From: Nitrospirota bacterium
GTDB lineage: Bacteria; Nitrospirota; Thermodesulfovibrionia; UBA6902; DSMQ01
DNA length: 64,000 nt
Reading direction: 5' to 3'
NCBI GenBank assembly: GCA_016212185.1
Contig: JACRGX010000069.1
Coordinates: forward strand, 673-64,672
Shown here: positions 1-64,000 of the stretch, piece after piece
How the letters are laid out: the number at the start of each line of letters is the position of its first letter
Position numbering within the stretch: position 1 is the first letter of the stretch
Position numbers and translations under genes: made by a program
Notes under the pieces: model-generated
The model's database searches: none
What the model was told of the DNA's origin: nothing
What the model saw: only the letters and a program-made list of their open reading frames with translations

Positions 1-255
1 GCTGACATAGCCTGCAATAATCATCATAAATATCGGGATGCGGATTTTTGGATTAATAAAATTTCTTATTAATGAAACAGTGAGATTGACCATTGTCTGA
101 ACAAAAATGACCGAAACACCCATAAAAAAACCGTTCTTTAAACTGTTGGTAACGGCAATGGAAGGGCATAAACTTATCGCCATTTTAAATATAGTATTTT
201 CGCTGAATATTCCGTTTTTGATTAATTCCCAGTTGCTTTTATGAATGTGTGCCAT
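1..255 (-). CDS. rnfE: Rnf complex subunit E (RnfE/NqrD family), 3' part cut by the window edge
   Basis: Minus-strand translation from ATG at 255-253 gives MAHIHKSNWELIKNGIFSENTIFKMAISLCPSIAVTNSLKNG...IRIPIFMMIIAGYVS, a polytopic RnfE/RnfA-type sequence. It overlaps the rnfG stop and continues the rnfC-D-G order. Confidence 0.8.
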   Translation of the reverse strand, partial: MAHIHKSNWELIKNGIFSENTIFKMAISLCPSIAVTNSLKNGFFMGVSVIFVQTMVNLTVSLIRNFINPKIRIPIFMMIIAGYVS

Positions 256-847
256 GCTGGTGTTCCTTCCCCTGTTCTTCTGTTTTTGCGCCGGACAATT
301 TTCCTTTAAGCATCTCCACGCCCTTTCTTACGCCGTCTTCTGTCACTGCCCGGCTGGAGATTGTAGCGCCTGAAATCGCCTCTACCTTATCCCCTGCTTC
401 TCCTTTTACAACAACAAGCGTATCAACATTTTTGCTTTCAAGGCGTTTCAAAAAATAATCTTTTTCAATCTCATCTCCCAACCCCGGTGTCTCCGCATGA
501 TGCAGAATGCTTACCTTTTTAACCGTAAAATTTTTATCAATTGAAACCAAAAAGTTGATGTAACTTGAATAGCCTTTGCCAAACCCCTCAACTATGTAGC
601 CGAGTTCTTCACTGCCTTTTTTAGCGATATAGTATCCGGCATGCTTATGATGCGGCTCCCACTTGCCTATTTCTTCTATCTTATCCGCCTCAGGCATCAT
701 TGTCTTAAGCGCCGCCTCTTTTTCCTCAAGCCCCTTTTTATACATTACAGGAGACGTCTTTGCGTACACAAAGGCAATAATCAGCCCTCCGATAAGATAT
801 ATCACGATGAGGTTAACGGTTATTTTTGCCATGTCTTTTGGTGTCAT
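239..847 (-). CDS. rnfG: Rnf complex subunit G (FMN-binding domain)
   Basis: N-terminal TM helix and an FMN_bind-type motif (EAISGATISSRAV). Sits between rnfD and rnfE. Confidence 0.85.
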   Translation of the reverse strand: MTPKDMAKITVNLIVIYLIGGLIIAFVYAKTSPVMYKKGLEEKEAALKTMMPEADKIEEIGKWEPHHKHAGYYIAKKGSEELGYIVEGFGKGYSSYINFLVSIDKNFTVKKVSILHHAETPGLGDEIEKDYFLKRLESKNVDTLVVVKGEAGDKVEAISGATISSRAVTEDGVRKGVEMLKGKLSGAKTEEQGKEHQHGTHS

Positions 848-962
848 ATTTTGTTCCTTATTAACTACATCTTAAAAAGAAAAAACTTTTTAAAAAATCT
901 GTGTTAATCTGTGCAATCTGTGGCTAAATTCAGTTTTGTTTTTCTCCGTGCCCTCTGTGGTT

Positions 963-1976
963 TTATGTTTTATCTTTTTTCTTCTTTATCGCCCCGAATT
1001 GATCTGTTTTTATTCCTCTGTCAATCAGCGGGGCAAAGCAGTTCATAAGCAGTATTGCAAACATAACGCCTTCTGGAAAGCCGCCCTTTAACCTTATCAG
1101 CATCGTAATGACTCCGCATCCAATGCCGAATATTACCTGCCCCTTTCTTATTGAAGGGCATGTGACATAATCTGTTGCCATGAAAAATGCGCCGAGCATA
1201 AGCCCGCCGCTTAGAAGATGAATGACCGGGTCGCCGGTAAATAGTGCGCCCTTTCCGCCGAATATCCATGCAAGCGCTGCAACTGTTCCGAGAAATGAAA
1301 AGGGGATATGCCATGTGATATATCCCCTGTAAATGAGGAATGCCGCTCCGAAAAGCAGCGCGATTGCAGATGTTTCACCGAGCGAGCCGCCCCTGTTTCC
1401 GGTAAGGAGCTGCATGTAGAGATGCGCCTTGTCTCCAAAAATTTCCATGAGCTTTCCAATGCCTTCTTCCTTTAAAATGCCCAGAGGCGTTGCAGTTGTT
1501 TTTGCATCCATTTTAATAAAAAGCGCAGTCGGCTCTGTCCACACGGTCATTGCCTTGGGCCATGAAATTAGCAAAAAAGCCCTGCCGATGAGCGCAGGGT
1601 TAAAGATGTTGTAGCCTAATCCGCCGAAAAGCTGTTTTGTAATGATGATTGCCACAAAAGAGCCGACTATCGGGATGTAAAAGGGAATGGATGGCGGAAG
1701 GTTCATTCCAAGGAGAAGCCCTGTTAAAAATGCGCTTCCATCGCTTACCGTGCTGTTTATTTTAAGGGCTTTTTTATAGATGTACTCGGAAAGCACCGAC
1801 GATCCGATGCTGAGCGATAAAATCCAGAGCGCCCTTGGTCCAAAGAAATAAACAGACATTAAAAATGAAGGCAGCAAAGCCAGATTGACAGTCCACATGA
1901 TGCGGCTGACAGACTCCTCGCCTTTTACATGAGGACTGACGGAAACTATTAATTCATGTTCTTTCTTCTCAGCCAA
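963..1976 (-). CDS. rnfD: Rnf complex subunit D (NqrB/RnfD family)
   Basis: Polytopic membrane protein with the conserved C-terminal GGLMLGAFFMATDYVT flavinylation region. Confidence 0.9.
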   Translation of the reverse strand: MAEKKEHELIVSVSPHVKGEESVSRIMWTVNLALLPSFLMSVYFFGPRALWILSLSIGSSVLSEYIYKKALKINSTVSDGSAFLTGLLLGMNLPPSIPFYIPIVGSFVAIIITKQLFGGLGYNIFNPALIGRAFLLISWPKAMTVWTEPTALFIKMDAKTTATPLGILKEEGIGKLMEIFGDKAHLYMQLLTGNRGGSLGETSAIALLFGAAFLIYRGYITWHIPFSFLGTVAALAWIFGGKGALFTGDPVIHLLSGGLMLGAFFMATDYVTCPSIRKGQVIFGIGCGVITMLIRLKGGFPEGVMFAILLMNCFAPLIDRGIKTDQFGAIKKKKDKT

Positions 1977-2040
1977 GTTTTTTCTACCCGTGACCCCTTG
2001 ACACCTTAATTTTTATGGTTCTTCCGACTGTTGTGTGGAT

Positions 2041-2116
2041 GTCATTCCCGCAAGCAAAGCGCGTCGGGAATCCTTTTGAGCACCCCTCGGAAAGATTCCG
2101 GACAAGCCGGAATGAC
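2041..2116. repeat. Nested palindromic element, GTCATTCC...GGAATGAC family, copy 1
   Basis: gtcattcccgcaagc...cgggaatc ... attccggacaagccggaatgac. Lies in the rnfC-rnfD spacer. Same architecture as the copies at 18178, 22425, 28824, 33382 and 48904. Confidence 0.8.
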
Positions 2117-2165
2117 GGATAGGGGATATGTACCCACAGGAATTCCTGAAGAACTATTTTTATGT

Positions 2166-3476
2166 TCACGGTTTCACCATAGACTTTGCCAGTCTTATAA
2201 ACTGCACCATCGGCCTGTTTGAAGGGCAGACGTAGGCGCATGAACCGCACTCAAAACAGTCAAATAAATTGTATTCTTTTGCCTCTTCATAATGACCCTT
2301 TTCAGAAAGGATGCTGAGCATTGAAGGGTTAATCCCCATAGGGCATGCGTCTATACAGCTTCCGCATCTTATGCATGAAAAATATTCTTCAGACGGCACA
2401 TAATCATCATCTGTAAGGGTCAATATACCTGAAGTGCCTTTTACTACTGGGACGTCAAGTCTCCACTGCGCAAATCCCATCATCGGACCTCCGGCTATGA
2501 CCTTAATAACTTTTTCAGAAAGTCCGCCGCACTGTTCTATGAGTTCTGAAACAAGGGTGCCGATCCGCACGAGCAGATTTTTAGGTTTTTTTATGCCATT
2601 GCCGGTTACACTTACGACCCTTTCAATCAGAGGCTTGCCGAAACGCACGGCCTCATAAACTGCAAACGCAGTGCCAACGTTCTGAACTACACACCCAGCA
2701 TCCATCGGAAGCCCTTTGCTTGGAACTTCCCTGCCTTTGACAGCCTTAATCAGCATCTTTTCAGCGCCCTGCGGATATTTCACCGTGAGGGGCATTACCT
2801 CAAGGCACTGCTCCTTTGAAACTGCTGACTTCATCTTTTCAATGGCGTCAGGCTTGTTATTTTCTATGCCGATATAACCGCTGGTTACGCCGAGCGCCTT
2901 CATAATAATCTTTAAGCCGCTGACAATCCCTTCAGACTGCTCAAGCATCAGCCTGTGGTCTGCTGTAAGATATGGTTCGCACTCAGCGCCGTTAAGGATG
3001 ACTGTATCTATTGGTTTTTCCTTAGGCGGCGAAAGTTTGACATTTGTAGGGAAGGCCGCGCCTCCAAGCCCGACTATGCCGGCGTCTTTTATCAGGGTCT
3101 TAATTTCTTCGGCGCTTAGATTGAGATAATCCGGATTTTCTTTTAAGGCGAGGCCCTCGTCGTTTCCGTCGCTTTCAATGACAACGGACTGTATCATCCT
3201 CCCTGATGAATGAGGGAACTCGGCAATTGCCGTGACCTTTCCTGATATGGAGGCGTGGACAGGCGCTGAGACAAAGCCCTGCGCAGAGCCGATTAACTGA
3301 TATTTTTTTACAAGGTTGCCGATTTGAACCTCAGGTTTTGCAGGCGCGCCGGTGTGCTGACTTAACGGGAGCACGACCCTCTTAGGCAGGTCAGCCCTTG
3401 TAATAGGACTGCCTGAAGTTAATCCTTTTGCTTCTGCAGGGTGTATCCCTCTCTCAAAAGTAGCAAACTTGCTCAA
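2166..3476 (-). CDS. rnfC: Rnf complex subunit C (NADH-binding, 2x[4Fe-4S])
   Basis: Two ferredoxin-type motifs (CIRCGSCIDACP, CFECGSCAYVCP), the RnfC N-terminal barrel/SLBB region and a GLGGAAFP nucleotide-binding motif. Confidence 0.9.
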   Translation of the reverse strand: MSKFATFERGIHPAEAKGLTSGSPITRADLPKRVVLPLSQHTGAPAKPEVQIGNLVKKYQLIGSAQGFVSAPVHASISGKVTAIAEFPHSSGRMIQSVVIESDGNDEGLALKENPDYLNLSAEEIKTLIKDAGIVGLGGAAFPTNVKLSPPKEKPIDTVILNGAECEPYLTADHRLMLEQSEGIVSGLKIIMKALGVTSGYIGIENNKPDAIEKMKSAVSKEQCLEVMPLTVKYPQGAEKMLIKAVKGREVPSKGLPMDAGCVVQNVGTAFAVYEAVRFGKPLIERVVSVTGNGIKKPKNLLVRIGTLVSELIEQCGGLSEKVIKVIAGGPMMGFAQWRLDVPVVKGTSGILTLTDDDYVPSEEYFSCIRCGSCIDACPMGINPSMLSILSEKGHYEEAKEYNLFDCFECGSCAYVCPSNRPMVQFIRLAKSMVKP

Positions 3477-3608
3477 TTATCCTAACCTCATTTAGCAGGT
3501 CACAGACCTAACTTATAGAAATACCTGTTTTTGGAAAAAGGAAAAACATTAAAGAATAAAATTTAACAAACTTTAATGTCAAGGGTTTTTTAAGTAGGAG
3601 GGCGACCG

Positions 3609-4967
3609 TTACAGAATATACCTGCTTAAATCCTCATTTTTTACAATATCGGACAGTCTTTCTTTGACATACTTGGCATCTATTTTGACGGTGCCGTTTT
3701 TTCTGTCCGGGGCGTCAAAGGAGATGTCCTCAAGGAGTTTTTCAAGAATGGTATGAAGCCTTCTTGCGCCTATGTTCTCGGTCTTTTCATTTACCTCTTC
3801 GGCAATGCCTGCTATCTCTGCGATTGATTCCTCTTCAAATTTAATCTTAACCCCGTCGGTTTCAAGCAGTGCGATGTATTGTTTGGTCAGCGCATTCTGC
3901 GGTTCTTTAAGAATTCTCAGAAATTCCTTTTTGCCGAGGGCGTCAAGCTCAACCCTGATCGGAAATCTCCCCTGCAGTTCGGGGATGAGGTCAGACGGTT
4001 TTGCCACATTAAACGCCCCTGCGGCTATGAAAAGTATGTGGTCTGTTTTTACGGGCCCATGCTTTGTAGAGACGGTTGAGCCTTCAACAATGGGAAGCAG
4101 GTCTCTCTGCACGCCTTCTCTTGATACATCAGGACCGTAACTTTGTCCTTTGCTTGCTATCTTGTCAATTTCATCAATAAATATGATTCCGTTCTGCTCG
4201 GTCCTTACAAGTGCCTCTTTTATTACCTTATCCATGTCAATCAGTTTATTTGCCTCGTCCTGCACAAGAAGCGTCAGCGCCTCAGGGACTTTGAGCTTTT
4301 TTCTGCGTGCCTTTTGCGGAAGGAAATTACCGAGCATCTCTTTTAAATTCATCTCCATCTCGTCCATGCCGATATTTGAAACAATGCCGAAGGGCACAAC
4401 TTTTTCATGCACTTCAACATCCACATATCTCTGGTCCAGCTTGCCTTCTTTAAGCTGCGTCCTTAATTTTTCACGCGTCTCGGTATAGCTTTCCTTCTCC
4501 TCTTCTGTCTTTGCAATTGTCTCCGCAGTTGCCGGTTTCCTGCTCATACGCGGAAACGGCAGTAAAAGGTCCAGGAGTTTTTCCTCTGCAAGCGTTTGCG
4601 CTTTTTCATAGACTTTTTCCATATGCTCAATCCGGACCATGCTTACCGCCAATCCCGTCAGATCCCTTACCATTGACTCAACGTCCCTGCCTACATAACC
4701 GACTTCTGTGAATTTTGAGGCTTCAACTTTTATAAACGGCGCCCCGACCAGTCTTGCAAGCCTTCTTGCAATCTCGGTCTTGCCTACGCCTGTAGGCCCT
4801 ATCATGAGAATATTTTTTGGAAGCACCTCGTCTCTTAAATCATCCGAGAGCTGCTGCCTCCGCCATCTGTTTCTGAGGGCGATAGCAACGGCCCGTTTTG
4901 CCTTGTCCTGTCCGATTACGTATTTATCAAGCTCTGCAACAATTTTTCTTGGTGTAAGGTTATCCAT
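3609..4967 (-). CDS. hslU: ATP-dependent protease ATPase subunit HslU
   Basis: [34 protein letters not shown] and Walker [16 protein letters not shown]. Directly downstream of hslV. Confidence 0.95.
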
Positions 4968-4986
4968 GAAATAATCTGCCTCCGGA

Positions 4987-5523
4987 TTAAATTAGCTCCT
5001 CTGTTGAAATCTGCTCATTGGTGTAAATGCATATTTTTGATGTAATCTTCATTGCCTCATTAATGATGTCCTTTGCCTCAAGGTTTGAGTGCAGCATAAG
5101 CGCCTTTGCCGCCGCCTGCGCATAGGGACCTCCAGAGCCGATGGCGGCGATGCCGTCTTCAGGCTCAAGCACGTCGCCGTTGCCTGATATGATAAAGGTA
5201 TGCTCCCTGTCCGCTACAATCAAAAGCGCCTCAAGCCTTCTGAGTATTTTATCTGTCCGCCAGTCTTTGGCAAGCTCTACTGCCGCCCGTGTAATATTGC
5301 CCCTGTAGGTTTCAATCTTTGCCTCAAATTTTTCAAAAAGGGTGAACGCATCAGCAGTTGCGCCGGAAAAACCGGCAATTACGTTATCGTTGTACATCCT
5401 TCTGATTTTTTTTGCGTTATGTTTAATTACCGTCTGTCCGAGAGTTACCTGCCCGTCTCCGGCAATTGCTACCTTCCCGTTTTTCCTTACGCAGAGAATT
5501 GTTGTTCCATGAAACATCTTCAT
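4987..5523 (-). CDS. hslV: ATP-dependent protease subunit HslV
   Basis: N-terminal [21 protein letters not shown] (Thr nucleophile after Met processing). 178 aa. Confidence 0.95.
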
Positions 5524-5527
5524 CTCC

Positions 5528-6439
5528 TTAATTCTTAACTTTTAACTTTTCACTGTTTTTTGCCCTCGGGTGCGCCTTGTCGTAAACCTCCATGATATGG
5601 GCAATGTCCACATGGGTGTATTTCTGTGTTGTTGAAAGCGATGAATGCCCCAGCAATTCCTGGATTGTCCTCAGGTCAGCGCCGCCGTGAAGCATGTGAG
5701 TCGCACAAGTGTGTCTTAAGGCGTGGGGACCTAAGTGATTCTTAAGCGCGACCATCCTGCTGTACTTTACTACTATACGTCTGACGCTCCTGTCTGTCAA
5801 CCTTTCACCGCGGTTATTCAGAAACAGCGCCTGTGATTTTTTCTTTATTGCGATTCTTTCAGGAAGATAATTCTTAAGCGCATCAACTGCTTTTGACCCG
5901 ATAGGGACTATTCTCTCTTTTTTCCCTTTTCCCTTGACCCTCAAAAGGAACTCTTTCATGTCAAAATCATTCATGTCAAGAGTTGTCAGCTCTGATACCC
6001 TGAGCCCTGATGAGTAAAGGAGTTCAAGTATGGCTTTATCCCTGGACATGCTGAATGTCTCGCCCTTTGGGGCATCTACAAGCGAAAATACCTCGTCAAT
6101 CGTGAGAAATTTTGGCAGGGCTTTAGGAACTTTAGGGCTTGAGACGAGTTTAGCGGGATTTTTTTTGACAATGCCTTCCCTGTTTAGGAACTTGAAGAAA
6201 GACCTGATGGTTGCAAGCTTTCTTGCAATGGAGGTCTTTTTGAGTTTTCTGCTGTAAAGTGATGCAAGAAAGCTTCTTATGTCCAGATTGTCAATTTCCT
6301 GTGGTTTTTTGTCCATAAATGAAAAAAACTCTTCAAGGTCTTTATTGTATGCCCTGAGGGTGTGGATAGATACGTCACGCTCCGCCCTTAGTGAAATGTT
6401 GAATTGCTCAATGTATTTGTTCAAATTTGTTTGCTCCAC
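5528..6439 (-). CDS. xerC: Tyrosine site-specific recombinase XerC/XerD
   Basis: Phage-integrase SAM-like N-domain and catalytic [12 protein letters not shown]...[15 protein letters not shown]. Classical xerC-hslV-hslU synteny. The last codons (SEKLKVKN) are encoded by a word-repeat arm. Confidence 0.8.
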
Positions 6440-6518
6440 TTAAAAATATATTCTAACAGGTCAGAGTTGAGATGGCACAATGTTTTTTTACTCATCCTCC
6501 ATCCTTCAACCTTCATCC

Positions 6519-7712
6519 TTACGATATCCTCATAAAATATCCAGCCAGAGCCGCAAGCAGAATTAATAAAACTCCCTTGATTATTTTCCGGTATATCCCT
6601 GCCATTTCAGCCTTAAAGTACTCTCTTGTAAGCACAAGGCACAGATGGACAGGTGAGAGCAGGACGCCTGTGTAGCCGGAGGCAAATGCAAATGAGATAG
6701 AGGCTATATTCTGCGTATTTTCAAGACCTAAGATTATCGGGAATGTACTGCCTACAAAACCTACTGTCAGCCCTGTGAGCAGTCCTGAAATAAATGGGAT
6801 GATGAAAAGCACCGGCAGTGCAGGAATCCCTTTTTCCGAAAAAAAAGTGCTTATATTTAATACCGCGCCTGAGGCATTGAGCACTGCCTTGAATGTCATT
6901 ACGCCTAAGATGATTGCGATAATCTCAAAGGAAAATCCCTCCCTGATTGTTACCGTGATATCCTTGAAGGAATATCTTAAAAATATGAACAATCCTAAAA
7001 TCACGGCTCCCATGCTCAAAGAGATATCAACATGGAAAAATATCACCATAATTAAAATTAAACTCAGCGGCAGAAAACTCATCAGTCCGCGTACTGTGAT
7101 TGTCTTAAAGCCTTCTTTATGAACTCCCACTCCTTTAAGTCCCCAGAGAATTCCGCCTATGATTAGACAGACGGAGTAGGGCAGGTTTGCAATTATAAGG
7201 CTTCTCAGCGGATATCCAGAAATCGCAGATGCGAGGACAACGCCGGGATAAAGCGGAAGTATGAACTCCCACGGGTGTCTGAACCAGTAATTGATGAACG
7301 CCTTTTTTTCAGGGGAGACTTTAATCTCCTTTGACGCCTCTTCAACCATAGGCGCTGAAAAAAGGGCGCCGCCCATAGACGGCAAAAGCCCTATCAGTGC
7401 AGGCATTGACGCCATCAAAATTCTCCTGTCCATAACCATTCCCCTGAATGAGTCCATCATTTCCTGCATCAGTCCTTTTTCCCTTGTAATGTTTTCAAAT
7501 ATTCTTATCAGTGTAAGGGCAATTGCAAGCATGAGCGTCGTCTTATCAGTGACTGCTTTTAATAAAGCCCTGAGAAAGTCTCCGGGCGCAAGCAGGTAAA
7601 AAACCGACAGGATGACTGAAGATAAAACCATTACAAGCCCTAAGTTCCAGCGCTTTTTCAGCAGCAGGACGATGATTGCGAATACAGCTGTTATTTTCAG
7701 TATGTCAGGCAT
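6519..7712 (-). CDS. Polytopic membrane protein, possibly DUF401 / ion-transporter superfamily
   Basis: 397 aa with about 10 hydrophobic segments and no catalytic motif recognised. The family assignment is from memory only. Confidence 0.45.
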   Translation of the reverse strand: MPDILKITAVFAIIVLLLKKRWNLGLVMVLSSVILSVFYLLAPGDFLRALLKAVTDKTTLMLAIALTLIRIFENITREKGLMQEMMDSFRGMVMDRRILMASMPALIGLLPSMGGALFSAPMVEEASKEIKVSPEKKAFINYWFRHPWEFILPLYPGVVLASAISGYPLRSLIIANLPYSVCLIIGGILWGLKGVGVHKEGFKTITVRGLMSFLPLSLILIMVIFFHVDISLSMGAVILGLFIFLRYSFKDITVTIREGFSFEIIAIILGVMTFKAVLNASGAVLNISTFFSEKGIPALPVLFIIPFISGLLTGLTVGFVGSTFPIILGLENTQNIASISFAFASGYTGVLLSPVHLCLVLTREYFKAEMAGIYRKIIKGVLLILLAALAGYFMRIS

Positions 7713-7723
7713 GAAGTATATTA

Positions 7724-7870
7724 AGTGTCAGAGTGTCAAAGTGTCAAAGTGTTAGAGTGTCAGAGTGTCAAAGCATCAGAGTGTCAAAGCGTCAAAATGA
7801 AAAAATAAAAACAAGTTTTATGCTAAAATTACCGAGTGCCTATCAAAGCGTCAAAGTGTCAGAGTGTCAG
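7724..7870. repeat. Degenerate 8-bp word arrays (GTGTCARA) bracketing a 45-bp unique core
   Basis: Nine tandem units gtgtcaga/gtgtcaaa/gtgttaga/gcatcaga/gcgtcaaa at 7724-7796. Three to four more lie at 7842-7870 in the same orientation. Confidence 0.85.
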
Positions 7871-8747
7871 AAAAAAATCCACTCTCAGAATCGGCAAAAT
7901 TCCGTATGCCAATTTGTTTCCTATTTATCACTATCTTGAGGACAAATGCAGAAATGCAGGATATAAGTTTGTCAAAGGTGTGCCGTCCGCACTGAATAAA
8001 AAGCTGAGAGATGGGGAAATAGACATAAGTCCGTCGTCATCCATAGAATTTTTAAAATGCAGAGATAAATATTCAATCGTACCGTGGCTTTCTTTAAGCG
8101 CCGAAGGCCCTGTATGCAGTATTTTTTTATTTTCAAAATACCCGTTGGAATCGCTTGATAATAAAACCATTGCAGTTTCTTCCCAGTCTGAAACTTCCGT
8201 CGCTCTGCTTAAAATTATTCTCAGGGATTTTTATTCACTCAAGTGCAAATTCACAGAAGTAAACAGCAGTTCTGTCAGAAAGATACTTTCTGATTTTTCC
8301 GCCTGCCTGCTTATCGGAGACGATGCGATGAAGGCGAGAAAGGCCGTAGCCGGCAAGGATGAAGGAACAAAGCTGAAGGATGAAAAACAACTTCTTCATA
8401 ATTCAACTTTCAACCTTCAACCTTCAACCCTCCATGTTTACGACCTTGGTGAATTATGGTTTAAACACACAGGCCTGCCGTTTGTATTTGCACTCTGGAT
8501 TGTAAAGAAGAAGACCCTTTCTGAGAAAAAAGAGCTTATCATAAGCTTCACATCTGATTTAGTTCGGGCGAAGGAGTATGCATACAAAAAATTTTCCCTA
8601 ATTGCAAAACATGCATCCCATAAGAAATGGCTTAGTGAAAAAGAACTTGTTCAGTACTGGAAATGCATTTCGTATGATTTTACGGACAGGCATATGAAAG
8701 GGCTTTGCTTGTTTGAGAGGCATGCACTTGGTAAAAAACGTTTTTAA
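7836..8747 (+). CDS. mqnA: Chorismate dehydratase MqnA (futalosine menaquinone pathway, DUF178/PBP-like)
   Basis: RIGKIPYANLFPIYHYL...GVPSALNKKLRDGEIDISPSSSIEF and C-terminal LPFVFALW. The start is uncertain: GTG at 7836 lies inside the word array. The CDS carries an in-frame repeat insertion at 8354-8433. Confidence 0.75.
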   Translation: MPIKASKCQSVRKKSTLRIGKIPYANLFPIYHYLEDKCRNAGYKFVKGVPSALNKKLRDGEIDISPSSSIEFLKCRDKYSIVPWLSLSAEGPVCSIFLFSKYPLESLDNKTIAVSSQSETSVALLKIILRDFYSLKCKFTEVNSSSVRKILSDFSACLLIGDDAMKARKAVAGKDEGTKLKDEKQLLHNSTFNLQPSTLHVYDLGELWFKHTGLPFVFALWIVKKKTLSEKKELIISFTSDLVRAKEYAYKKFSLIAKHASHKKWLSEKELVQYWKCISYDFTDRHMKGLCLFERHALGKKRF

Positions 8748-8770
8748 ACACACGCCTCTTAATGAAGGTA

Positions 8771-8930
8771 ACAAAGGCATATATCCCTTCAAAACTTTAA
8801 GAATACAACCATAATTATTATCTGTCATGCTGCAAAAAGTTTTAAGCATTTGCTTTCTGAACTATTTGTAAAAAGGCAGCATGACATTTAAGGTGTTGCC
8901 TTAAAGTTTTTCAGGCACACATGCCTTTGT
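8771..8930. mobile_element. MITE-like element, about 160 bp, copy A
   Basis: Terminal inverted repeats acaaaggcatatatcccttcaaaactttaagaatacaac / gttgccttaaagtttttcaggcacacatgcctttgt. Inner inverted repeat gtcatgctgc / gcagcatgac. No ORF. Confidence 0.7.
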
Positions 8931-8953
8931 TATATATTGCTTTTAATACAGCG

Positions 8954-9739
8954 TTACTTCAGCGCATTTAACGCTTTTCTGTGAAGTAATTCATTTGCTG
9001 ATGCAAGGATAGGGGAAATCTTCTCAATACCGACGGGAATCTTATCTAAGCTTTTTCCGTCTAAATCTGTAACAATCCCGCCGGCTTCTTTGACAAGCAG
9101 ATAACCTGCCGCAAAATCAAAACTCCTTGACGGCGAGGGTGTTATAAACATACTGACTGCGCCCTGAGCAAGAAACGACATGTCAAGGGCAGTTGAGCCG
9201 AGGCATCGTGTCCTGTGGAAAAGGGAGAACAGGGGCATGATTTTTGGAATGTCGGTTTTCGGTGTTTGAGCCTCATAAGCGATTACACGGCACAAATCAT
9301 CCTGCTGAGTTTTAATTGACACTCCATTTATGAAACTACCGCCGCCCTTTACTGCCCAGAATTCATCTCCATTAATTAAATTTATCACATAACCTAATTT
9401 GGTATGTTCAAGCGTATCACCTTCAATGACTGCGATTGATGTTGAAAACAAAGGCAGTCCTGATACCGCATTTTTACTTCCGTCAATGGGGTCTATCAGA
9501 AGTTTCAAACCGCCGCCTTTTATGTCTTTAAATCCATATTCTTCTGATATGATTGTAACGGGCTTGTTGATTTTTTCTATTTCCTCAAAGATTATTTCTT
9601 CGGCGCACTTGTCAATGGGATATGTCTTGTCGCCGCCTGCGCCTTTGCCGAGGGGCGCGCCTCCGTAAAATTTCTGCACAAGCGGAGGAAGCTCCTGCCG
9701 CAGGCGTCTGCCGATTTTTCTTAAATCCTCTATATCCAT
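8954..9739 (-). CDS. Inositol monophosphatase / fructose-1,6-bisphosphatase family protein
   Basis: Metal-binding motifs IISEE and LIDPIDGSKNA, plus a C-terminal FDFAAG region typical of IMPase-fold enzymes. Confidence 0.8.
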   Translation of the reverse strand: MDIEDLRKIGRRLRQELPPLVQKFYGGAPLGKGAGGDKTYPIDKCAEEIIFEEIEKINKPVTIISEEYGFKDIKGGGLKLLIDPIDGSKNAVSGLPLFSTSIAVIEGDTLEHTKLGYVINLINGDEFWAVKGGGSFINGVSIKTQQDDLCRVIAYEAQTPKTDIPKIMPLFSLFHRTRCLGSTALDMSFLAQGAVSMFITPSPSRSFDFAAGYLLVKEAGGIVTDLDGKSLDKIPVGIEKISPILASANELLHRKALNALK

Positions 9740-9839
9740 AGTTTATCTTTAGACTCAAGCCTTTTTAAGCTCATGCTCGCTTCCTATAATCATAATCTTT
9801 TTATCTTTTAACACATCCATTATAAAACCATCTCGTCTC

Positions 9840-10772
9840 TTACATCTCTCCGAAATTATCCCTGTATCTTTCAGCGAATTCTTTATTGGTATAACTATGT
9901 TCCTGCGTCCCGTAATACTCTATTGCGTATGTTGCGGCTACGGCGCCCATTTTGGCGGCAGTCTGGAGGTCTTTGCCTGTGACCATGCCTTTAAGCAGTC
10001 CTGCCCTGAACGCATCGCCTGCGCCGGTTGGGTCCATGACTTCATTGACCTTGGCTGATGAAATATTTGTATCTGACTTGCCGTCGCTGATAAGCGAGCC
10101 TTTTTCTCCGAGCGTAGTGACGATTGTTTTTGTAAGTTTCAACAACCCTTTTTTGTCCAGCCCGGTCATGTTCATAACCATCTCAAGCTCATAGTCATTT
10201 GTTATAAGCATCATTGAGCCTTTAATCCACTCAATCAGCGCATTCTTTTCCCATGCCGTAAGCGACTGCCCCGGGTCGCAGATATAGCTAATCCCTTTTT
10301 CTTTATATACGCTTGCATAGTTAATCATGTCCTGAAGATTTCCGGGCGCAATAATCGCAATTGAATCATTAGGGTTTATACTGCCGAATTTATATTCGGA
10401 TTTGTATTTCATTGAGCCGGGGTTAAATCCTGTTATCTGGTTGTCGGACTTGTCGGTGGTTATGTATGCGCCGGCGGTAAATTCTTCATTAATTATCTTA
10501 ATCCCCTCAAGTGAGAGACTATTTTTTTTCAGCCACTCAAAATAACGGTCATAGTCTTTGCCTATGGTTGCAAGAATGACAGGGTTTTCGCCGAGGAGGC
10601 TGAGAGAATAGGCGATATTGCCAGCCGTACCTCCGAATTTTTCAATCATTTTGTTGACGGTAAAGCATACATTCAGGATGTGAATCTTGTCAGGCAGGAT
10701 ATGGTCTGCGAATTTTCCCGGGAAATCCATAATCCTGTCATATGCCATTGAGCCGGAAACGTAAATCTGCAT
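9840..10772 (-). CDS. PfkB-family carbohydrate/nucleoside kinase
   Basis: GGTAGNIAYSL N-terminal motif and the DPTGAGDAFRAGLLKG ATP/anion-hole motif. Confidence 0.8.
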   Translation of the reverse strand: MQIYVSGSMAYDRIMDFPGKFADHILPDKIHILNVCFTVNKMIEKFGGTAGNIAYSLSLLGENPVILATIGKDYDRYFEWLKKNSLSLEGIKIINEEFTAGAYITTDKSDNQITGFNPGSMKYKSEYKFGSINPNDSIAIIAPGNLQDMINYASVYKEKGISYICDPGQSLTAWEKNALIEWIKGSMMLITNDYELEMVMNMTGLDKKGLLKLTKTIVTTLGEKGSLISDGKSDTNISSAKVNEVMDPTGAGDAFRAGLLKGMVTGKDLQTAAKMGAVAATYAIEYYGTQEHSYTNKEFAERYRDNFGEM

Positions 10773-10788
10773 GAAGCCTCCTTTTAGT

Positions 10789-10961
10789 AGTGCTCAGGAA
10801 TATATGCCTTCAAAACTTTAGAAAGCAACTTGCCTGCCGGCAAATATTATTAAATGTCATGTTGCAAATGTTAAGCCTTTTTGCTCAGGACACTGATTTA
10901 AAAGGCAACATGACTCTAATGTGTTGCACTAAAGTTTTTCAAACATATATCCCTGAGCACT
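10789..10961. mobile_element. MITE-like element, copy B
   Basis: agtgctcaggaatatatgccttcaaaactttagaaagcaac ... gttgcactaaagtttttcaaacatatatccctgagcact. A related shorter inverted-repeat unit follows at about 10999-11100. Confidence 0.7.
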
Positions 10962-11156
10962 CTTTATATTCAGTGGTATATATGTCCGAAAAAGGTTAGC
11001 AGCGACACTTTAACAATGCCATATTGCAATAGTAAAAAGTCAAACTTATTTGGTAAAACTTATCAGGCAATATGGCATCACAAGAATTTTGTCGCATTGC
11101 TAAAATTTTGAGGGCATGTATACTACTGATATACACTGAGTTTCAGTATAATTTTA

Positions 11157-12956
11157 TTATTTTACTCCCTCAAGAACCTTTTCTGCTATTTTTTTATTAA
11201 ATCCCTTTATCCCCGCAATGTCATCATGCGATGCTTTTCTTATATTATCAATGCTCCCGAAATGCTTTAAAAGCGCAAGCCGGCGCTTTTTCCCTATGCC
11301 CTTAATCTTCTCAAGCGGCGATTCAAGCGTCCTTTTTGCCCTTAATTTTTTATGATAGCTTATTGCAAACCGGTGAACCTCGTCCCTTATCCGCTGAAGC
11401 AGGTGCGTTGAGGCTGATGCCGGCTCCAGAGGTATGGCTGTCGTCTTTCCGGGAAGAAAAATCCTGTCGGCTTTTTCTTCTTTTGCCTTTGCAATTGCGG
11501 CTATTTCTACCGGAAGGGCCAAGGGCTTAATCGCTTTCAGCGCTGATTCAAGCTGTCCCCTTCCTCCGTCAATCAGGAATAATTGCGGCAACCCTTCTCC
11601 CTTCTCAGACATGCTGCGAAAATGCCTGCCGACCACTTCACCTATCATAGCAAAATCATCAATGCCTCCAACAGTTTTAATTTTAAACAGCCTGTAATCA
11701 TCCTTAGCAAAACTGCCGTCTTCCCATACGACAACGGCGCCTACCGCCTCAGAGCCTGAGATATTGGAAACATCAACAGCCGCAATCCTTTTCGGGACTG
11801 CCTTTAGACTAAGAAGTTTTTTTAATGATATGAGAACCTCACTGGTTTTTGTCTCTTTATGACCGATGAATGAATGAAGGGCATTGTCAGATGCCATCTT
11901 AAAGACTTCTTTCTCTTCTTTGCTTTTTGCAGGCAGGAGTTTAACCCTGCCGTCTCTTTTTTTACTTAACCAGAGCCTCTGAGTTTCAAAACTGTCTCTG
12001 ACAGGCAGAATAATTTTTGGAGGTATCAAAATTTCTTTGGAATAAAACTGTTCAATAAAACCTGCCGTCAGCTCTTTGTCATCTATGCCTTTGAGGTTTT
12101 TAAGAAAAAAATTTTTCTGTCCTATGACCATGCCGTTTCTTACAAACAGCATGAATATTAACGCATTATCATGTTCCCTATACATTCCTATCATATCCAT
12201 ATCGCCTAATCCCGGGGAGATGACCCTTTGCGTTTCCCATGCCCTCTCGAGTATTTTAATTCTGTCCCTTAATTCTCCGGCTTCCTCATATCTTAATTCA
12301 TCTGAAAGTTTTTGCATTTTTTCCTGAAGGCTTATGAGAAGTTTTTTGTTTTCTCCCTGTAAAAAAAGCCGAATTTCTTTAACAATTTCAGCGTATCTTT
12401 GCCTGTGTTCAGGCTCCCTGAGATCCTCTGCACAAGGGGCAAGGCATCTGCCTATCTGATACTGGATGCACGGTCTGAACGACTTCTCAAGATTGTACTT
12501 GCATTGCTTTAACGGAAAGGTGCGCCTGATAAATTTCAATGTCTCCCACATTATTCCTGCGGGCACGTAGGGACCGAAGTATAACGCACCGTCTTTTGTG
12601 ATTTTCCTTACTACCTCAAGTCCGGGCCAGTCTTCATTGACTGTGAGTTTGAGGTAGGGATAATTCTTATTGTCTCTTAGAATTATGTTGTATCCGGGCC
12701 TGAATCTTTTTATGAAATTAGCCTCAAGCACAAGCGCCTCAAGCTCATTATCAGTGACGACATAATCAAAGTCCCTGATCTCCTTGACCATTGCGGATTT
12801 TCTTGTATCAAGGGATACTGACTTTTGAAAGTATGACCTGAGCCTGTTTCGCAGGTTCTTGGCTTTGCCGACATAAATCACGCGCTCTTTGGAGCCTTTC
12901 ATTATGTAGATGCCGGGAGAAAAGGGGACTTTATTTAATTTCTCCTTAAGGTCCAT
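11157..12956 (-). CDS. uvrC: Excinuclease ABC subunit C
   Basis: GIY-YIG N-terminus (PGIYIMKG...VIYVGKAKNLRNRLRSYF), UVR domain, RNase H-like endonuclease region and a C-terminal (HhH)2. Confidence 0.95.
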   Translation of the reverse strand: MDLKEKLNKVPFSPGIYIMKGSKERVIYVGKAKNLRNRLRSYFQKSVSLDTRKSAMVKEIRDFDYVVTDNELEALVLEANFIKRFRPGYNIILRDNKNYPYLKLTVNEDWPGLEVVRKITKDGALYFGPYVPAGIMWETLKFIRRTFPLKQCKYNLEKSFRPCIQYQIGRCLAPCAEDLREPEHRQRYAEIVKEIRLFLQGENKKLLISLQEKMQKLSDELRYEEAGELRDRIKILERAWETQRVISPGLGDMDMIGMYREHDNALIFMLFVRNGMVIGQKNFFLKNLKGIDDKELTAGFIEQFYSKEILIPPKIILPVRDSFETQRLWLSKKRDGRVKLLPAKSKEEKEVFKMASDNALHSFIGHKETKTSEVLISLKKLLSLKAVPKRIAAVDVSNISGSEAVGAVVVWEDGSFAKDDYRLFKIKTVGGIDDFAMIGEVVGRHFRSMSEKGEGLPQLFLIDGGRGQLESALKAIKPLALPVEIAAIAKAKEEKADRIFLPGKTTAIPLEPASASTHLLQRIRDEVHRFAISYHKKLRAKRTLESPLEKIKGIGKKRRLALLKHFGSIDNIRKASHDDIAGIKGFNKKIAEKVLEGVK

Positions 12957-13020
12957 AAGGTAAATTATACCTCATTAGACATTTCTTTTAAGTCGTCATT
13001 GCCTGAAAATACCCCTCTTT

Positions 13021-13102
13021 GACAAAGAGGGGCGAGGGGAGATTTTATGAATAAGTTATTTGTTTTTAGAATCCCCCTTTACCCCCCTTTTACAAAGGGG
13101 GG
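13021..13102. repeat. Pair of G/C-tract palindromes
   Basis: cccctctttgacaaagagggg (13021-13041) and ccccccttttacaaagggggg (13082-13102). Same family as 33251-33268 and the 47-bp palindrome at 34966-35012. Confidence 0.8.
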
Positions 13103-13257
13103 AGAGAAAATTTCATTCTCCTTTATGCAATCAAGGCTGTAAAAACAGCTTAATTTTTTGTTTGACAATACAAAGGGTTTGGTCAATAATTAGAGCGGTA
13201 AAAGTTTTTTGTGATAAGAAATAAGTTTAAGAAGCAAAAGAATTCTATGCATATATT

Positions 13258-13482
13258 ATGACTATCCATGGAGAAGAAGAAATGGATAATGATTCCTTGT
13301 CTATTTTTGACGTTGAACACTGTATTCTCACCGGGAAAATTTTAGAACGCCAAAAAGATAAAGCCACTATGGAATGGAAATACCGTATAAATGGTAAATC
13401 TCTTTCAGGCGGTGAAGCAGAAGTTGTTGTTAAAATAAGTCCAACAGGCAAGCTGGTTATCATTACGGTGTATGTGACATAA
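13258..13482 (+). CDS. Small toxin-like protein (DUF4258-like)
   Basis: 74 aa, immediately upstream of a zinc-finger antitoxin-type gene. The family call is tentative and rests on size, context and the DVEHCILTGKILERQ segment. Confidence 0.45.
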   Translation: MTIHGEEEMDNDSLSIFDVEHCILTGKILERQKDKATMEWKYRINGKSLSGGEAEVVVKISPTGKLVIITVYVT

Positions 13483-13489
13483 TATAAAT

Positions 13490-13735
13490 ATGGCGGGAGG
13501 GAGACAAATGATTTGTGATGTTTGCAGTAAAGAGGGTGCTCGTATCCGCAGGGTTGCAAGGACATATGGTAAGGGCAAAGGCATTTTGGTCATAGAGAAT
13601 GTCCCTATTGTAACTTGTCCTCACTGTGGAGAAAGTTATCTTGAGGCAGAGACGCTTCATGAAATTGAGCGCATTAAGCTGCACAAAAAGAGTTTTGCGG
13701 TTAAACGCTCAGTTCCTGTAGTTGAATTTGCTTAA
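13490..13735 (+). CDS. YgiT/MqsA-type zinc-finger protein (putative antitoxin)
   Basis: CDVCS...CPHCGE zinc ribbon followed by ETLHEIERI. An alternative start is ATG 13508, behind a gggaggga RBS. Confidence 0.6.
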   Translation: MAGGRQMICDVCSKEGARIRRVARTYGKGKGILVIENVPIVTCPHCGESYLEAETLHEIERIKLHKKSFAVKRSVPVVEFA

Positions 13736-13839
13736 AGTAAGGAGTGCCCTCAACACATAACAAGTGCACAAGCGGCAAACATGACCCGTGCACAGCATAT
13801 TATCGGCTGACTGCCTTGTTTTACCTGCAAGGATTATCT

Positions 13840-14187
13840 ATGAAAGTGAAGCCCAAAAAGCCTTTTGTCCCGGTTGAAAGAAAAGACACGCTGAGGCATG
13901 GGATAATTGCGCTTATTGAAGGAAACGCACTCACTGCAAAGGAGATTTCAGCTGCAATCAAAATCTCTGAGAAGGAAGTTTATGAGCATCTTGAGCACAT
14001 ACGGATGACATTAAACAGGCACGACCGCCGGCTTTCTGTTTCGCCTGCTGAATGTAAAAAATGCGGTTTTATTTTTGAAAAAAGGGAGAAACTGAAAAAA
14101 CCCGGCAAATGTCCTGAGTGCAAGGGTGAGTCCATTTATTATCCTGTATTTAATATTACCGCAAACCGACTATTCTTTTATATGTGA
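13840..14187 (+). CDS. Transcriptional regulator, winged HTH fused to a C-terminal zinc ribbon
   Basis: LTAKEISAAIKISEKEVYEHLEHI HTH-like segment and CKKCG...CPECKG. Start trimmed to ATG 13840; the longer ORF from 13744 has no support. Confidence 0.55.
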   Translation: MKVKPKKPFVPVERKDTLRHGIIALIEGNALTAKEISAAIKISEKEVYEHLEHIRMTLNRHDRRLSVSPAECKKCGFIFEKREKLKKPGKCPECKGESIYYPVFNITANRLFFYM

Positions 14188-14199
14188 TAGAATAATCTT

Positions 14200-15624
14200 A
14201 TGAAAGACAAATACCCCCTGCTTCTTGGCGGCAGGCATGTTGAAACAACAGATTTTTTAAATGTAATAAATCCGTTTAACGGCAAGCAAATCACAAGTGT
14301 TTGCCGTGCGTTGCAAAAAGAGGCAGAAACAGCAATTGATATTGCTGACAAGGCAAAAGACATTATCTCAAAAATGCCTTCGCATGAAAAAGCCGGTATC
14401 CTCTCAAACATCTCCAATGGAATCAGCGCAAAAAAGGAAGAGCTTGCAAAGATTATTACTTTGGAATGCGGCAAGCCAATTTCAGATTCAAGGGCAGAGG
14501 TTGACAGGGCGGCGCTCACGTTTCAAATCGCCGCTGAAGAGGCATCAAGAATCGGCGGAGAACTTATTCCTTTGGACAGGAATAAAATCTCTGAAGGCAG
14601 ATGGGGCATGACAAGGAGATTTTCTGCAGGCCCGGTATTCGGCATTGCGCCCTTTAATTTTCCATTAAATCTCGTCAGCCATAAGATTGCGTCGTCCATT
14701 GCCGCAGGCAATCCAATAATACTTAAACCTGCGTCAAAGACGCCTGTTACCGCGCTGATGCTCGGAGATATTATTATGGATTCAGGTTTGCCTGAAGGAT
14801 GCCTCAGCATAATTCCTTGCAGTAATGAGGTCGCCGGAAAGATTGTCACAGATGAAAGGATTAAGGTATTCAGCTTTACAGGCAGTGCATCAGTCGGCTG
14901 GAGTTTAAAATCAAAGGCAAATCAGAAAAAGGTGATTCTTGAGCTTGGCGGGAACGCCGGTGTCATTATTGATGAAGCCTGCGACCTTGAATATGCGACA
15001 TCAAGATGCGTCACAGGCGCTTTTTCATATTCCGGACAGGTTTGTATCTCGGTGCAGAGGATTTATATTCATGAGAAGGTCTATGAAAAATTTCAGGAGA
15101 GTTTTCTTAAAAAGGTTAAGACGTTGAAAATAGGAGATCCCCTTGATGAATCTACAAACATAGGGCCGATGATAAATGCTGAAAATATTTTGCGTGTTGA
15201 GGCATGGATTAAAGAGGCGGTGGACAAAGGCGCAACCGTGCTTACAGGCGGAAAAAAGAACGGCAATTTTTACGAGCCTACTGTGCTTGGAAATACAACG
15301 CCGGAGATGAAGGTCAACTGCATGGAGGTGTTTGCGCCGATTGTGACTCTGACAAAGATTAAGGACTTTAAAGAAGGGCTGGATGCCGTTAATAATTCTA
15401 TTTACGGGCTGCAGGCAGGGGTGTTTACGGACAATTTAAAACATGCTTACACGGCATTTGAAGCCCTTGAAGTTGGAGGGGTTATTATCAATGATGTACC
15501 GGCATACAGGGTTGACCATATGCCTTACGGCGGGGTAAAGATGTCAGGCTTTGGGCGTGAAGGGATAAAATACGCAATTGAGGAGATGACGGAGCTGAGG
15601 CTCATGGTGGTGAATCTGAAGTAG
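14200..15624 (+). CDS. NAD(P)+-dependent aldehyde dehydrogenase (GapN/lactaldehyde-DH-like)
   Basis: Catalytic Glu in LELGGNAG and catalytic Cys in YSGQVCISVQR. FTGS cofactor motif. 474 aa. Confidence 0.85.
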   Translation: MKDKYPLLLGGRHVETTDFLNVINPFNGKQITSVCRALQKEAETAIDIADKAKDIISKMPSHEKAGILSNISNGISAKKEELAKIITLECGKPISDSRAEVDRAALTFQIAAEEASRIGGELIPLDRNKISEGRWGMTRRFSAGPVFGIAPFNFPLNLVSHKIASSIAAGNPIILKPASKTPVTALMLGDIIMDSGLPEGCLSIIPCSNEVAGKIVTDERIKVFSFTGSASVGWSLKSKANQKKVILELGGNAGVIIDEACDLEYATSRCVTGAFSYSGQVCISVQRIYIHEKVYEKFQESFLKKVKTLKIGDPLDESTNIGPMINAENILRVEAWIKEAVDKGATVLTGGKKNGNFYEPTVLGNTTPEMKVNCMEVFAPIVTLTKIKDFKEGLDAVNNSIYGLQAGVFTDNLKHAYTAFEALEVGGVIINDVPAYRVDHMPYGGVKMSGFGREGIKYAIEEMTELRLMVVNLK

Positions 15625-15795
15625 GAATACTGCGAATAATGCAATTAACTTAATTAACACGGCATTTGCAAGGAGGCAAGGTACATAAAAATCTCTTAGA
15701 AATGCAATGACTAATTATTGAGATACCATGCGGCAATTGATGAAGGTTTTAATTGTTTTAATAGCAAAATGGAATGAGGATGGGGATTTTGAAGG

Positions 15796-16368
15796 CTAAA
15801 CCTGTCTAAGCCTTAAGAAATTTCTGAGCAGGTCCTTCCCGACCTTTGTAAGTATTGACTCGGGATGGAACTGGACGCCTTCAATCACATATTTCTTATG
15901 CCTTACACCCATAATTTCGTCTTTGTCAGTCCATGCAGTTATCTCAAGGCAGTCAGGCAGTGTTTCTTTTTTTATAATCAATGAATGATACCTTGTTGCC
16001 TCAAAGGGGTTTGGAAGCCCTTCGAAAATTGTTTTTCCGTCGTGATGGATGATGGAAGTCTTTCCATGCATTAATCTCGGGGCGCTTATTATTTCACCGT
16101 CAAAGGCAGCGCCTATTGACTGATGCCCGAGGCATACGCCAAGAATCGGGACTTTTCCTGCAAAATGTTTTATCACATCTATTGAAATTCCTGCCTCTTT
16201 CGGCGTGCATGGTCCAGGTGAAATAACTATCCGCCTAGGATTTAGTTTTTCAACCGCAGGGATTGAGGTCTTATCATTTCTGAAGACGCGGATGTCTTCT
16301 CCAAGCTCGCCTAAATATTGAACGAGGTTATAGGTGAAAGAATCGTAATTGTCTATCATTAAAAGCAT
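15796..16368 (-). CDS. trpG: Anthranilate synthase component II (glutamine amidotransferase)
   Basis: Class I GATase triad (GVCLGHQ, HPES). Downstream of trpE. Confidence 0.85.
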
Positions 16369-16394
16369 AATTTTAAACTCCTACCTTATGTATA

Positions 16395-16560
16395 AGCAGG
16401 CATAGATACCTTCAAAAACTTTAGAAAAGCAACAAGATTTATTTAGATGCTATGTTGCAAATATTTGAAGGTTTTCATCTAAATCCATACGTTTAACTAT
16501 TGCAACATATCATATCAGATGTGTTGCAATAAAGTTCTTTCAGGCATCAACGCCTGCTTA
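16395..16560. mobile_element. MITE-like element, copy C, in the trpE-trpG spacer
   Basis: agcaggcatagataccttcaaaaactttagaaaagcaac ... gttgcaataaagttctttcaggcatcaacgcctgct. Confidence 0.65.
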
Positions 16561-16636
16561 ACGCTTAATGCCTACCTCTTAACAAATAACAAATAACTTT
16601 TAACCTGCCCAAAAAACCGGCAGGTAAGCTCTTAAC

Positions 16637-18118
16637 TTAACTAAGATTATTCTCCGCCATTTCAACTGCCTTGAACATCCCTTTTGCCTTGTTTACCGTC
16701 TCTGTGTATTCATTTTCAGGTACGGAATCAGCCACTAATCCGGCTCCTGCCTGTATGTAAGCTTTTTTGCCTTTAAATATTATAGTCCTGATTGTAATGC
16801 ACATGTCCATGTTTCCTGAGAAATCAAAATACCCGACGCATCCTGCATATGGTCCGCGTTTTGTCGGCTCAAGCTCTTCAATAATCTCCATTGCGCGTAT
16901 CTTTGGCGCGCCCGTTACCGTCCCTGCAGGAAAGGATGCCCTCAGCACGTCAAATGCATCAAGACCATTGTGGAGTTTGCCTGTGACATTAGAGACGAGA
17001 TGCATTACATGCGAATACCGTTCAACAGTCATTAATTCAGTAACATTCACAGAGCCGGTGACTGCAACCCTTCCCACATCATTCCTTCCGAGGTCTACGA
17101 GCATGATGTGCTCTGCCAGCTCTTTTGGGTCAGCCTTAAGCTCTTGCTCAAGCCGCTTGTCTTCTTCAGCGGTATTCCCCCTTTTCCTGGTCCCTGCAAT
17201 GGGCCTCAGCTCTATCGTATTGCCCTCAAGTCTTACAAGTATTTCAGGGGATGAGCCAACAATGGCGCTTTTCCCTGTTTCAATATAATACATGTAAGGC
17301 GATGGATTAATTACCCTTAAAGCGCGGTAGGCATTTATCGGATGAATATCAACGTCCCTCTGGAAATTCTGTGACAGCACCACCTGAATAACATCGCCTG
17401 CCGTCACATAATCCTTTGCCTTTTCAACTGCCTTTAGAAAATTCTCTTTTTTGAAATTGGATGTAAACTGTTTTTGTTCACCGACACCGGCACTGACACT
17501 TTTTTCTTTTGGCGGCACTGCCCTTGATTTCAATTTCTTCTCTATGCTTTCTATCTTTTGAATTGCCTCGTCATAGGCTTTTTTTGCGTTTTTGCCGTCT
17601 GTATGTGCATTTGATATGACCTTTATTTTCTGCGTCAAGCCGTCAAAAACCAGCAAAGTATCAGTAAGCATCAGGAATAAATCAGGAAGGTTCAGTCCCG
17701 CAAGATGTTTGTCAGGGAGCTTCTCAAAATGCCTTACCGTGTCATAGCCGATATAGCCGACAAATCCTCCGAAAAATCTTGGAAGACCGAGCATGGTTAC
17801 TGGCTTGTATTTTTTTAATTCATCAGAGATAACCTTTAAAGGGTCGTCTGTTTTAATTTTTTCTTTTTGAAGCCCTCTTTTAACTATCAGGTTTTTCCCT
17901 TTTCCCTCAATTATCACAGACGGGTTGCCTCCGATAAAGGAGTACCTGGCCCATTTTTCACCACCTACCACGCTTTCAAGCAGAAAGCCTGTTTTTACCT
18001 TTAATTTAAGATAGGCGGAAAGCGGCGTTTCAAGGTCAGCAAGGATTTCCTTGTAGACCGGAATGAGGTTGCCTTCTTTTGCCTTTTCTTCAAATTCCTT
18101 GAAATCAGGGTAAAACAT
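16637..18118 (-). CDS. trpE: Anthranilate synthase component I
   Basis: LLESV...GRYSFIG-type N-terminus and chorismate-binding C-domain (GTVTGAPKIRAMEIIEELE, GAGLVADS). Confidence 0.9.
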   Translation of the reverse strand: MFYPDFKEFEEKAKEGNLIPVYKEILADLETPLSAYLKLKVKTGFLLESVVGGEKWARYSFIGGNPSVIIEGKGKNLIVKRGLQKEKIKTDDPLKVISDELKKYKPVTMLGLPRFFGGFVGYIGYDTVRHFEKLPDKHLAGLNLPDLFLMLTDTLLVFDGLTQKIKVISNAHTDGKNAKKAYDEAIQKIESIEKKLKSRAVPPKEKSVSAGVGEQKQFTSNFKKENFLKAVEKAKDYVTAGDVIQVVLSQNFQRDVDIHPINAYRALRVINPSPYMYYIETGKSAIVGSSPEILVRLEGNTIELRPIAGTRKRGNTAEEDKRLEQELKADPKELAEHIMLVDLGRNDVGRVAVTGSVNVTELMTVERYSHVMHLVSNVTGKLHNGLDAFDVLRASFPAGTVTGAPKIRAMEIIEELEPTKRGPYAGCVGYFDFSGNMDMCITIRTIIFKGKKAYIQAGAGLVADSVPENEYTETVNKAKGMFKAVEMAENNLS

Positions 18119-18177
18119 TTAGTATTATAACCTAACAGACAGTGAAAAGTTAAAAGTGAAGAGTGAAAAATGTTTCT

Positions 18178-18265
18178 GTCATTCCGTGCCTGACACGGAA
18201 TCCAGACGTCTTCCCTTTGAAAATGGATTTAAACCACTAGATTCCCCGATCAAGTCGGAGAATGA
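18178..18265. repeat. Nested palindromic element, GTCATTCC family, copy 2
   Basis: gtcattccgtgcctgacacggaatccag...attccccgatcaagtcggagaatgac. Bracketed by inverted GTTAAAAG word arrays at 18139-18177 and 18266-18300. Confidence 0.8.
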
Positions 18266-18336
18266 CGTGTTTTAACTTTACACTTTTAACTTTTAACTTG
18301 GAAATTTGTCCCGAAGTTTCGGGACAAATTTCCGTT

Positions 18337-18411
18337 GCGGGTGTAGCTCAGTGGTAGAGCACAACCTTGCCAAGGTTGGGGTCGCGGGTTCGAATCCCGT
18401 CGCCCGCTCCA
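18337..18411 (+). tRNA. tRNA-Gly (anticodon GCC)
   Basis: Cloverleaf GCGGGTG/CGCCCGC acceptor stem, anticodon loop TTGCCAA, T-loop GGTTCGAATCC, encoded CCA. Confidence 0.9.
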
Positions 18412-18463
18412 TTTTTAAAATAGTTAAGAGTGCAGAGTATATTTAATTTGGTGCATTGAAATG

Positions 18464-18760
18464 TTATGCCATGATTTCATCTGTCGGTAAGATTTGCTTC
18501 CCATGCCGGACTGTAAGAATAGAGATTTGTTTTTCTTCTATCCTGCAAATAATTCTATAATTGCCGTAGATTAATTCTTTAATTGTCCTGCTGTTGATTT
18601 CCGGAACTATTCGCCCGCTTCCCGGAAACGATTTTAGTTGTTCTACTTTAGCGAAAACCGTATCAATCCAGTTTTCTGCCATAATCATATTGTCATGGGC
18701 TATATATTCTGCGATCTCGCGTGCCCTTTCTATGGCAAGAGGAGACCATATTATTTTCAT
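18464..18760 (-). CDS. ParE/RelE-family toxin
   Basis: 98 aa with a typical plasmid-stabilisation fold sequence (IIWSPLAIERAREIAEYI...YRIICRIEEKQISILTVRHG). 4-bp overlap with the upstream antitoxin gene. Confidence 0.8.
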   Translation of the reverse strand: MKIIWSPLAIERAREIAEYIAHDNMIMAENWIDTVFAKVEQLKSFPGSGRIVPEINSRTIKELIYGNYRIICRIEEKQISILTVRHGKQILPTDEIMA

Positions 18761-19038
18761 TTTTTGATCCTGCTAAGCACGGCTGCTTTAGCATCGTTAT
18801 GTTTAATCCCTTGTCCGCCTTCAATCTGGTTAATAGATGTTTGTATATCCTGAAGGAGTTCAATCCTTTCCTGCATTGACTCAAATTCATCAGCGTCAAG
18901 CAAAACAGCCACGCCTTTCCCATGCTGCGTAATAATAAGCGGACGTTTTGTATCATGTATTTTTTTAATAAAGGAAGCGATTCCAGTCCTAAATTCAGAC
19001 ATCGGTCTGATATCTTCATTGACTTTTAATCTTTTCAT
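18757..19038 (-). CDS. Phd/YefM-family antitoxin
   Basis: MSEFRTGIASFIKKIHDTKRPLIITQHGKGVAVLLDADEFESMQE. An AT-rich palindrome, gtacaatataatgtacattataccgtac, lies just upstream. Confidence 0.8.
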   Translation of the reverse strand: MKRLKVNEDIRPMSEFRTGIASFIKKIHDTKRPLIITQHGKGVAVLLDADEFESMQERIELLQDIQTSINQIEGGQGIKHNDAKAAVLSRIKK

Positions 19039-19359
19039 ATATCACCTCGTACAATATAATGTACATTATACCGTACTATATATGACATAAGCAAATTTTA
19101 TTTTGGGACATAATCTCATGGTTCTCCCGCAGCGGAGCGAAGGGGGAATCACGACTTAACGGGATGTCTTTTGTTTCAGAGATGGAAATAAAAAACGGGG
19201 CACTGTTTCCCTATTTTACTAAGAAAATAGAACCGTCCCCTTTTCTATTTCTCCCCTTTTCTATTTCTTTGGATACTTTCTTTGGTGGTCAAAGAAAGTA
19301 TCTCCACTGGAAGGGCATATTAAAATATAGAATGGATAGTCTATATATGGGAGCAGAAG

Positions 19360-19731
19360 CTACACGGCTATCTCAAATGCTATTTTGTCATAGCTAATGA
19401 CAGGCGCTATCTTTTTGTTCTCTGCCTTCTTCTCAATCAATCCCATATGCTCTAAATAGTCCACGTCCTCAGCTATATTTTTAATGTCTCTTTTTGTTAT
19501 TCTTGCAAGCTCATGCAAAGAAGAAGGTTTTTTAATCCTGATAATGTGCAGTAGTTCAAGCCTTTTAGGCGTTAATGCCTTTCTGAATGCCTCAAAACTT
19601 GTGAAGTATATCTCAGGCTCTGTTACAGGCTTTAATTTCTCCCCACGTTCAATCTTTTTCACAGTCTCTTTGACATCATTAAAAACATTGTTGATGCTCT
19701 TAATCCTGATTTCCACTTTTTTAATCTTCAT
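19360..19731 (-). CDS. Small HTH DNA-binding protein (antitoxin-like)
   Basis: 123 aa with a C-terminal winged-HTH-like segment, LTPKRLELLHIIRIKKPSSLHELARITKRDIKNIAEDVDYLEHMGLI. No partner gene of 60 aa or more upstream. Confidence 0.5.
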   Translation of the reverse strand: MKIKKVEIRIKSINNVFNDVKETVKKIERGEKLKPVTEPEIYFTSFEAFRKALTPKRLELLHIIRIKKPSSLHELARITKRDIKNIAEDVDYLEHMGLIEKKAENKKIAPVISYDKIAFEIAV

Positions 19732-19944
19732 GTTGAACCCTTATGGTTTGCCGTCGTCTGTTGGTAGTTTAAACCAACAAAAAAAGATATGTCAATAGAA
19801 CCATGCTTACAGGTAAGGACAGACGGAAGAAGGAAGCATTGGCAAAGAAATGGTGAAATTTGTTAAACTTTAAAGACCGTTATGCGTTAAGCGTGATGAG
19901 TACTAAGTAATAAACCCATAACGCATTACGGGTTACAGATTACC

Positions 19945-20017
19945 GGCGGCGTACCCAAGTGGCTAAGGGGGAGGTCTGCAAAACCTTTATGCAGCGGTTC
20001 AAATCCGCTCGCCGCCT
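19945..20017 (+). tRNA. tRNA-Cys (anticodon GCA)
   Basis: Acceptor GGCGGCG/CGCCGCC, anticodon stem GAGGT/ACCTT with loop CTGCAAA, T-arm AGCGGTTCAAATCCGCT. No encoded CCA. Confidence 0.85.
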
Positions 20018-20134
20018 TCACTTTTTTAATACAGTTAACAGTTGACGGATGACAGATGACAGTGAACGGTAATCAGTGAACTGCCTGCCAAAGCAGGCTT
20101 GCCTGCCGTAAAGTTTTTAAGCTAATATAATTCA

Positions 20135-22387
20135 ATGCATCCGGTATTAGTTAAGCCACGTTTTCTTATCGCAGTTTTTTTTATACTGCTTGTTTTTTTA
20201 TCTCCATTAGTCTGTTTTGCCTCTGACCTGGATAATAAACCTTCTGCGGTTGTAAAGGACGATTCTCAGGAGCAGATTAAGGAGCAATTTAAAAAGGCAG
20301 TTGAATTAAGCAGAACAGGCTCTTATAAGGATGCAGAGGAAATTCTTTTAAAATTAACAGGCGATAATTTATGGAAGGGTAAGGTGTATCTTTTGCTCGG
20401 CAGGATTTACAAGGAGCAGAATTTATTTGATAAGGCTGAAGAGCGTTTAATTTATGCTGTCGGTTCCTGTCCCCTGCTTAAGGACTATGCCTTAAAACTG
20501 CTGACTGATGTATATATTTCCGCAGAAAAATTTGATAAAGCCGTTGAGACTGCGCGGCAGATACAGCACAAGGTTCTTTTAAAAGATGCAAGAAAATCTG
20601 AGATTACAGCGCTGTTTAAGGCAAAACGTGAAGACGAGACAATGGACCTGCTTCAGCGCTTCACCAAAGATTATTCAAATGAATGGGAGTTGAGATTAAC
20701 TCTTGCACGGCTTTTAAAAAATCACAACAAAACCGATGAGGCTGTCAGTTTGTTCAAAAAAATATACATTAATGCAGTTCCAGTATCCGCTGACGCCTTA
20801 TGGGAATTAAAAGATATGAAGGCAGACACATTTACTTCAGAGGAACTTCTGAAGAGGGCGGATAATCTTTTTGATAAGGGTAATTTTCAGAGGGCGGAGG
20901 AAACTTACAGGGAAGTTCTTAAAGGACAGAAGTCAGAATCCAGAACCCAGAACCTGCCTACCGGACAGGCAGGCACAGACTACGGAACACAGAAGGCAGA
21001 ATCCAGAATTCAAAATCCAGAATCAAAAAGCATTATAGACAAAAACAAGATTATTTTTTCAATAGGGATGTGCCAGTTCAGATTAAGGCAATATGACAAG
21101 GCGGCTAAAAATTTTGCATCAGTCAACACCCCTGAGGCAATGTTTTGGGAGGGCAGGGCGTATAACAGGATTAATGATGAAGAAGGCTTTGGCAGGATTA
21201 TCAAAAAATTTGAAAAAGAATATCCCTTGGATGAACGCCTTGCTAAACTGCTTCTCATATCAGCGGACAATCTGAGGGAGGCAGGCAAAGCAACAGAGGC
21301 GGGGGAAATATTCAAGAGAATTATAAAAGATTTTCCGCAGATGACAGAGGATGCCCTCTGGGGGCTTGGATGGATGAGCTACACATTGCAGGATTACAAA
21401 TCCGCCTCAGAATATTTTTCAAAACTGTCCGTATCTTCCAATGGAGATAATCAAAAAAAATATCTTTACTGGCAGATGAAAAGTATTCAGAAATCAAGTG
21501 AAAACTGTGCGAAGGCTAAGGTTGAAGGCAAAAACGCTGATGAGCGGTGTCCTGAAAAAGACGAGGCTGTGTTAACAAGAATTTCTGAAGGCAGCGGGTA
21601 TTACAATTATCTTGTTAAATCCAGCGCTGTACCGGCAGGTCCTCTTGAAAATTCAGGACAGCCTGCAGGCATCAAGCGCGGGGGCGTATTTACTCAAAGG
21701 CCTGATGGAGAGTCTTATGAAAGGATTGAAGCGCTTATATCCTTAGACATGAAGAATGATGCGGCAAATGAAATAAATGCAGTTATTCAAAAGGTGCTCA
21801 AGCCCGAAGAGTTTTTATATCTCGGCTATACGGCAATGAGCATAGGAGAGTACAGGAAAATAATTGCACTGACAGAAGAAATTCAAAAGGATGAATTTCT
21901 TCCAATGGCATATCCGCTTGGCTATTGGGACATTGTGAAAATGGCTTCTGAGCGTGAAAATGTGGATGCCTATCTTGTGACTGCAATAATAAGGGAAGAA
22001 AGCCGTTTTGACCCTGCCGCTACGTCTAATGCCGGGGCGCTTGGTCTTATGCAGCTTATGCCTGCTACCGCGCAGAGATTTAAAAGTAAGGTCAAGATAG
22101 AGCTGAAGGATAATTCGGATATTTACGATGCTGAAAAAAATATTCTGATAGGCGCTCATTACCTGTCATGGCTTATTAAAGAATTTAAAGCCCTGCCTTA
22201 TGCGATTGCCGCTTATAACGCAGGGGAAAGTGTATTGCAGAAATGGCTGGACCAGAACGGCAAAAAAGAGATAGACGAATTTATTGAGGAAATTCCATAT
22301 GCCGAGACAAGAAAATATGTTAAGAAAGTGTTAAAAAGCTACTGGCAGTACAGGGCCATGGAAGGACTGCCTGCTGCGGCGTTTTAG
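20135..22387 (+). CDS. slt: Soluble lytic murein transglycosylase (Slt70-like)
   Basis: Signal peptide, long TPR/superhelical N-domain and a C-terminal SLT domain (IIREESRFDPAATSNAGALGLMQLMPATA...AYNAGE). In-frame repeat insertion at 20927-21025. Confidence 0.85.
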   Translation: MHPVLVKPRFLIAVFFILLVFLSPLVCFASDLDNKPSAVVKDDSQEQIKEQFKKAVELSRTGSYKDAEEILLKLTGDNLWKGKVYLLLGRIYKEQNLFDKAEERLIYAVGSCPLLKDYALKLLTDVYISAEKFDKAVETARQIQHKVLLKDARKSEITALFKAKREDETMDLLQRFTKDYSNEWELRLTLARLLKNHNKTDEAVSLFKKIYINAVPVSADALWELKDMKADTFTSEELLKRADNLFDKGNFQRAEETYREVLKGQKSESRTQNLPTGQAGTDYGTQKAESRIQNPESKSIIDKNKIIFSIGMCQFRLRQYDKAAKNFASVNTPEAMFWEGRAYNRINDEEGFGRIIKKFEKEYPLDERLAKLLLISADNLREAGKATEAGEIFKRIIKDFPQMTEDALWGLGWMSYTLQDYKSASEYFSKLSVSSNGDNQKKYLYWQMKSIQKSSENCAKAKVEGKNADERCPEKDEAVLTRISEGSGYYNYLVKSSAVPAGPLENSGQPAGIKRGGVFTQRPDGESYERIEALISLDMKNDAANEINAVIQKVLKPEEFLYLGYTAMSIGEYRKIIALTEEIQKDEFLPMAYPLGYWDIVKMASERENVDAYLVTAIIREESRFDPAATSNAGALGLMQLMPATAQRFKSKVKIELKDNSDIYDAEKNILIGAHYLSWLIKEFKALPYAIAAYNAGESVLQKWLDQNGKKEIDEFIEEIPYAETRKYVKKVLKSYWQYRAMEGLPAAAF

Positions 22388-22424
22388 TTAGAGAATTCCT
22401 CGTCGGGGAGATACCTCTATAGTT

Positions 22425-22504
22425 ATCATTCCCGCGTGTTTTAAGCGGGAATCCAGAGATTTTTTTAAAGGGAAATGGATTCCCCAATTAAATCGGGGAA
22501 TGAC
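22425..22504. repeat. Nested palindromic element, GTCATTCC family, copy 3
   Basis: atcattcccgcgtgttttaagcgggaatccag...ggattccccaattaaatcggggaatgac. Confidence 0.8.
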
Positions 22505-22716
22505 ATTTTTAAACATATTTTCAGAGCAATGACGGATTTAAAGGTATTTTCGGTTCAATGACGGACAAGGGTGATTTTCAAACTCCTTTGTAATCCATGT
22601 ACTTCGGCTTAACGGGGTTTACTTTTTGGCAGTATTTTGATAAGTTACAAGCCATGCAACAGAGCATGTTTGCGTTTTTTGAGGAGAAGGAAGGGCATTT
22701 AAAGGAGGATTCACAT

Positions 22717-22986
22717 ATGGATAAAGTGCAGATGCTTGAGGAGAAAATTTTAAAGGTGGTTGACAGGATTAAGGGATTAACAGATGAAAACAAAACGCTG
22801 AATTCAAGGGTAAAAACGCTTGAAGATGAGCTTAAGAAGAAAGAAAGCCAGCTTGAATCTTTAAAGTATAATACAAAGGAGATCGACAAGCTGAGCGCTG
22901 ATTTAAATAAATTGCAGCAGGAGAAGGAAGGCACAAAGGGTCAGATAGAATCAATACTGAAGGAGCTTGAATCAGTAGGGCTGTAA
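22717..22986 (+). CDS. Coiled-coil cell-division protein (ZapB-like)
   Basis: 89 aa of heptad-rich sequence behind an aaggagg RBS, immediately upstream of zapA. The longer ORF from 22597 has no RBS. Confidence 0.5.
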   Translation: MDKVQMLEEKILKVVDRIKGLTDENKTLNSRVKTLEDELKKKESQLESLKYNTKEIDKLSADLNKLQQEKEGTKGQIESILKELESVGL

Positions 22987-23096
22987 AAAACAAAGGGGTC
23001 AAGTGATAAAGGATTCAAGGGGTCAAGTGAAAAACTTTTTAAAACCAACACTTGAACCCTCGAACCCTGGAATCCTTGAATCCTGAAAAAAAACAA

Positions 23097-23369
23097 ATGG
23101 CTGCAAAAACTATTGAAGTCCAGATATTAGGGCAGAATTATTCCATCAAGGTGGATGAGGATGAGGCATATGTAAAATCCCTGGCGCAGTATGTTGATGA
23201 AAAACTCAGGGAGATTTACAGCAACGCCCCTACGGCAAACCACCTTAAAGTTGCTATTATGGCTTCTCTTAATATTGCCGATGAACTCTTTAAGCTCAGG
23301 ATGGAGCATGAAAATCTTGACAGGATGATTGAGGAGAAGACTAAGATTCTGTCAGGGCTGGTGGAGTAA
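23097..23369 (+). CDS. zapA: Cell division protein ZapA
   Basis: IEVQILGQNYSIKVDEDEAYVKSLAQYVDEKLREI...AIMASLNIADEL. Start trimmed to ATG 23097; the upstream part of the ORF is a repeat arm. Confidence 0.8.
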   Translation: MAAKTIEVQILGQNYSIKVDEDEAYVKSLAQYVDEKLREIYSNAPTANHLKVAIMASLNIADELFKLRMEHENLDRMIEEKTKILSGLVE

Positions 23370-23374
23370 CTGCT

Positions 23375-24856
23375 ATGGAAGACACTAACGATTTAATACA
23401 GGAACGGTTCAAAAAACTTAACACCCTTAAGAAGTCCGGGATTGACCCTTACGGCGGTCCTTTTGATGTCAAAGACAGGGCAAAGGACATAATTGATAAT
23501 TACGGGCCTCTAAGCAAGGAAGAGCTTAAGGCAAAGAATGTCAGTTGCACAATTGCAGGCAGGATAATTGCCATGAGGGACTTTGGAAAGGCCTGCTTTG
23601 CCCACATCCAGGATGCAACAGGCAAAATTCAGGTCTATCTGAGAAAGGATGCCCTCGGCGCAGGCTATGACATACTTAAGAATATTGACATTGGGGATAT
23701 TGCCGGCTTAAGCGGCAAGGTGTTCAGGACCAAGACAAATGAACTTACGATTGAGGCTAAAGATATCACCCTGCTTTGCAAATCCCTGAGACCCCTGCCT
23801 GAGAAATGGCACGGTCTTAAAGACATTGAAACCCGCTACAGGCAGCGCTATGTGGACCTGATTGCAAATCCTTCCGTAAAGGAGATGTTTTTAAAACGGA
23901 GCAGGCTTATTAAATCAATCAGGGATTTTTTTGACGCAAGGGGCTTTATGGAAGTTGAGACACCTATGATGCATCCCATCCCCGGCGGGGCAAATGCAAA
24001 ACCGTTTAAGACCCATCATAACGCGCTCGGCATGGACCTTTATCTAAGGATAGCGCCTGAGCTTTATTTAAAGAAGCTTATTGTAGGCGGATACGAGAGG
24101 GTTTATGAAATCAACAAAAATTTCAGAAATGAAGGCATTTCCACAAGGCACAACCCTGAATTTACCATGCTGGAATTTTATATAGCTTATACTGATTACA
24201 GATATTTGATGGGCTTTACTGAGGAGCTTATTACTTTTTTATGCGCAGAGACTGCCGGCGGATTGAGTGTGCCTTACGGAGATGCGGACGGCACCATTGA
24301 TTTTACTCCGCCGTGGAAGAGACTGACCATGCATGACGCAATGCAGATGCACAGCGTTGACCCTTCTGTTTTCAACGGGTTGACTGCTGCAAGGGATTAC
24401 GCAGTTAAAAACGGCATTGATATAGATAAAAAGGCAACTCACGGAAAAATTCTTGACGAAATATTCAAAGAAAAAATTGAACCCAATCTGATACAGCCGA
24501 CATTTATACTTGATTATCCTGTTGAACTTTCCCCCCTAGCAAAGAGGAAGAAGGAAGATCCTGGACTTGTGGAGAGGTTTGAATTGTTTATTGGCGCCCG
24601 GGAGATTGCGAACGCCTTCTCAGAGCTGAATGACCCGGCAGACCAGAGGGAGAGATTTTTAAGTCAGGTGGAGGCAAGGCAAATGGGGGATGAGGAAGCA
24701 GGTTTTATGGATGAGGATTTTGTCAGGGCATTGGAATACGGCATGCCGCCCACTGCAGGGGAAGGAATAGGCATTGACAGGCTGCTGATGCTGCTTGCAA
24801 ATGCACAGTCAATAAGGGATGTAATCCTGTTTCCGCAGTTAAAACCGGAACAATAA
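23375..24856 (+). CDS. lysS: Lysine--tRNA ligase, class II
   Basis: OB-fold N-domain and class II motifs (FMEVETPMMH, FRNEGIS.RHNPEFTMLEFY, GIGIDRLLMLL). Confidence 0.95.
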   Translation: MEDTNDLIQERFKKLNTLKKSGIDPYGGPFDVKDRAKDIIDNYGPLSKEELKAKNVSCTIAGRIIAMRDFGKACFAHIQDATGKIQVYLRKDALGAGYDILKNIDIGDIAGLSGKVFRTKTNELTIEAKDITLLCKSLRPLPEKWHGLKDIETRYRQRYVDLIANPSVKEMFLKRSRLIKSIRDFFDARGFMEVETPMMHPIPGGANAKPFKTHHNALGMDLYLRIAPELYLKKLIVGGYERVYEINKNFRNEGISTRHNPEFTMLEFYIAYTDYRYLMGFTEELITFLCAETAGGLSVPYGDADGTIDFTPPWKRLTMHDAMQMHSVDPSVFNGLTAARDYAVKNGIDIDKKATHGKILDEIFKEKIEPNLIQPTFILDYPVELSPLAKRKKEDPGLVERFELFIGAREIANAFSELNDPADQRERFLSQVEARQMGDEEAGFMDEDFVRALEYGMPPTAGEGIGIDRLLMLLANAQSIRDVILFPQLKPEQ

Positions 24857-24861
24857 ATACA

Positions 24862-26127
24862 GTGAACAGTGAACAGAAAATTAATAAAGGCACATCATTT
24901 TATCTGCCATATCAGCTTTTCATAAGCCTCCGTTACCTCAGGACCAAAAAAAAGCAAAGGGGCATTTCGGTAAATACCGCAATCTCCATTGCAGGGGTTG
25001 CGCTCGGCGTTACGGCTTTGATTATAGTCCTTTCGGTAATGAGCGGGTTTCAGGATGACCTCCAGAAAAAAATACTCGGCGTGAATGCCCATATTGTTGT
25101 TTTAAGTTATGAAGGGAAATTAAAAGGGCAGGCAGAACTCCGCGAAAAGATCGGCAGGATTAAGGGGATTAAAAATTCCACCCCATTTGTTTATGGTCAG
25201 GCAATGCTCGGCTCAGGCGCCAAGGGGCATGGCGTTGTTGTAAGGGGCATAGAGCCTGATGTTGAAATCATGACAACGGATATTTTTAAAAATATTAAAA
25301 ATGGAAGCATTGATGCGCTGAAGAAAGATACCGGCACTCCGGGGATAATAATCGGCAGGGAACTTTTAAGAAATCTGGGTTTGTTTGTCGGCGATGAGGT
25401 CAACCTGATATCGCCGTTCGGCATTGCCGGCCCTCTCGGGATGCTCCCGAAGATAAAGAAGTTTAAAGTCGCCGGGTTTTTTGAGGCAGGGATGTATGAA
25501 TACGACTCAAGCCTTGCCTATATAAATATAAAAGATGCTCAGGATTTTTTTAATTATCAGGACAGTGTTACTGGAATTGAAATAAAGGTTGATGACATAT
25601 ACAGCACAGAAAAGACAGGCCTTGAGATTGAGAATACGCTTGGTGTTCCGTATTACACGCGGGACTGGAAACAGATGAACAAAAATCTTTTTGCGGCTTT
25701 GAAATTGGAGAAAATCGTCATGTTTATAATACTTGTCCTGATAGTGCTTGTAGCATCATTCAATATCATAAGCAATCTTGTAATGATAGTGATTGAAAAA
25801 TCCAGGGAAATCGCCATCCTTAAGGCAATGGGCGCAACCAGCAGGGGAATTATGTCTATCTTTGTGATACACGGGCTGATAATAGGAATTGTCGGCACAA
25901 TTATCGGGATCACAGGCGGTTATACGGTCTGCTATCTGCTGAAGACATATAAGTTTATTAGCCTTCCTGCCGACGTTTATTATCTTAGTTACCTGCCTGT
26001 AAAGATGAATCTGCCTGATTTTATTGCCGTGTCAGCCGCTGCTGTTTTTATAAGTTTTATTGCAACTATTTATCCTTCGTGGCAGGCTGCAAAATTAAAT
26101 CCTGTGGAGCCGCTGAGATACGAGTGA
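24862..26127 (+). CDS. lolC: Lipoprotein-releasing ABC permease LolC/LolE (FtsX/MacB fold)
   Basis: LFISLRYLRTKKK N-terminus, large periplasmic domain and a C-terminal FtsX domain. The GTG start lies within a GTGAACA word repeat, so the start is uncertain. Confidence 0.85.
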   Translation: MNSEQKINKGTSFYLPYQLFISLRYLRTKKKQRGISVNTAISIAGVALGVTALIIVLSVMSGFQDDLQKKILGVNAHIVVLSYEGKLKGQAELREKIGRIKGIKNSTPFVYGQAMLGSGAKGHGVVVRGIEPDVEIMTTDIFKNIKNGSIDALKKDTGTPGIIIGRELLRNLGLFVGDEVNLISPFGIAGPLGMLPKIKKFKVAGFFEAGMYEYDSSLAYINIKDAQDFFNYQDSVTGIEIKVDDIYSTEKTGLEIENTLGVPYYTRDWKQMNKNLFAALKLEKIVMFIILVLIVLVASFNIISNLVMIVIEKSREIAILKAMGATSRGIMSIFVIHGLIIGIVGTIIGITGGYTVCYLLKTYKFISLPADVYYLSYLPVKMNLPDFIAVSAAAVFISFIATIYPSWQAAKLNPVEPLRYE

Positions 26128-26161
26128 GAAAGTTAAAAGTTGAGAGTTAAAAGTTAAGGAT

Positions 26162-26458
26162 ATGTTTAAGCTTATTTTCAGAATAATTGCTGTTTTTGTA
26201 ATCCTGATTGTCGCTGTTATTGCCCTTGCTGTTTGGAAGGGTGGGGATGGTTTCAGGTGGATCGGCAGAAAGACTGAGTCCGCAGGCAGGGCGGTTGAAA
26301 AGCTCGGCGACATGGTTGACGGCATAAAGGAAGGGAAGGAAAGGGCGGGAAAGGCATTAAAGGGAATAAAAGAAGGCATGGATAATAAAGAGGATAAAAA
26401 GCAGGGTCAGGCACAGGATAAAAATGAAGGCATTAATAAGCGTAAGAAATCTGAATAA
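26162..26458 (+). CDS. Small membrane-anchored, Lys/Gly/Glu-rich protein of unknown function
   Basis: One N-terminal TM helix then a charged low-complexity tail. Wedged between lolC and lolD, overlapping the lolD start by 35 nt. Confidence 0.35.
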   Translation: MFKLIFRIIAVFVILIVAVIALAVWKGGDGFRWIGRKTESAGRAVEKLGDMVDGIKEGKERAGKALKGIKEGMDNKEDKKQGQAQDKNEGINKRKKSE

Positions 26459-27122
26459 GACTTTTTCGGGCAATGGCATAGAGCTTCATGTCCTGAAGGG
26501 GATAAACCTTGAGATATATGAAGGGGAGGTTGCCGCCATAATGGGACCTTCAGGCGTGGGCAAAAGCACTCTGCTTCATATCATTGGAACCCTTGATATG
26601 CCGACATCAGGAGATGTTTTTTATGAAGACAGGGATATTTCTTCACTTGATGAAAATGCCCTGTCAGGCTTCAGGAACAGGACAATCGGATTTATTTTTC
26701 AGTTCCATCATCTTTTGCCGGAATTTACTGCCGTTGAAAATATAATGATGCCGGCGATGATAAGTCAGGGGTCAAGGGGTCAAGGGGTCAAGGGGTCAAG
26801 TTATGGAGAGATTAAAGAAAAGGCAGAGAGGCTTTTAAAAGAACTTGATGTATATGAAAGAAGAAATCACAAGCCGGGAGAACTCTCAGGCGGCGAACAG
26901 CAGAGGATTGCGGCGGCGAGGGCGCTTATACTTGAGCCGAAGATTGTATTTGCTGATGAACCCACCGGCAACCTTGACACTCAGACAGGGGATGAGCTGT
27001 TTAATCTTCTGATTGACTTAAACAGGAAAAAGGGCATAACTTTTTTAATCGTAACGCATAACGATGCCCTTGCATCAAAGTGCGGAAGGATTATCAGGAT
27101 ACTGGACGGGCGGGTCGTGTGA
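26424..27122 (+). CDS. lolD: Lipoprotein-releasing ABC transporter ATP-binding protein LolD
   Basis: Walker A GPSGVGKST, signature LSGGEQQR, Walker B IVFADEPT. Contains a (GGGGTCAA)x4 in-frame insertion at 26768-26799. Confidence 0.9.
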   Translation: MKALISVRNLNKTFSGNGIELHVLKGINLEIYEGEVAAIMGPSGVGKSTLLHIIGTLDMPTSGDVFYEDRDISSLDENALSGFRNRTIGFIFQFHHLLPEFTAVENIMMPAMISQGSRGQGVKGSSYGEIKEKAERLLKELDVYERRNHKPGELSGGEQQRIAAARALILEPKIVFADEPTGNLDTQTGDELFNLLIDLNRKKGITFLIVTHNDALASKCGRIIRILDGRVV

Positions 27123-27167
27123 AGAAGATGCAAAGGGAGGGTATTACTTAGATTGTCATTTCGGTTT

Positions 27168-27324
27168 CAAAGGCATATATGCCCTCAAAACTTTAAGAAA
27201 GCAACTGTGATTATTATTTGTCATGCTGCAAAAAGTTTTAAGTATTTGCTTTTGGACTATTTAATACAGGCAGCATGACTTTTAATGTGTTGCCCTTAAA
27301 GTTTTTCAGGTACATATGCCTTTG
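27168..27324. mobile_element. MITE-like element, copy D
   Basis: caaaggcatatatgccctcaaaactttaagaaagcaac ... gttgcccttaaagtttttcaggtacatatgcctttg. Followed by a half GTCATTCC element (27332-27354). Confidence 0.7.
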
Positions 27325-27411
27325 GGAGGCTGTCATTCCGGCTTGTCCGGAATCGTTTTTCAAAGGCATACATGCATTTGCAGGGAGGTTTTACCGAGTA
27401 AAATTTGTAAA

Positions 27412-28716
27412 ATGCGCGCATACGACATTATAAAGAAAAAAAGAGACGGATACAGCATAAGCCGCAGTGAATTTGCCGGATTTCTGACAGGCTATTTAAG
27501 AGGCGATATTCCTGACTATCAAATGTCTGCTTTTCTCATGGCAGTGTTTTTTAAGGGCATGACCCGTGAGGAAACTGCTGATATGACGGAGATAATGATT
27601 TCCTCAGGGCCTGTGATTGACCTCTCGGATATTCCCGGACCTAAAGTTGATAAACACAGCACAGGCGGTGTCGGAGACAAGGTAAGCCTGATACTTGCCC
27701 CGCTGGCTGCATCTGCCGGTGTTGTGGTGCCTATGATGTCAGGCAGGGGGCTGGGGCATACAGGCGGCACTCTTGACAAGCTTGAAAGCATCCCGGGTTT
27801 CAGGACCTCACTTAAGGTAAAAGAGTTTAAGGAAATACTCTCAAAAATTAATTGTGCCATGATTGGTTATTCAGATGAGATGGCTCCGCTTGACAGAAGG
27901 CTTTATACATTGCGGGACGTAACTGCCGCTGTTGAATCCATACCGCTTATAACGAGCAGTATAATGTCTAAGAAGCTGAGCGAAGGCATTGAAGGGCTTG
28001 TGCTTGATGTAAAGACAGGCTCGGGTGCATTCATGAAGGATATTGAAGATGCAAGAACTCTCGCAAAGGCAATGGTGGATACGGGGAATGCCTTTGGCGT
28101 TAAGACAACCGCTGTTATTACTGATATGAACGAGCCTCTCGGAATGGCAATAGGAAATTCCATTGAGGTGGTTGAGGTAATAGAGTTTTTTAAGGGAAAC
28201 GGTACTGACGATCTGATGGAGGTTACGCTTTACCTTGGCGCAATGATGCTGAAGACAGCAGGCATAGAGCTGGATATTGAAGGGGGCAGGAAGAGGCTTG
28301 CAAGACTTATTGAAAGCGGCGCGGCGCTTGAGAAATTCGGGGGAATGGTTGAACTTCAGGGAGGCAATCCAAGGATAATTGAGAGACCGACGCTTCTGCC
28401 GCACTCGTGTTTAAGCGTTGATATATTTTCTGAAGAAAAAGGCTATATCAGGCATATTGATGCAGAGGCAGTGGGAACGGCCTCTATGATTCTCGGCGCC
28501 GGAAGAGAGCGGATTGATTCTGTCATTGATCCTGCGGCAGGGATTCTCCTTAAAAAGAAGACAGGGGATTTTGTTGATAAGGGTGAGATGCTTTGTTCTT
28601 TCTGCACCCACGATGAGGCGCTGGTTCAAAAGGCAAGGGAGAAATTTATGGGTACGCTGAAAATCGGAGACACTCCTCCTGAAAAGAGGAAGATGATTTT
28701 GGAAGTGATTGGATAG
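27412..28716 (+). CDS. deoA: Thymidine / pyrimidine-nucleoside phosphorylase
   Basis: MRAYDIIKKKRDG...YQMSAFLMAVFFKGM, DKHSTGGVGDK and SGRGLGHTGGTLDKLE. Start trimmed to ATG 27412; the upstream ORF part is repeat sequence. Confidence 0.9.
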   Translation: MRAYDIIKKKRDGYSISRSEFAGFLTGYLRGDIPDYQMSAFLMAVFFKGMTREETADMTEIMISSGPVIDLSDIPGPKVDKHSTGGVGDKVSLILAPLAASAGVVVPMMSGRGLGHTGGTLDKLESIPGFRTSLKVKEFKEILSKINCAMIGYSDEMAPLDRRLYTLRDVTAAVESIPLITSSIMSKKLSEGIEGLVLDVKTGSGAFMKDIEDARTLAKAMVDTGNAFGVKTTAVITDMNEPLGMAIGNSIEVVEVIEFFKGNGTDDLMEVTLYLGAMMLKTAGIELDIEGGRKRLARLIESGAALEKFGGMVELQGGNPRIIERPTLLPHSCLSVDIFSEEKGYIRHIDAEAVGTASMILGAGRERIDSVIDPAAGILLKKKTGDFVDKGEMLCSFCTHDEALVQKAREKFMGTLKIGDTPPEKRKMILEVIG

Positions 28717-28823
28717 TAGCCAGCAGGTATGCATACCCTCAAAATCTTTAGAAAGCAGCCTGCCTGCCGGGGACACGAAGTTTTTTTCATTGCAAAATTA
28801 TCAATTAGCATTTCAAAATGGTT

Positions 28824-28924
28824 GTCATTCCGGCTTGTCCGGAATCTTTCTTTAAGAAGGTCGTAGCGACTCTTCGCGGAGACTCGCTACGAGATTCCCG
28901 ACGCGCTTCGCTTGCGGGAATGAC
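28824..28924. repeat. Nested palindromic element, GTCATTCC family, copy 4
   Basis: gtcattccggcttgtccggaatc...gtagcgactcttcgcggagactcgctac...attcccgacgcgcttcgcttgcgggaatgac. Preceded by a half MITE end at 28722-28770. Confidence 0.8.
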
Positions 28925-28965
28925 AGCCCATTTTCGGGATTTAATACATGGGCCAATAGCGTAAA

Positions 28966-29325
28966 TTACGCCGTTACGCGTATAATTGTCTTAACATTTC
29001 CCCGCGGATTAAAATCCCCAGTAACCTCCAGCCGCCTCGGCCTAAGAAGTTTTTTCAGGTCGTCAAAAATCCGGTTTGTCACTGCCTCATGTGAAATGTG
29101 CAGATTTCTGAATTTGTTAAAGTAGAGCTTCAGGGATTTGAGTTCAACAATAAATTTATCCGGGATGTAGTTGATTTTTATTACTGCGTAGTCAGGATAG
29201 CCGGAGCGCGGACAGAGGCATGAAAACTCCGGAAAATCTATTTCTATATTGTAGTCGCGATCAGGATAGGGGTTTTCCCATTTCTCAAGTTTTGCCTTTG
29301 ATATTATTTTTTCGCCGTATTTCAT
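28966..29325 (-). CDS. queF: NADPH-dependent 7-cyano-7-deazaguanine (preQ0) reductase, type I
   Basis: [23 protein letters not shown] (catalytic Cys) and the [16 protein letters not shown] motif. 119 aa. Confidence 0.9.
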
Positions 29326-29423
29326 TTCTTTCAGATATTCTTTAAAAAATTTTAATATTTAGCCACTGATTTTCACAGATTTTAAAAAATTGTATGTTTC
29401 TTTTTTTCTGTGTGAATCTGTGT

Positions 29424-30374
29424 TTATCTGTGGCAAATTATTTTTTTTATTTTGTTTAATAAAATAGTTTCAATTTCATCCTCGTTATCAGACGGCATGG
29501 GCACATTGTCAAACAACTCCCATCTTTCAATATGCTCTGCTTTTGCCCCCGGCTCAAGCAAGGTAAGCGGTGACAGCGTTTCCATCTCCAGCATGAAATC
29601 ATTTGTGTATGTTTCATATGATACACCAAAATCAGGATAGCGCGCATCTGTTTTATGCGTGTAATATTTTATGAAGAGATGATTGTGATTAAAATATGCA
29701 GCCCACCCGTTTTCATTGGAAGCGCCGAATTTAAAGGGCTTTGTCATGCCTGTATTTTGCTGCAGAATGATATATTTATCTCCCCAGCATGCACGCGGGT
29801 CATTCAGTTTTGTATAAGGCCAGAGTGATATTATCCGGTTTGGCAGCAGTCCTGTATCTTTACTGCTCTGGGGAATGACCTCCTTGCCTCCTTTTGCCAT
29901 TGCCGACAGGCTCCACACCGAAAGTTCAACAGGCCATGGCCCTTTATTAATCAGGCGGTGAATAATTTTGACTGCAGTGTTGCCGGTAGAGAGTGTAACC
30001 TCCATTTCTTTTTTAATTAGGGTATGCGGTTCAGTGTCCTGAGTGGTTTTTATGCCGTCATGAAATTTTTCCCATTCTACCGGATTGTTGTCAGGCACAT
30101 AAGTCCGCGGCATTGATTCCGGGCTGTGCCAAAGGCGGTGCCCTCCGTAGATCCGCCACTCGTCCCCGCCTGTTAATCCCATAGTTGATTCAATCTCGCA
30201 AAACTCATTCTCCTGTCCAACAAAGCCGTATCTGATTATGCGCGGACCTACATCAACAGTCACTATTAAATCAACTATGCCGTTTGTGAGCTGTATGCAG
30301 TTTTGCCATCCGGCATATGGGATTATTTGTGTTTTTATTGAAGACATGAAAGTAAGGTTAAATCCAAATTTCAA
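29424..30374 (-). CDS. Conserved hypothetical protein (possibly DUF4380 / mutarotase-like beta-sandwich)
   Basis: 316 aa, no signal peptide or TM, beta-rich composition, GGHRLWHSPE segment. The family call is tentative. An alternative start is M10 (30347). Confidence 0.35.
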   Translation of the reverse strand: MKFGFNLTFMSSIKTQIIPYAGWQNCIQLTNGIVDLIVTVDVGPRIIRYGFVGQENEFCEIESTMGLTGGDEWRIYGGHRLWHSPESMPRTYVPDNNPVEWEKFHDGIKTTQDTEPHTLIKKEMEVTLSTGNTAVKIIHRLINKGPWPVELSVWSLSAMAKGGKEVIPQSSKDTGLLPNRIISLWPYTKLNDPRACWGDKYIILQQNTGMTKPFKFGASNENGWAAYFNHNHLFIKYYTHKTDARYPDFGVSYETYTNDFMLEMETLSPLTLLEPGAKAEHIERWELFDNVPMPSDNEDEIETILLNKIKKIICHR

Positions 30375-30449
30375 AATCCAAATGCCAAATAAATTTATAA
30401 TTTAAGCGTTAATATTTGAATTTTGAGCTTTGATATTTGACATTTTAGC

Positions 30450-30971
30450 TCAGACGCTTTCTTTGAATATGGCTATATAAGGAAGATTTCTGAACCTGTT
30501 TTCATAGTCAAGCCCGTAGCCGACTATATATTCGTCAGGTATCTCAAAGCCGATATAGTCCAGCGGCACATCAACTTTCCTCCGCGGTTTTTTATCCAGA
30601 AATGCACATATCTTAAGCGAGGCAGGCTGGCGTGTGAGGAGCATCTTCCTTAAATGATTGAGAGTAAAGCCTGTATCCACAATATCTTCTATTAAAATTA
30701 CATCCTTGCCTTTTATGTCTTCCCTTAAATCGGTGCGTATGTCAATTTCCCCTGTGGACTCTGTCTTTGCATAACTTGACACAATGAGGAAATCAATTGT
30801 CATGGGGACCTGAATGGTCCTTACAATATCGGCAAAAAACATAAAGGCGCCTTTTAATATTCCAACTGCCAAAATTTCCTTTCCTTCATAGTCACGGGAG
30901 ATTTTTCCTGCAAGTTCTTTTACCCTTTGCTGAATTTGCTCTACTGTTAAGAATGGCTTGCTGATTATCAT
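30450..30971 (-). CDS. hpt: Hypoxanthine phosphoribosyltransferase
   Basis: PRPP motif DVILIEDIVDTGFTL and C-terminal GYGLDY...RNLPYI. Confidence 0.9.
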   Translation of the reverse strand: MIISKPFLTVEQIQQRVKELAGKISRDYEGKEILAVGILKGAFMFFADIVRTIQVPMTIDFLIVSSYAKTESTGEIDIRTDLREDIKGKDVILIEDIVDTGFTLNHLRKMLLTRQPASLKICAFLDKKPRRKVDVPLDYIGFEIPDEYIVGYGLDYENRFRNLPYIAIFKESV

Positions 30972-31140
30972 AATTTTTTCTCCTGTGAGTTTTAGTTATA
31001 TGTTATTTGTTATCCGAACAATATATAGCTTATAACGAATTTCTTAAGTTGCTTCAACACTTGACCCCTTGAATCCTTGAATCCTGTCTTTCTGTTTATG
31101 TCCTTGACACCATTTATAATATAAAGATATAATTTTTTCA

Positions 31141-32439
31141 ATGAAAAAGAAAGTCTTTTTTGCTTTTTTTGTTGTTTCTGCTGTTTTTCTCCTGCCTGTC
31201 CTCTCTAATGCCGACATAATAATCATTAAGGCAAGCGGCGTTGTAAACCCTGTAATGGCAGAGTATATATCCAAAAGCATTGATGAGGCGGTAAAGGAAA
31301 AAGCCGGCGCCCTTGTTATTGAACTTGATACCCCCGGAGGGCTTGATGCATCAATGAGGATTATAGTTAAAAAAATAATAGCAAGCGAAACCCCTGTGGT
31401 GGTTTATGTATCTCCGAGCGGTTCAAGGGCGGCGTCTGCCGGCGTCTTCATAACGCTTTCCGCGCATGTGGCTGCTATGGCTCCGGGCACGAATATCGGA
31501 GCCGCACATCCCGTTGGTCTGGACGGAAAGATGGACAAGACAATGTCCGAGAAGGTGGAAAACGATGCCGCCGCATACATAAAATCAATAGCAGAGAAAA
31601 GGGGCAGGGACTCAAAATGGGCAGAGGATGCTGTGAGAAAAAGCATATCTGCTACTGAGGCGGAGGCGCTTAAAAGGAACATCATAGATTTAGTGGCGCC
31701 TGATATGGGCACGTTGCTGAAGGATATCCACGGCAGGGAGGTGGAAACAGCGGCAGGCAGGCGCGTTATAAATACCAAAGATGTCAGGGTTAAGTATCAT
31801 GAAATTAATCTGAGGCATAAATTATTAAGCCTCATCAGCGACCCTAATGTGGCATATATATTATTGATGCTTGGTTTTTACGGCATATTTTTTGAACTTA
31901 CAAACCCGGGCGCTGTATTCCCGGGCGTATTCGGCGCCATATCGCTGATACTTGCATTTTATTCACTGCAGACACTGCCTGTAAATTATGCCGGACTTTT
32001 TTTGATTATTCTCGGCATTATCTTCTTTATCCTTGAGATTAAAATTGTTTCTTACGGTTTGCTTACCTTGGGCGGTATAATAGCCATGTTTATTGGTTCT
32101 CTTATGCTTTTTGAATCGCCGCTGCCGTTTTTAAAACTTTCAATAAAGGTTATTCTTCCGGCAGTGGTGCTTACCGCATTGTTTTTCACCCTGACTATCA
32201 GGCTTGCGGTAAAGGCCTACAGGCGGAAGCCGGTTACAGGCATGGAAGGCTTAATCGGGCTTGAAGGCGTGGCAAAAACAGATGTTAACGATAAAGGCGG
32301 GACGGTCTTTGTGCACGGGGAGATATGGAAGGCGTGGAGCGATGAGTTGATAAAAACGGGCGAAAATGTCAAAGTTGTTTCAATTGAAAACTTAAAGCTG
32401 AAGGTTTATCCTGTTAGAAAAGCCGGTTCTGACGGATAA
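31141..32439 (+). CDS. NfeD-family membrane-bound ClpP-class serine protease
   Basis: Signal peptide, ClpP-like domain (SRAASAG), four to five TM helices and a C-terminal NfeD OB domain. Upstream of a stomatin gene. Confidence 0.85.
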   Translation: MKKKVFFAFFVVSAVFLLPVLSNADIIIIKASGVVNPVMAEYISKSIDEAVKEKAGALVIELDTPGGLDASMRIIVKKIIASETPVVVYVSPSGSRAASAGVFITLSAHVAAMAPGTNIGAAHPVGLDGKMDKTMSEKVENDAAAYIKSIAEKRGRDSKWAEDAVRKSISATEAEALKRNIIDLVAPDMGTLLKDIHGREVETAAGRRVINTKDVRVKYHEINLRHKLLSLISDPNVAYILLMLGFYGIFFELTNPGAVFPGVFGAISLILAFYSLQTLPVNYAGLFLIILGIIFFILEIKIVSYGLLTLGGIIAMFIGSLMLFESPLPFLKLSIKVILPAVVLTALFFTLTIRLAVKAYRRKPVTGMEGLIGLEGVAKTDVNDKGGTVFVHGEIWKAWSDELIKTGENVKVVSIENLKLKVYPVRKAGSDG

Positions 32440-32457
32440 AAAGAAAGGGGGAGTAAG

Positions 32458-33216
32458 ATGCCTATATTTTCAACAGGTTTTATTCTGGTTGTTATCATGG
32501 TTATATACTTTTTGTCAAGCGCCATAAAGATTCTCCGTGAATACGAAAGAGGTGTTGTTTTCAGGCTTGGCAGGCTGATACCTATCAAAGGCCCCGGTCT
32601 TGTGATAATCTGGCCTGTCATTGATAAGCTTGTCAAGGTGGGGTTAAGGACTGTGACGCTGGATGTGCCTCCGCAGGATATAATTACGAGAGACAATGTT
32701 ACTGTAAAGGTAAACGCAGTTATGTATTACAGGGTTATTGACCCTACAAAGGCAATAACAGAAGTAGAGTCTTTTGATTATGCAACATCCCAGATAGCGC
32801 AGACAACGTTGAGGAGCGTTCTCGGACAGAGCCAGCTTGACGACCTCCTTGCCAAGCGGGATGAATTAAATATGGAACTTCAGAAAATCATAGACCAGCA
32901 GACAGAGCCGTGGGGTATTAAGGTTACGGCGGTTGAGGTAAAAAATGTTGACCTCCCTGCCGAGATGCAGAGGGCCATCGCAAGGCAGGCGGAAGCTGAA
33001 AGGGAAAGAAGGGCAAAGATAATTCATGCAGAGGGAGAGTTTCAGGCGTCCCAGAAACTCGCTGATGCAGCAGTGATAATAGGCAGTACGCCTATGGCTT
33101 TGCAATTAAGATACCTTCAGACGCTGACAGAGGTGGCGGCAGAGAAGAATTCAACAATTTTGTTCCCGCTGCCCATAGACCTTGTAACTCCGTTTTTGAA
33201 AAAAGCAGAGAAATAG
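32458..33216 (+). CDS. SPFH/band-7 (stomatin-like) protein
   Basis: N-terminal anchor, [15 protein letters not shown] and a C-terminal AEAEREARAKI-type helix. Confidence 0.9.
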
Positions 33217-33381
33217 AAAAGGTTGAAGGATGAGGGATGAAGGTTGGTTTCCCCTCTAAAAAGAGGGGTACGGGGGTGTGTTGTAAATAAAGACTTGACA
33301 ATAACAGCATACATGCCTTTAAAACTTTAAGAAATTTGCGAAAACTCTCTGTGCTTTTGGTACAGGGTTACCTTAATTTTC

Positions 33382-33487
33382 GTCATTCCGTCCCGATACA
33401 TCGGGAATGCGGAATCCAGACGTCGTCCTCATGAAAATGGGGAACTAGAATTTTATAATCCTGGATTCCCGCCTACGCGGGAATGAC
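33382..33487. repeat. Nested palindromic element, GTCATTCC family, copy 5
   Basis: gtcattccgtcccgatacatcgggaatgcggaatccag...cctggattcccgcctacgcgggaatgac. Confidence 0.8.
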
Positions 33488-33533
33488 AGCTATAGGAATT
33501 GAAGAATTTTTTCCGGACACTACTAATATAAAC

Positions 33534-33821
33534 ATGCAGATAAATGAAGATAAAAAGCATACGATAACAACCATTCAGCAGGCAAAACGGGTTGTCAGGA
33601 TTGTGGTTGGATTTACGGTGCTGTTTATCGGAGTTGCTATGATTGTTTTGCCGGGGCCTGCTACTGTAGTGATTCCAATTGGTCTGGCTATTCTTGCGAC
33701 AGAGTTTGTCTGGGCAAGAAAATTATATAAACGTTTTAAAGATGGCGCAAGCAGCGTTAAAAAATCTATTTTTAATAACAACAAAGATAAAAAGGCACAA
33801 AGGGACAAAGGCACAGAGTGA
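33534..33821 (+). CDS. PGPGW-domain small membrane protein
   Basis: VLPGPATVVIPIGLAILATEFVWARK. Start trimmed to ATG 33534 because 33483-33533 is repeat sequence. Confidence 0.6.
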   Translation: MQINEDKKHTITTIQQAKRVVRIVVGFTVLFIGVAMIVLPGPATVVIPIGLAILATEFVWARKLYKRFKDGASSVKKSIFNNNKDKKAQRDKGTE

Positions 33822-33883
33822 CAGCAGAACAACGGCACAAAGGCAGAAACTTTTTGCCTTTGTCACTCAGCGCCTTCTTTATT

Positions 33884-35299
33884 TCATGCGCTTATATCCA
33901 TTTCCCCTATCAAAAGGCTTGGGGAGCCGATGTTGCCGTAGAATCTGAGGTCGCTTCCAACTTCTTCTACTTTTTTAAACAATTCAAGGATATTGCCTGA
34001 AATAAGCGCCTCTTTTACCGGATACACTGCCGAGCCGTTTTCAATCCAGAGTCCTGAGATGCCTATTGAAAAATCACCTGAAATCGGATTTGCAGTATGC
34101 ACGCCCATTGCATCAAGAACGAGGAGACCTTTTGATAGCGACTTTATTAAAGGGTTTGAGGGTTCAAAGGTTCGGGGATTCGAGTGAAAAATTACTTGAC
34201 CCCTTAAATCCTTGAATCCTTGAATCCTAACTTTTTTGTACGGTTCTATATACAAATTAGTCACATCCACGCCGGGCAGGCTTTTAAAACTTCCCCTTAC
34301 GGCATTTCCGGTTGATGCGACGCCGTCTTTTTTTGCGGTATAGGTATTATGAATAAAGGCGGTGAGCCTGCCTTCGGAGATAAGGGTCTTTTTTGAGCCG
34401 GGCATGCCTTCATCATCAACAGGCTTAGTGCCGATTCCCCACGGCATAAGGGCATTGTCAATCACATTGATGAGAGGGCTTATGATTTGCTCTCCGATTT
34501 TGCCTGCAAGAAAAGACCTTTTTTTCTGCACGGCGTCTGCGGATAAGGATGCGCTTAAAATGCCGAGAAAGTTAAATGCAGTTGATGAATCAAGTATAAC
34601 AGGCGCCTTGACAGGTGAAATCTTCCTTGCGCCTAAAAAGCTTATTGCCATTTTTGACGCATTTGCGCCGGTTGATGTGAAATCTATATCACTCAGTCTT
34701 CTGCTGACTGCAAAATCCCCGCCGAGCTGATTGTCCTGCCCGTCGCTTGCCAGCGCCAGAATATGGGCTGTTGCAGCACTTGTTTTGTATGAAATGTTTA
34801 TGCCTTTGGAATTATATATTGCAGTGGTGGAAACGCTGAAAATCGCCATTGCGTTTCTTACCTTTTTTATCCTCTTATCAAAATTTACAGCGCCTTCTTC
34901 CAGAATAAAAGCCTTTTTTATGGCATCTTCTTCGCTGATGTTTTCAATTTCTTTGTCCAGCACTAAAATCCCCCCCATCCCCCCTTTGTCAAAGGGGGGA
35001 TGGGGGGGATTTGGAATTTCATTATATTGGTCTGCCTCTGTCCACAAAGTCCCTTCAACTGCCTTTTCCACCGCCTGCCTGAGTTCTTCGGGCTTTGTTA
35101 TATATGAAAAACCGAGTTTCCTGTTTTTTAAAACCCTAACCGCAATGCCGCAGTCATTGGCGGCCTCAAGCGCCTCAACAGCTTTATACTTGACCTCAAC
35201 AGACAGTCTTTTGGAGGTTTTTATAAAAACCTCGGCTGCGTCGCAGCCGCTTTTTAGGGCTTGTTCAACTGCATCAGAAGCTAATAATCCGGTGTCCAT
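33884..35299 (-). CDS. pmbA: TldD/PmbA-family metalloprotease
   Basis: N-terminal DAAEVFIKTSKRLSVEV...GIAVRVL and C-terminal SGDFSIGISGLWIENG. Carries two in-frame repeat insertions (34151-34228, 34966-35012). Confidence 0.85.
   Translation of the reverse strand: MDTGLLASDAVEQALKSGCDAAEVFIKTSKRLSVEVKYKAVEALEAANDCGIAVRVLKNRKLGFSYITKPEELRQAVEKAVEGTLWTEADQYNEIPNPPHPPFDKGGMGGILVLDKEIENISEEDAIKKAFILEEGAVNFDKRIKKVRNAMAIFSVSTTAIYNSKGINISYKTSAATAHILALASDGQDNQLGGDFAVSRRLSDIDFTSTGANASKMAISFLGARKISPVKAPVILDSSTAFNFLGILSASLSADAVQKKRSFLAGKIGEQIISPLINVIDNALMPWGIGTKPVDDEGMPGSKKTLISEGRLTAFIHNTYTAKKDGVASTGNAVRGSFKSLPGVDVTNLYIEPYKKVRIQGFKDLRGQVIFHSNPRTFEPSNPLIKSLSKGLLVLDAMGVHTANPISGDFSIGISGLWIENGSAVYPVKEALISGNILELFKKVEEVGSDLRFYGNIGSPSLLIGEMDISA
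34966..35012. repeat. 47-bp perfect palindrome inside the pmbA CDS
   Basis: aaatC7atC6tttg-t-caaaG6atG7attt, i.e. 23-bp arms around one central base. Read in frame as PNPPHPPFDKGGMGGI. Confidence 0.9.
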
Positions 35300-35363
35300 A
35301 ACCTGTATTATACAATATAAAAAATTATACTTGTTTTTGAACCGGACATCTTAATGATATAAT

Positions 35364-35404
35364 TATGTAATGGATTACATAATAAATATGTAATCCATTA
35401 CATA
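35364..35404. promoter_or_regulatory. Candidate enhancer/operator: 18-bp inverted repeat with a 5-bp spacer
   Basis: tatgtaatggattacata-ataaa-tatgtaatccattacata. Each half is itself near-palindromic. It lies 53-108 bp upstream of the -24/-12 promoter. Confidence 0.45.
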
Positions 35405-35456
35405 GAGAGGCATTAAAATTTTAACTATCTCATTGTAAAATCAGGCTATTTGTTAT

Positions 35457-35472
35457 TGGCAGTTTTTTTGCA
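35457..35472 (+). promoter_or_regulatory. Sigma54 (-24/-12) promoter of the minor-pilin operon
   Basis: TGGCAGtttttTTGCA matches TGGCAC-N5-TTGCW with correct GG/GC spacing, 29 nt upstream of ATG 35501. Confidence 0.6.
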
Positions 35473-35500
35473 TATTTAGGTAATGGAGGGAGAGTTGAGA

Positions 35501-36208
35501 ATGCTGACGGCAGTGAGGGGATACAGAAGGACTATCACAGGAAGCAGAGGTGTGACATTAATTGAACTCATAGTCGCTGTTGCTATAATTGCAATAATAG
35601 CTCTTTTTACAGCCCCCCAGATCGGAAGATTCAAGTCAAATTATAACTTGAGGTCGTGCGCAACAGAATTGTTTCAGAATATGAGGCTTGCAAGGGCTAT
35701 GGCGATAAATGAAAATAGGGCATATTTGATAGTATTTGATACTTTAAACGGAAGATATCTTATCGGTTTTGACGCTGACGGGGATGATGCGCTTACCACC
35801 GCGAATAATGATACGTTCGGCTTTTGCAAAGATGCTGACGGCGACAGGCTGCCTGAAGGAGATACAGACGCTGACGGAGACGGCGTGCCTGACTGTGTGA
35901 GGGTAGTGAACCTGAACAATTGCGGGGACAACATCGTCTTTGGCTATGGGAGCGGAACTACTCCGCCCAACAGGCCTGACGGTGCTGCAATTTCAACATC
36001 AGGCATAGGATTAGATAGCGGTGCATCATTTATCAGTTTTACAGCCAACGGAGCGGCAGAAACTACAGGGCTGATTTATATGCAGCAGACAAGCCGCGGG
36101 TATAGTTATAGTGTGCAGATAAGCAATACCTCAGGCAGTATGAATATGTGGAAATGGAATGGAGACAAAGACAACTCAACAGTTACGACATGGACGGAGA
36201 TAAGATGA
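35501..36208 (+). CDS. GspH/FimT-family minor pseudopilin with Asp-rich calcium-type repeats
   Basis: Prepilin leader ...GSRG|VTLIELIVAVAIIAII and a GspH-like region (RSCATELFQNMRLARAMAI). Start at ATG 35501 behind a ggagggag RBS; the track ORF begins at 35483. Confidence 0.75.
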   Translation: MLTAVRGYRRTITGSRGVTLIELIVAVAIIAIIALFTAPQIGRFKSNYNLRSCATELFQNMRLARAMAINENRAYLIVFDTLNGRYLIGFDADGDDALTTANNDTFGFCKDADGDRLPEGDTDADGDGVPDCVRVVNLNNCGDNIVFGYGSGTTPPNRPDGAAISTSGIGLDSGASFISFTANGAAETTGLIYMQQTSRGYSYSVQISNTSGSMNMWKWNGDKDNSTVTTWTEIR

Positions 36209-36687
36209 AAACAGTTCACGGTTCACAGTTCACAGTTCACGGACAAAAAGGTCTTACTTTAATTGAGGTTTTAATAGCGCTGACAATTCTTTCAATCGGA
36301 CTGCTGGGTGTCGCCTTAATGCAGGTAACGTCAATAAGCGGGGGAATGTTTGGCAGGGAAATGGCTGTTTCAACAACGCTTGGACAGGATATGCTTGAAA
36401 AACTCAGAACCCTTGAGTATACGTCGTTAACCACTGATAATGCCCTGCTGTCGGGTAACCACCCGGACTCTACGGATGTGTCAGACGGGCTGGCGGTGGG
36501 TGTGGGCAGCGCCAATATCACAGATGAGCGCGGACAAACTACAGGTCCGCAGATTTATACGAGGACCTGGTCAGTGACGGACAGCAGCCCTGCAACGAAC
36601 ATGAAGACCCTTACGGTTACTATAAGTTGGACCGCAAAAGGAGCCGCACATTCAATAATAATGACAGGGGTGAAGGTGAGGTCATGA
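36205..36687 (+). CDS. pilV: Type IV pilus minor pilin PilV
   Basis: ...GQKG|LTLIEVLIALTILSIGLLGVALMQ. ATGA overlap with the preceding gene. Confidence 0.75.
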   Translation: MKTVHGSQFTVHGQKGLTLIEVLIALTILSIGLLGVALMQVTSISGGMFGREMAVSTTLGQDMLEKLRTLEYTSLTTDNALLSGNHPDSTDVSDGLAVGVGSANITDERGQTTGPQIYTRTWSVTDSSPATNMKTLTVTISWTAKGAAHSIIMTGVKVRS

Positions 36688-37628
36688 AAATACAGATTAC
36701 AGAACACAGATTACAGAGCACAGATTACAGAACACGGAAAAACAGTCGGGGTTCTGGGCTCTGGTCCCTGGGTTCTAAGAGTGGGTTTACCTTAACTGAA
36801 TTATTGCTTGCGCTTGTCATAACGGCCCTTGCGACTGCGGCGGTTTACACGTCTTTTATAGTTCAGCAGCGTTCGTTTGTATCTCAGGATCAACTGGCAG
36901 AGACACAGGTATCTTCAAAAATTGCTTTTGACATGATTGCCAATGATGTAAGAAATGCCGGTTTCGGATATCCGGCTGCTGAGAATCCTTCCATAAACGG
37001 CAGCACCGGAGCGGTCACTATAAGTGATGCGGCAGGACCGAACAACAGCGATACTATTACCCTTCTTGCAGGGTTCAAAAGTATTGCAACTCTTTATGGT
37101 GCAGATGCCGTTATAGGAGGCACAACCATCAGTATAAGCTACACAGGCACAACTTATTTTAATTTAACCGACAGGAGATACCTGAGCCTTGACGGGCTGG
37201 ATTTTGCTCAGATAAACAACTGCACCCTGCAGGATGGGAATTGCTCGTCTTTATATGCCTTGACCCTTGACAGGGGAATAAATAAGCCGTTTCCTATCGG
37301 CAGGTTTATATATCTTGTTGAGAGCGTTACATATCAAATCAGCGGAAGCGATCTGCAGAGGGTTTCAACAAGCAGAGGCACTGAAATAGTCGCCAATAAC
37401 ATTGAGGATTTTCAGGTTGCAGCCGTAGATCAGGACGGAGACGGCAAGACGGACCGGCTCAGGGTGAGTCTCCTTGCGCGCACTGCAAATGAAGACCAGA
37501 CGCTTGAGCCGTCCACAAAACCGTACTATTCTACCGGAATTGTCATTGAAGGCAACACAACGCTTGACACGGATAAATTCAGGAGAAGGGTGTGGACGAT
37601 GGAACTATCGCTGAGGAATCCGATATGA
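36684..37628 (+). CDS. pilW: Type IV pilus minor pilin PilW
   Basis: ...GSKSG|FTLTELLLALVITALATAAVY and a PilW-like body. ATGA overlap. Unusually long 33-aa leader encoded by word repeats. Confidence 0.75.
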   Translation: MKIQITEHRLQSTDYRTRKNSRGSGLWSLGSKSGFTLTELLLALVITALATAAVYTSFIVQQRSFVSQDQLAETQVSSKIAFDMIANDVRNAGFGYPAAENPSINGSTGAVTISDAAGPNNSDTITLLAGFKSIATLYGADAVIGGTTISISYTGTTYFNLTDRRYLSLDGLDFAQINNCTLQDGNCSSLYALTLDRGINKPFPIGRFIYLVESVTYQISGSDLQRVSTSRGTEIVANNIEDFQVAAVDQDGDGKTDRLRVSLLARTANEDQTLEPSTKPYYSTGIVIEGNTTLDTDKFRRRVWTMELSLRNPI

Positions 37629-38227
37629 AGAAACAGGCAGCAGGTCACAGGTCACGATTGACAGTAGAAAATGAAAAAGGCATTGTCCTTATTGTGAGCC
37701 TTTTGCTTTTGCTTGTGGCAACTGTGGTCGGCATAGCAGCGCTCTCAACATCTACGACAAATGTTATAATTGCCGGTAATCAGAGAGTAAAAGAGATCAA
37801 TTTTGCCGGCGCAGACAGCGGCGCATATATATGCGCCGCTATCATTGATAACACGGCTTTTTACAGCAGTGTTGACTCAAATTATTCTTCGCTGGTTCAG
37901 GACAGCAGCGATTTTCTGGATGAGATTAACGGCGGAGACAGCGGTGATTGTCCTGTATCGTCTCCGACTTGCACAAATCCTGCCCCGGATATACAATTTA
38001 CCATGGGAAGCGGCTCTTCAGCAATTACGGTTTCCATAGATGTTGATTACCTTTATGCCGCTTTTTCTGCAGGCAGCGCAGTAGAGTTTGCATCAGGTTA
38101 TGAGGGGCTTGGCAAGAGCGCTTCCGGAGGGGGCGCGAGCATTTATTATGCAGTGACTTCTGTCGGACAGGGCAGTGTCGGATCGGAGAATTCCGTATAT
38201 GCAGTATATAGATATGTTACTAAATAG
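37625..38227 (+). CDS. pilX: PilX-like minor pilin (PilX N-terminal domain)
   Basis: EKGIVLIVSLLLLLVATVVGIAALSTSTTNVIIAGNQRV. ATGA overlap. Confidence 0.65.
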   Translation: MKKQAAGHRSRLTVENEKGIVLIVSLLLLLVATVVGIAALSTSTTNVIIAGNQRVKEINFAGADSGAYICAAIIDNTAFYSSVDSNYSSLVQDSSDFLDEINGGDSGDCPVSSPTCTNPAPDIQFTMGSGSSAITVSIDVDYLYAAFSAGSAVEFASGYEGLGKSASGGGASIYYAVTSVGQGSVGSENSVYAVYRYVTK

Positions 38228-38270
38228 GCGTGTGAAATTGCATTTTGTAAGAATGCCGAAGGAGGCGGGA

Positions 38271-38573
38271 ATGGATAAGAAAATTGTTAACATTGTGATT
38301 ATGAGTACAATATTGCTTGCATTGGCTTTGCCTGTATTTCCCAAGTCAACAGGCAAGGATGAATGGAAAAAAGGGAGTGTTACGAGTGTGCATGAGAATT
38401 CCATCGGCATTGACGGCAGGAGGCACTATGTATCCGATTCTGTAATTATGAAGGATATTTCTGACGAAATTCTGACTAAAGACTTGAAAATACTGAAAGG
38501 GGTGGATGAGATTCTCTACAAAATGGACAAAGGGGAGATTACAGAGATAAAAATATTCAGAAGGAGGCATTAA
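38271..38573 (+). CDS. Small secreted protein of unknown function inside the pilin operon
   Basis: 100 aa with signal peptide MDKKIVNIVIMSTILLALALPVFP and an aggagg RBS. Lies between pilX and the pilY1-like gene. Confidence 0.4.
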   Translation: MDKKIVNIVIMSTILLALALPVFPKSTGKDEWKKGSVTSVHENSIGIDGRRHYVSDSVIMKDISDEILTKDLKILKGVDEILYKMDKGEITEIKIFRRRH

Positions 38574-38577
38574 GAAA

Positions 38578-41500
38578 TTGAAAACGATAAGACACATTAT
38601 TAAAACGTTATTAATCCTTCTGGTTATCTGTCTTGGTTTGATGTTTTTTGCAGGCAGTAACATATGGGCCGCCTCTCCCACAATGACGCCTTCGGGCGGT
38701 TCAAGTCAGAGCAATGCTGTGGCCCTCACGTCAGGCACACAGGGAAGCTCATACAGCGACACAATAACCGCTGGCGGAAGCTGCGGCAGCGGCTCATATA
38801 CATGGTCCCAGCCGTCCGGCAGCCTGCCTCCCGGACTGACAACATCAACAAGTGGAACGAATGACAGTATTTTTACCATCTCCGGAACACCGACTACTAC
38901 CGGCACATATAAGATGAAATTTCAGGTGGAACGCAGCGGCTGCAGCTCTACTAAATCCGGCTGGTACAGCATTACAATAAATTCTCCGCCTACACTTACT
39001 ATTACAACAACAAGTCTGCCCGATGGAATTAAAGATACACTTTATACAACAACTTCTATAACTGCAACCGGCGGCTCAGGTTCATATACGTGGTCCATAT
39101 CGTCAGGCAGTCTGCCTGCAGGGCTTTCTTTAGGCGCTTCCGGCACCCCCTCTACCACTATTTCAGGAACGCCTACAACTGCTGGCACATATACATTTAC
39201 AGTGAGGGTAACAGACAGCAACAGCCCCATCCCTAATACTGATGATCAGGAATTTACAGTGGATATTGCAAGCGCCATTCAGATTACTACTACATCGCCG
39301 CTTACAGACGGAACCGAAGGCACGGCATATTCCACCACGATAACAGGTTCAGGGATCGGGACATACACTTGGTCGGTATCTGACGGACTGCCCCCGGGAC
39401 TTACACTGGCATCTTCAGGAACACCGTCTACCACACTTTCTGGGACTCCTACATCAGGAGGCGCCTATTCCTTCACGGTTTATTTAACAAACGGCACTGA
39501 CAACACCTCAAAGGCATTTACACTTACTATTCGTTTAAGCGACCTTGCAATTGATACGGTGGACCTCAGCCCTTTATCTACAACTGTATGCACAAGTTAC
39601 TCAGCCACATTAACCGGAAGCGGCGGCGCCCAGCCGTATTCATGGGGATTATCAGCCGGCAGCCTGCCGGCAGGACTTTCTTTAAGCGCCTCGGGTTCTC
39701 CTTCTACAACGATATCAGGAACTCCTACAACTTCAGGCTCCTCAACATTTACGGTCAAGCTTACAGATAATAACGGCGTCTCCAGGACGCAGACATTCTC
39801 ATTGGATGTGACAGGCTCTGCAAGCTGCGTGCCTGTGATTGATGACTACACCGCATACCCGCCGTTTATACAACTGTCAGGAGTAAAGCCGAATGTGCTT
39901 TTGGTTGTTGACAATTCAGGCAGTATGTATGAATTTGCATATAAAACCCCGGGCAAAGGCGGGAGCAGTTCAAATGCAGATGACAGCTATATTTCAAACG
40001 CCGCCTATTACGGATATTTTAATTCGTCGTCGCAATACAGTTATGATTCCACCGGCGGAGGCTTTTTCTATGCGGATGCCGCAGGCACATGGAGCGGCAA
40101 CTTCCTGAACTGGGTTGCTATGAGGAGGGTGGATGTTGTAAGAAAGGTCCTTGTCGGAGGCAAGGCAACCCCGCGCTCTCAGACTCAGGTCAACTATCTA
40201 ATCGCCGCTGAAAACCCGAACCGGGATTACTGGAAAAAGATTAATACCCAATATTATAAAGTATCCAGCGGGGCAAGCTATGAGCAGATAAGGGTGTGTT
40301 CAAGCTCAAGCTGTACAAGCGGAAGCACATATAATGTGAGAGTGCAGGTCGGCGCCACTGTCCCGACAGGCTTGCTACATGACAACATAGACCAGATGAG
40401 ATTCGGATTGATGTTCTTTAACACCGATGAAGGCGGTTATGTGGCAAAAAAAGTCGGCACGGACCTTACCAGTCTTATTACGGATATATCAAACACAGAC
40501 CCCAGCACCTGGACGCCTCTCGGCGAAAGCATGTATGAGGCAGTAAGATTTTTCCAGAATGGCAATAAGGCGTACGGCAGCGGCAATTACAGCACGGCTT
40601 TTGACCCTATGGAAGGAGGCATAAGCTGTCAGGATAATTTTGTATTGTTTTTAACAGACGGAGAATCAACTCAGGACCGCAATATCCCGGGGTCATATTG
40701 GGGGTCTACGATTTCAGACAGCAATTTTTCAGTCAGGACCTATATGGACAGCATTGCGGCAAATGAAGGATACTCAAGCCAGTGGGACACAATGGCCAAC
40801 AGCATGTCAGGGACCTATTATCTGGAGGCAGTATCTTTTTATTCGCATGTCAATGATATCAGAAGCGATATCACAGGCGACCAGAACATCACTACATATA
40901 CAGTATATGCCTTTGACGACTCTCCTATAGGCAGGGCACTGCTTCAGAAGGCGGCTAAATACGGAGGGTTTGATGATTATAACGGAGACGGCAAGCCGTA
41001 CACCGACAGCACATGCGGGACATCGTCTGCGAATGCCTACTGCTCTGAATGGGACCGGGATAAAGACGGTGTACCTGACACATATTTTGAGGCTCAGGAA
41101 GGAACAGCGCTTGAAAGCGAGCTCACCAGGGCCTTGACCGATATTCTGAGAAGGACGGCATCAGGCACGTCTGCATCCGTGCTTGCAACCACAGGAGAAG
41201 GCGAGGGCGCGGTTTATCAGGCGTACTTCCTGCCGAGCAAGATAGAGGGCGGGACGGAGATAAAATGGATTGGATATCTGCACGGACTCTTTGTTGACAA
41301 ATACGGGAACATGCGCGAGGACACTGATGAAGACAAGAGGCTCTGCTATGGCAGCGGGGACCCTGCCGGCTGTACGTCCACGGATAAAATCGTACTGATG
41401 TATTATGACGATTCGGTTGTGCCTAACAGGACGAGGATTAAGCTTTACCCCGGCACTGTTGACGACACAACCGGGAACCCGACAGGCACATATACAACCA

Positions 41501-43548
41501 TTGAGTTTGATGACATGAAAAAAATCTGGGAAGGAGGCAGGATACTGTGGTCCAGGGACCTGTCTTCAAACCCCAGAAGCATCAAAACAACAGTTGACGG
41601 CACAAGCATGATAGATTTTTCAACTTCCTATAAATCTACACTCAAGCCGTTCCTGCGGGCGGCGTCAAATGACGAGGCAGAGGCGATAATAAGATATATC
41701 AGCGGTGAAGATGACCCGGTAGTGAATTCTACTACATATGATTACAGACCCAGAAAGATCAGCGTAGACCTCAATGGCGACGGTGATACCTCTGATACAG
41801 GCGAGGGCGTCAAGGTCTGGAAACTCGGCGATATAGTTTATTCAACTCCTGTGGCAGTTGCGCGTCCTTCTGAAAATTATTCGCTTCTTTACAGCGACTC
41901 AACGTATGCGCAGTTTGTCAGTAATCACAAAAACCGGAGGCATGTCATATATGCCGGCGCCAACGACGGCATACTTCACGCCTTTAACGGCGGGTTTTAT
42001 GATGCAGCCAATCTGAAATTCTGGAAGAATTATTCCGGCGGCACTTTTTCTGATTCATCAAGCTATGGAATCGGGGATGAATTATGGGGGTTTATACCGC
42101 AGAGCCTGCTGCCGCATCTGAAGTGGCTCACTTCTAATGATTATACGCATGTCTATTATGTTGATCTTAAGCCCAAGGTGGTTGATGCGAGGATTTTTAC
42201 GGAGGAGCTTGTATGCAGTGTAAGCAAAAGCGCTTCAGGCTGCCTTCATCCCTATGGCTGGGGGACTGTTCTTATTGGAGGCATGCGTTTTGGGGGAAGG
42301 GACATTGCTTTTCAGGATTCCACATGGACGGCTCAGAGGACCTTCCGCTCGGCGTATTTTGCGCTGGATATAACAGATCCCTTAAACCCTGTTTTGCTGT
42401 GGACGCTCCCTGTTACTTCAAGCTCATATCCAAGCGGCAACTATGACCTGGGACTCACAACGGTTTACCCGGCTGTGCTCAGGGTCGGTGCGGGTGTGTC
42501 TGCTGCCGGCACATGGTATGCGGTGATGGGCTCGGGTCCTGATGCAGGCACGGACTCGTATAAAGGCGCAAGCGACAGGTATGCAAACATTTATATTGTA
42601 AATCTCTTTACAGGCGAAGTATCAAGGATCTTTACTTTGACTGAGAATTATTCTTTTATGGCAGACCCCATAACAGTTGATGTGAACCTGAACGATAAGG
42701 TTGATGTCATATACATGGGAGATACCTACTGTCAGACAGGCGCGACATGCACAAGTTCAAACTGGAAAGGGAAAATGTACAGGATTGTAACAAATTTAGG
42801 CGATTCCGATGTGTCTAACTGGAACCTCTCCACGCTCTACAATGCGGCACAGCCGATAACTTCCGCCTCGGCGGCAAGCCTTGACGACAAGGCCAATCTA
42901 TGGGTTTATTTCGGCACAGGCAGATTTTTTGATGTTGATGATAACACCCTTGACGGCACTGAAAGCTGGAGCTTTTACGGCATCAAGGATAAGTGTCAGC
43001 CGTGGACAAATGCCACCTGCGCAAGCCAGTATGATCCGATATTAAAGAGCACTTTGTTTAATGCGACAAATGTGCAGGTCTCAACCAGCGCAGTTGTGAC
43101 AGGCACGACTGAGGCAAGTACATTCAGCGGACTTGAGACGGCGCTGGATGACGCCAGTAAAAACGGCTGGTATCTGGACTTCTCGCGTGCCGGCGAAAGG
43201 TCGCTGTATAAACCCGGAGTGCTGGGAGGCATAACCTTCTGGACAACATATGCGCCTTCCAGTGATGTGTGTTATATTGGCGGAAACAGCTATCTGTATG
43301 CCGCATATTATAAGACAGGAACTGCTTATACCTCGTCTGTTATAGGCTTAAGCGGAACTACGGTTCTCAGGGATGTATATCTCGGCAAGGGCGTGCCGTC
43401 ATCTGTCGGTTTTTCAGTGACGTCAGGCGAGCAGTCCGGCGCTATGGCTTTTATACAACAGAGCACAGGCGCCATTTTACAGTTGGAGGCGACAACGCCG
43501 TTTGCCCTTAAGAGCGGGATTGTCGGCTGGAGAACCGGGGGACCGTGA
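38578..43548 (+). CDS. pilY1: Giant PilY1-like pilus tip adhesin: signal peptide, 4 Ig-like repeats, vWA domain, PilY1/PilC beta-propeller
   Basis: Four repeats of about 95 aa (YTWS..SGSLP.GL.L..SG.PSTTISGTPTT.GTY.FTV). vWA MIDAS LLVVDNSGSM and LFLTDGEST. Calcium-type loops DLNGDGDTSD and DVNLNDKVDVIYMGD in the C-terminal region. TTG start. Confidence 0.8.
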   Translation: MKTIRHIIKTLLILLVICLGLMFFAGSNIWAASPTMTPSGGSSQSNAVALTSGTQGSSYSDTITAGGSCGSGSYTWSQPSGSLPPGLTTSTSGTNDSIFTISGTPTTTGTYKMKFQVERSGCSSTKSGWYSITINSPPTLTITTTSLPDGIKDTLYTTTSITATGGSGSYTWSISSGSLPAGLSLGASGTPSTTISGTPTTAGTYTFTVRVTDSNSPIPNTDDQEFTVDIASAIQITTTSPLTDGTEGTAYSTTITGSGIGTYTWSVSDGLPPGLTLASSGTPSTTLSGTPTSGGAYSFTVYLTNGTDNTSKAFTLTIRLSDLAIDTVDLSPLSTTVCTSYSATLTGSGGAQPYSWGLSAGSLPAGLSLSASGSPSTTISGTPTTSGSSTFTVKLTDNNGVSRTQTFSLDVTGSASCVPVIDDYTAYPPFIQLSGVKPNVLLVVDNSGSMYEFAYKTPGKGGSSSNADDSYISNAAYYGYFNSSSQYSYDSTGGGFFYADAAGTWSGNFLNWVAMRRVDVVRKVLVGGKATPRSQTQVNYLIAAENPNRDYWKKINTQYYKVSSGASYEQIRVCSSSSCTSGSTYNVRVQVGATVPTGLLHDNIDQMRFGLMFFNTDEGGYVAKKVGTDLTSLITDISNTDPSTWTPLGESMYEAVRFFQNGNKAYGSGNYSTAFDPMEGGISCQDNFVLFLTDGESTQDRNIPGSYWGSTISDSNFSVRTYMDSIAANEGYSSQWDTMANSMSGTYYLEAVSFYSHVNDIRSDITGDQNITTYTVYAFDDSPIGRALLQKAAKYGGFDDYNGDGKPYTDSTCGTSSANAYCSEWDRDKDGVPDTYFEAQEGTALESELTRALTDILRRTASGTSASVLATTGEGEGAVYQAYFLPSKIEGGTEIKWIGYLHGLFVDKYGNMREDTDEDKRLCYGSGDPAGCTSTDKIVLMYYDDSVVPNRTRIKLYPGTVDDTTGNPTGTYTTIEFDDMKKIWEGGRILWSRDLSSNPRSIKTTVDGTSMIDFSTSYKSTLKPFLRAASNDEAEAIIRYISGEDDPVVNSTTYDYRPRKISVDLNGDGDTSDTGEGVKVWKLGDIVYSTPVAVARPSENYSLLYSDSTYAQFVSNHKNRRHVIYAGANDGILHAFNGGFYDAANLKFWKNYSGGTFSDSSSYGIGDELWGFIPQSLLPHLKWLTSNDYTHVYYVDLKPKVVDARIFTEELVCSVSKSASGCLHPYGWGTVLIGGMRFGGRDIAFQDSTWTAQRTFRSAYFALDITDPLNPVLLWTLPVTSSSYPSGNYDLGLTTVYPAVLRVGAGVSAAGTWYAVMGSGPDAGTDSYKGASDRYANIYIVNLFTGEVSRIFTLTENYSFMADPITVDVNLNDKVDVIYMGDTYCQTGATCTSSNWKGKMYRIVTNLGDSDVSNWNLSTLYNAAQPITSASAASLDDKANLWVYFGTGRFFDVDDNTLDGTESWSFYGIKDKCQPWTNATCASQYDPILKSTLFNATNVQVSTSAVVTGTTEASTFSGLETALDDASKNGWYLDFSRAGERSLYKPGVLGGITFWTTYAPSSDVCYIGGNSYLYAAYYKTGTAYTSSVIGLSGTTVLRDVYLGKGVPSSVGFSVTSGEQSGAMAFIQQSTGAILQLEATTPFALKSGIVGWRTGGP
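38695..39808 (+). repeat. Four tandem Ig-like (He_PIG / cadherin-like) coding repeats within the pilY1-like gene
   Basis: Recurrent SGSLPPGLT/SGSLPAGLSL...ISGTPTT.GTYTFTV blocks about every 285 nt. Confidence 0.75.
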
Positions 43549-43589
43549 TATAAAGTGAGAAGTGAAAAACACGAAGTGAAATATTGGGT

Positions 43590-44510
43590 ATGAAGATAAA
43601 ACAAAGCGCAAGGCTTGACTTCTATTTTGTAGCTGTCTTGACGGTTGTCTTTCTGTTTGTTGCCTGTGGTAAAAAAGAAGAAAAGGGGATTTCTTCTTTT
43701 TCGGAGCCGCAAAAGACAGGCATTTATAAGATTGAGCTGTCTCCCCCTGATGCAAAAAGAGGCAGTGTCATTACTGTATCGGTAAGGGGAGCGGATCCTC
43801 AGGACTTAAGCTTTAAATGGACTGTAAACGGCCTGGTGACAGAGGGAGTAAAGGGGAGTATATTAAAATATCCGGGACTAAAAAAGAGAGACAATGTTCA
43901 GGTGATAGTTTTGGTGAAGGGAGCAGGAGAATTTACTTCAGAGCCCCTGATCATTGCAAACAGCATCCCGCAGATTCAGTCTGCAAAACTCATACCGCAG
44001 TCCCCTAAGAAGGACGACAACATTCAGACCGAGGTCAAGACTTTAGATGGTGATGATGACGAAGTAAGCCTCTCATATAAATGGTTTGTGAATGGCGAGA
44101 CAGTGTTTGGCGAAACTTCTGACATGTTCAGGGGCGCGGCAATTAAGAGGGGCGATAAGGTCTCAGTTGTAATAACTCCTTCCGACGGAGAGCAGAATGG
44201 TCAGGCCATAACCTTATATGCCGTTGTTGTAAATTCTCTGCCTGTGGTTTCCTCAAACATAAAGGCAAATATTTCAAACTCTTTCTACACCGCAAAAATT
44301 AATGCGACAGACCCTGACGGGGATGCGCTCGCATACAGCATTAGACAGGGGCCTAAGGGAATGACGATAGATTCAGGCGGAATTATAAGCTGGAATATAA
44401 GCCCTGAGGATAAGGGACAGCACAGCGTAGTTGTGTCAGTGAGCGACGGGCAGGGCGGAGAAGTCCTTGTGCCTTATACCGTGTCAATACAGCTTAAAGA
44501 GAAGCAGTGA
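43590..44510 (+). CDS. Lipoprotein with Ig-like/cadherin-like repeats
   Basis: Lipobox LFVAC. Repeated beta-rich modules. Last module ATDPDGDALAYSIRQGPKGMTIDSGGIISWNISPEDKGQHSVVVSVSDGQGG. Confidence 0.6.
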   Translation: MKIKQSARLDFYFVAVLTVVFLFVACGKKEEKGISSFSEPQKTGIYKIELSPPDAKRGSVITVSVRGADPQDLSFKWTVNGLVTEGVKGSILKYPGLKKRDNVQVIVLVKGAGEFTSEPLIIANSIPQIQSAKLIPQSPKKDDNIQTEVKTLDGDDDEVSLSYKWFVNGETVFGETSDMFRGAAIKRGDKVSVVITPSDGEQNGQAITLYAVVVNSLPVVSSNIKANISNSFYTAKINATDPDGDALAYSIRQGPKGMTIDSGGIISWNISPEDKGQHSVVVSVSDGQGGEVLVPYTVSIQLKEKQ

Positions 44511-44530
44511 TTGGTGCAGTATATAAAATT

Positions 44531-44899
44531 TTACTCAAAATACGTCGCTGACGCCGTTTCCGCCTCCCATACCGTTACTGCAGAGAGTTTGACATAATCA
44601 TTATTTAATTTTTTCCTGATTGACTCATATATCCATTTCGCAATATTTTCAGAAGACGGATTGATTTCCGTAAACGGGAAAGTATTGTTCAGATTTACAT
44701 GGTCCAGCATTGCCAGCGTTTCAATAACTATGTTTTTTAATTCATGAAAATCAATTGCCAGCCCGATTTCATTAAGTTTCTCCGCAGACACGGATATCTG
44801 CACCCGCCAGTTGTGGCCGTGCAGGTTTTCACATTTCCCTTTATATCCCCTGAGCTGGTGCGCAGCAGAGAATTGCGATTCTACCGAAAGTTCATACAT
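44531..44899 (-). CDS. queD: 6-carboxy-5,6,7,8-tetrahydropterin synthase
   Basis: FSAAHQLRGYKGKCENLHGHNW (Zn His ligands, catalytic Cys). 122 aa. Confidence 0.9.
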   Translation of the reverse strand: MYELSVESQFSAAHQLRGYKGKCENLHGHNWRVQISVSAEKLNEIGLAIDFHELKNIVIETLAMLDHVNLNNTFPFTEINPSSENIAKWIYESIRKKLNNDYVKLSAVTVWEAETASATYFE

Positions 44900-44911
44900 A
44901 TTGCCCCCTTA

Positions 44912-47089
44912 TCACTGCCACATCATTGCCTCAAATCTTGAGCCCGGAACTTCCAGCGCAATGCATCCCCTACACGGCCATCTTTCAAGTTCGCTCCCGT
45001 CTTTCAAAACCGAGAGGATGAATGCCACCTCATCGCCCTCCTTTGCGCCGAGCAGTGCAAAAGGCAATGCTATTTCCATAATATCATTTATTGCTGCAGT
45101 TTCCAATTCCTGAAGTTGTTTCCACTCGTTTTGAACTCTATTGAAGAATACTGCCTTGATTTTATCGGTCACGATGACATCCAGTCTGGTTTGTACAGGT
45201 TTGAGGAAGTGGAAGGAAAAAGTTATTCCCTTTGAAATTTCAATTAAAGAGTTTGCCGCATCAGTCCTCAGATAGAGGTTGTTTAAATCAAACCCGTAAA
45301 AGATGTTGGAAATGAAGGCCTCGGCCCTGTGCATGGTCCCGCCTATTTTTTTTGTTTCCATGTAAGCTGAATGAAGCCACTCGTAATAACTTGTTATCTC
45401 TCCGTCTATCTTAGGCGTTATAAAACCCCTGATTGCAACAGTCGGTTTGACGCTTCTGTCTTCCCTCAGGATAGGGATGCTGAGTTTTGGAGGAATTTCC
45501 TTGCCGATAAGCTTGTAGACCTTCATTAAATTGGCTCTGAAAAGCTCATCAAACTCCTCCTGAGTCTCTGTTACATGCTCATCGCCGTACCACCAGCACC
45601 AGTCGCTGCCCTCTGCAATGTATATAGCCTGCCAGGCCTCTTTCAGGTCAGCCTCCGGATGCAATTGCTGGTGCGCAGCAAGGGACTCTCTGGCTTCATA
45701 AAGCGCATCCCATGCAAGATTATCCTCTTCGTGCCCGATCCAGATGGCAAAATTGCTGTAAATCCAGGATCCTGAAAAAAGGCTGTTTATTTGTGTGTGA
45801 GGCGGGTGTTCCCTTAAATACTCTGACACGGTTACAGTCTTAATCCCGTCTGCCCTGCTTAAACTTTCATAAAGACAGAAAAGAAAATCCCTGCCGTCAT
45901 TTCTGTAATATTCCCAGGCGTTTTCCCCGTCAAGTATTACTGAGACAAGAAAAGGCCTGTCTTTTGGCAGGGAATTTTTTATTTTGTACAGCCTGTCAAT
46001 AAAGTTATCTGCCGCCTTTCTTGCATCCCACCCTGAATAAACAAAACCGATAAGGTCTGACAGTGTGTGGTCCCTGAAGATTATTGATAAGCCGTCTCCT
46101 ACAGTGTAAGGCTTATAAAGTTTCTGAGGTTCCTTTACCATGCCTGAAATATCCCTTAGATGAATTCCGAGGGATGCGGCAAGGATTCCTTCGTCGGTTG
46201 CAATCCATTTGATCCCTTCGTTTTTTATTGTCTTGAGGATATCCGGGCTGACCGAGCCTTCTGACGGCCACAGGCCTTCAGGCTTAAATCCAAAAATCTT
46301 TTCAAAATACTCAACTGCCATTTTGACCTGCGCTGCCGCGTCCTCCGGATGCGAAAAGACAAACTGAGGAAGTTTAATGTCAGGCATGGCCACCTTGGCG
46401 GAATTTGTATTATAAAGAAGAGGCAGTATCGGATGATAAAAGGGGGATGTTGATATTTCAATCTGCCCTTTGCCGTGCATTCTTTTGTATTCCGGGATTA
46501 TGAGTTTCAACATGTCAACCTGCATTTTTAGGAGAAGTTCTTTTTCTTCTTCGGTGAAGTTTCTGCCTTTACCGGCAAGTTCTTTCAGGAACGGCTGCTT
46601 CTCCATGAATATGGGGTCAAACCAGCAGAGGTTAAAGAGCACCTGAAGGTCCAGGAAATCCTGTGTTGAAAAATACCTCATGACTTTTTTAAATTCATCC
46701 TTTGAGATTGTTCTACCTCTTTTAGAAAGCAGTTCGTAATACCGCGGCAGGGGGGCTATCATGTTTTCCCAGTTAGCGAAGAAGAAATCAGAGAGCATAG
46801 TGGTCCTTTGCGACTCTGTAAGGGCCTCTGCAGGCACCTTGCTTATTTCAAGGAAATTGTCTGAAGCGCCGCCCTCCGTATAATCTAAAATCTGTTCTAT
46901 CAGCGACGGAACCAGGTTGAATGTCTGGTGTACGGCGGGAAAGTCCTCCAGGATGGCGGCCATGTCATAATAATCTTTTATGCCGTGCAGTCTTACCCAC
47001 GGCAGGCGGTAAACCCCTGTGAACGGGTTTTTGTAATAAGGCTGGTGCATATGCCAGAGAAAGGAAACATAAAGAGGGCTACTGCTCAT
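44912..47089 (-). CDS. Glycoside hydrolase family 57 alpha-glucan enzyme with C-terminal DUF1925/1926-type domains
   Basis: LWHMHQPYYKNP N-terminus, GQIEISTSPFYHPILP and WPSEGSVS motifs typical of GH57. Confidence 0.85.
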   Translation of the reverse strand: MSSSPLYVSFLWHMHQPYYKNPFTGVYRLPWVRLHGIKDYYDMAAILEDFPAVHQTFNLVPSLIEQILDYTEGGASDNFLEISKVPAEALTESQRTTMLSDFFFANWENMIAPLPRYYELLSKRGRTISKDEFKKVMRYFSTQDFLDLQVLFNLCWFDPIFMEKQPFLKELAGKGRNFTEEEKELLLKMQVDMLKLIIPEYKRMHGKGQIEISTSPFYHPILPLLYNTNSAKVAMPDIKLPQFVFSHPEDAAAQVKMAVEYFEKIFGFKPEGLWPSEGSVSPDILKTIKNEGIKWIATDEGILAASLGIHLRDISGMVKEPQKLYKPYTVGDGLSIIFRDHTLSDLIGFVYSGWDARKAADNFIDRLYKIKNSLPKDRPFLVSVILDGENAWEYYRNDGRDFLFCLYESLSRADGIKTVTVSEYLREHPPHTQINSLFSGSWIYSNFAIWIGHEEDNLAWDALYEARESLAAHQQLHPEADLKEAWQAIYIAEGSDWCWWYGDEHVTETQEEFDELFRANLMKVYKLIGKEIPPKLSIPILREDRSVKPTVAIRGFITPKIDGEITSYYEWLHSAYMETKKIGGTMHRAEAFISNIFYGFDLNNLYLRTDAANSLIEISKGITFSFHFLKPVQTRLDVIVTDKIKAVFFNRVQNEWKQLQELETAAINDIMEIALPFALLGAKEGDEVAFILSVLKDGSELERWPCRGCIALEVPGSRFEAMMWQ

Positions 47090-47399
47090 CGTCGTATTTA
47101 AAAATCAATTCTCCTTTTTTAGTGAGTCCCTGTCCCCTGGCGAGGTCTTCCACTACATTAGGATCATTTTTAAATGTTTCTATTTGTTTCCTTATCTCTG
47201 TATTCTGGTTTTTTATTGTGTTGATTTCAGCCTTGAGTCCGGACATGTCGGATTTAAGCCGCATATATTTCAAAAGTCCGTTTTCACCGAAAATAATACT
47301 CAGGGTCAGATAGATAAAACAAAGTATTCCTACCGTAACCAAAACAATTTGCCTTATCTTTTTTGATTGACTTACCTGCTGTCGCCGTGTATTCCGCAT
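47079..47399 (-). CDS. ftsB: Septum formation initiator FtsB/DivIC
   Basis: Single TM then a coiled coil (GENGLLKYMRLKSDMSGLKAEINTIKNQN). Downstream of eno, the canonical synteny. Confidence 0.8.
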   Translation of the reverse strand: MRNTRRQQVSQSKKIRQIVLVTVGILCFIYLTLSIIFGENGLLKYMRLKSDMSGLKAEINTIKNQNTEIRKQIETFKNDPNVVEDLARGQGLTKKGELIFKYDDEQ

Positions 47400-47541
47400 A
47401 ATAATTTTTTAAAAGGGGTCAAGGGTTCAAGCGGCTAAGTGTTAAAGCAGCCTACGAAATTCGTTTGTAAATTATTAGTTATTCGGAAAACGAATAACTG
47501 ATAACTATGATTCACTTGAACCCTGGAATCCATGAACCCTG

Positions 47542-48970
<1,429 letters not shown>

Positions 48971-49062
48971 AAAAAACAATAGCAAAAAGCTTTTGGAGCA
49001 TTACACTGAGAAATGAGAAGTGATAACTAAGCACTAAGAACTGAGAAGTGTCATTTAATTTC

Positions 49063-50736
<1,674 letters not shown>

Positions 50737-51537
50737 TTAGTTGATATGCCACCGCCTTTCTGCTTTTTTTAAGTCTTCTGCCGTATCAATGCCGAATGTA
50801 TCATAAGGGGTTTCTTTTACCTTGATTTTCATGCCTGAGGCAAGCGCCCTGAGTTGTTCAAGCTTTTCAGTGAGTTCAAGTTTGTCAGGCGGCATTGAAG
50901 CAAACTTGAACAGGACGTCTTTTCTGTAGCCATATATGCCGATATGCTTGTAACAGCCGTAATGCGTGATGGGTAATGCGTGATGAGTTGAATCTGAAAT
51001 TTGAAATTTGTCCCGAATAAGTCGGGATGAAATTTTCCAGAGGTCTCTGTTATATGGAATTGGCGCCCGTGAGAAATACATGGCAAAACCCTCATTGTCA
51101 AAAACAACCTTAACCACATTGGGAGATAAAATTTCTTCCGGATCCGTTATCTTCTTTGCGAGGGTGCTGATTGAGGCGCGCGAATCATCTGACAGAAGTC
51201 TTACAACATCATTCACCATCTCCGGCATGATAAACGGTTCATCCCCCTGAACATTTACGACTATATCGCAGTCTATACTGCCGGCAGCCTCTGCTATCCT
51301 GTCTGTGCCTGACTGGTGCTTCTCAGAAGTCATGACAACTTTTCCGCCAAACCCCAGGACTGTATCATAGATTTGCTTGCTATCAGTTGCAACAAGGGTG
51401 GTATTTATTGAATTCGCAGACGCAGCATGTTCGTAAACCCATTGGATAATTGGTTTTCCTTTAAGAGAGGCAAGGGGCTTGCCGGGGAACCGGGTGGAGT
51501 TAAAGCGAGCCGGAATTATTACAGCCGCCCTGTGCAT
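50737..51537 (-). CDS. kdsB: 3-deoxy-manno-octulosonate cytidylyltransferase
   Basis: IIPARFNSTRFPGKPL, VNVQGDEP and IGIYGYR. In-frame repeat insertion at about 50957-51036. Confidence 0.9.
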   Translation of the reverse strand: MHRAAVIIPARFNSTRFPGKPLASLKGKPIIQWVYEHAASANSINTTLVATDSKQIYDTVLGFGGKVVMTSEKHQSGTDRIAEAAGSIDCDIVVNVQGDEPFIMPEMVNDVVRLLSDDSRASISTLAKKITDPEEILSPNVVKVVFDNEGFAMYFSRAPIPYNRDLWKISSRLIRDKFQISDSTHHALPITHYGCYKHIGIYGYRKDVLFKFASMPPDKLELTEKLEQLRALASGMKIKVKETPYDTFGIDTAEDLKKAERRWHIN

Positions 51538-51597
51538 ATAGTAGTGTACACATTCAAAAATGAAATGTAAATTGAAAAATTGCCTTATTCCCGCTTA

Positions 51598-51626
51598 TTG
51601 ATTTGTCTATTTAGTAATTTTATAAT
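51598..51626 (+). promoter_or_regulatory. Sigma70-type promoter for the binding-protein/kinase operon
   Basis: TTGATT-17 bp-TATAAT, 29 nt upstream of ATG 51655. Confidence 0.5.
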
Positions 51627-51654
51627 ATCTAAAAGCGGCGCTGACAAATCAATA

Positions 51655-52608
51655 ATGCCATTTAAAATCTCTACAAGGCTTTTCATCAGGTTCTTCTTTA
51701 GTTTTTCCGTATTATTTTTTTTAATATTCTCCGGCTGTGTGCGTCAGGAGACTCCTAAAAAAGCAAGCCTTCTTAAGAGGGCGGTTGAGATCTCCGCAGA
51801 TGTTAACGACATTGAGAGAAACACCCTGAAGTTCGGGTTTGACCTCAGGCTGGACCCCAAAGAAGACGTAAGGATTTACAGCCCGTTTCTTGAATACCTT
51901 CAAAATGCCACAGGAAAGCGTTTCAGCATAAAATTTACTGAAAAATATGAAGATACGGTTGATAATCTCGGCAAAGGCATTACACACTTTGCAGCCATAG
52001 GCCCGCTTAATTATGTAGCCGGCAGGGAAAAATACGGAAACGGGATTAAGTATCTTGTGAGCGGAGTTAATAACGAGGGCGACCCGAGATACCAGGCGGT
52101 TATCTTTACAAGACCCGGAGCCGGTATTCACAGCATAAAAGATCTAAAAGGCAAGCCGTTTGCTTTTGGACCAAGGATGTCAACGCAGGGACACCTTATA
52201 CCGAGAAAGATGCTGGAAGATGAAGGCATAACCGTTAGGGATATGAGTTCTTTTATTCATACGGATTCACATATGAGCACGGTCAGGGTTGTATTAAACG
52301 GCGAGTACGAAGCAGGGGGAATTCAGGATGTGCTTGCCAGGCGGCTTGAGAGGGAAGGAAAGATCAGGATTTTAAAAATTTCCGAACCCTATCCAAGCAG
52401 TATTATTGCATATAACAGCGCTTTGAATGCTGAGACGGTTAAAGCCGTCAGGTCTGCGCTCTTGGTCTTAGAGCCGGAGGGGAGACATAAAGACAAGCTT
52501 ATTGACTGGAATCAGACAGAAATGCCGCTCGGTTTTATCAGCATAAATGAATCGGAATTTTACAAGATAGCGGTTCTTGCAAGAAGGTACGGCTTGCTGA
52601 CGAAATGA
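51655..52608 (+). CDS. PhnD-like (phosphonate-type) periplasmic binding lipoprotein, AioX-like by context
   Basis: Lipobox FSGC. PBP type 2 fold sequence (LKFGF..., GKPFAFGPRMSTQGHLIPR). ATGA overlap with the kinase gene. Confidence 0.6.
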   Translation: MPFKISTRLFIRFFFSFSVLFFLIFSGCVRQETPKKASLLKRAVEISADVNDIERNTLKFGFDLRLDPKEDVRIYSPFLEYLQNATGKRFSIKFTEKYEDTVDNLGKGITHFAAIGPLNYVAGREKYGNGIKYLVSGVNNEGDPRYQAVIFTRPGAGIHSIKDLKGKPFAFGPRMSTQGHLIPRKMLEDEGITVRDMSSFIHTDSHMSTVRVVLNGEYEAGGIQDVLARRLEREGKIRILKISEPYPSSIIAYNSALNAETVKAVRSALLVLEPEGRHKDKLIDWNQTEMPLGFISINESEFYKIAVLARRYGLLTK

Positions 52609-53999
52609 AATTAAGAACGAAAATAATTATTTTAACAACAGCATCGGTTTTGATGGTCGGATTCCTTATCACACTTTCTATAAGGGGCGTCATCATCAAT
52701 GCCTTCAGGGAAGAACTTGAAAAAAAGGCAAGGTCTGTTGCAGGCAATCTCTCGGAAAGAATCGCAAACTATATTCCGTTGAATGACCAGTTCCAAACAA
52801 CGCAGGCGCTGAATGAGGTCCTGAGCAAGGAAAATGATCTGGAATATATATTTGTCACAGACGCCGACGGCCGGTTGTTTGCACATACGTTTAAAGACGG
52901 TTTTCCTCCTGAGATCCTTTCATGGAATCCGCTTAACAACAGGGCGGTTAATGTCCAGCTTCTTGAAACTGAGAAAGGCTACATACGCGATGTGGGCGTC
53001 AGTGTTATTAATAGCACAAAGTCAGAGCTTCATATCGGCATCAGGGAGGACAGTTTAAAATCCACACTTGCAAAAACGCGGGAAATAACTGTTCCGATTA
53101 TAATGTTTGTGATTTTCTTAGCCGTAATAGCCTCAATCTTTATGAGCCGTTTGATTACACAGCCGCTGAACAGGTTTGTGGAATTTACAAAAGGGCTCGG
53201 CAGGGGAGAATTTGACAAGAAACTGGAGGTTCAGTCCAGTGATGAAATTGGATACCTTTCGTACAGCTTTAACAGGCTGTCGCTGGAACTGATGACGGCA
53301 AGGAAAAAAATGGAAGAGGCATACACATACACGCACCTGCTTCAGGCAGAGAAGCTTTCTTCCATCGGGCAGATTTCAGCCGGCCTTGCGCATGAGCTTA
53401 AAAATCCCATTACCACTCTTAAGATGCTTTTTCAGGCGTTCAAGGAACAGCCCGACATGACAAAAGAGGATGCCGAAGTGATACACAGTGAAATAGAAAA
53501 AATAGACAATATCCTCACAAGATTTCTCGGATTTGTAAAACAGAAGGATATGCATACATCTGAGATTGATATAAATGCAATGATTGAACATGTCCTGTCG
53601 CTTGCCACCTTTAATCTCAAAAGCAAAAATATTATAGTGCATAAGGACATTGTGGAAAATCTTCCTGCGATAAAGGCAGACCGGGCGCTCATTGAACAGG
53701 TTTTTTTAAACCTTGTTATTAATGCCATTGAGGCAATGCCTGATGGAGGCGAGATAAGAATTTCAGGCAAGTCAGAAGGTAATTTTGTTGAGATAATGGT
53801 TTGGGACAAAGGCACGGGCATACCGGCAAATATAAAGTCAAAGGTCTTTGACCCGTTTTTTACAACAAAGGCAGGCGGCACCGGGCTCGGGCTTTCAATA
53901 GCTTATAATATAATCAAAGAGCACGGAGGCAAGTTGTTTTTTAACAGCCAAGAAGGGGCCGGGACGGTATTTACGGTAAAACTGCCGAAAGCGGGATGA
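52605..53999 (+). CDS. Sensor histidine kinase (periplasmic sensor, HAMP, HisKA, HATPase_c), AioS-like by context
   Basis: Two TM helices flanking a loop of about 150 aa, H-box SAGLAHELKNP, N-box NLVINAIEA and G-boxes DKGTGI and GTGLGLS. Confidence 0.8.
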   Translation: MKLRTKIIILTTASVLMVGFLITLSIRGVIINAFREELEKKARSVAGNLSERIANYIPLNDQFQTTQALNEVLSKENDLEYIFVTDADGRLFAHTFKDGFPPEILSWNPLNNRAVNVQLLETEKGYIRDVGVSVINSTKSELHIGIREDSLKSTLAKTREITVPIIMFVIFLAVIASIFMSRLITQPLNRFVEFTKGLGRGEFDKKLEVQSSDEIGYLSYSFNRLSLELMTARKKMEEAYTYTHLLQAEKLSSIGQISAGLAHELKNPITTLKMLFQAFKEQPDMTKEDAEVIHSEIEKIDNILTRFLGFVKQKDMHTSEIDINAMIEHVLSLATFNLKSKNIIVHKDIVENLPAIKADRALIEQVFLNLVINAIEAMPDGGEIRISGKSEGNFVEIMVWDKGTGIPANIKSKVFDPFFTTKAGGTGLGLSIAYNIIKEHGGKLFFNSQEGAGTVFTVKLPKAG

Positions 54000-54018
54000 C
54001 CAATGTGTCAGTGTAAAT

Positions 54019-54255
54019 TTATAGTTCATCGCCGGGGATTGGTCTACGGCTTGGAACCTTAGCTAATATTCTCCTGAAATCTTCTTTCTTTGCTCTTTTT
54101 GCCCTTGCCTTCAAATAGTCTTCCGTTAACAAAGCAGAAATTTTCTCTGCCACTGCCGATGAAATAAATTGGTTAATAGACACCTTTTCTTTTTTTGCAA
54201 TTTCCCTGATATGACGATGAATTGATTCCGGCAATCTCAAACTCAAAGCGCTCAT
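54019..54255 (-). CDS. Ribbon-helix-helix (CopG/Arc-like) antitoxin
   Basis: LSLRLPESIHRHIREIAKKEKVSINQFISSAVAEKI. 4-bp overlap with the upstream PIN gene. Confidence 0.7.
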   Translation of the reverse strand: MSALSLRLPESIHRHIREIAKKEKVSINQFISSAVAEKISALLTEDYLKARAKRAKKEDFRRILAKVPSRRPIPGDEL

Positions 54256-54677
54256 AATATTTCCTCCATTAATTCTTTAGGTGTTATTGATTTTACGCCA
54301 AAACCCTCTGCCCCTCTGAAATCTTTCGTATTGTGAGTCACAATAAGCTTAGTCCCTGAAGCAATGGCTAATTCCAATATATGATCATCTTTAGGGTCAG
54401 ACAGACGAGGGCGCCACAGGAAATATATCTTTTGATGTTCGCTTACCAGACAAAAATAATTTAATATCTTCTCTGTATCGTGGTTTGATAAACCTAACGC
54501 CATCTGATTCCTTTTGAGAACGTCTTCATATTCAAACAGCAAAGTTGTAGAAATAATTATTTTAAGCTTTCCGTTTTCTATCGCCTGTAATACCCTAAAA
54601 GAAGCGCCCTTTGATGAATAAAGTCCTGAGTAAAGCACATTCGTATCAAGAACTATCCGCGCTTTTTTATCGGGCAT
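54252..54677 (-). CDS. PIN-domain toxin
   Basis: IVLDTNVLYS (first acidic residue), internal EYEDV and C-terminal DDHILELA...THNTKDF. Confidence 0.8.
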   Translation of the reverse strand: MPDKKARIVLDTNVLYSGLYSSKGASFRVLQAIENGKLKIIISTTLLFEYEDVLKRNQMALGLSNHDTEKILNYFCLVSEHQKIYFLWRPRLSDPKDDHILELAIASGTKLIVTHNTKDFRGAEGFGVKSITPKELMEEIL

Positions 54678-54895
54678 ATTATAATACTATATGTGGTATC
54701 ACTACATTGTCAAGAGGTAATTTTTTGCGATTAGACTAATGTCCAGAACAGAAGTTGAAAAACTTGATATGTCAAGAATTAAGTGTGGTGTTCCATAGTG
54801 GATGAGTAAAATGGTGTGGATAATGCGGCGCTGAGCGATGCCCCGAAGGGGCATTCGTCTCCAGGCTAATGATTATGATTTGATTTTGTGATTTT

Positions 54896-55176
54896 GGGGT
54901 CAGGTCTTGTTTCTTGCATTAGCTGCTTTTTAGCACTCTACTTACTACAGAATAATGAATCCCAACGCAATTCGCAACGTCTTTCTGCGTATAACCATAT
55001 TTCTCTATTGCTTCTTTTGCTATCTTATTCCGTTTTGTTTTGTCTTTTATTATACTTTCATCAAATAACATGTCAAGCTTTGGCCTGTCTGCATATCTCT
55101 GGCTTTTAGGGATTTCTTTTTTATCCCGATACCCTTTATATTAATTTCTAAAATGCAAGAAACAAGACCTGACCCC
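54896..55176. mobile_element. 281-bp unit bounded by a perfect 25-bp inverted repeat and enclosing an HTH-gene remnant
   Basis: ggggtcaggtcttgtttcttgcatt (54896-54920) and its exact reverse complement (55152-55176). Minus-strand remnant ...RPKLDMLFDESIIKDKTKRNKIAKEAIEKYGYTQKDVANCVGIHYSVVSRVLKSS*. Confidence 0.6.
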
Positions 55177-55193
55177 AATCCTTGCTTTGATAA

Positions 55194-55601
55194 AAAAAAC
55201 TTCACGATGAGGATATTGCGGCGGGCTGCGCGGGCGTGTTTCTTGAGGATCAACTTGAAAGGAAATATCCGAGAGCCGCGAAGGATTTTGTCTGGCAATG
55301 GTTCTTTCCACAGCAATCATTGACCTTTGTGGCGGAAACGAAAGAGCGGCGGCGGTACCATTTGCATGAAAAGCATGTACAGGAAGCTCTTTACGAGGCT
55401 GTCAGGCGGGCGAAGCTCACCAAGCGTATTACGTCACACACCTTTCGCCGCAGTTTTGCCACGCACCTGCTTCAGGCTAATTACGACATACGGACAATCC
55501 AGACACTGCTCGGTCACAGTGATGTCAGAACTACTATGATTTACACTCACTGCGTGCCGAGCAAAACTGTAAAAGAGATGAAGAGCCCGCTGGATTTTTA
55601 A
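55194..55601 (+). pseudogene. 5'-truncated integron-type tyrosine integrase (IntI-like C-terminal half only)
   Basis: [20 protein letters not shown]...RRYHLHE (the IntI-specific extra segment), box [27 protein letters not shown] and the KSPLDF end. The in-frame stop at 55191 leaves no box I region. Confidence 0.75.
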
Positions 55602-55784
55602 TAACGAACACTCCGGTGCAGTTCCCTCAACCGTCTGCCTTATGTTAAAATGACACAGCGAGCGTATTACCTGTAGCTTGCTACAGTGTTAGCGAGCGAA
55701 TGTTATAAGAATTACATTCCTTGCATTTCAAGATTCTCTGTCCCGAAGTTTCTGGGATACAGAGAATCTTTAATTAATAGGGTA

Positions 55785-57173
55785 ATGGAAAAGATACTTG
55801 TTGTTGATGACGAAAAAGGGGTTTGCTACTCGTTCAAGAGAATTCTTGGAAGTCACGGCTATGATGTCATCACGGCACTTAGCGGACATGAGGCGGTTGA
55901 AAAGGCGGGCAATGAGCACCCGAATCTTGTTATCATGGATGTGACAATGCCTGACATCGGCGGCCTTGAAACGCTTAAGAGGTTAAAGTCTCACAATCCG
56001 AACCTCACTGTAATAATCATGACGGCTTACAGCACTTCTGAAAAGGCAATAACGGCAATGAAGTACGGCGCATACGATTTTATCACTAAACCTGTTGACA
56101 ATGCCCAGTTAATTTCGCTTGTGGAAAAAGCTATTGCGGCGGGGAAAATGACCATTCCTGTAACATTTGAAGGAACTGCACAAGAAGGAGAAAGAATTAT
56201 TGGCAAAAGCCCTGGAATGCTTGCGATATACAAAAAAATAGGGCAGATAGCAGAAAGTGATGTTACAGTACTTTTAAGGGGAGAGACTGGCACAGGCAAG
56301 GAACTGATAGCACGAGCTATTTACCACGATAGTAAAAGGATCAATAAACCGTTTTTGCCGGTTAATTGCGCGGCTATTCCTGAGACCCTGCTTGAGAGCG
56401 AACTTTTCGGATATGAGAAGGGGGCTTTTACAGGCGCTGAAAACAGAAAGATTGGCAAGTTTGAGCAGTGCGACAGAGGCACGATGTTTCTTGATGAAAT
56501 CGGGGATATGCCGCTGTCACTTCAATCAAAATTGCTGAGAGTCCTTCAGGATGGATGTTTGCAACGGCTTGGTGGAAAAGAGCTGATTAAGACAGATGTC
56601 AGAATAATAGCCGCCACAAACAAGAATCTTGAATCATTGATAAATATAGGTAAGTTCAGAGACGACCTTTATTGGCGCTTGAATGTTGTAAGCATAAGCA
56701 TCCCGCCTCTTAGAGAAAGAAAAGAGGATATAGAAGAGCTTGTTCAGTATTTCATAAGGAAATACAACAAAGAACTCGGCAAGGACGTAAAAGGAATGTC
56801 ACCTGAACTGCTTAAGGAATTTAAAGGCTATTACTGGCATGGAAATGTAAGAGAGCTTCAAAGCATTGTACAGCACTGCATGCTTTTGTGTCAGAAGGAC
56901 GTAATTGCTTCTGAAGACTGCGAATGGCTGTCACAGATAAAACTCTCAGGTGAAAAGGCGGTTGATATTGAAAAGACGCTTGCTGATGTCGCAGGCGAAT
57001 TTCTGCTCAGAGGCGGGATGGACATATATAAAGAAGCGGTTGCAAACTTTGAGCATCTTATGGTTAAAAAGGCGCTTGAGCTGACAAAAAACAATCAGGT
57101 CATGGCGGCAAAGTTACTCGGCATATCAAGAAATACCCTCAGGGAAAAGCTCGGCAAACAGGAGTCGGATTAA
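55785..57173 (+). CDS. Sigma54-dependent response regulator (REC, AAA+, Fis HTH), AioR-like by context
   Basis: ILVVDDE...DV.MPD receiver, GETGTGKE Walker A, GAFTGA sigma54-contact loop and a C-terminal HTH AAKLLGISRNTL. Start trimmed to ATG 55785. Confidence 0.9.
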   Translation: MEKILVVDDEKGVCYSFKRILGSHGYDVITALSGHEAVEKAGNEHPNLVIMDVTMPDIGGLETLKRLKSHNPNLTVIIMTAYSTSEKAITAMKYGAYDFITKPVDNAQLISLVEKAIAAGKMTIPVTFEGTAQEGERIIGKSPGMLAIYKKIGQIAESDVTVLLRGETGTGKELIARAIYHDSKRINKPFLPVNCAAIPETLLESELFGYEKGAFTGAENRKIGKFEQCDRGTMFLDEIGDMPLSLQSKLLRVLQDGCLQRLGGKELIKTDVRIIAATNKNLESLINIGKFRDDLYWRLNVVSISIPPLRERKEDIEELVQYFIRKYNKELGKDVKGMSPELLKEFKGYYWHGNVRELQSIVQHCMLLCQKDVIASEDCEWLSQIKLSGEKAVDIEKTLADVAGEFLLRGGMDIYKEAVANFEHLMVKKALELTKNNQVMAAKLLGISRNTLREKLGKQESD

Positions 57174-57269
57174 ATGTTAACTGTTCAAAAAGTAATCACC
57201 CTGTTCAATTATTGACCAGCAGTTGACCATCTTCCCTTGAAATCCCCTTGAATTTTAAAGATATTTTAA

Positions 57270-57285
57270 CGGCATTAATCTTGCA
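57270..57285 (+). promoter_or_regulatory. Sigma54 (-24/-12) promoter
   Basis: cGGCATtaatcTTGCA with canonical GG-N10-GC spacing, 64 nt upstream of ATG 57349. Confidence 0.6.
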
Positions 57286-57348
57286 TTTAAAAAATACAGA
57301 CAAGATATTTCTTGTAAGATTTCAAAGTAAGGAAAGGAGATTCAAGGC

Positions 57349-58221
57349 ATGAAGAAGCTAAGTTTAGCAGTATTAGCAGTGCTTTTGACGCTGTGTTTTT
57401 TATCCGGCCTTGCAATGTCGGCGGATAAATCAATCCTTGATGTTGTAAAGGAAAAGGGGGTAGTCCGCATAGGGCACGGCAATACAACTCCGCCCATGAA
57501 TTACCTTGATGACAAGGGCAACTGGACCGGTTTTGACGTTGACTTAGGAGAGGAGCTTGCAAAGAGACTTGGCGTGAAACTTGAGCGTGTATTGGTTGAT
57601 AACAAGACAAGGATTGCATTTCTGGCAAACGGCACAATAGATATTTCTCTGGCAAACATCAGCCAGACCAGGAGCCGTGAGGAGCAGATGGATTATGCAG
57701 AGCCTCCTTATTTCTGGACAGGCAAGATATTTTATGCAAAGAAGGGCAAATTCAAGGCGATAAAAAACCTCGGCGGAAAAAAGATAGGCGTGGACCAGGG
57801 GTCAAACGCATTCATCGCAGCGCCCCAGGAGATTGCAAAATATTCAAAACAGGCTACGGTAATGTCTTCATTCCAGAACAGCGCAGAGGGCTTTATGGCA
57901 TTGAAGCAGGGCAAGATTGATGCATATTCTCAGGATGCGCAGATAATGGCTGCTGTTGCAGGCAGTTTAGGCGGTGAGTATGAGGCAGTCGGAGGGGCAA
58001 TTTACAGCCCGGGGCTTTACGGCATCGGAGTTCCGCCGAATGAAAGCAAGTGGAGGGATAAGATAAGCTTTATCCTTCAGGATATGCTCAAAGACGGGAC
58101 ATATGAGCAGATTTACCAGAAGTGGTTTGGTCCGAAGGGGATAGCGCCGCTTTCAATAAATGCAAGGCCGCGCCTGCCAAAGGACACTTACGGCGACATG
58201 CTTTATGTCTGGCCGGATTGA
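57349..58221 (+). CDS. Periplasmic solute-binding protein, family 3 (amino-acid type), orphan
   Basis: Signal peptide, then VVRIGHGNTTPPMNYLDDKGNWTGFDVDL. No permease or ATPase gene adjacent. Confidence 0.8.
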   Translation: MKKLSLAVLAVLLTLCFLSGLAMSADKSILDVVKEKGVVRIGHGNTTPPMNYLDDKGNWTGFDVDLGEELAKRLGVKLERVLVDNKTRIAFLANGTIDISLANISQTRSREEQMDYAEPPYFWTGKIFYAKKGKFKAIKNLGGKKIGVDQGSNAFIAAPQEIAKYSKQATVMSSFQNSAEGFMALKQGKIDAYSQDAQIMAAVAGSLGGEYEAVGGAIYSPGLYGIGVPPNESKWRDKISFILQDMLKDGTYEQIYQKWFGPKGIAPLSINARPRLPKDTYGDMLYVWPD

Positions 58222-58243
58222 AATGTTTTTTATGATAGACTGA

Positions 58244-58291
58244 AAATCCTGTCCCCTATTTAATACTTTCATAGGGGACAGGATTTATTTT
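58244..58291 (+). terminator. Rho-independent terminator
   Basis: 16-bp stem aaatcctgtcccctat/ataggggacaggattt followed by a T-run. Confidence 0.7.
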
Positions 58292-58351
58292 AATTAGCAA
58301 TCTGATATACTGCCGCCCGGTAAATAAATATAATGGGAGAAATAAAGAGAG

Positions 58352-58573
58352 ATGTCCAAGTATAAACCGATTGACAGTACTGATTTAGCCGGCGATGCTC
58401 CTTTCACAAACAACATGACCGGTGGGCTGAAAGAACAATTCAAGAAAGAATTGCTGTCCGTATTTCAGAAGTTCGGTTATCCTCTGGAAGAAAAAGACCA
58501 TGAAGTAACATTCAGAACTACTTCCGGCAATATAGCATGGATTAATATTAAAAGAATAGAAATTATTAAATAA
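58352..58573 (+). CDS. Hypothetical 73-aa protein
   Basis: ORF with a gggagaaataaagagag purine-rich leader. No recognisable motif. Confidence 0.3.
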   Translation: MSKYKPIDSTDLAGDAPFTNNMTGGLKEQFKKELLSVFQKFGYPLEEKDHEVTFRTTSGNIAWINIKRIEIIK

Positions 58574-58631
58574 ACGAATAATTGACGGTTACTTTACCCC
58601 CGCAGGAAAAAATCTTCAGCGGGGTTATTAA

Positions 58632-58679
58632 AGCCCGGTTAATTGTCCCGAAGCTTCAGGACAATTAATCGGGCTTTTT
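58632..58679 (+). terminator. Rho-independent terminator built on a GTCCCGAAG-type hairpin
   Basis: agcccggttaattgtcccgaagcttcaggacaattaatcgggct followed by tttt. Confidence 0.7.
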
Positions 58680-58692
58680 ATTAGACGCCAAA

Positions 58693-59076
58693 ATGAAAAT
58701 TATAAAAGTAATTTTACTTAGTATTTTGTTTGTGTTGATTATCTTGATTGCTATGCGCACCGTTCAGGGAGAGATGAAAACTTCATTGAAAGAAGGAGAA
58801 AAAATATATGTGCAGTATTGCACACCCTGTCACGGTTTTAACGGGGACGGGAAAGGCTTTAATGCAAAAAATCTGGACCCCCGGCCTGCAAACCATACTG
58901 ACGGCGGATTTATGAAAAAAAGAATGGATAAGGAACTTTATGATGCAGTCAGCGGCGGAGGCAAGGCTGTCGGCAAATCCACCCTTATGCCGCCGTGGGG
59001 GAATACGTTTAATGAAACACAGATTAAGTCGCTCATTTCGTATTTGAGGAAGTTGTGCGGGTGTGAGGGGGAATAA
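58693..59076 (+). CDS. Membrane-anchored/secreted monohaem cytochrome c (class I)
   Basis: N-terminal hydrophobic segment, CTPCH haem site and a distal LMPPWG Met ligand region. Confidence 0.8.
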   Translation: MKIIKVILLSILFVLIILIAMRTVQGEMKTSLKEGEKIYVQYCTPCHGFNGDGKGFNAKNLDPRPANHTDGGFMKKRMDKELYDAVSGGGKAVGKSTLMPPWGNTFNETQIKSLISYLRKLCGCEGE

Positions 59077-59123
59077 AGATTGTAAGCGGTTCAAACAGTT
59101 CAAATAAATAAAGGAGGAACAAA

Positions 59124-59669
59124 ATGCTCAAAGAGAAGAAAGAAGCATCAGTAGCACAAGTCATGACACGCAGAAAAATCTTAAAAGCCGTTTGCTGCGC
59201 GGGGGCAGTTGCGGCAGTTTCATCTGTTGCATTAGATAAAGCAGGCGCCGCTTTATCAGGCAGAACTTATCCGCAGGTAAAAATTGCAAATATCAAAAAT
59301 CTTCCGTCGGGAAAGACAATAAAATTTGATTACCCGCTTACTGGAAGAAAAAACATCCTTGTAAATCTGGGATGCAGCGCTGAAGGCGGCGCCGGCGCTG
59401 ACAAGAGCATTGTTGCGTACAGCATGTTTTGCACTCATCTGGGGTGCGCTGTTGATCTGGACAAAGAAAGCGGGATGCTGGTTTGCGAATGCCATCAAAG
59501 CATTTATGATCCGAAACAGAGCGGTAAGGTGGTTGAAGGCCCCGCGCCGAATAACCTGCCGATGATTTTATTGGAGATTGATAAGAACGGGGACATTTAT
59601 GCGGCAGGAGTTGCCGGTCTTATTTATGGACTTAGAAATAATCTACTTGACGGAGAGGAGATAAAGTAA
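59124..59669 (+). CDS. aioB: Rieske [2Fe-2S] small subunit of an arsenite-oxidase-type enzyme (AioB-like), Tat signal
   Basis: TRRKILKAV twin-arginine leader. Rieske boxes CTHLGC and CECHQS. The C-terminal ...NLPMILLEIDKNGDIYAAGVAGLIYG resembles AioB as I recall it. Confidence 0.75.
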   Translation: MLKEKKEASVAQVMTRRKILKAVCCAGAVAAVSSVALDKAGAALSGRTYPQVKIANIKNLPSGKTIKFDYPLTGRKNILVNLGCSAEGGAGADKSIVAYSMFCTHLGCAVDLDKESGMLVCECHQSIYDPKQSGKVVEGPAPNNLPMILLEIDKNGDIYAAGVAGLIYGLRNNLLDGEEIK

Positions 59670-62021
59670 ATGGGCAATGAAAAGGAATTTTCAAGGAGAG
59701 ATTTATTAAAGGTTTCAGCAGCAGCGGCGGCAGGGGCATGTGTGATAAACGGAATGCCTGTGTTTGCGGCAGGTAAATTTTCAGAAGCAAAGGCGGTTGA
59801 ATTTGCAGAGCTTCCGCCCGCACACGCAGAGACTTATGATACTGCCTGCCGTTACTGTCATGTTATGTGCGGATACAAGGTTTATATCTGGCCCAAAGGC
59901 ACAGGGCTAAAACCGGACAAGGCTAAATTTTATCCTGTTGAGAAGATGCGGGGCGACTGGCCCAATCCTGTTTTCACGGTTGAAGCCAAAAAGAACGGTA
60001 AAGACGTATCAATAATGATAGTGCCGGATAACAAAGACGTGGCAAGCGGATCAAACTACTCAGTCCGCGGGGCGTTCAATGCCCAGAGTTTGTATTCCGA
60101 GAAACTTCCGACAAGGATCCGTCTCAAAAAACCAATGATTCGCAAAGGCGGCAAGACAAGTCCTCTTGCGGAGGTTTCATGGGATGAAGCGATTGGATTC
60201 TGCGCGGAGAACTTTAGAAAAATTATCAATCAATACGGTCCTGACGCAATCGGCGCAGTTTACGGAGACTGGGGTTATCTGCAGAATACGCATGTATTGC
60301 TGAAGTGGCTCTTCACAGGAATTAAGTCCAGCACCCTTGCCGGCAACGGGTATCTCTTCTGGGGCGATGAAAGCTGGGGGCTTGCCGATGTGGTGGGTGC
60401 GGGCACCAGGTCGTTTACGTCGGAAGATTTTATAAAAACTAAACTCATTTTTTGCGCCGGAAAAAATCTAAAGGATACGGGTTCATCATGGTATTATCAG
60501 GCGTTGTCAACGGGCGGCATGAACAAGGGTGATATCAAAATGATACTGGTAGACCCGAGAAGGATTCAGATGGCAGAAGACGCAGAAAAAAGCGGCGGTC
60601 TTTTCCTCCAGATTAATCCGGGCACTGATGCAATACTCGGCGCGTCTTTGATGCATGTGCTCGTCATGCACGATTTGTATGACAAAGAATTTGTCCAAAA
60701 GCACACAACTGGTTTTGATACGCTCAAGCAGACTGTATTGAACAGCAGATTCGCACCTGAAAATGCTGAAAAGATTACCGGTATTCCGGCCGCAAAGATT
60801 ATAGCAGCCGCTGAGATGCTCGCAAAGCATAAAGGGCAGACAATGGTGCTTTTTGAAAAAGGAATTATGCATCAGGTGACAGGATACGAAAACGAAGTCG
60901 CATACAGCGCTATGGGAATTATTCTCGGCAATGCCGGAAAACCAGGCGCGTGCACATCCAGAGCCGGCGGACATCCGAGAGGGACCTGGGCGGACCCGCC
61001 TGCCCCAAACGGCGCAAGTTCCATGAGGAGCATCTGTGAAAAAATTGATAAGGGAGAAATAAAGTCGCTCTGGGCGTACATCAGCAACATTTACATACAG
61101 CTTCCCAACCTGAGCAAATATAAGCCTCAGATTGATAAGATGTTTCTTGTCGTGAATGAGATTTATCCCACAGACACGACAGCGGCTGCAGATGTAGTCT
61201 TCCCTGCTGCCACATGGGGAGAATGGAACACCATACAGGCAAGCGAAGACAGGAGGCTTCATATTCAGCAGGGCTTTATGGAAGCCCCCGGCGATGCAAA
61301 GCCGGACTGGTGGATTGTTGCCCAACTGGCAAAGCGGATGGGTTTGAGCGGGTATGACTGGAAAAACGAACAGGAGATTTATGATGATGTAAGAGCGCAG
61401 ACAAAAGGTTCATTTACCAGTGACATCTCAGAAATTGAATGGAAAGACCTTATAAAGTCAGGCACTAACGGCATTCAGTTCCCTTACAAAAACCGCAGGA
61501 GCATATCGCGGCTTTATTCTCTTGAGACAGAAGAAGTGATGGGAAGGCGCTTTAAACATGACGACGGCAAGGCGCACCTTGAACCTGTAAAGGCGCTTGC
61601 TGATTTTGACCCGTACAATCATCCTTTGAGAGACAAGATTACAAATGAGTATCCGCTCTGGATGATTATGCACCGGGCAAACGAAATCTGGAACACCGGC
61701 TATAACTTTTACAATAACGGGCTTAATGTACCGTTGACCCCGAATCTTTACGAGAGACTGCCCGAGCAGACTGTAAGCATTAATCCCAAAGACGCAAGGG
61801 CAATAGGCGTGAAAAGCGGAGACTGGGTTGCGGTTAATTCCAGAAACGGAAGTATGAAGGCAGTGGCAAAGGTAAACGGGCTGACGGCCCCCGGGGTTGT
61901 GGATGTCATGTCGCTTTATCCAAAGACTGAGTCAACGCCGAACATGGTGACGAGCGAGAAGGCGGACCCGAAGCTTGCCGAGTGGGACAGGATGGTGCCG
62001 GTGAATATTGTGAAGGTTTAA
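59670..62021 (+). CDS. aioA: Molybdopterin (bis-MGD) large subunit of an arsenite-oxidase-type enzyme (AioA-like)
   Basis: N-terminal C-x2-C-x3-C (CRYCHVMCGY) with no fourth Cys, and SGSNYSVRGA at the position of the AioA Ser ligand region. MopB core (VDPRR...INPGTDA) and a C-terminal MGD-binding barrel. Immediately follows the Rieske subunit. Confidence 0.75.
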   Translation: MGNEKEFSRRDLLKVSAAAAAGACVINGMPVFAAGKFSEAKAVEFAELPPAHAETYDTACRYCHVMCGYKVYIWPKGTGLKPDKAKFYPVEKMRGDWPNPVFTVEAKKNGKDVSIMIVPDNKDVASGSNYSVRGAFNAQSLYSEKLPTRIRLKKPMIRKGGKTSPLAEVSWDEAIGFCAENFRKIINQYGPDAIGAVYGDWGYLQNTHVLLKWLFTGIKSSTLAGNGYLFWGDESWGLADVVGAGTRSFTSEDFIKTKLIFCAGKNLKDTGSSWYYQALSTGGMNKGDIKMILVDPRRIQMAEDAEKSGGLFLQINPGTDAILGASLMHVLVMHDLYDKEFVQKHTTGFDTLKQTVLNSRFAPENAEKITGIPAAKIIAAAEMLAKHKGQTMVLFEKGIMHQVTGYENEVAYSAMGIILGNAGKPGACTSRAGGHPRGTWADPPAPNGASSMRSICEKIDKGEIKSLWAYISNIYIQLPNLSKYKPQIDKMFLVVNEIYPTDTTAAADVVFPAATWGEWNTIQASEDRRLHIQQGFMEAPGDAKPDWWIVAQLAKRMGLSGYDWKNEQEIYDDVRAQTKGSFTSDISEIEWKDLIKSGTNGIQFPYKNRRSISRLYSLETEEVMGRRFKHDDGKAHLEPVKALADFDPYNHPLRDKITNEYPLWMIMHRANEIWNTGYNFYNNGLNVPLTPNLYERLPEQTVSINPKDARAIGVKSGDWVAVNSRNGSMKAVAKVNGLTAPGVVDVMSLYPKTESTPNMVTSEKADPKLAEWDRMVPVNIVKV

Positions 62022-62124
62022 AAAGGGACGAATAAAAAGGCACTGAGGCGCAAAGGCGCTGAGGCACAAAACTTTGTTCTCCTACTTTGTGCCTTGGATG
62101 CTTTGTTCCTTTGTGCCTGTTTTT

Positions 62125-62658
62125 ATGGGCGATATGACGGAACATTCACTTAACAGCAATGTCACCCGCCGCGGTTTTCTGAGAATAATCGGCTGGGGTT
62201 CTTTTTTTGTCACACTGGGGATATTAATCGGGGGGACTATGAGATTTTTATTCCCGCGCGTTCTTTTTGAACGTCCTTCAACATTTAAGGCTGGATTTCC
62301 TCACGAATTTGATAGAAAGGACAGGGCGGATGAAAACGGCGTTTTTGAGGTATATGAAAAGTGGAAAGATGAACATTCTGCATGTCTGGTGAGGGAAAAG
62401 AACCGCATATACGCCGTACATGTTAAATGCACTCATCTGGGATGCACGCCTAACTGGTTTGCAGATGACAGGATATTCAAGTGCCCGTGCCATGGCAGTC
62501 AGTTTCACAGCAACGGCGTAAATTTTGCAGGTCCGGCTCCGAGACCGCTGGACCGGTTTGGTATTTCAATTGCCGATGACGGCATGATTGTTGTAGATAA
62601 AAGCAGGGTATATACCTCTAAGGACTTTGATAAACGCGGAGCGTATCTTAATGTGTAA
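62125..62658 (+). CDS. Rieske iron-sulfur protein of a cytochrome bc/b6f-type complex
   Basis: TRRGFLRIIGW Tat-like anchor, CTHLGC...CPCHGSQF and GPAPRPLD. The start could be 62125 or 62134. The earlier ORF part is a repeat arm. Confidence 0.85.
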   Translation: MGDMTEHSLNSNVTRRGFLRIIGWGSFFVTLGILIGGTMRFLFPRVLFERPSTFKAGFPHEFDRKDRADENGVFEVYEKWKDEHSACLVREKNRIYAVHVKCTHLGCTPNWFADDRIFKCPCHGSQFHSNGVNFAGPAPRPLDRFGISIADDGMIVVDKSRVYTSKDFDKRGAYLNV

Positions 62659-62683
62659 TAGGCTCCTGATTTTTGATTAAAGC

Positions 62684-63439
62684 ATGATAGAGAAATTCTG
62701 GAACAAATTAACCGGCTCCCAGCTTTGCAAATCCATATTCCGCCACGGTTATGAAGATACAACAAGAAACCGGGCGCTTCAGGTAAGGTCTAACGTATTC
62801 CTTCATCTTCATCCTGTAAGTGTGCCTGAACATGCCTTTAAAATACGTTTCACATGGTGTATGGGCGGGATAACTTTTTTCCTGTTTTTAGTAGAGGCAT
62901 TCACCGGCGTATTTCTGATGTTCTACTATCATCCTATTCCTGAGTTTGCCTATCATGATATGAAGTATCTTGAATTTGACATCCCTTTCGGGATTATCCT
63001 CAGAAACATCCACAGGTGGGCGGCGCATCTGATGGTGTTTACAATCATTCTGCACATGCTGAGGGTTTTTCTTACAGGCTCATATAAACCTCCGAGGGAA
63101 TTTAACTGGGTTGTCGGCGTGGTCTTAATAGTTTTGACTTTTTTGCTGAGCTTTACCGGCTATCTGCTTCCGTGGGACCAACTGTCTTACTGGGCTATTA
63201 CGGTAGCTACCAACATGATGGGAGCAGCACCGTTTATCGGGCATGAAGGCCCGTTTTCAGTTGTTAATAAATATAATGATATCCGTTTTGTTGTGTTAGG
63301 CAGCACAGAGATAGGGACAAACGCTCTTCTGAGGTTTTATGTGATGCATATTATAGTATTGCCTGCGGCTGCAATCATTTTTATGGCAGTTCACTTCTGG
63401 AGAATCAGGAAAGACGGGGGCATATCAGGACCTTTATGA
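62684..63439 (+). CDS. Cytochrome b, N-terminal (b6-like, four-helix) subunit
   Basis: Haem His pairs in NIHRWAAHLMVFTIILHMLRVF and FYVMHIIVLPAAAIIFMAVHFW. 251 aa. Confidence 0.9.
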   Translation: MIEKFWNKLTGSQLCKSIFRHGYEDTTRNRALQVRSNVFLHLHPVSVPEHAFKIRFTWCMGGITFFLFLVEAFTGVFLMFYYHPIPEFAYHDMKYLEFDIPFGIILRNIHRWAAHLMVFTIILHMLRVFLTGSYKPPREFNWVVGVVLIVLTFLLSFTGYLLPWDQLSYWAITVATNMMGAAPFIGHEGPFSVVNKYNDIRFVVLGSTEIGTNALLRFYVMHIIVLPAAAIIFMAVHFWRIRKDGGISGPL

Positions 63440-63486
63440 GAGGCACGAAGGCGCAGAGAAGAAAAATTTAGTGCCAGAATAATATT

Positions 63487-64000
63487 ATGGAACGCTCTAA
63501 AAGTAAAAAACATTTCGTCTGGCCGGACCTGGCATTTAAGGAATTTTTAACGATTATTGCTTTAACAATTATATTGATAATATGGGGTCTGCTTATGAAT
63601 GCGCCTTTAAGGGAGATGGCTGCGCCGGAAAGGTCTGAAAATCCGTCCAAGGCGCCGTGGTATTTTGCAGGGCTGCAGGAATTGCTGGTCTATTTTGACC
63701 CATGGATAGCCGGGGTCATGATTCCTGTCATTATTGCAGCCGGTTTGATAATTATCCCCTATATAGATACTAATCCCAACGGCAGAGGGAGCTACACATT
63801 CTCCCTCAGGCGGTTTGCTGTTATAAATTTTCTTTTCGGTTTTCTGCTCTGGTGGGGCTTGATATTTATAGGATATTTTTTAAGGGGTCCGAACTGGCAG
63901 TTATATCTCCCATGGGAATCGTGGGGGACTGTTAAAGAGACTGAGAATTATCTCTGGAGCCTGAGCCCTGCTATTGGTTTAGTGTGTATAGCAGTTTATT
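63487..64000 (+). CDS. Cytochrome b C-terminal domain / subunit IV-like protein (3' end beyond the window)
   Basis: My own translation from ATG 63487: MERSKSKKHFVWPDLAFKEFL...NPSKAPWYFAGLQELLVYF (PEWYF-type motif) followed by three hydrophobic helices. Open to the window end. Confidence 0.8.
   Translation, partial: MERSKSKKHFVWPDLAFKEFLTIIALTIILIIWGLLMNAPLREMAAPERSENPSKAPWYFAGLQELLVYFDPWIAGVMIPVIIAAGLIIIPYIDTNPNGRGSYTFSLRRFAVINFLFGFLLWWGLIFIGYFLRGPNWQLYLPWESWGTVKETENYLWSLSPAIGLVCIAVY

Follow-up and report, generated by a model that had tools for sequence, protein, structure and literature searches.

Heptamer-class simple-sequence repeats are known from several bacteria (PMC4679880, PMC4692102, PMC2700814). 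Two Xanthomonas species have intergenic repeat sites in common at which length and sequence vary, with some inverted pairs and a preference for four units (PMC4692102), opposite-strand pairs of 3-5 tandem 7-9-mers have been described within and between genes (PMC2700814), and a mode of about four units, ~30 bp, recurs in several phyla (PMC4692102; PMC2700814). In the present study, we analyzed arrays of short words in 64,000 nucleotides (the window) of an uncultured Nitrospirota genome, whose relatives are Thermodesulfovibrionia-like. These arrays are the same kind of object as the STRRs of cyanobacteria and the "long SSRs", whose units measure 5-11 nt, the close precedents being those of Xanthomonas/Nostoc, Geobacter metallireducens and Beggiatoaceae; repeats of this kind have been reported before from cyanobacteria, Xanthomonas, Geobacter and giant sulfur bacteria, and the window is a further example. 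As the best explanation, with a probability of roughly 0.55, we regard the arrays as simple-sequence repeats of the heptamer class (STRR/LSSR type), which would have arisen and turned over by slipped-strand duplication, are probably tolerated, and may offer landing pads to small palindromes.

Every array listed in the original prediction was recovered at its place or a few bases off (Table 1); the one given there as 33790-33870 was recovered at 33781-33849. Its statement that they are neither CRISPR repeats, nor one MITE family, nor classical REP/BIME elements was supported, and its separation of them from ordinary microsatellites holds for unit size, whereas in other respects they fit the known heptamer-class repeats (PMC4679880, PMC4692102, PMC2700814).

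Table 1. Arrays and associated elements in the window (x, copies of the unit; fold z, folding relative to shuffles)
Positions	Strand	Array or element	Location	Basis
896..924	.	AATCTGTG(N1-2) x3, units 9-10 nt (896-922)	rnfG-rnfD spacer	sequence read; TRF period 9, 2.8 copies
960..978	.	GTTTTAT x2.7	overlaps rnfD 3' end	TRF
5535..5554	.	TTAACTT x2.9	codes for XerC C-terminal tail	TRF
6492..6520	.	TCATCCT x4.1	3' end of DUF401-like gene	TRF
7723..7796	+	AAGTGTCA x9.2, higher-order periods 16 and 24	left member of direct pair	TRF
7843..7869	+	TCAAAGTG x3.4	right member of direct pair with 7723..7796, 46 nt from left array; end 11 nt upstream of mqnA start	TRF
8355..8429	+	inverted pair AAGGATG x4.3 / TTCAACC x4.0	in-frame in mqnA (chorismate dehydratase)	fold z -3.56
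16580..16624	+	TAACAAA x2.6 with embedded hairpin CCTGCC-N9-GGCAGG (16604-16624)		
18141..18169	+	AGTGAAA/AGTTAAA x4.1	left arm of inverted pair	TRF
18178..18266	.	GTCATTCC...GGAGAATGAC MITE-like element	between arms 18141..18169 and 18270..18299	
18270..18299	-	TTTTAAC x4.3	right arm of inverted pair with 18141..18169	TRF
20038..20107	+	ACAGNNR ~x6, then GCCTGC/CCTGCC hairpins	between tRNA-Cys and slt	
20925..21028	+	direct CAGAAYC arrays (20934-20954, 20997-21028) around hairpin CCTGCCTACCGGACAGGCAGG (20953-20973)	in-frame in slt	
22993..23084	.	inverted pair AAGGGGTC x4.4 / GAACCCTC x3.9 (arms 22993-23027 / 23054-23084)	fills zapB-zapA spacer	fold z -3.92
24859..24876	+	ACAGTGA x2.6	lysS-lolC junction	TRF
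26129..26157	+	AAAGTTA x4.1	between lolC stop and next start	TRF
26767..26800	+	AGGGGTCA x4.2, perfect	in-frame in lolD	TRF
29364..29432	.	inverted pair CACAGATT / AATCTGTG	queF-hyp316 spacer	fold z -4.66
30360..30450	.	inverted pair TCCAAAT x4 / ATTTGAN arrays	hyp316-hpt spacer	fold z -1.41
31052..31085	-	CCTTGAAT x2.4, lone arm of AAGGGGTC word family	immediately upstream of nfeD consensus promoter	TRF
33219..33243	+	AAGGATG x3.6	begins 3 nt past stop of SPFH-family gene	TRF
33781..33883	.	AAAGGCAC x7.4 with shorter inverted arm	between convergent genes; AAAGGCAC array extends into 3' end of PGPGW gene	fold z -4.81
34140..34232	-	inverted pair AGGATTCA x4 / GAACCCTN x4	in-frame in pmbA/tldD	fold z -1.52
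36211..36240	+	ACAGTTC x4.3	within a prepilin leader peptide	TRF
36691..36735	+	TACAGAT/ACAGAAC x5.9 (period 14 x3.1)	within next prepilin leader peptide	TRF
47413..47541	.	inverted pair AAGGGGTC / GAACCCTG (arms 47413-47431 / 47507-47541), 60-nt core with own hairpin	ftsB-eno spacer	fold z -5.75
48835..49047	.	direct AACTGAG/AAATAAG arrays (48835-48880, 49004-49047) flanking GTCATTCC MITE (48904-48970)	upstream of eno	
49054..49082	.	TTTCATT x4.1	codes for PyrG C-terminal tail	TRF
50959..51010	.	GTRATGS x4 (TRF period 14 x1.9) and AATTTGA x2.9	in-frame in kdsB	
62036..62118	.	inverted pair AAAGGCAC/TGAGGCGC x4 / CTTTGTGC x4.2	molybdopterin oxidoreductase-Rieske spacer	fold z -5.70

The arrays are real and far beyond chance. 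TRF called 38 non-overlapping arrays of period 7 or 8 in the window, whereas 50 dinucleotide-preserving shuffles of it averaged 3.3 and never exceeded 8; arrays with a score of at least 40 numbered 14, against 0.06. The predicted unit size of 7-9 nt was borne out for 7 (28 TRF rows vs 1.5 in shuffles) and 8 (12 vs 1.8), the only enriched periods, but not for 9 (5 vs 1.4), which lies below the level of unrelated loci. Copy number was 4.x in 14 arrays of the window and 5.x in 1, and among the relatives 4.x in 29 arrays and 5.x in 8.

Arrays at orthologous sites

Having been described as intergenic, the arrays proved to lie also in-frame within at least five genes (mqnA, slt, lolD, pmbA and kdsB), within two prepilin leader peptides, and at the 3' ends of rnfD, xerC, the DUF401 gene, pyrG and the PGPGW gene. 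They account for ~22 extra residues in MqnA compared with its solved homologues and for 11 in KdsB compared with the solved structures, while in slt the array and its hairpin make up a 31-residue insertion that is missing from the orthologues of two relatives (L085 and L089), in which the insertion site reads CAGAGCAGATAG, a proto-repeat. At the site of the pmbA loop, distant orthologues (58-60% identical) carry AGGGAT/AGGGGT arrays.

In lolD, four units are present in the window and in L081 and one in L084, where a 24-nt deletion removed exactly three units and preserved the frame. The word itself is GTCAAGGG x4 in the window, a mixture of units in L081 (94%), TTCAAGGG x4 in L085 (75% amino-acid identity) and CAAGCGGG x3.6 in L088 (65%), and the array segment is wholly missing from the LolD proteins of more distant relatives. 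These comparisons show concerted evolution of the lolD array among lineages with no more than 65-75% identity.

Between genes, the array downstream of lolC has four units in the window and five in L081, and the same site holds another word in L085 and L086 (CGTGAYG in L086 vs AAAGTTA in three close relatives). The lysS-lolC junction carries ACAGTGA in the window and an AGATRCA/ATCATGW hairpin, an inverted array, in L081 and L085; such word replacement at one junction occurs among relatives ~90% identical. The array at 18141..18169 has an ortholog in L085 and none in L089, whose trpE-tRNA-Gly spacer contains neither arrays nor a MITE. The arrays are fast-evolving, and unit number and sequence vary between relatives at orthologous sites. 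Because of the whole-unit changes, the slt proto-repeat and the same-junction word replacement, a local generating process, as originally proposed, accounts better for much of the pattern than the spread of one sequence, although words common to several loci and genomes show that word sequence is not wholly locus-specific.

These comparisons show a course of events in which a local stretch of 7 or 8 nt is duplicated in tandem, whole units are gained and lost, the units are homogenized and so evolve in concert, and arrays are deleted and later re-formed at the same place with another word. From the few loci compared, slipped-strand misalignment during replication or repair may be the underlying process, its register presumably set by the host replication/repair machinery. 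The arrays would have no dedicated cellular function and would persist where they are harmless, that is, in stop-start spacers, signal or leader peptides, C-terminal tails and protein surface loops, with only in-frame lengths surviving in coding sequence. Neither the strong bias towards units of 7 and 8 nt nor the cap at about four units is predicted by plain slippage, and this speaks against it.

Shared words and small mobile elements

The original prediction gave each locus its own word. Many different words indeed exist, the 7-mer units forming a continuum of very high diversity, but AAGGGGTC/CTTGAAYCC recurs at ~7 loci, AAGTTAA/AGTGAAA at five, AAGGATG/TTCAACC at three and AAAGGCAC at two, the TCATCCT family of 6492..6520 is found again at 8355-8429 and 33219, and words are also common to different genomes. 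Between loci, 161 pairs of consensus units differed by at most one mismatch, vs 95.6 +/- 8.1 for letter-permuted words. Some loci with the same word also have similar ends, e.g., the CTTGAATCCTG ends and the arrays at 33787 and 62032, which have ATAAAAAGGCAC in common (78% over 37 nt), and a GGGKTCAA-type word appears in distant relatives and viral contigs. Such recurrence is more suggestive of descent or of a sequence preference than of a purely local origin.

It is such sharing that speaks for another reading, rather unlikely in our view, according to which the arrays belong to small, non-autonomous, MITE-like foldback elements that have two arms of tandem 7-8-mers and spread by transposition, each word being a family and the window a sample of many families. 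The similar outer ends of the AAGGGGTC/CTTGAAYCC arms, the excess of similar words, the arrays in viral contigs, the composite insertions in mqnA, pmbA and slt that orthologues lack, and an Atribacterota locus (L042) in which entire multi-array modules are repeated several times within 8 kb would all suit it. Nevertheless, loci with the same word have no similarity of flanks or cores outside the repeated unit, a consistent target-site duplication was not seen, and copy number shifts in situ by single units. The slt word, moreover, matches a proto-repeat of the ancestral coding sequence, and the lolD and pmbA arrays are no recent insertions but have orthologs over deep divergence. The continuum of units, with its very high diversity of words, speaks against this reading as well.

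Mobile sequences do lie inside the arrays, namely a 20-21-base palindrome (CCTGCC…GGCAGG) and GTCATTCC MITEs. In L086 only, CCTGCCTGCCGGTAGGCAGG splits the orthologous lolD array; similar hairpins sit in window arrays at 16604 and 20953, and the same 20-nt palindrome occurs dispersed in L090, L091 and L006. Since the lolD array is common to distant relatives and the palindrome present in just one, the array is evidently the older of the two. Slippage at element ends, one of the mechanisms first suggested, has the order reversed in this sole datable case. Under the slipped-strand explanation, the array-core-array layouts would reflect arrays acting as landing sites for small mobile palindromes and GTCATTCC MITEs.

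Placement and folding

An array in nearly every intergenic gap, as first claimed, was an overstatement, TRF arrays being present in 18 of the 41 gaps of at least 20 nt. Even so, they cover 8.6% of intergenic and 0.86% of genic bases, a tenfold difference in density, and ~12 of them end no more than 25 nt from a start codon. This proximity, the position kept at orthologous junctions while the sequence changes, and the ~30-bp mode of several phyla raise the thought of functional cis-elements, i.e., sites bound by an abundant regulator that bends DNA or acts globally (guessed for Geobacter), 5'-UTR translation elements (proposed for TAACTGA repeats), or RNA hairpins that end or stabilize transcripts. 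We find it quite doubtful. One sequence-specific binder cannot serve dozens of words, the arrays occur in either orientation, whether at 5' ends, at 3' ends or in the interior of essential genes, the same junctions are without arrays in closely related genomes, and the lolD array holds the sole G-quadruplex motif of the window.

As predicted, some pairs are inverted, and each of the ~9 inverted pairs folds into an imperfect hairpin of ~30 bp; six of the nine fold far better than shuffles (z -3.6 to -5.75), which would favor a functional role. However, the sense strand folds better than its complement in just 2 of 7 cases, both in-gene hairpins fold much better antisense, and no sign of RNA-level selection on the inverted-pair hairpins was found. 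None of them was picked up as an intrinsic terminator, the terminator count of the window equals that of the shuffles, and its Rfam matches are limited to two tRNAs.

Constant format and density

The constant format with varying sequence (register 7-8, a mode of four units, any word), the coexistence of direct and inverted copies and the abrupt word replacement at one site among close relatives might also bring to mind a dedicated enzymatic writer that would copy 7-8 nt of local template some four times, directly or snapped back. Candidates would be reverse transcriptases, or repair polymerases inserting templated sequence where DNA is broken or forks have stalled. This we consider very unlikely, as a candidate gene was not identified and as single-unit gains, a three-unit loss and concerted evolution need no such enzyme. 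Templated hairpin extension, suggested in the original prediction, was not supported either. Complementarity between the arms stays at ~0.8 whatever the distance from the loop, with no gradient, and variants are not mirrored between the two arms, which speaks against a writer as well. Array density varies ~fivefold among related genomes, which would accord with a writer and suggests a lineage-specific factor.

Finally, chance similarity or assembly artefact is a negligible explanation. Some of the two-copy rows do not exceed chance, shuffles giving ~3 of them per 64 kb, but overall the arrays outnumber those of the shuffles more than 10-fold, and more than 200-fold at TRF scores of at least 40, and orthologous arrays recur in independent ENA, NCBI, JGI and Logan assemblies.

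Arrays of 7- and 8-nt units in the window

The arrays described here belong to the heptamer-class kind of simple-sequence repeat, for which this is a new phylum, and they lie outside every named word family; they are real, known already in kind, and good material for comparative study. All the arrays listed in the original prediction were recovered by TRF, each at or adjoining its predicted position; the observation was confirmed in part, four points of its description having to be corrected, and the interpretation attached to it, a generating mechanism rather than the spread of one sequence, was likewise supported in part.

The window (64 kb, 43% G+C) carries housekeeping genes, including rnfGDC, hslUV, xerC, mqnA, uvrC, trpEG, lysS, lolCD, eno, pyrG and kdsB, together with a type IV pilus minor-pilin/PilY1 cluster, molybdopterin oxidoreductase, Rieske and cytochrome b genes, and two tRNA genes. 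Its nearest genomes are MAGs of uncultured Nitrospirota/Thermodesulfovibrionales. An exact match to the QueF protein was sought among recorded proteins, and none turned up. No GTDB species representative has a LysS more than 72% identical to that of the window, LolD proteins 86-94% identical to the LolD of the window were found in groundwater and other metagenome assemblies, and a metagenome scan with PmbA returned only two relatives, both distant (58-60% identical).

TRF detected 38 non-overlapping arrays of period 7-8 in the window, whereas 50 dinucleotide-preserving shuffles averaged 3.3 and never exceeded 8; 14 arrays reached a score of at least 40, against 0.06 in the shuffles. By period, 28 rows were of 7 nt (shuffles 1.5) and 12 of 8 nt (shuffles 1.8), and only the periods 7 and 8 and the multiples 14, 16, 21 and 24 were enriched. 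The unit size, predicted as 7-9 nt, is thus corrected to 7 or 8 nt, period 9 showing no enrichment. The units of an array are degenerate (65-100% matches), and array density is 0.59 per kb in the window versus about 0.12 in 67 unrelated loci, with about fivefold differences among related genomes, the lineages of the window, L085 and L088 being rich in arrays and those of L087 and L089 poor.

Copy number is sharply distributed, the mode in the window being 4.x copies (14 arrays), with seven arrays of 3.x, one of 5.x and two of six or more; the corresponding numbers in relatives are 29, 15, 8 and 5. Two-copy arrays (14 in the window, 25 in relatives) form a class that is only partly real, since the matches in shuffles are nearly all two-copy, about 3 per 64 kb. 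The drop above four units is real, because TRF overlooks degenerate three-unit arrays and not those of five or more units, and it is seen in A/T-rich words (AAAGTTA, TTCAACC, ACAGTTC) as in G-rich ones. In an Atribacterota locus (L042, Ca. Sediminicultor UBA9311) heptamer arrays reach 2.9 per kb over the whole 8 kb, five times the window value, and again four units is the modal length; several different arrays (AAAGCGA, AATTCAA, TTAAGTT, TTTACGC, ACGAGAT) are grouped there in blocks that return three or four times, and the arrays move within these larger repeated modules. A related Nitrospirae MAG (L013) has long degenerate 9-mer arrays of TAACGCAAT, x17 and x9, at 15277-15433 and 18932-19012, adjoining heptamer arrays.

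Nearly every intergenic gap had been thought to contain an array; only 18 of the 41 gaps of at least 20 nt do. Arrays cover 8.6% of intergenic bases versus 0.86% of genic bases, and they extend beyond the spacers into reading frames, five genes (mqnA, slt, lolD, pmbA and kdsB) having in-frame arrays or array hairpins (Table). RnfD, XerC, PyrG, a DUF401-like and a PGPGW protein each end in a C-terminal tail encoded by an array, and the longest-ORF calls of eno, zapA, lolC and the Rieske gene are lengthened by arrays lying upstream. In practice, ORF calls come out too long because of the arrays, with false extensions at the N-terminus and odd tails at the C-terminus, and the arrays appear as low-complexity insertions in otherwise conserved proteins. 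Since the sites are spacers between stop codon and ribosome-binding site, leader peptides, C-terminal tails and loops, array locations fit tolerance, not function. A perfect sigma-70 consensus (TTGACA-18-TATAAT) lies at 31104-31133, directly downstream of a CCTTGAAT array and upstream of nfeD.

The array format is common throughout, as originally described, and several words were found at multiple loci, contrary to the view that each locus has a word of its own. Consensus units were compared among 87 arrays with 2.5 or more copies, 75 having period 7 and 12 having period 8, from the window and twelve related loci. Units from different loci agreed within one mismatch, in any rotation or strand, in 161 pairs, versus 95.6 +/- 8.1 for letter-permuted words. 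One hidden motif behind all words was rejected, the best hub, A5T2-like, taking in 15 of 75 words versus at most 10 in the null, and so was a strong purine bias of the sense strand, which is weak (0.60 versus 0.558 for genes). GGGKTCAA-type words recur in distant relatives and in putative viral contigs from IMG/VR (41-61% G+C); their arrays in these contigs run to 9-16 copies, and inverted pairs occur there too. In four such contigs (L092-L095) the 8-mer words CCTTGACC/TGAACCCT/AGGGTTCC make up the 9-16-copy arrays; L093 (61% G+C) has them twice as inverted pairs around GAGTATTTA, and L094, from a 170-kb contig, has them among dozens of 6-9-mer arrays.

Table. Positions of arrays, array pairs, shared words and dispersed elements. 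Positions are those of the window unless a comparison locus from another assembly (L number) is named.
Feature	Position	Remark
mqnA, in-frame array hairpin	8355-8429	about 22 residues extra versus solved chorismate dehydratases
slt/TPR gene, insertion	20925-21028	31 residues; missing in L085 and L089 orthologues
lolD, in-frame array	26767-26800	
pmbA/tldD, in-frame array hairpin	34140-34232	
kdsB, in-frame arrays	50959-51010	11 residues extra versus solved KdsB
Two prepilin leader peptides containing arrays	36211, 36691	
Inverted pairs	8355, 18141/18270, 22993, 29364, 30360, 33781, 34140, 47413, 62036	about nine loci
Direct pairs around a core	7723/7843, 20934/20997, 48835/49004	three
Word AAGGGGTC/CTTGAAYCC	near 2.0, 23.0, 26.8, 31.1, 34.2, 47.4, 57.3 kb	
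Word AAAGGCAC	33.8, 62.0 kb	both with end ATAAAAAGGCAC
Word AAGGATG/TTCAACC	6.5, 8.4, 33.2 kb	
Word AAGTTAA/AGTGAAA	5.5, 18.1, 18.3, 26.1, 43.6 kb	
20-nt palindrome CCTGCCTGCCGG(C/T)AGGCAGG	L086 1458-1477; L090 7898-7917, 19986-20005; L091 11523-11542; L006 14070-14089	
GTCATTCC...GGAATGAC MITE-like elements	2041-2116, 18178-18266, about 22436-22520, about 27330-27355, about 28820-28930, about 33400-33490, 48904-48970	
Palindromic repeat, about 160-190 nt (GGCATATATGCCTTCAAAACTTTAGAAAGCAAC ... GTTGC..AAAGTTTTTCAGGCA.ATGCC)	8760-8953, 27168-27324, 10796-10954, 16398-16470	
The same repeat, partial copies	33307-33333, 28737-28770	
Hairpin family (A/T-rich)GTCCCGAAG(Y)TTCGGGAC(A/T-rich)	18296-18335, 51003-51035, 55739-55755, 58643-58664; L085 6766-6826	

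Turnover of arrays among relatives

Loci with orthologous genes from other assemblies differ from the window by whole units. In lolD, four units are present both in the window and in L081 (94% LolD identity) versus one in L084 (88%), a difference of 24 nt that keeps the frame, and downstream of lolC the window has a four-unit array versus five units in L081. The lolD units are unlike between lineages and alike within each: the array is a perfect GTCAAGGG x4 in the window, a likewise perfect TTCAAGGG x4 in L085 (75% identity), and built of CAAGCGGG/CAAGCGAG units in L088 (65%), while that of L081 is a mixture of units. Because the encoded peptide is unable to have an 8-nt period, this homogeneity is a property of the DNA. 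The segment with the array is missing in more distant LolD proteins. In pmbA, the same loop carries AGGGAT/AGGGGT heptamer arrays in the relatives only 58-60% identical, and in slt, where L085 and L089 have no insertion, the L089 site reads ...AACAGAGCAGATAGC..., a 7-nt proto-repeat of the CAGAAYC word.

Furthermore, words are exchanged at one and the same junction. Downstream of lolC, L086 has CGTGACG CGTGATG CGATAGT versus AAAGTTA units in the window, L081 and L084, and the flanks align well; between lysS and lolC, ACAGTGA x2.6 in the window stands versus an inverted AGATRCA/ATCATGW hairpin in L081 and L085. At about 90% nucleotide identity point mutation cannot turn one word into another, and arrays must therefore have been lost and re-formed. 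Between trpE and tRNA-Gly, the window and L085 have in common a GTCATTCC MITE between arrays, the right-arm words being different, and the L089 spacer is 45 nt long with neither array nor MITE.

Arrays also receive insertions. A perfect 20-nt palindrome, CCTGCCTGCCGGTAGGCAGG, breaks the orthologous lolD array in L086 only, and the array is therefore older than the palindrome at this locus. Palindrome-related hairpins lie inside the TAACAAA array (16604) and the CAGAAYC array (20953) of the window, two matches versus 0.05 expected. The 20-nt palindrome is near-identical base for base across several Nitrospirota genomes of 42-57% G+C, and it is a very small dispersed element.

Comparison of the loci thus shows that local sequence is duplicated, that whole units are gained and lost, that units are homogenised, that arrays disappear and form anew, and that small palindromes insert into them.

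Paired arrays and the origin of the format

Slipped-strand misalignment would be the driver of this turnover, judging from the pattern and from the current explanation in the literature. Heptamers are, in the accounts given by PMC4679880 and PMC4692102, the commonest long class of simple-sequence repeat, and the cause proposed there is how long a stretch of DNA the polymerase holds. Slippage alone leaves three features unexplained, namely the tight register of 7-8 nt, the cap at four units and the reappearance of words of the GGGKTCAA type in putative viral contigs and in distant relatives, and these leave room for three rivals: foldback elements that are mobile, a protein that binds the arrays, or a writer dedicated to them.

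A dedicated array-writing or array-limiting process, rather than generic replication slippage, would account for the constant format (a register of 7 or 8 nt, a halt near four units or roughly 30 nt whatever the word, and a direct or inverted arrangement). We regard this as improbable. It might be the work of a repair polymerase, a retro-type polymerase or a protein measuring about 30 bp, and it would be common to patchily distributed lineages, namely Nitrospirota, Atribacterota, Geobacter, Xanthomonas, cyanobacteria and Beggiatoaceae, perhaps carried by their phages.

Inverted pairs of arrays stand at about nine loci (Table). Folding covered eight of these, the pair at 18141/18270 being left out; six of the eight gave imperfect stems of 30-40 positions with z from -3.6 to -5.75, and the other two gave -1.4 and -1.5. 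Array ends show no consistent duplication of the kind found with MITEs, and inspection by eye of the ends of hairpin arrays for target-site duplications gave one possible case only, AAAACAA flanking 22993-23084. Loci with the same word have the unit alone in common, the best extended match being 78% over 37 nt, so the earlier statement that no single MITE family is involved holds good. REP/BIME elements are copies of one conserved imperfect palindrome of 20-40 nt at many extragenic sites, linked to a RAYT transposase; the window has imperfect palindromes whose sequences vary by locus, several of them inside genes, and within the window a RAYT gene is absent. Growth of the hairpins outward from a perfect core was rejected, as the paired fraction is flat (0.77-0.83) in successive 8-nt blocks from the loop, a measure biased by being taken on the predicted structure itself. 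In the 22993 pair the variants of the two arms are, by eye, not mirrored.

The transcribed strand is predicted to give the better-folding RNA in only two of seven cases, and both in-gene hairpins fold far better as antisense. The number of intrinsic terminators predicted at 16-36 kb of the window equals that in shuffles, the array hairpins not being among them, and an Rfam scan of the window matched the two tRNAs only. Wrong-strand folding and these two negative scans are the reason why we saw no evidence, in these predictions, of a selected RNA structure for the array hairpins.

A G-quadruplex explanation was rejected on a single pattern match per 64 kb, at 26768-26795 (+), versus 0.6 in shuffles. 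That match is the lolD array, where the sense strand of this essential gene carries a canonical motif (GGGG-TCAA x4).

Relation to known repeats and neighbouring elements

Reports of heptamer-class repeats go back to 1990 and come from scattered bacterial lineages. In that year Mazel reportedly described the cyanobacterial STRR as tandem heptamers dispersed through the genome; the heptamers of STRR1-3 are CCCCAGT, TTGGTCA and CAACAGT. Elhai and colleagues are said to have described in 2008 small dispersed repeats (SDR) of about 21-27 nt, dispersed and inserted inside tandem heptamers of Nostoc punctiforme. The CCTGCC...GGCAGG palindrome, 20-21 nt long, dispersed and inserted within tandem heptamer arrays, resembles them in layout; host phylum and words differ from those of the cyanobacterial STRR and SDR. 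Rickettsia palindromic elements are palindromic repeats in frame in protein-coding genes, tolerated as extra surface segments, and the in-frame palindromic insertions of the window are similar in this respect. They are, however, 100-150-bp members of defined sequence families, whereas the window elements are built from tandem 7-8-mers. The arrays are not CRISPR repeats either, as already predicted: their 7-8-nt units abut directly, and CRISPR repeats measure 23-47 nt and alternate with unique spacers about as long.

None of the published words (TAACTGA, the Geobacter classes GTTGCTYN, TCTCCGTS, MTYCTGA and GGACCGG, GGGAATC, GGGGAYT, and those of STRR1-3) occurs in tandem in the window. Membership was consequently rejected for STRR1-3, the host not being cyanobacterial, for the TAACTGA type, and for the G-quadruplex GGGNATC type, with its single G4 match. 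TAACTGA occurs three times in the window, each time singly; L090, another comparison locus, carries TTACTGA TTACTGA TAACTGA.

The long simple-sequence repeats (LSSR, 5-11-nt units; Mrazek et al. 2007) are summarised in PMC4679880 and PMC4692102 as tandem units of about 7 nt, in excess in some bacterial genomes only and mostly non-coding, with polymerase slippage as the proposed origin and 7 nt as the polymerase footprint. The window likewise has short head-to-tail units, an excess over composition, variation of unit number among relatives and a non-coding bias, and its arrays differ from the LSSR so summarised in being short (mode four units), degenerate and of many words, in including 8-mers and in often forming inverted arms; the class assignment follows these two summaries rather than the length and identity thresholds of the original paper.

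GGGAATC in Xanthomonas and GGGGA(C/T)T in Nostoc PCC 7120 form dispersed intergenic heptamer arrays near ORF ends, with four units preferred, some opposite-strand pairs able to form stem-loops, intergenic sites kept among related species while length and sequence vary, and no function found (Rehm et al. 2015, PMC4692102). The AAGGGGTC/AGGGATT words of the window are G-rich like theirs. In those genomes, however, one G-rich word dominates and the four-unit preference is ascribed to G-quadruplexes (PMC4692102), whereas the words of the window are mostly not G-rich. Because the preference here is independent of the word and one array alone is G4-like, that account is not transferable, and the window counts against it. 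In Geobacter metallireducens (Aklujkar et al. 2009, PMC2700814), pairs of three to five tandem 7-9-mers on opposite strands lie at variable distance between and within genes, some adjoined by insertion sequences; each word class (GTTGCTYN x4, TCTCCGTS[Y] x3, MTYCTGA x5, GGACCGG x4) keeps one consensus over 8-49 loci, and the authors took the repeats for sites of a global regulator (IHF/HU). The window has this format, with about nine inverted pairs, a mode of four and in-gene copies, in a different host phylum. The TAACTGA repeats of marine Beggiatoaceae, some cyanobacteria and Bacteroidetes (MacGregor 2015, PMC4679880) are patchily distributed, two to six tandem heptamers, mostly intergenic, often directly upstream of start codons and occasionally inside ORFs; they differ in that one word dominates, related heptamers are rarely repeated and nearly all arrays are direct (PMC4679880). 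The window has its format in common with the Xanthomonas/Nostoc, Geobacter, TAACTGA and STRR systems and its words with none.

The window extends heptamer-class repeats to a new phylum and adds comparative observations seldom documented for them: a periodic, in-frame 8-mer array in the essential gene lolD, internally homogenised in lineages only 65-75% identical; the exchange of words at a single gene junction between relatives about 90% identical; and arrays as landing sites for a 20-nt palindrome.

Other repeats accompany the arrays. The GTCATTCC...GGAATGAC elements contain ATTCC-N-GGAAT hairpins and lie between array arms at 18178 and 48904, the former copy being orthologous in L085 and absent in L089; in translation they give spurious peptides that lengthen ORF calls, e.g., that of eno. 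Just after one of this type, upstream of zapB, a 29-nt unit (TTTAAACATATTTTCAGAGCAATGACGGA) stands twice at 22508-22565. The palindromic repeat of about 160-190 nt, without an Rfam match, occupies at least five intergenic regions in copies 70-87% alike, with a related copy at zapB|zapA of L085, and it looks like a MITE because the close relatives L081 and L082 have other sequence at lolD|pyNP. One GTCCCGAAG/TTCGGGAC hairpin copy (51003-51035) lies in the kdsB reading frame beside heptamer arrays. Upstream of the pilin-like cluster, an operator-like 23-nt palindromic unit (ATAAATATGTAATCCATTACATA) stands twice in tandem at 35359-35404. Finally, at 54252-55601 a long inverted repeat (GGGGTCAGGTCTTGTTTCTTGCAT ... 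ATGCAAGAAACAAGACCTGACCCC) flanks a PIN-domain toxin gene, what may be an antitoxin remnant, and a truncated fragment of a tyrosine integrase, an arrangement that suggests a relic of a mobile element.

Follow-up and report, generated by a model that had tools for sequence, protein, structure and literature searches.

How can a long perfect palindrome lie inside the coding region of a conserved bacterial gene? We explored this question in a window of 64,000 nucleotides (the whole stretch of DNA analysed) from a Nitrospirota bacterium, in which positions 34966-35012 form the 47-nt perfect palindrome AAATCCCCCCCATCCCCCCTTTG-T-CAAAGGGGGGATGGGGGGGATTT. A direct reading confirmed the preliminary description of its shape: each arm has 23 nt, the complementarity is 100% around a single central base, and pairing stops one step further out, where A34965 and G35013 are mismatched. 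The palindrome ranks among the six longest perfect palindromes of the whole genome (2.33 Mb), and its core pattern had no match in 100 dinucleotide-preserving shuffles of the window. The suggestion that it could form a very stable mid-gene hairpin agreed with the predicted folds of the coding-strand RNA (−47 kcal/mol, z = −4.8) and of the DNA (−28.2 kcal/mol, z = −7.0); no shuffled sequence equalled either. A known RNA family or an intrinsic terminator was ruled out, because the Rfam scan of the palindrome gave no family above threshold, only sub-threshold matches to generic hairpins, and the terminator scan gave no intrinsic terminator call and no terminator-like tail.

The host gene encodes a PmbA (TldE)-type member of the TldD/PmbA family. 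All three Pfam PmbA/TldD domains were detected in an intact ORF (PF01523, 1.1e-12; PF19290, 1.5e-11; PF19289, 1.8e-72), and the nearest solved chain is that of Escherichia coli PmbA. The ORF is full length with the conserved residues present, and orthologues were found in Nitrospirota/Thermodesulfovibrionia MAGs. The metalloprotease gene had been called otherwise ordinary, and this holds for its 471 aa and three domains. A search for a second PmbA in the genome found none; the sole other match was a TldD-like paralogue with 27% identity. One 471-aa ORF of a same-genus genome (G001:C77) that matched the element peptide was set aside, as it is not PmbA.

Translated in the PmbA frame, the palindrome gives (I)PNPPHPPFDKGGMGGI(L), at residues about 96-111, and the minus-strand translation of the 48-nt stretch is NPPHPPFDKGGMGGIL. 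This places it between Pfam domain 1 (aa 22-82) and domain 2 (aa 117-220), outside the conserved family residues as judged from the Pfam domain positions. In the AlphaFold model the segment is coil with a pLDDT of about 42-51, in a model whose overall mean pLDDT is only moderate (61.8). The segment is missing from most PmbA orthologues, which together with the inter-domain position supports the earlier proposal that it is an insertion. Because it lies off the conserved residues and the gene is intact and the sole PmbA, we found neither of the two situations that had been named as arguing against that proposal, namely alignment to conserved residues or a pseudogene beside an intact second paralogue. 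The gene is presumably functional despite the insertion, whose consequence for PmbA itself would be benign. As a side observation, the translation predicts a tryptic peptide GGMGGILVLDK at this place, and the tryptic peptide upstream ends with ...YNEIPNPPHPPFDK.

The palindrome belongs to a repeat family that is spread over the genome, mostly within genes, and that the preliminary description overlooked. The family unit has about 48 nt and the form AAAAT-C6-n3-C6-TTTGnCAAA-G6-n3-G6-ATTTT. We built a profile from 21 seed copies and ran it over the 2.33-Mb genome (a metagenome-assembled draft of 103 contigs). It returned about 57 loci, 29 of them strong, and the PmbA copy scored among the best. 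Of the strong copies, 28/29 (97%) lie inside stop-to-stop ORFs of at least 150 aa; for random 50-nt windows the share is 82%. When ORFs with the element were tested against Pfam, 10/10 were real housekeeping genes, and in 9/10 the element breaks into or separates Pfam domains. The genes tested include those for GlnE, a GT1 glycosyltransferase, 2-oxoacid:ferredoxin oxidoreductase (two copies), UDG, a radical SAM enzyme, DUF4416, a histidine phosphatase, BioA, Psd and TruB. Stretches of 48-50 nt are identical or nearly so among unrelated genes; in the gene for GlnE (C58:15638) and a membrane-protein gene (C59:18185), for instance, the spacers, the loop and the A/T ends are the same.

The PmbA copy owes its perfection to the chance that its two 3-nt spacers are CAT and ATG; its sister copies in the genome carry non-complementary spacers such as TCA/ATG. 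In the commonest variant of the genome, AAT and ATT stand 44 nt apart and the spacers measure 3 and 2 nt. An intrinsic 45-nt, all-triplet module was therefore ruled out, and only the 48-nt total is divisible by three. The features in the window are listed in the table. The preliminary description had also noted shorter relatives in the window, and here it was partly right: two intergenic segments are degenerate half-copies of the same family, and the third is only a three-block cousin. With its C-block, loop, G-block, 3 nt and G-block, this cousin is similar to the CCCCCTTAnnAAAGGGGG-nnn-GGGGGTTGT copies that lie between genes elsewhere in the genome.

Table. Positions of the PmbA gene and of repeat features in the 64,000-nt window.
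Feature	Position	Strand	Evidence or context
PmbA (TldE)-type TldD/PmbA family protein, 471 aa, intact, single copy	33884..35299	-	Pfam domains; 5NJ5_B; paralogue search; orthologues
C6/G6 four-block palindromic element, 48-nt (16-codon) copy	34965..35012		Sequence; folds; 60.4-bit profile match; replaces 33-nt filler of L001/G001
In-frame repeat of the GGATTCAAGG octamer-hairpin family, unrelated to the C/G element	34152..34227	-	PmbA domain 3 loop (hot spot 2)
Degenerate half-copy (core + right outer arm)	13011..13047		nhmmer 26.5; intergenic gap 12957-13244
Degenerate half-copy (left outer arm + core)	13067..13106		nhmmer 36.5; intergenic gap 12957-13244
Three-block cousin, C4TC-loop-GAG4-TAC-G5	33251..33275		Downstream of Band_7 gene

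The copies translate as [N/I]PPxPP[F/L]xKGGxGG[F/I]. Because C-runs and G-runs stand around a TTT...AAA core, two of the three frames on either strand give Pro-Pro...Lys-Gly-Gly and are usually free of stops. The phases of 93 copies in long ORFs were distributed as 54 : 9 : 30; after correction for stops, about 35 : 25 : 33 would be expected (chi-square, p = 3.5e-5, with some copies orthologous and thus non-independent). No copy in the third phase (PLCQRG) was seen among the in-ORF copies of the window genome. Judged from the reading frames, the phase bias indicates selection at the level of translation. Flipping the element would bring a stop into 29/54 of the phase-0 copies, so its orientation is mostly governed by stop avoidance. 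A choice of orientation for hydrophilicity was rejected, as the counts (11 vs 14) showed no effect. At the loop residue Asp exceeded Val by 7 to 1 (p = 0.035), which is suggestive only.

How the element arrived in PmbA can be examined in orthologues. In the same-genus genome G001 (same sequence as L001), a 33-nt CAGTGTC-type filler stands at this site between flanks GAAATCCC...AGTGCTGGA that are the same as in the window. The two genes thus differ by a replacement of 33 nt by 48 nt, and no clean insertion is seen. More distant orthologues carry independent copies of the element in the same linker, and their tree gave at least two independent origins there. Among the 13 copies that could be assessed in G001, about 6 are common with the window genome and about 7 are not, which shows that copies come and go within the genus.

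The age of the PmbA copy was estimated from another orthologue, L002, which comes from an independent groundwater assembly and has 89% nucleotide identity over the gene (11% diverged). It has the same palindrome at the same site and in the same frame, with 46/47 bases identical; the sole difference is the unpaired centre base. Therefore, the insertion predates the split of the two genes. The conservation is statistically ordinary, since 24.6% of all 47-nt windows between the two genes differ at no more than one position. It had been suggested that the perfection implies recent insertion or active maintenance. The shared palindrome gives recent insertion no support, and we dropped active maintenance because the conservation against L002 was non-significant.

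We searched other genomes with a strict 39-nt four-block pattern and found matches on at least 120 contigs and on 6 viral contigs. The matches belong to Nitrospirota, Nitrospinota, Thermodesulfobacteriota, Gamma- and Betaproteobacteria, Chloroflexota and Methylomirabilota, as well as an anammox planctomycete, Calditrichota and an Asgard MAG. The host genes are unrelated to one another: some code for enzymes or membrane proteins, others are portal and amidase genes of phages. Across phyla the C6/G6 blocks and the TTT/AAA core are kept, and the spacers and loop are free to vary. Among 41 related genomes the number of exact-core copies ranged from 0 to 51, with 0 for the reversed-pattern control.

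We then looked for traces of mobility. Conservation of the copies ends at AAT/ATT; the palindrome seemed to extend into the variable flanks of a few copies, which was discounted because complementarity past AAT/ATT was at chance. Direct repeats in the flanks of 168 copies did not exceed those of shuffled left/right pairings, so no target-site duplication was detected, and no separated-arm pairs were seen among the copies. No linked transposase or parent IS was found in the genome. Since transposase, parent IS and target-site duplication are all lacking, the case for mobility is one from distribution alone. The window genome has six Y1_Tnp proteins, whose genes are flanked by GGGGTCAGGYCT-type inverted repeats different from the C/G element, and none of the contigs bearing these genes carries the element. 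Each element-rich relative has at least one Y1_Tnp protein, but the genome-level correlation was weak and confounded by phylogeny (Spearman's correlation, ρ = 0.47; Fisher, p = 0.02). A RAYT link was rejected, because the Y1_Tnp genes are flanked by the other repeat and are remote from all copies, and the correlation is weak.

Among the papers searched, we found no description of a C6/G6 four-block family, only work on RPE, MITE, TMECO and REPIN repeats. According to PMC10969869, RPE-1 to RPE-10 (Ogata et al. 2000, 2002) are about 100-150 bp long, occur only in Rickettsia and close relatives, give a family-specific peptide in one frame, and are only about half intragenic. Both systems are dispersed palindromic repeats with many in-frame copies in housekeeping genes that are unrelated to each other, and the presence of both varies between related genomes. 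RPEs are read through as additional peptide at fold-compatible positions, and the C6/G6 element would be too; in PmbA its predicted coil position may be of this kind. The C6/G6 element is set apart by its 48 nt, outside the length described for RPEs, by its C/G runs that give Pro/Gly in two of three frames, by its occurrence across many phyla and phages, and by 28/29 strong copies being intragenic. MITEs can also make in-frame fusions (ERIC, Correia, Nezha and others; PMC10969869); their terminal inverted repeats match those of a parent IS, they produce target-site duplications, and they are usually >100 bp and mostly intergenic. Like them the element is a small non-autonomous repeat able to sit in ORFs, but neither duplications nor terminal inverted repeats of a parent IS were found in its 168 copies.

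REPs are extragenic and flank their RAYT gene. REP/REPIN repeats with RAYT (Y1, IS200-like) resemble the element in being short hairpin repeats of tens of copies without target-site duplications. They differ from it in location, for the element is intragenic, and in the flanks of the Y1 genes, which carry GGGGTCAGGYCT and not the C/G element. G/C-rich intrastrand-triplex repeats (TMECO/PIT/BoxC) were reportedly described in E. coli and other bacteria by Hoyne et al. (2000). They resemble the element in layout (Holder et al. 2015, PMC4666352): each is a short repeat, dispersed in the genome, of C-block, loop, G-block, 3-nt spacer and G-block, with conserved blocks, variable loops and sometimes inverted pairs, and both show patchy copy number in close relatives, tied to local variability, with no transposase. 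The TMECO consensus is CCCTCNCCC-N3-6-GGGNGAGGG-N3-GGGNGAGGG, three 9-nt blocks always intergenic in E. coli K-12 (PMC4666352). The element consists of four 6-nt blocks of pure C or G on either side of TTTGnCAAA; it is palindromic over its whole length, and it is intragenic. The triplex block order C6-TTTGnCAAA-G6-n3-G6 is present on both strands, but the first loop of 9 nt is longer than the 1-6 nt that ITxF takes (PMC4666352).

We consider it highly probable that the element, in identity and behaviour, is an RPE-like, coding-tolerant selfish hairpin. It would be a short, non-autonomous, hairpin-forming repeat that has spread through the genome and is present in many other phyla. A 48-nt copy in a surface loop would add 16 flexible residues and leave the protein unbroken. 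In PmbA the copy occupies the stretch that links the N-terminal domain to the central one; the gene stays open, and its mRNA is predicted to carry a very stable mid-gene hairpin. We infer that the peptide is made and tolerated, and that the observed copies are survivors of selection in a few insertion-tolerant loops. Its movement would be the work of an enzyme that acts in trans and makes no duplication. Our best guess for the mover is a hairpin-recognising HUH/Y1-type enzyme, a suggestion in which we have low confidence.

An improbable alternative is that the element is a functional nucleic-acid signal under selection, such as a cruciform, a TMECO/PIT-type G.G:C triplex or an mRNA hairpin, with a role in recombination, replication pausing, nucleoid-protein binding, RNA processing or inter-domain translational pausing. 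The blocks and TTT/AAA core conserved across phyla beside variable spacers and loop would fit such a signal, as would the C-loop-G-n3-G order of purine-motif triplex repeats that fold in vitro (PMC4666352), the position of the PmbA copy exactly at a domain boundary, and a palindrome still perfect in two lineages 11% apart. However, this last conservation is statistically ordinary, copies vary from 0 to 51 among close relatives with about half differing within the genus, their positions share no logic except tolerant loops, and neither an Rfam family at threshold nor a terminator-like tail was found. The domain-boundary position and other placements in linkers and loops could also mean that the peptide PPxPP[F/L]xKGGxGG is the selected unit, a hinge or loop spread by recombination as a beneficial linker or docking motif, and the strong frame bias, with the third frame containing Cys/Trp/Gln/Arg nearly absent, agrees with this. 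We give it only a slight chance, because two frames in use yield different peptides (NPPxPPF... and IPPxPPL...), the palindrome is retained at synonymous DNA positions, intergenic and degenerate copies exist, the hosts, from enzymes and membrane proteins to phage portal and amidase genes, are unrelated, and orthologues fare equally with other fillers or none.

It is also very unlikely that the sequence is non-mobile and was formed on the spot, when slippage or template switching acted on a C-rich linker coding for Pro, with convergent similar sequences elsewhere. The native linkers of orthologues already have NPP, SPP or PP, tandem heptamer arrays grow in place in the same loops, and neither a target-site duplication nor a mobilising gene was found. 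Yet slippage fails to explain the four-block TTT...AAA order across phyla and phages, or the 48-50-nt near-identity between the GlnE gene and the C59:18185 gene. An assembly or sequencing artefact, or a dead gene, might be suspected in a draft of 103 contigs with error-prone C7/G7 runs, but it is extremely improbable: the independent L002 assembly has the same palindrome in the same frame, and the ORF shows no truncation, retains its three domains and conserved residues, and encodes the genome's sole PmbA.

In-frame coding palindromes have been seen in the literature as a Rickettsia curiosity, and under the preferred reading of a selfish hairpin they occur here in a free-living Nitrospirota bacterium. 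The element is three times smaller than those of Rickettsia, its sequence design explains its tolerance, and it also occurs in phages and across many phyla. Should this hold generally, selfish DNA, and not adaptive linkers, would account for a measurable share of the short Pro/Gly insertions in loops of bacterial proteins, and alignment, annotation and structure prediction would be affected. The elements would flag insertion-tolerant loops useful in protein engineering, and a 48-nt hairpin that moves without target-site duplication or linked transposase would pose a mechanistic puzzle.

The PmbA, PurL and BioA loops that hold the element contain other repeat types in relatives, and tandem heptamer arrays in the same loops have clearly grown in place. 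This suggests that random transposition followed by selection may be an incomplete account. A wider reading joins cross-phylum, phage-borne, coding-adapted selfish DNA, loop rewriting, a duplication-free mover and loop targeting; taken jointly, it is tentative and somewhat doubtful. If it were true, the element, the heptamer arrays and the octamer hairpins would between them keep rewriting the same few hypervariable loops of housekeeping proteins in subsurface bacteria. Loop insertions would then have a general source that has so far gone unrecognised, and the recurrent use of loops would reflect targeting beyond survivorship.

The domain 3 loop of PmbA is another such place. Among orthologues, P0004 has nothing in it, P0003 and P0030 carry C/G elements there, and many have repeats of different kinds. 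The octamer repeat in the window is read as ~RIQGFKDLRGQVIFHSNPRTFEPSNP, and its fold is weak (RNA MFE −21 kcal/mol, z = −1.35), with 17/200 shuffles at least as stable. The loop has about 50 aa in the window PmbA and 18 in E. coli PmbA.

The palindrome of the preliminary description is present as claimed, AAATCCCCCCCATCCCCCCTTTG-T-CAAAGGGGGGATGGGGGGGATTT, with perfect 23-nt arms around 1 central base, and it ranks among the six longest perfect ones genome-wide (2.33 Mb, 43% G+C). Its core pattern was absent from shuffled versions of the window. RNA of the coding strand was predicted to fold at −47 kcal/mol (z = −4.8), and the single-stranded DNA fold gave −28.2 kcal/mol (z = −7.0). An Rfam search of the element returned no family at threshold, and a scan of the palindrome detected no terminator-like tail.

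The nearest solved relative of the host ORF is E. coli PmbA (5NJ5_B). The palindrome is read as residues ~96-111, NPPHPPFDKGGMGGI, which places it after domain 1 (aa 22-82) and ahead of domain 2 (aa 117-220). In an AlphaFold model that is moderate overall (mean pLDDT 61.8) with good N-terminal domains, residues 87-112 are coil (pLDDT ~42-51), as is a second insert in domain 3 (pLDDT <50). An alignment of 30 PmbA orthologues showed a short linker (IPxxxxxxxVLVLD) in most of them. This position and the short linker uphold the view that the segment is an insertion in an otherwise ordinary gene. A pseudogene accompanied by an intact paralogue had also been considered. However, a second PmbA is absent from the genome, where the sole other match, on a different contig, is a TldD-like gene of 27% identity; the window gene is the only PmbA and therefore no decayed duplicate. 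The gene is intact with its three domains, and PmbA itself appears unharmed by the insert.

We scanned the genome for C-run...TTT-loop-AAA...G-run shapes and found dozens of look-alikes, of which 21 clean copies align to AAAAT-C6-n3-C6-TTTGnCAAA-G6-n3-G6-ATTTT (the C/G element). A profile built from these 21 copies detected 57 loci, 29 of them strong (>38 bits), and the PmbA copy scored near the top (60.4 bits). The PmbA copy is perfect because its 3-nt spacers are CAT and ATG, and for no other reason; in most family copies the spacers are non-complementary (e.g. TCA and ATG), so that their hairpins contain an internal loop. Identity extends across ~50 nt between some copies from unrelated genes, such as those in GlnE and a membrane-protein gene. 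Nearly all strong copies (28/29) fall within stop-to-stop ORFs that are 150 aa or longer, compared with 82% of random 50-nt windows, and these ORFs translate to obvious housekeeping proteins. All ten host ORFs scanned with Pfam were real genes (GlnE; GT1 glycosyltransferase; 2-oxoacid:ferredoxin oxidoreductase, with two copies in one gene; uracil-DNA glycosylase; radical SAM enzyme; DUF4416; histidine phosphatase; BioA; phosphatidylserine decarboxylase; TruB), and in 9 of the 10 the element lies inside a domain or between domains. Further hosts, recognized by eye, are PurL, PriA, RibD, MoeA, FabG, a copper ATPase, a secretin, NagZ, an SNF2 helicase, and a paralogous family of ~700-aa membrane/TPR proteins. 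Translation in this genome invariably gives [N/I]PPxPP[F/L]xKGGxGG[F/I] for the element, and the third possible frame (PLCQRG) was not seen among its copies.

A strict 39-nt pattern (C6-N3-C6-TTT-N3-AAA-G6-N3-G6) matched at least 120 contigs. The sources among the matches listed include Nitrospirota, Nitrospinota, Thermodesulfobacteriota, methanotrophic and sulfur-oxidising Gamma- and Betaproteobacteria, Dehalococcoidia, Methylomirabilota, an anammox planctomycete, Caldithrix and an Asgard archaeal MAG, together with six viral contigs (loci L128-L133). Phage ORFs with the element in frame appear by eye to encode portal proteins, a T7-lysozyme-like amidase and a Mu-like protein, and a putative P-type ATPase, also judged by eye, carries it in frame on a contig binned as Promethearchaeota. 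The phases of strict-pattern copies in long ORFs were 54 : 9 : 30 against a stop-corrected expectation of ~35 : 25 : 33 (n = 93, including some orthologous copies and with truncated loci; chi-square p = 3.5 × 10−5). This bias is evidence that the copies are, as far as sequence can tell, translated and filtered by selection. Orientation is mostly set by stop avoidance, because 29 of the 54 phase-0 copies would gain a stop codon if flipped.

We compared PmbA DNA with three close relatives (loci L001, L002 and L003; genes 87-92% nt identical). L002 has the palindrome at the identical site with 46/47 bases alike, the sole change being the unpaired centre base (GAC vs GTC). In L003 the linker copy has decayed, and another, partial element is nested inside it. 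In L001, a 33-nt CAGTGTC-type heptamer-like filler lies between matching flanks GAAATCCC...AGTGCTGGA, and the same-genus genome G001 is identical there; thus the window lineage has 48 nt where its congener has 33 nt. NPPxPPFxKGGxGGI also occupies the linker in the distant orthologues P0025 and P0030 (~60% identity), while P0011, P0012 and P0029 have degenerate versions of it, and a tree from the rest of the protein needs at least two independent origins.

The perfection had been taken to imply recent insertion or active maintenance. The insertion is older than the separation from L002, at 11% nt divergence, and therefore not recent. The differences that separate the two genes fall in clusters, and at most one occurs in 24.6% of all 47-nt windows; from the local flanks, ~4 would be predicted over the 47 nt where 1 was seen (Poisson p ~0.08). 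Because such conservation is common, active maintenance need not be invoked; hairpin-templated correction may occur, and the perfection is incidental. The earlier interpretation thus stands for a real insertion in an intact gene, and fails for its recency and for the meaning of its perfection.

The domain-3 loop of PmbA is a second hot spot. Its GGATTCAAGG octamer repeat, found in the window and L003, is unrelated to the C/G element, and its fold is not clearly above shuffled sequence (z = −1.35; 17/200 shuffles equal it). The same loop holds C/G elements in L002 and P0030, a 'SLVIARDEVPKQS...ARNDR' palindromic repeat in many other orthologues and other fillers in some, and is empty in L001.

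Copy numbers of the exact 21-nt core ranged from 0 to 51 in 41 related genomes, in which a reversed-pattern control gave zero matches. We traced 13 copies of G001 to orthologous sites in the genome under study. About 6 were shared (BioA, histidine phosphatase, TruB, GT1, MoeA, oxidoreductase), with spacers or loop changed or an arm gone; about 7 were missing, and heptamer arrays often fill those sites. The loops of PurL and BioA are hypervariable within the family: in relatives they contain tandem heptamer arrays (GTTAAGA, CAGAACA, GTCAGAA, CTCGTCA), another palindrome, or nothing. In PurL, the C/G element sits at differing positions in two genomes; in BioA, it adjoins a CATCCTT-type array. 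The repeated use of one loop set by several repeat families may reflect targeting or, if insertions are tolerated at few sites, extreme survivorship. In the G001 BioA gene (L140), the two halves on either side of the element match in frames that differ, one stop is present, and part of the sequence is read as N; this may be a genuine frameshift located in the C/G runs, or a masking or assembly error.

Coordinates of the features (C numbers are contigs of the genome under study unless G001 is named; plain numbers are window positions)
Feature	Position	Strand	Remark
Palindrome	34966-35012		in PmbA
PmbA host ORF	33884-35299	minus	471 aa, all three PmbA/TldD Pfam domains
PmbA domain-3 loop	34152-34227	minus	in-frame GGATTCAAGG octamer units and inverted counterparts
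Inverted repeat	35364-35404		perfect, 18 nt, TATGTAATGGATTACATA / TATGTAATCCATTACATA, arms 5 nt apart
Other hairpin family	33383-33490; 48903-48971		GTCATTCC...GGAATCCAG / CTGGATTCC...GGAATGAC
GlnE copy	C58:15638		
Membrane-protein gene copy	C59:18185		
PurL loop	C44:14845-14897		compared with L134-L139
BioA loop	C103:9955-10003		compared with L140-L144
BioA, G001	G001:C22:4159-4958		L140
P-type ATPase element	L026:5025-5063		
Y1_Tnp genes	C53:42239-42565; C42:160-486; C9:22035-22361; C1:731-1060; C95; C43		loci L004-L007
Membrane/TPR paralogues	C59:15052-19378; C69:15821-17677; C12:455-2500; C33:1254-3260; C74; C92; C27		~700 aa

Rickettsia palindromic elements are in-gene palindromic repeats read as peptide (PMC10969869), and they are the closest match in behaviour. 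REP, MITE and TMECO repeats are intergenic, the opposite of the C/G element. The closest match in DNA architecture is TMECO/PIT/BoxC (PMC4666352), with the same C-block/loop/G-block/N3/G-block order, variable loops, patchy distribution and lack of a transposase; these repeats differ in their 9-nt mixed blocks, three rather than four, and in E. coli are always intergenic (PMC4666352). Conservation of the element stops at AAT/ATT, and its ends in the genome under study are rich in A and T; no palindromic symmetry was detected in the flanks beyond, and no direct repeats above a shuffled control. Target-site duplication is therefore undetectable and there is no sign of a parent IS, so that the defining tests for a MITE failed. 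They failed also for a REP/RAYT repeat. Six long-form Y1_Tnp (IS200/RAYT-like) genes, which encode proteins of ~230-330 aa, are present in the genome with their own inverted repeats GGGGTCAGGYCT / AGRCCTGACCCC on either side, and no C/G element occurs on their contigs; this looks like a separate REP/RAYT-like system. Element and Y1 counts were weakly correlated in 41 genomes (Spearman's correlation, rho = 0.47), and the 7 genomes that lack Y1 genes each have at most 2 copies (Fisher p = 0.02), both results being confounded by phylogeny; one genome (G010) has 17 Y1 genes and zero elements. Our best guess is that the mover would be an enzyme that recognises hairpins and leaves no duplication behind. 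The palindrome is an RPE-like, coding-tolerant palindromic mini-repeat, of a family for which literature searches found no description.

Several Y1_Tnp proteins have an apparent C-terminal HTH tail. The membrane proteins with C-terminal TPR repeats share 40-65% identity, and each contains 1-2 C/G elements together with segments derived from the LPTGQAG/ACLPDRQA, SLFTVHCSLFT and SEQLAVSNKLTA repeats. The GTCATTCC-type hairpin family also occurs within the 2-oxoacid oxidoreductase gene on contig C3, where it is translated in frame to '[11 protein letters not shown]...RRNDK'. The 18-nt inverted repeat, situated between the start of PmbA and the divergent prepilin-like gene cluster, may be an operator.

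Follow-up and report, generated by a model that had tools for sequence, protein, structure and literature searches.

What does a molybdenum enzyme of the arsenite oxidase type do when its genes are followed directly by those of a cytochrome bc complex? We addressed this question in a window of 64,000 nucleotides (the whole stretch of DNA analysed) from a subsurface Nitrospirota bacterium, in which six genes form a cluster on the + strand:

58693 to 59076, + strand: monohaem class I cytochrome c, 127 aa, CTPCH; Pfam Cytochrome_CBB3 (6e-11) and Cytochrom_C
59124 to 59669, + strand: Rieske-1, AioB/IdrB-like [2Fe-2S] small subunit, 181 aa; Pfam Rieske
59670 to 62021, + strand: MopB, bis-MGD catalytic subunit, 783 aa; Pfam Rieske_3 ('3Fe-4S'), Molybdopterin and Molydop_binding
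62134 to 62658, + strand: Rieske-2, bc/b6f-type; NCBIfam PetC-type matches; ORF opens at 62074
62684 to 63439, + strand: cytochrome b, b6-like, four-helix; Pfam Cytochrome_B (3e-44)
63487 to 64000, + strand: subunit IV-like protein with the Qo motif APWY (KAPWYF); runs past the window end

The original prediction had listed these six genes in this order, and all ORFs were found at the positions given there. From cytochrome c to subunit IV, the intergenic gaps measure 47, 0, about 110, 25 and 47 nt, and no terminator-like site was called between MopB and Rieske-2. A chance origin of the cluster is excluded by a wide margin, with domain E-values down to 1e-90 and the order found on 15 independent contigs. 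We found no published account of such a module in the literature.

The large subunit, MopB, bears a Tat signal of its own (FSRRDLLK) and a [3Fe-4S] motif, C60-x2-C63-x3-C67. The claim that it combines this cluster with a serine was correct: alignment places Ser131 (NYSVRG) with the serine of AioA, at the fourth Cys of the Fdh/Nas outgroups. The Mo-ligand position is occupied by none of Cys, Sec, Ser and Asp. AioA structures came out on top of a PDB profile search (311 bits, versus 269 for FdhF) and took ranks 1-11 in Foldseek (TM 0.80-0.82). On the NCBI AioA model TIGR02693, MopB scores 304 bits, under the cutoff of 359, as compared with about 1300 bits for true AioA and 439-477 for IdrA-like proteins, and among NCBIfam models we found no described family covering its lineage. 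In a neighbour-joining tree with few outgroups, this lineage and a second clade (C45) are sister to Aio plus Idr with a bootstrap of 100. Membership of the Aio/Idr clade, as had been proposed, therefore stands only in part: MopB falls outside the AioA/IdrA crown group of this tree and inside the wider Rieske/[3Fe-4S] superfamily. On these placements, the large subunit is a third lineage of the Aio/Idr superfamily, neither AioA nor IdrA. Several of its homologues are annotated by JGI as 'arsenite oxidase large subunit'.

The active site is only partly that of AioA. Asp169, Glu207, Lys413, Arg447 and His451 (AioA numbering) are kept, and His199 and Arg201 are replaced by Asn and Tyr; Ala203 has become Phe and Glu453 Arg. 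The His-Asn-Arg-Pro-Ala loop of AioA reads Asn-Gly-Tyr-Leu-Phe in MopB. Five of the eight second-sphere residues that bind the oxo group in AioA are kept in the window protein and in the main group of Thermodesulfovibrionia (TDV). The funnel position Glu453 is Arg in this main group (19 of 26 TDV proteins) and in all 12 IdrA-like proteins. A Tat signal on the large subunit occurs in 26 of 26 TDV proteins versus 0 of 7 AioA.

Rieske-1 bears a Tat signal (TRRKILK), the motifs CTHLGC/CECHQS with box II CECHQSIY, and both disulfide Cys. Its best PDB match is AioB (114.7 bits), and it passes the NCBIfam model arsenite_ox_S (132.7 bits, cutoff 95.65), in agreement with the AioB-like partner that had been proposed. 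IdrB-like and C45 proteins pass it too, which makes the model non-discriminating. The cytochrome c has a signal or anchor at its N-terminus, its gene lies 5' of Rieske-1 in 17 TDV loci (window counted), and it probably carries electrons between the bc module and the Mo enzyme.

Pfam and motifs alike support the split b6-type bc module of the original prediction. The likely start of Rieske-2, at 62134, gives 174 aa, equal to relatives (L095). The protein has a TRRGFLRI Tat signal and the motifs CTHLGC/CPCHGSQF, and its best PDB match is Kuenenia Kustd1480 (9rk3, 120 bits), with a CPCHGS-x-F box common to both. Rieske potentials were deduced from motifs alone. Cytochrome b has its haem ligands (His110, 124, 222 and 237) at b6-type spacing and Cys59 in a b6 haem-ci context; it scores 280 bits on NCBIfam ExtP (cutoff 290), and its membrane partner matches ExtQ. 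Beyond the window end, where a multihaem cytochrome was to be looked for, an octahaem cytochrome c (8 CxxCH) does follow subunit IV in 14 TDV loci and scores 100.3 bits on ExtS (cutoff 100).

The adjacency of bc genes and Mo enzyme is kept in relatives. Of 18 informative TDV contigs, 15 have the bc module 3' of the AB pair, and this linkage persists even where the flanks differ, IS elements have inserted or AB is duplicated in tandem; an AB pair with no bc genes downstream is found in L007, L008 and L012. In L092/L093 the cluster is contiguous on one strand from X to octahaem, in the order X-S-R-SBP3-Porin_O_P-rSAM-small-449aa-cytc-AB-Rieske-cytb-SUIV-octahaem. ArsS-family neighbours occur in 10 TDV loci (373-395 bits for ArsS, TIGR04167, in L008 and L014), and arsenosugar glycosyltransferase and ArsS-family genes flank the cluster in relatives.

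The unit is larger than positions 58693 to 64000, which cut it at both ends: regulators begin at 51655, and the octahaem gene of the relatives lies 3'. The XSR-type sensor system upstream had been overlooked in the original prediction. The region before the cytochrome c contains:

51655 to 52608, + strand: X, periplasmic oxyanion-binding lipoprotein of the PhnD/PtxB/ArrX/AioX family; Pfam Phosphonate-bd, 175 bits
52605 to 53999, + strand: S, membrane sensor histidine kinase; Pfam HAMP, HisKA and HATPase_c; position as in L092/L093
54019 to 55601, no strand assigned: insertion between S and R, not present there in L092/L093
54019 to 54677, - strand: toxin/antitoxin-like pair in the insertion; motif read by eye, IVLDTNVL, PIN-like
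55236 to 55601, + strand: tyrosine-recombinase C-terminal fragment in the insertion; motif read by eye, HxxR...LLGH...Y
55785 to 57173, + strand: R, sigma-54-dependent NtrC-type response regulator; Pfam Response_reg, Sigma54_activat and HTH_8
57349 to 58221, + strand: family 3 periplasmic solute-binding protein; Pfam SBP_bac_3, 1e-34
58352 to 58573, + strand: conserved 73-aa ORF; homologues in 10 other TDV loci (11 with the window)
58598 to 58684, + strand: terminator-like double hairpin, 19-bp perfect stem and U-run, 9 nt before the cytochrome c start

Judged by synteny, an AioXSR-like three-component sensor belongs to the unit and is split in the window by the insertion. X likely starts at the ATG at 51655 (ORF opens at 51580) and overlaps the kinase gene by 4 nt, and its homologue P0166 (60% identity) is the first gene of the contiguous L093/L092 cluster. 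Its best PDB matches are PtxB (73.6 bits), ArrX (57) and AioX (26). The mature domain has no Cys, so the arsenite-binding Cys106 of AioX is not present. R scores 490 bits on NCBIfam ntrC; its likely start at 55785 gives 462 aa, equal to relatives (ORF opens at 55686), and its position is matched in L086, L092 and L095, while L083 retains remnants. The SBP_bac_3 gene is kept upstream in L002, L005, L086, L092 and L095. The 73-aa ORF, with no match in Pfam or NCBIfam, lies in relatives directly 3' of an ArsS-family radical SAM gene that is missing in the window. The double hairpin (RNA fold -45.9 kcal/mol, z -5.35) matches no Rfam family at threshold, and a related element lies 5' of the cluster in L001. 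Because this strong terminator-like structure precedes the cytochrome c and a sigma-54 promoter search gave none above chance, the regulatory link between XSR and the cluster is one of synteny alone.

We tentatively favour an inducible menaquinol:oxyanion reductase, in which electrons would run from quinol through the bc complex, cytochrome c and Rieske protein to Mo. The locus looks like a self-contained respiratory module for a periplasmic oxyanion, not described before. Gene content, cofactor motifs, lineage placement and conserved synteny, XSR included, are what the sequences show; co-expression, physical coupling and the direction of electron flow are inferred. X, S and R would switch the genes on in response to substrate. 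The catalytic unit would be a Tat-exported heterodimer of the bis-MGD/[3Fe-4S] subunit and the AioB-like Rieske protein. It would connect to the menaquinone pool by way of the monohaem cytochrome c and a b6-type Rieske/cytochrome b complex dedicated to it, which bears the APWY Qo motif and the haem-ci cysteine and whose octahaem c subunit is encoded a short way past the window. Menaquinol would be oxidised by Rieske-2/cytochrome b in a proton-motive Q-cycle, and electrons would pass to octahaem c, cytochrome c, Rieske-1, the [3Fe-4S] cluster, Mo and finally a high-potential oxyanion. Such a layout would resemble the iodate-reductase route, but with the wiring fixed within a single operon. The substrate may be an oxyanion of Se, I, As, Sb, N or Cl, and the caution over substrate in the original prediction was justified.

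Several lines of evidence point to the reductive direction. Seven IdrA-like loci that have cytochrome c peroxidase genes as neighbours, an iodate-reductase marker (PMC8692401), bear matching APWY Rieske/cytochrome b and multihaem wiring. The original prediction had overlooked bc wiring in IdrA-like clusters. The nearest match of Rieske-2 is Kustd1480, with a measured potential of +335 mV in an organism that uses menaquinone; its parent complex is proposed to oxidise quinol (PMC12954380). On the Geobacter ExtP/ExtQ/ExtS models, which NCBIfam names for a selenite/tellurite reduction operon, the bc and octahaem proteins reach the cutoffs or come close to them. Arg at the Glu453 position is common to the TDV main group and IdrA-like proteins. 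X, devoid of Cys106, is closer to the tetrahedral oxyanion binders PtxB and ArrX; the L092 cluster includes Porin_O_P, an anion-type porin; and the window encodes an MqnA-type menaquinone gene. Idr, Ser and Clr, periplasmic high-potential Mo reductases with no quinol dehydrogenase of their own, receive electrons via bc complexes and cytochrome c. Against a reductase, the ArsS and arsenosugar glycosyltransferase neighbours give a hint of arsenic, and the arsenate couple has too low a potential for a high-potential chain. The relatives in C45 suggest oxidase ancestry.

A metalloid oxidase is a possible, if rather doubtful, alternative. AB would oxidise As(III), Sb(III) or similar, and electrons would enter the quinone pool through cytochrome c and the octahaem protein, with the APWY complex driven backwards by the proton-motive force; the reduced menaquinone would serve anaerobic respiration or reverse electron transport for CO2 fixation. 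C45, the nearest clade to TDV MopB (about 44% identity), is found on plasmids of three isolates that oxidise Sb(III)/As(III), each of them an Sb(III) oxidiser: Bosea sp. AS-1, Hydrogenophaga sp. ANAO-22 and Mesorhizobium sp. ANAO-SY3R2. Both clades share the active-site loop Asn-Gly-[Tyr/Trp]..Phe and keep Asp169, Glu207, Arg447 and His451, with Lys413 in C45 and 19 of 26 TDV. In C45 loci, cytochrome c, nitroreductase and moaA/moeA genes adjoin the AB genes in aio style, and Ars genes lie near locus L090. Kao and Hunte propose, without experiments, that APWY-type complexes work in reverse, citing the p-cresol methylhydroxylase-bc cluster of Geobacter metallireducens (PMC4122944). The ArsS-family neighbours and the AioXSR-like layout also argue for an oxidase. 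However, uphill flow to menaquinone (about -70 mV) would be costly if Rieske-2 resembles Kustd1480, none of 13 C45 loci has bc genes, the matching bc wiring accompanies IdrA-like, presumably reductive, enzymes, and X lacks the arsenite-binding Cys. We know of no canonical aio cluster with bc genes.

It is improbable that the enzyme has a different or reversible chemistry, with a substrate beyond the oxyanions of As, Sb, I and Se (such as a sulfur oxyanion, nitrite/nitrate or a metal species) or bidirectional action with bc as coupler. The loop unlike AioA and IdrA alike would fit, as would a lineage covered by no described family, its hosts (Aquificaceae, Acidobacteria, Pseudomonadota and Thermodesulfovibrionia) and the C45 locus L090, where a NarI-like cytochrome b, a multihaem c and an ActB-like protein take the place of bc; against it stand the five kept oxo-binding residues, the oxyanion-binding class of the sensor and the absence of positive evidence for any particular alternative substrate. 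An ordinary AioAB beside a housekeeping bc complex, in functionally meaningless adjacency, is very hard to credit: the JGI labels, the AioB-model match and the three loci with no bc genes downstream speak for it, but that model does not discriminate, the large subunit misses the AioA cutoff, lies outside the AioA clade, carries its own Tat signal and has lost His199 and Arg201, and the bc module recurs despite varied flanks, IS insertions and AB duplications.

How, then, does the putative menaquinol:oxyanion reductase compare with known systems? AioAB (Alcaligenes faecalis 1G8K; Pseudorhizobium NT-26 4AAY) is likewise a periplasmic heterodimer of a Tat-signal Rieske and a bis-MGD subunit, with the same [3Fe-4S] motif, Mo-ligand position and five kept active-site residues; it is the best PDB match in profile and fold, its clusters include a cytochrome c gene, and AioXSR likewise comprises a periplasmic binding protein, kinase and sigma-54 regulator. 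The window differs from it in large-subunit identity (26-28% only, a separate lineage failing TIGR02693), in a MopB about 40 residues shorter with its own Tat signal and four active-site substitutions, in an X without Cys106, and in the bc complex and octahaem cytochrome that follow the pair.

IdrABP1P2 (Pseudomonas sp. SCT, Denitromonas sp. IR-12) shares the superfamily, cofactor set and Arg at the Glu453 position, and in its published model quinol is the electron source and a bc complex with cytochrome c the route (PMC8692401). IdrA-like loci (L042, L062 and others) are also linked to an APWY Rieske/cytochrome b module. In contrast, IdrA belongs to a different clade (about 30% identity), IdrA-like proteins are about 880 aa long and keep a His-Asp-Lys-Pro-Ala loop, cytochrome c peroxidase genes occur in 33 of 57 of their loci versus 0 of 24 TDV loci (window counted), and in their bc modules cytochrome b is fused and a GltD-like FAD/FeS subunit is added. 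Haloarchaeal NarGH with NarB (Rieske) and NarC (cytochrome b) is also an outer-face MopB-family enzyme with a co-encoded link to the quinone pool, but of another MopB lineage: it is Nar-type (type II DMSOR, Asp-ligated), with a 4-cluster FeS subunit and no Rieske partner of the enzyme itself.

For the bc module, ExtOPQS of Geobacter sulfurreducens ('selenite/tellurite reduction operon') resembles the locus by family-model matches only (ExtP, ExtQ, ExtS), and a Mo enzyme is not named in that operon family. Kustd1480-1485 and Kuste4569-4574 of Kuenenia stuttgartiensis (PMC12954380) have a b6-like cytochrome b, subunit IV and hexa- or octahaem c replacing cytochrome f; they include the closest solved relative of Rieske-2 and, in Kuste4569-4574, a catalytic enzyme in the cluster (an HAO-like protein). 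They differ in an NAD(P) oxidoreductase subunit, found nowhere in the window cluster, in a multihaem catalytic partner rather than a Mo/Rieske dimer, and in an anammox planctomycete host. The APWY clade has no characterised members, and its reverse direction is proposed only (PMC4122944). Its p-cresol methylhydroxylase-bc cluster in Geobacter metallireducens, although its partner is a flavocytochrome dehydrogenase, joins an APWY cytochrome b to a periplasmic redox enzyme and is a precedent for a dedicated enzyme-bc operon.

The six genes at the end of the window are consecutive and lie on the same strand (58693-64000), as ORF listing and translation confirmed, and all the motifs quoted in the original prediction are present in the translated ORFs. 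The genes are the following:

58693-59076, + strand, monohaem cytochrome c of 127 aa with CTPCH (Pfam Cytochrome_CBB3/Cytochrom_C)
59124-59669, + strand, Rieske-1, 181 aa, with a TRRKILK twin-arginine motif and CTHLGC/CECHQSIY boxes
59670-62021, + strand, molybdopterin large subunit (MopB), 783 aa (Pfam TAT_signal, Rieske_3, Molybdopterin and Molydop_binding)
62074-62658, + strand, ORF of Rieske-2, probable start at 62134, with CTHLGC/CPCHGSQF boxes
62684-63439, + strand, b6-like cytochrome b with His110/124, His222/237 and Cys59 in a b6 haem-ci context
63487 to past the window end, + strand, subunit IV-like protein with KAPWYF

The gaps between these genes are 47, 0, approximately 110, 25 and 47 nt, and the stop codon of Rieske-1 abuts the start codon of MopB at 59669/59670. 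With its start at 62134, Rieske-2 is 174 aa long, which is also its length in L095, the locus of a 96% identical relative. The promoter and terminator scan called no terminator-like site between MopB and Rieske-2. Elsewhere, the window hosts RnfG/D/C, an MqnA-type gene, a PilY1/Ig-domain protein of 1656 aa and a GH57 enzyme (regions 239-3476, 7836-8747, 38578-43548 and 44912-47089), as well as HslUV, UvrC, enolase and CTP synthase. The scan of this remaining part returned housekeeping genes only, without any terminal oxidase or reductase.

To place the large subunit, we searched 5.8 billion proteins for homologues of MopB, which returned four tiers of relatives. The first is a tight clade (hereafter TDV) with 65-96% identity to the window MopB, whose hosts in the genome scan are Thermodesulfovibrionia/Nitrospirota MAGs from deep mines, groundwater, crustal fluids and vents. 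The second is a sister clade (C45) of approximately 765 aa and 40-47% identity, with hosts that include Aquificaceae, Acidobacteria and Pseudomonadota. Proteins of the third tier are approximately 880 aa long and share around 30% identity. We refer to them as IdrA-like (iodate-reductase-like) because 33 out of 57 of their loci contain an adjacent gene for a dihaem cytochrome c peroxidase, and such genes (idrP1/idrP2) are the marker that defines iodate reductase clusters (PMC8692401). Canonical AioA is 26-28% identical to the window MopB. In a neighbour-joining tree of 97 sequences (100 bootstraps, Fdh/Nas outgroups), the TDV, C45, IdrA-like and AioA groups are each monophyletic with 100% bootstrap. 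TDV and C45 form a clade (100%) that is sister to the clade of IdrA-like and AioA proteins (100%), and all four together split from the outgroups at 100%. The original prediction had assigned the enzyme to the clade of arsenite oxidase and iodate reductase. Neither placement holds: the window MopB falls in the separate TDV+C45 lineage rather than in AioA, and it is also distinct from IdrA, both by its clade and by the lack of any cytochrome c peroxidase homologue in 24 TDV loci, window included.

Models and structures return the same picture. On the AioA equivalog model TIGR02693 (NCBIfam), the window MopB scores 304.3 bits, below the cutoff of 359.05, with a good match only over residues 48-485. 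Another TDV member scores 315, C45 proteins 296-313, IdrA-like proteins 439-477 and true AioA 1291-1302. When a TDV+C45 profile was compared to the PDB, AioA structures were the best matches (311 bits; FdhF, 269). An AlphaFold2 model of the window MopB (pLDDT 85.5) gave only AioA chains at Foldseek ranks 1 to 11 (E down to 5e-51, TM 0.80-0.82), and the predicted fold is AioA-like. The three-cysteine [3Fe-4S] motif with no fourth cysteine was correctly read from the sequence: C60, C63 and C67 are invariant, also throughout the four clades, and Ser131 occupies the fourth position, where it aligns with the serine of AioA and where the outgroups have cysteine (6/6). Pfam Rieske_3 matches MopB at 5e-15. 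The tree, the PDB profile, the Foldseek ranking and the TIGR02693 scores therefore identify the window MopB as a member of the Rieske-partnered [3Fe-4S] superfamily, in a third lineage that has no name in existing models. A further trait of this lineage is a twin-arginine motif on the large subunit itself, found in 26/26 TDV and 41/46 C45 proteins and in 0/7 AioA.

We then compared the active site with that of the Pseudorhizobium NT-26 Aio, in which the arsenite pocket is composed of His199, Glu207, Arg447 and His451, and the second-sphere residues are Asp169, His199, Arg201, Glu207, Lys413, Arg447, His451 and Glu453 (PMC10448176). The mapping of residues relies on alignment rather than on a cofactor-bound structure, and the HMMER and MAFFT alignments of the loop are offset from each other by one column. 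Asp169, Glu207, Arg447 and His451 are kept in the window and in TDV. Lys413 is kept in C45 and in 19/26 TDV proteins, and is replaced by Met in a TDV paralog subgroup. His199 is Asn in C45 and in all TDV proteins (26/26), Asn200 is Gly in both clades, and Arg201 is Tyr in TDV and Trp or Tyr in C45. At the position of Glu453, Arg is found in 19/26 TDV and 12/12 IdrA-like proteins, and mostly Gly in C45. A full AioA arsenite pocket is thus not supported by the alignment: the window enzyme retains Glu234, Arg431 and His435, but it has Asn226 in place of His199 and Tyr228 in place of Arg201. At the position aligned with the Mo ligand, subject to the same one-column shift between HMMER and MAFFT, 26/26 TDV proteins have Phe230, whereas AioA has Ala and the outgroups have Cys. 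The Mo-ligand loop of MopB has no Cys, Ser or Asp except for Asp233/Glu234. TDV and C45 have in common the loop signature Asn-Gly-[Tyr/Trp]..Phe, unlike both the His-Asn-Arg-Pro-Ala of AioA and the His-Asp-Lys-Pro-Ala of the IdrA-like proteins.

Rieske-1 is the Aio-type partner that had been anticipated: it carries a Tat signal, matches the arsenite_ox_S model with 132.7 bits (cutoff 95.65) and has AioB as best match in the PDB. Since the small subunits of all four clades pass this model, a match to it is not evidence for arsenite, and we rejected it as a sign of the substrate. As a predictor of direction, box II of the small subunit is uninformative, since its residues are mixed across the clades.

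Motifs, model matches and gene order all confirm that a bc/b6f-type module directly follows the AB pair formed by Rieske-1 and MopB. Rieske-2 is recognised by b6f/bc Rieske models, contains the boxes CTHLGC/CPCHGS and starts with a Tat/TM segment. Its nearest solved structure is Kustd1480 of Kuenenia stuttgartiensis (9rk3, 120 bits), with which it shares a Ser-containing CPCHGS-x-F box. For Kustd1480, which comes from a menaquinone organism, a midpoint of +335 mV has been measured (PMC12954380). The cytochrome b has four helices, the histidine pairs 110/124 and 222/237 and the haem-ci Cys59 within FTWCMGGIT, and subunit IV is encoded by a separate gene. On the Geobacter ExtP model the cytochrome b reaches 280 bits (cutoff 290), and subunit IV matches the ExtQ model. 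In 14 loci of relatives, subunit IV is followed by a gene for an octahaem cytochrome c, which is membrane-anchored, 660-770 aa long and has eight CxxCH motifs in the five proteins checked. Its N-terminus has four haems in close succession, and it has four class I domains; its score on the ExtS model is 100.3 bits (cutoff 100). The window itself ends inside subunit IV. As neither the window MopB, looked up exactly in the contig index, nor the exact 38-mer of the window end, looked up in metagenome contigs, had a match, we infer an octahaem gene beyond it from the relatives, including L095 (96% identity).

The Qo motif of the window and of every TDV locus checked is APWY. Kao and Hunte described an 'APWY clade' in delta-Proteobacteria, Chloroflexi, Nitrospirales and Planctomycetes, reported that none of its members was characterised, and proposed that these complexes operate in reverse, citing the p-cresol methylhydroxylase cluster of Geobacter metallireducens (PMC4122944). 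We did not accept the motif as decisive for reverse operation, because the proposal is a hypothesis without experiments (PMC4122944) and the motif also occurs beside IdrA-like, presumably reductive, enzymes.

To assess whether the gene order is conserved, we aligned the window proteins by BLAST to the ORFs of all fetched loci and also used precomputed annotations. The order cytochrome c, Rieske-1, MopB, Rieske-2, cytochrome b, subunit IV and octahaem cytochrome was found in L001, L002 (=L004), L005, L006, L009, L013, L014, L083-L086, L088, L089, L092 and L095. Overall, bc genes follow the AB pair in 15 out of 18 informative contigs, so the adjacency is kept in relatives; L007, L008 and L012 have the AB pair with no bc genes downstream. 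The order persists in L083 despite an IS (DDE_Tnp_1) insertion after MopB (5747-6895), and in L088 despite a gene for a MOT1-type molybdate transporter between Rieske-2 and cytochrome b (7505-8650). The bc link also persists where the AB pair is in tandem duplicate (L014, 5831-8724; L088, 151-3052), and these duplicates correspond to the 65-70% paralog group with Lys413 changed to Met. A fragment of an N-terminal MopB pseudogene, remnant of a duplication, lies in L001 (8341-8547). With its pseudogene fragment, duplications and insertions, the TDV cluster is evolutionarily restless.

The two neighbouring clades have other surroundings. None of the 13 C45 loci has bc genes. In one of them, L090 (8341-17648 and 20255-22301), the genes for cytochrome c, Rieske and MopB are followed by those for a NarI-like cytochrome b, a multihaem c, an ActB-like Mo/FeS protein of 993 aa and cytochrome c, with MerT/MerR nearby and arsR-arsC-acr3 8 kb off. 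In L021 and L022, the C45 neighbourhood gave no clear functional hint except for an SBF/Acr3-like transporter. Transposases are among the neighbours of the plasmid-borne C45 loci (L016, CP159958; L023, CP159951; L094, NZ_CP022371). Seven IdrA-like loci (L042, L062, L063, L066, L067, L072 and L082) show the order idrP1-idrP2-idrB-idrA-cytochrome c followed by genes for a GltD-like NAD(P) oxidoreductase with FAD/FeS, a Rieske protein, an APWY cytochrome b of the fused form and a c-type cytochrome with four or five haems; in L062 the cluster spans 7122-17936. This is the layout of the Kuenenia-type 'bifurcating' bc complex, of which IdrAB may be a high-potential outlet. We found no published description of these IdrA-like/bc clusters.

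Judged by gene order in relatives, the unit is longer than the six genes of the original prediction. Upstream of the cluster and on its strand, the window carries the following genes:

51655-52608 (ORF from 51580), + strand, X, lipoprotein of the PhnD/PtxB/ArrX/AioX family (Pfam Phosphonate-bd, 175 bits)
52605-53999, + strand, S, HAMP/HisKA kinase with a 4-nt overlap with X
55785-57173, + strand, R, sigma-54 NtrC-type regulator
57349-58221, + strand, SBP_bac_3 protein (Pfam family name)
58352-58573, + strand, conserved 73-aa ORF, kept in relatives

X, S and R have the same layout as the AioXSR/ArrXSR sensors, which are composed of a binding protein, a kinase and a sigma-54 regulator (PMC5908839). 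The best PDB matches of X are PtxB (73.6 bits), ArrX (57) and AioX (26). AioX, ArxX and ArrX share a conserved Cys106, which PhnD lacks (PMC5908839); mature X contains no cysteine and hence has no counterpart of Cys106. In GCA_964347155.1 (L092/L093), the genes X-S-R-SBP3-Porin_O_P-radical SAM-small ORF-449 aa-cytochrome c-AB-Rieske-cytochrome b-subunit IV-octahaem are contiguous on one strand. R and SBP3 lie upstream of the cluster also in L086 and L095, and remnants of R in L083. Between S and R of the window lies a 1.6-kb insertion (54019-55601), apparently a mobile-element scar. Read by eye, it encodes a toxin/antitoxin-like pair on the minus strand (one protein of 141 aa with a PIN-like IVLDTNVL, one of 78 aa) and a C-terminal fragment of a tyrosine recombinase.

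The small ORF is followed by the cytochrome c gene in most relatives. In 10 TDV loci (L005, L008 at 203-1156, L009, L014 at 3133-4089, L015, L083, L086, L087, L089 and L092), it is 69-80 aa long and is preceded by an ArsS-family radical SAM gene (TIGR04167, 373-395 bits); L005 additionally hosts a TIGR04283 'arsenosugar' glycosyltransferase. In the window and in L095, its closest relative, the small ORF is retained and the radical SAM gene is absent. The pair could be a marker of an arsenic island, or a radical SAM enzyme and the small protein that partners it. A double hairpin lies at 58598-58684, with a short stem followed by a perfect 19-bp stem and U-run (58630-58684) ending 9 nt before the start of cytochrome c. 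This hairpin exceeded the stem and loop limits of the promoter/terminator scan, which missed it, and was folded separately (-45.9 kcal/mol, z -5.35). A related hairpin precedes the cluster in L001 (about 8215-8320), though the upstream genes differ. It may act as terminator, attenuator or processing site; an Rfam scan of 57100-59200 returned nothing near any gathering score, which rules out a known riboswitch such as Moco. The scan for sigma-54 promoters (TGGCAC-N5-TTGC) returned 47 matches versus 62 expected, and none stands out; one at 57270-57284, after R, does not constitute evidence.

Taken together, a Mo/[3Fe-4S]/Rieske enzyme with a Tat signal, cytochrome c, a complete, quinone-reactive b6-type complex with a long haem wire and an oxyanion-type sensor form one gene set that is inherited together. 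Its components would constitute a single route for electrons, linking the menaquinone pool to an oxyanion in the periplasm; an MqnA-type menaquinone gene of the futalosine route lies within the window. We tentatively infer that electrons flow from quinol to the oxyanion and that the module is a reductase, a reading to which we give slightly less than even chances. This direction is favoured because peroxidase-flanked IdrA-like enzymes have the same wiring, because Rieske-2 resembles the +335 mV Rieske protein of a complex thought to oxidise menaquinol, and because the funnel has Arg at the position of the AioA Glu, as in IdrA-like proteins. It is also favoured by the resemblance of the sensor X to binders of tetrahedral oxyanions and by the anion porin in the cluster of one relative. 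Periplasmic reductases of the Idr, Ser and Clr types rely on bc complexes, which argues for the same direction.

The main alternative is that a metalloid oxidase feeds the bc complex in reverse, which we consider possible and rather unlikely. C45 has the same active-site loop. In Bosea sp. AS-1 it is carried by a conjugative plasmid, and in Hydrogenophaga sp. ANAO-22 and Mesorhizobium sp. ANAO-SY3R2 by 72-kb plasmids that are nearly identical to each other. All three strains are reported as Sb(III) oxidisers (PMC11812324; PMC8453088), and aio-style neighbours (cytochrome c, nitroreductase, moaA or moeA) adjoin these plasmid genes. Sending electrons backwards from a high-potential chain to menaquinone is energetically costly, though not impossible. 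The large subunit groups outside AioA and the bc link recurs among relatives, and an ordinary AioAB that merely adjoins a housekeeping bc complex is a highly improbable description of the cluster.

A more speculative reading is a kind of respiration that has so far gone unrecognised in subsurface Thermodesulfovibrionia, in which the third Aio/Idr lineage and the APWY Rieske/cytochrome b complex would form an operon-encoded supercomplex, either to respire an oxyanion that the enzyme family is not known to use (such as selenate, antimonate or arsenate) or to drive a reversed Q-cycle from As(III)/Sb(III). We regard this as doubtful. To our knowledge, Rieske/cytochrome b complexes of the Kuenenia type are so far uncharacterised, and it is debated in which direction APWY/Kuenenia-type complexes run. 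The supercomplex, if real, would offer their first functional assignment in either direction, and would point to the plasmid-borne sister clade as the antimonite oxidase that is still missing in Sb-oxidising isolates. C45 is a candidate for this role because three independent isolates that oxidise Sb(III) carry it on plasmids. A bc version tied to a two-subunit Mo enzyme and a sensor is tractable, and the identity of the oxyanion bound by X and converted by the AB pair would reveal the direction of the bc complex. TDV hosts abound in deep groundwater and in the fluids of mines and vents, and an additional electron donor or acceptor in these settings would alter models of subsurface energy flow.

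Members of the lineage are named 'molybdopterin-dependent oxidoreductase' by NCBI and 'arsenite oxidase' by JGI. Current models and names therefore fail to recognise it, and metagenomic inventories of As, Sb and I metabolism miss or miscount it. Our search of full-text literature, in which most subscription journals are outside coverage so that a prior description is possible, returned no description of the clade or of the operon. We considered NaoABC, the Sb oxidase of Symbiobacteriaceae (PMC11521347), and discarded it as an ABC-type DMSOR enzyme of unrelated architecture. The kinds of components are already known, since the cluster combines an Aio/Idr-type enzyme, a Rieske/cytochrome b complex of the Kuenenia/Geobacter type and an XSR-type sensor. 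What appears to be new is the unnamed enzyme lineage, which fails the tests for both AioA and IdrA, the large subunit's own Tat signal together with its altered pocket, and the union, at the level of the operon, of this lineage with an APWY bc complex and an octahaem cytochrome.
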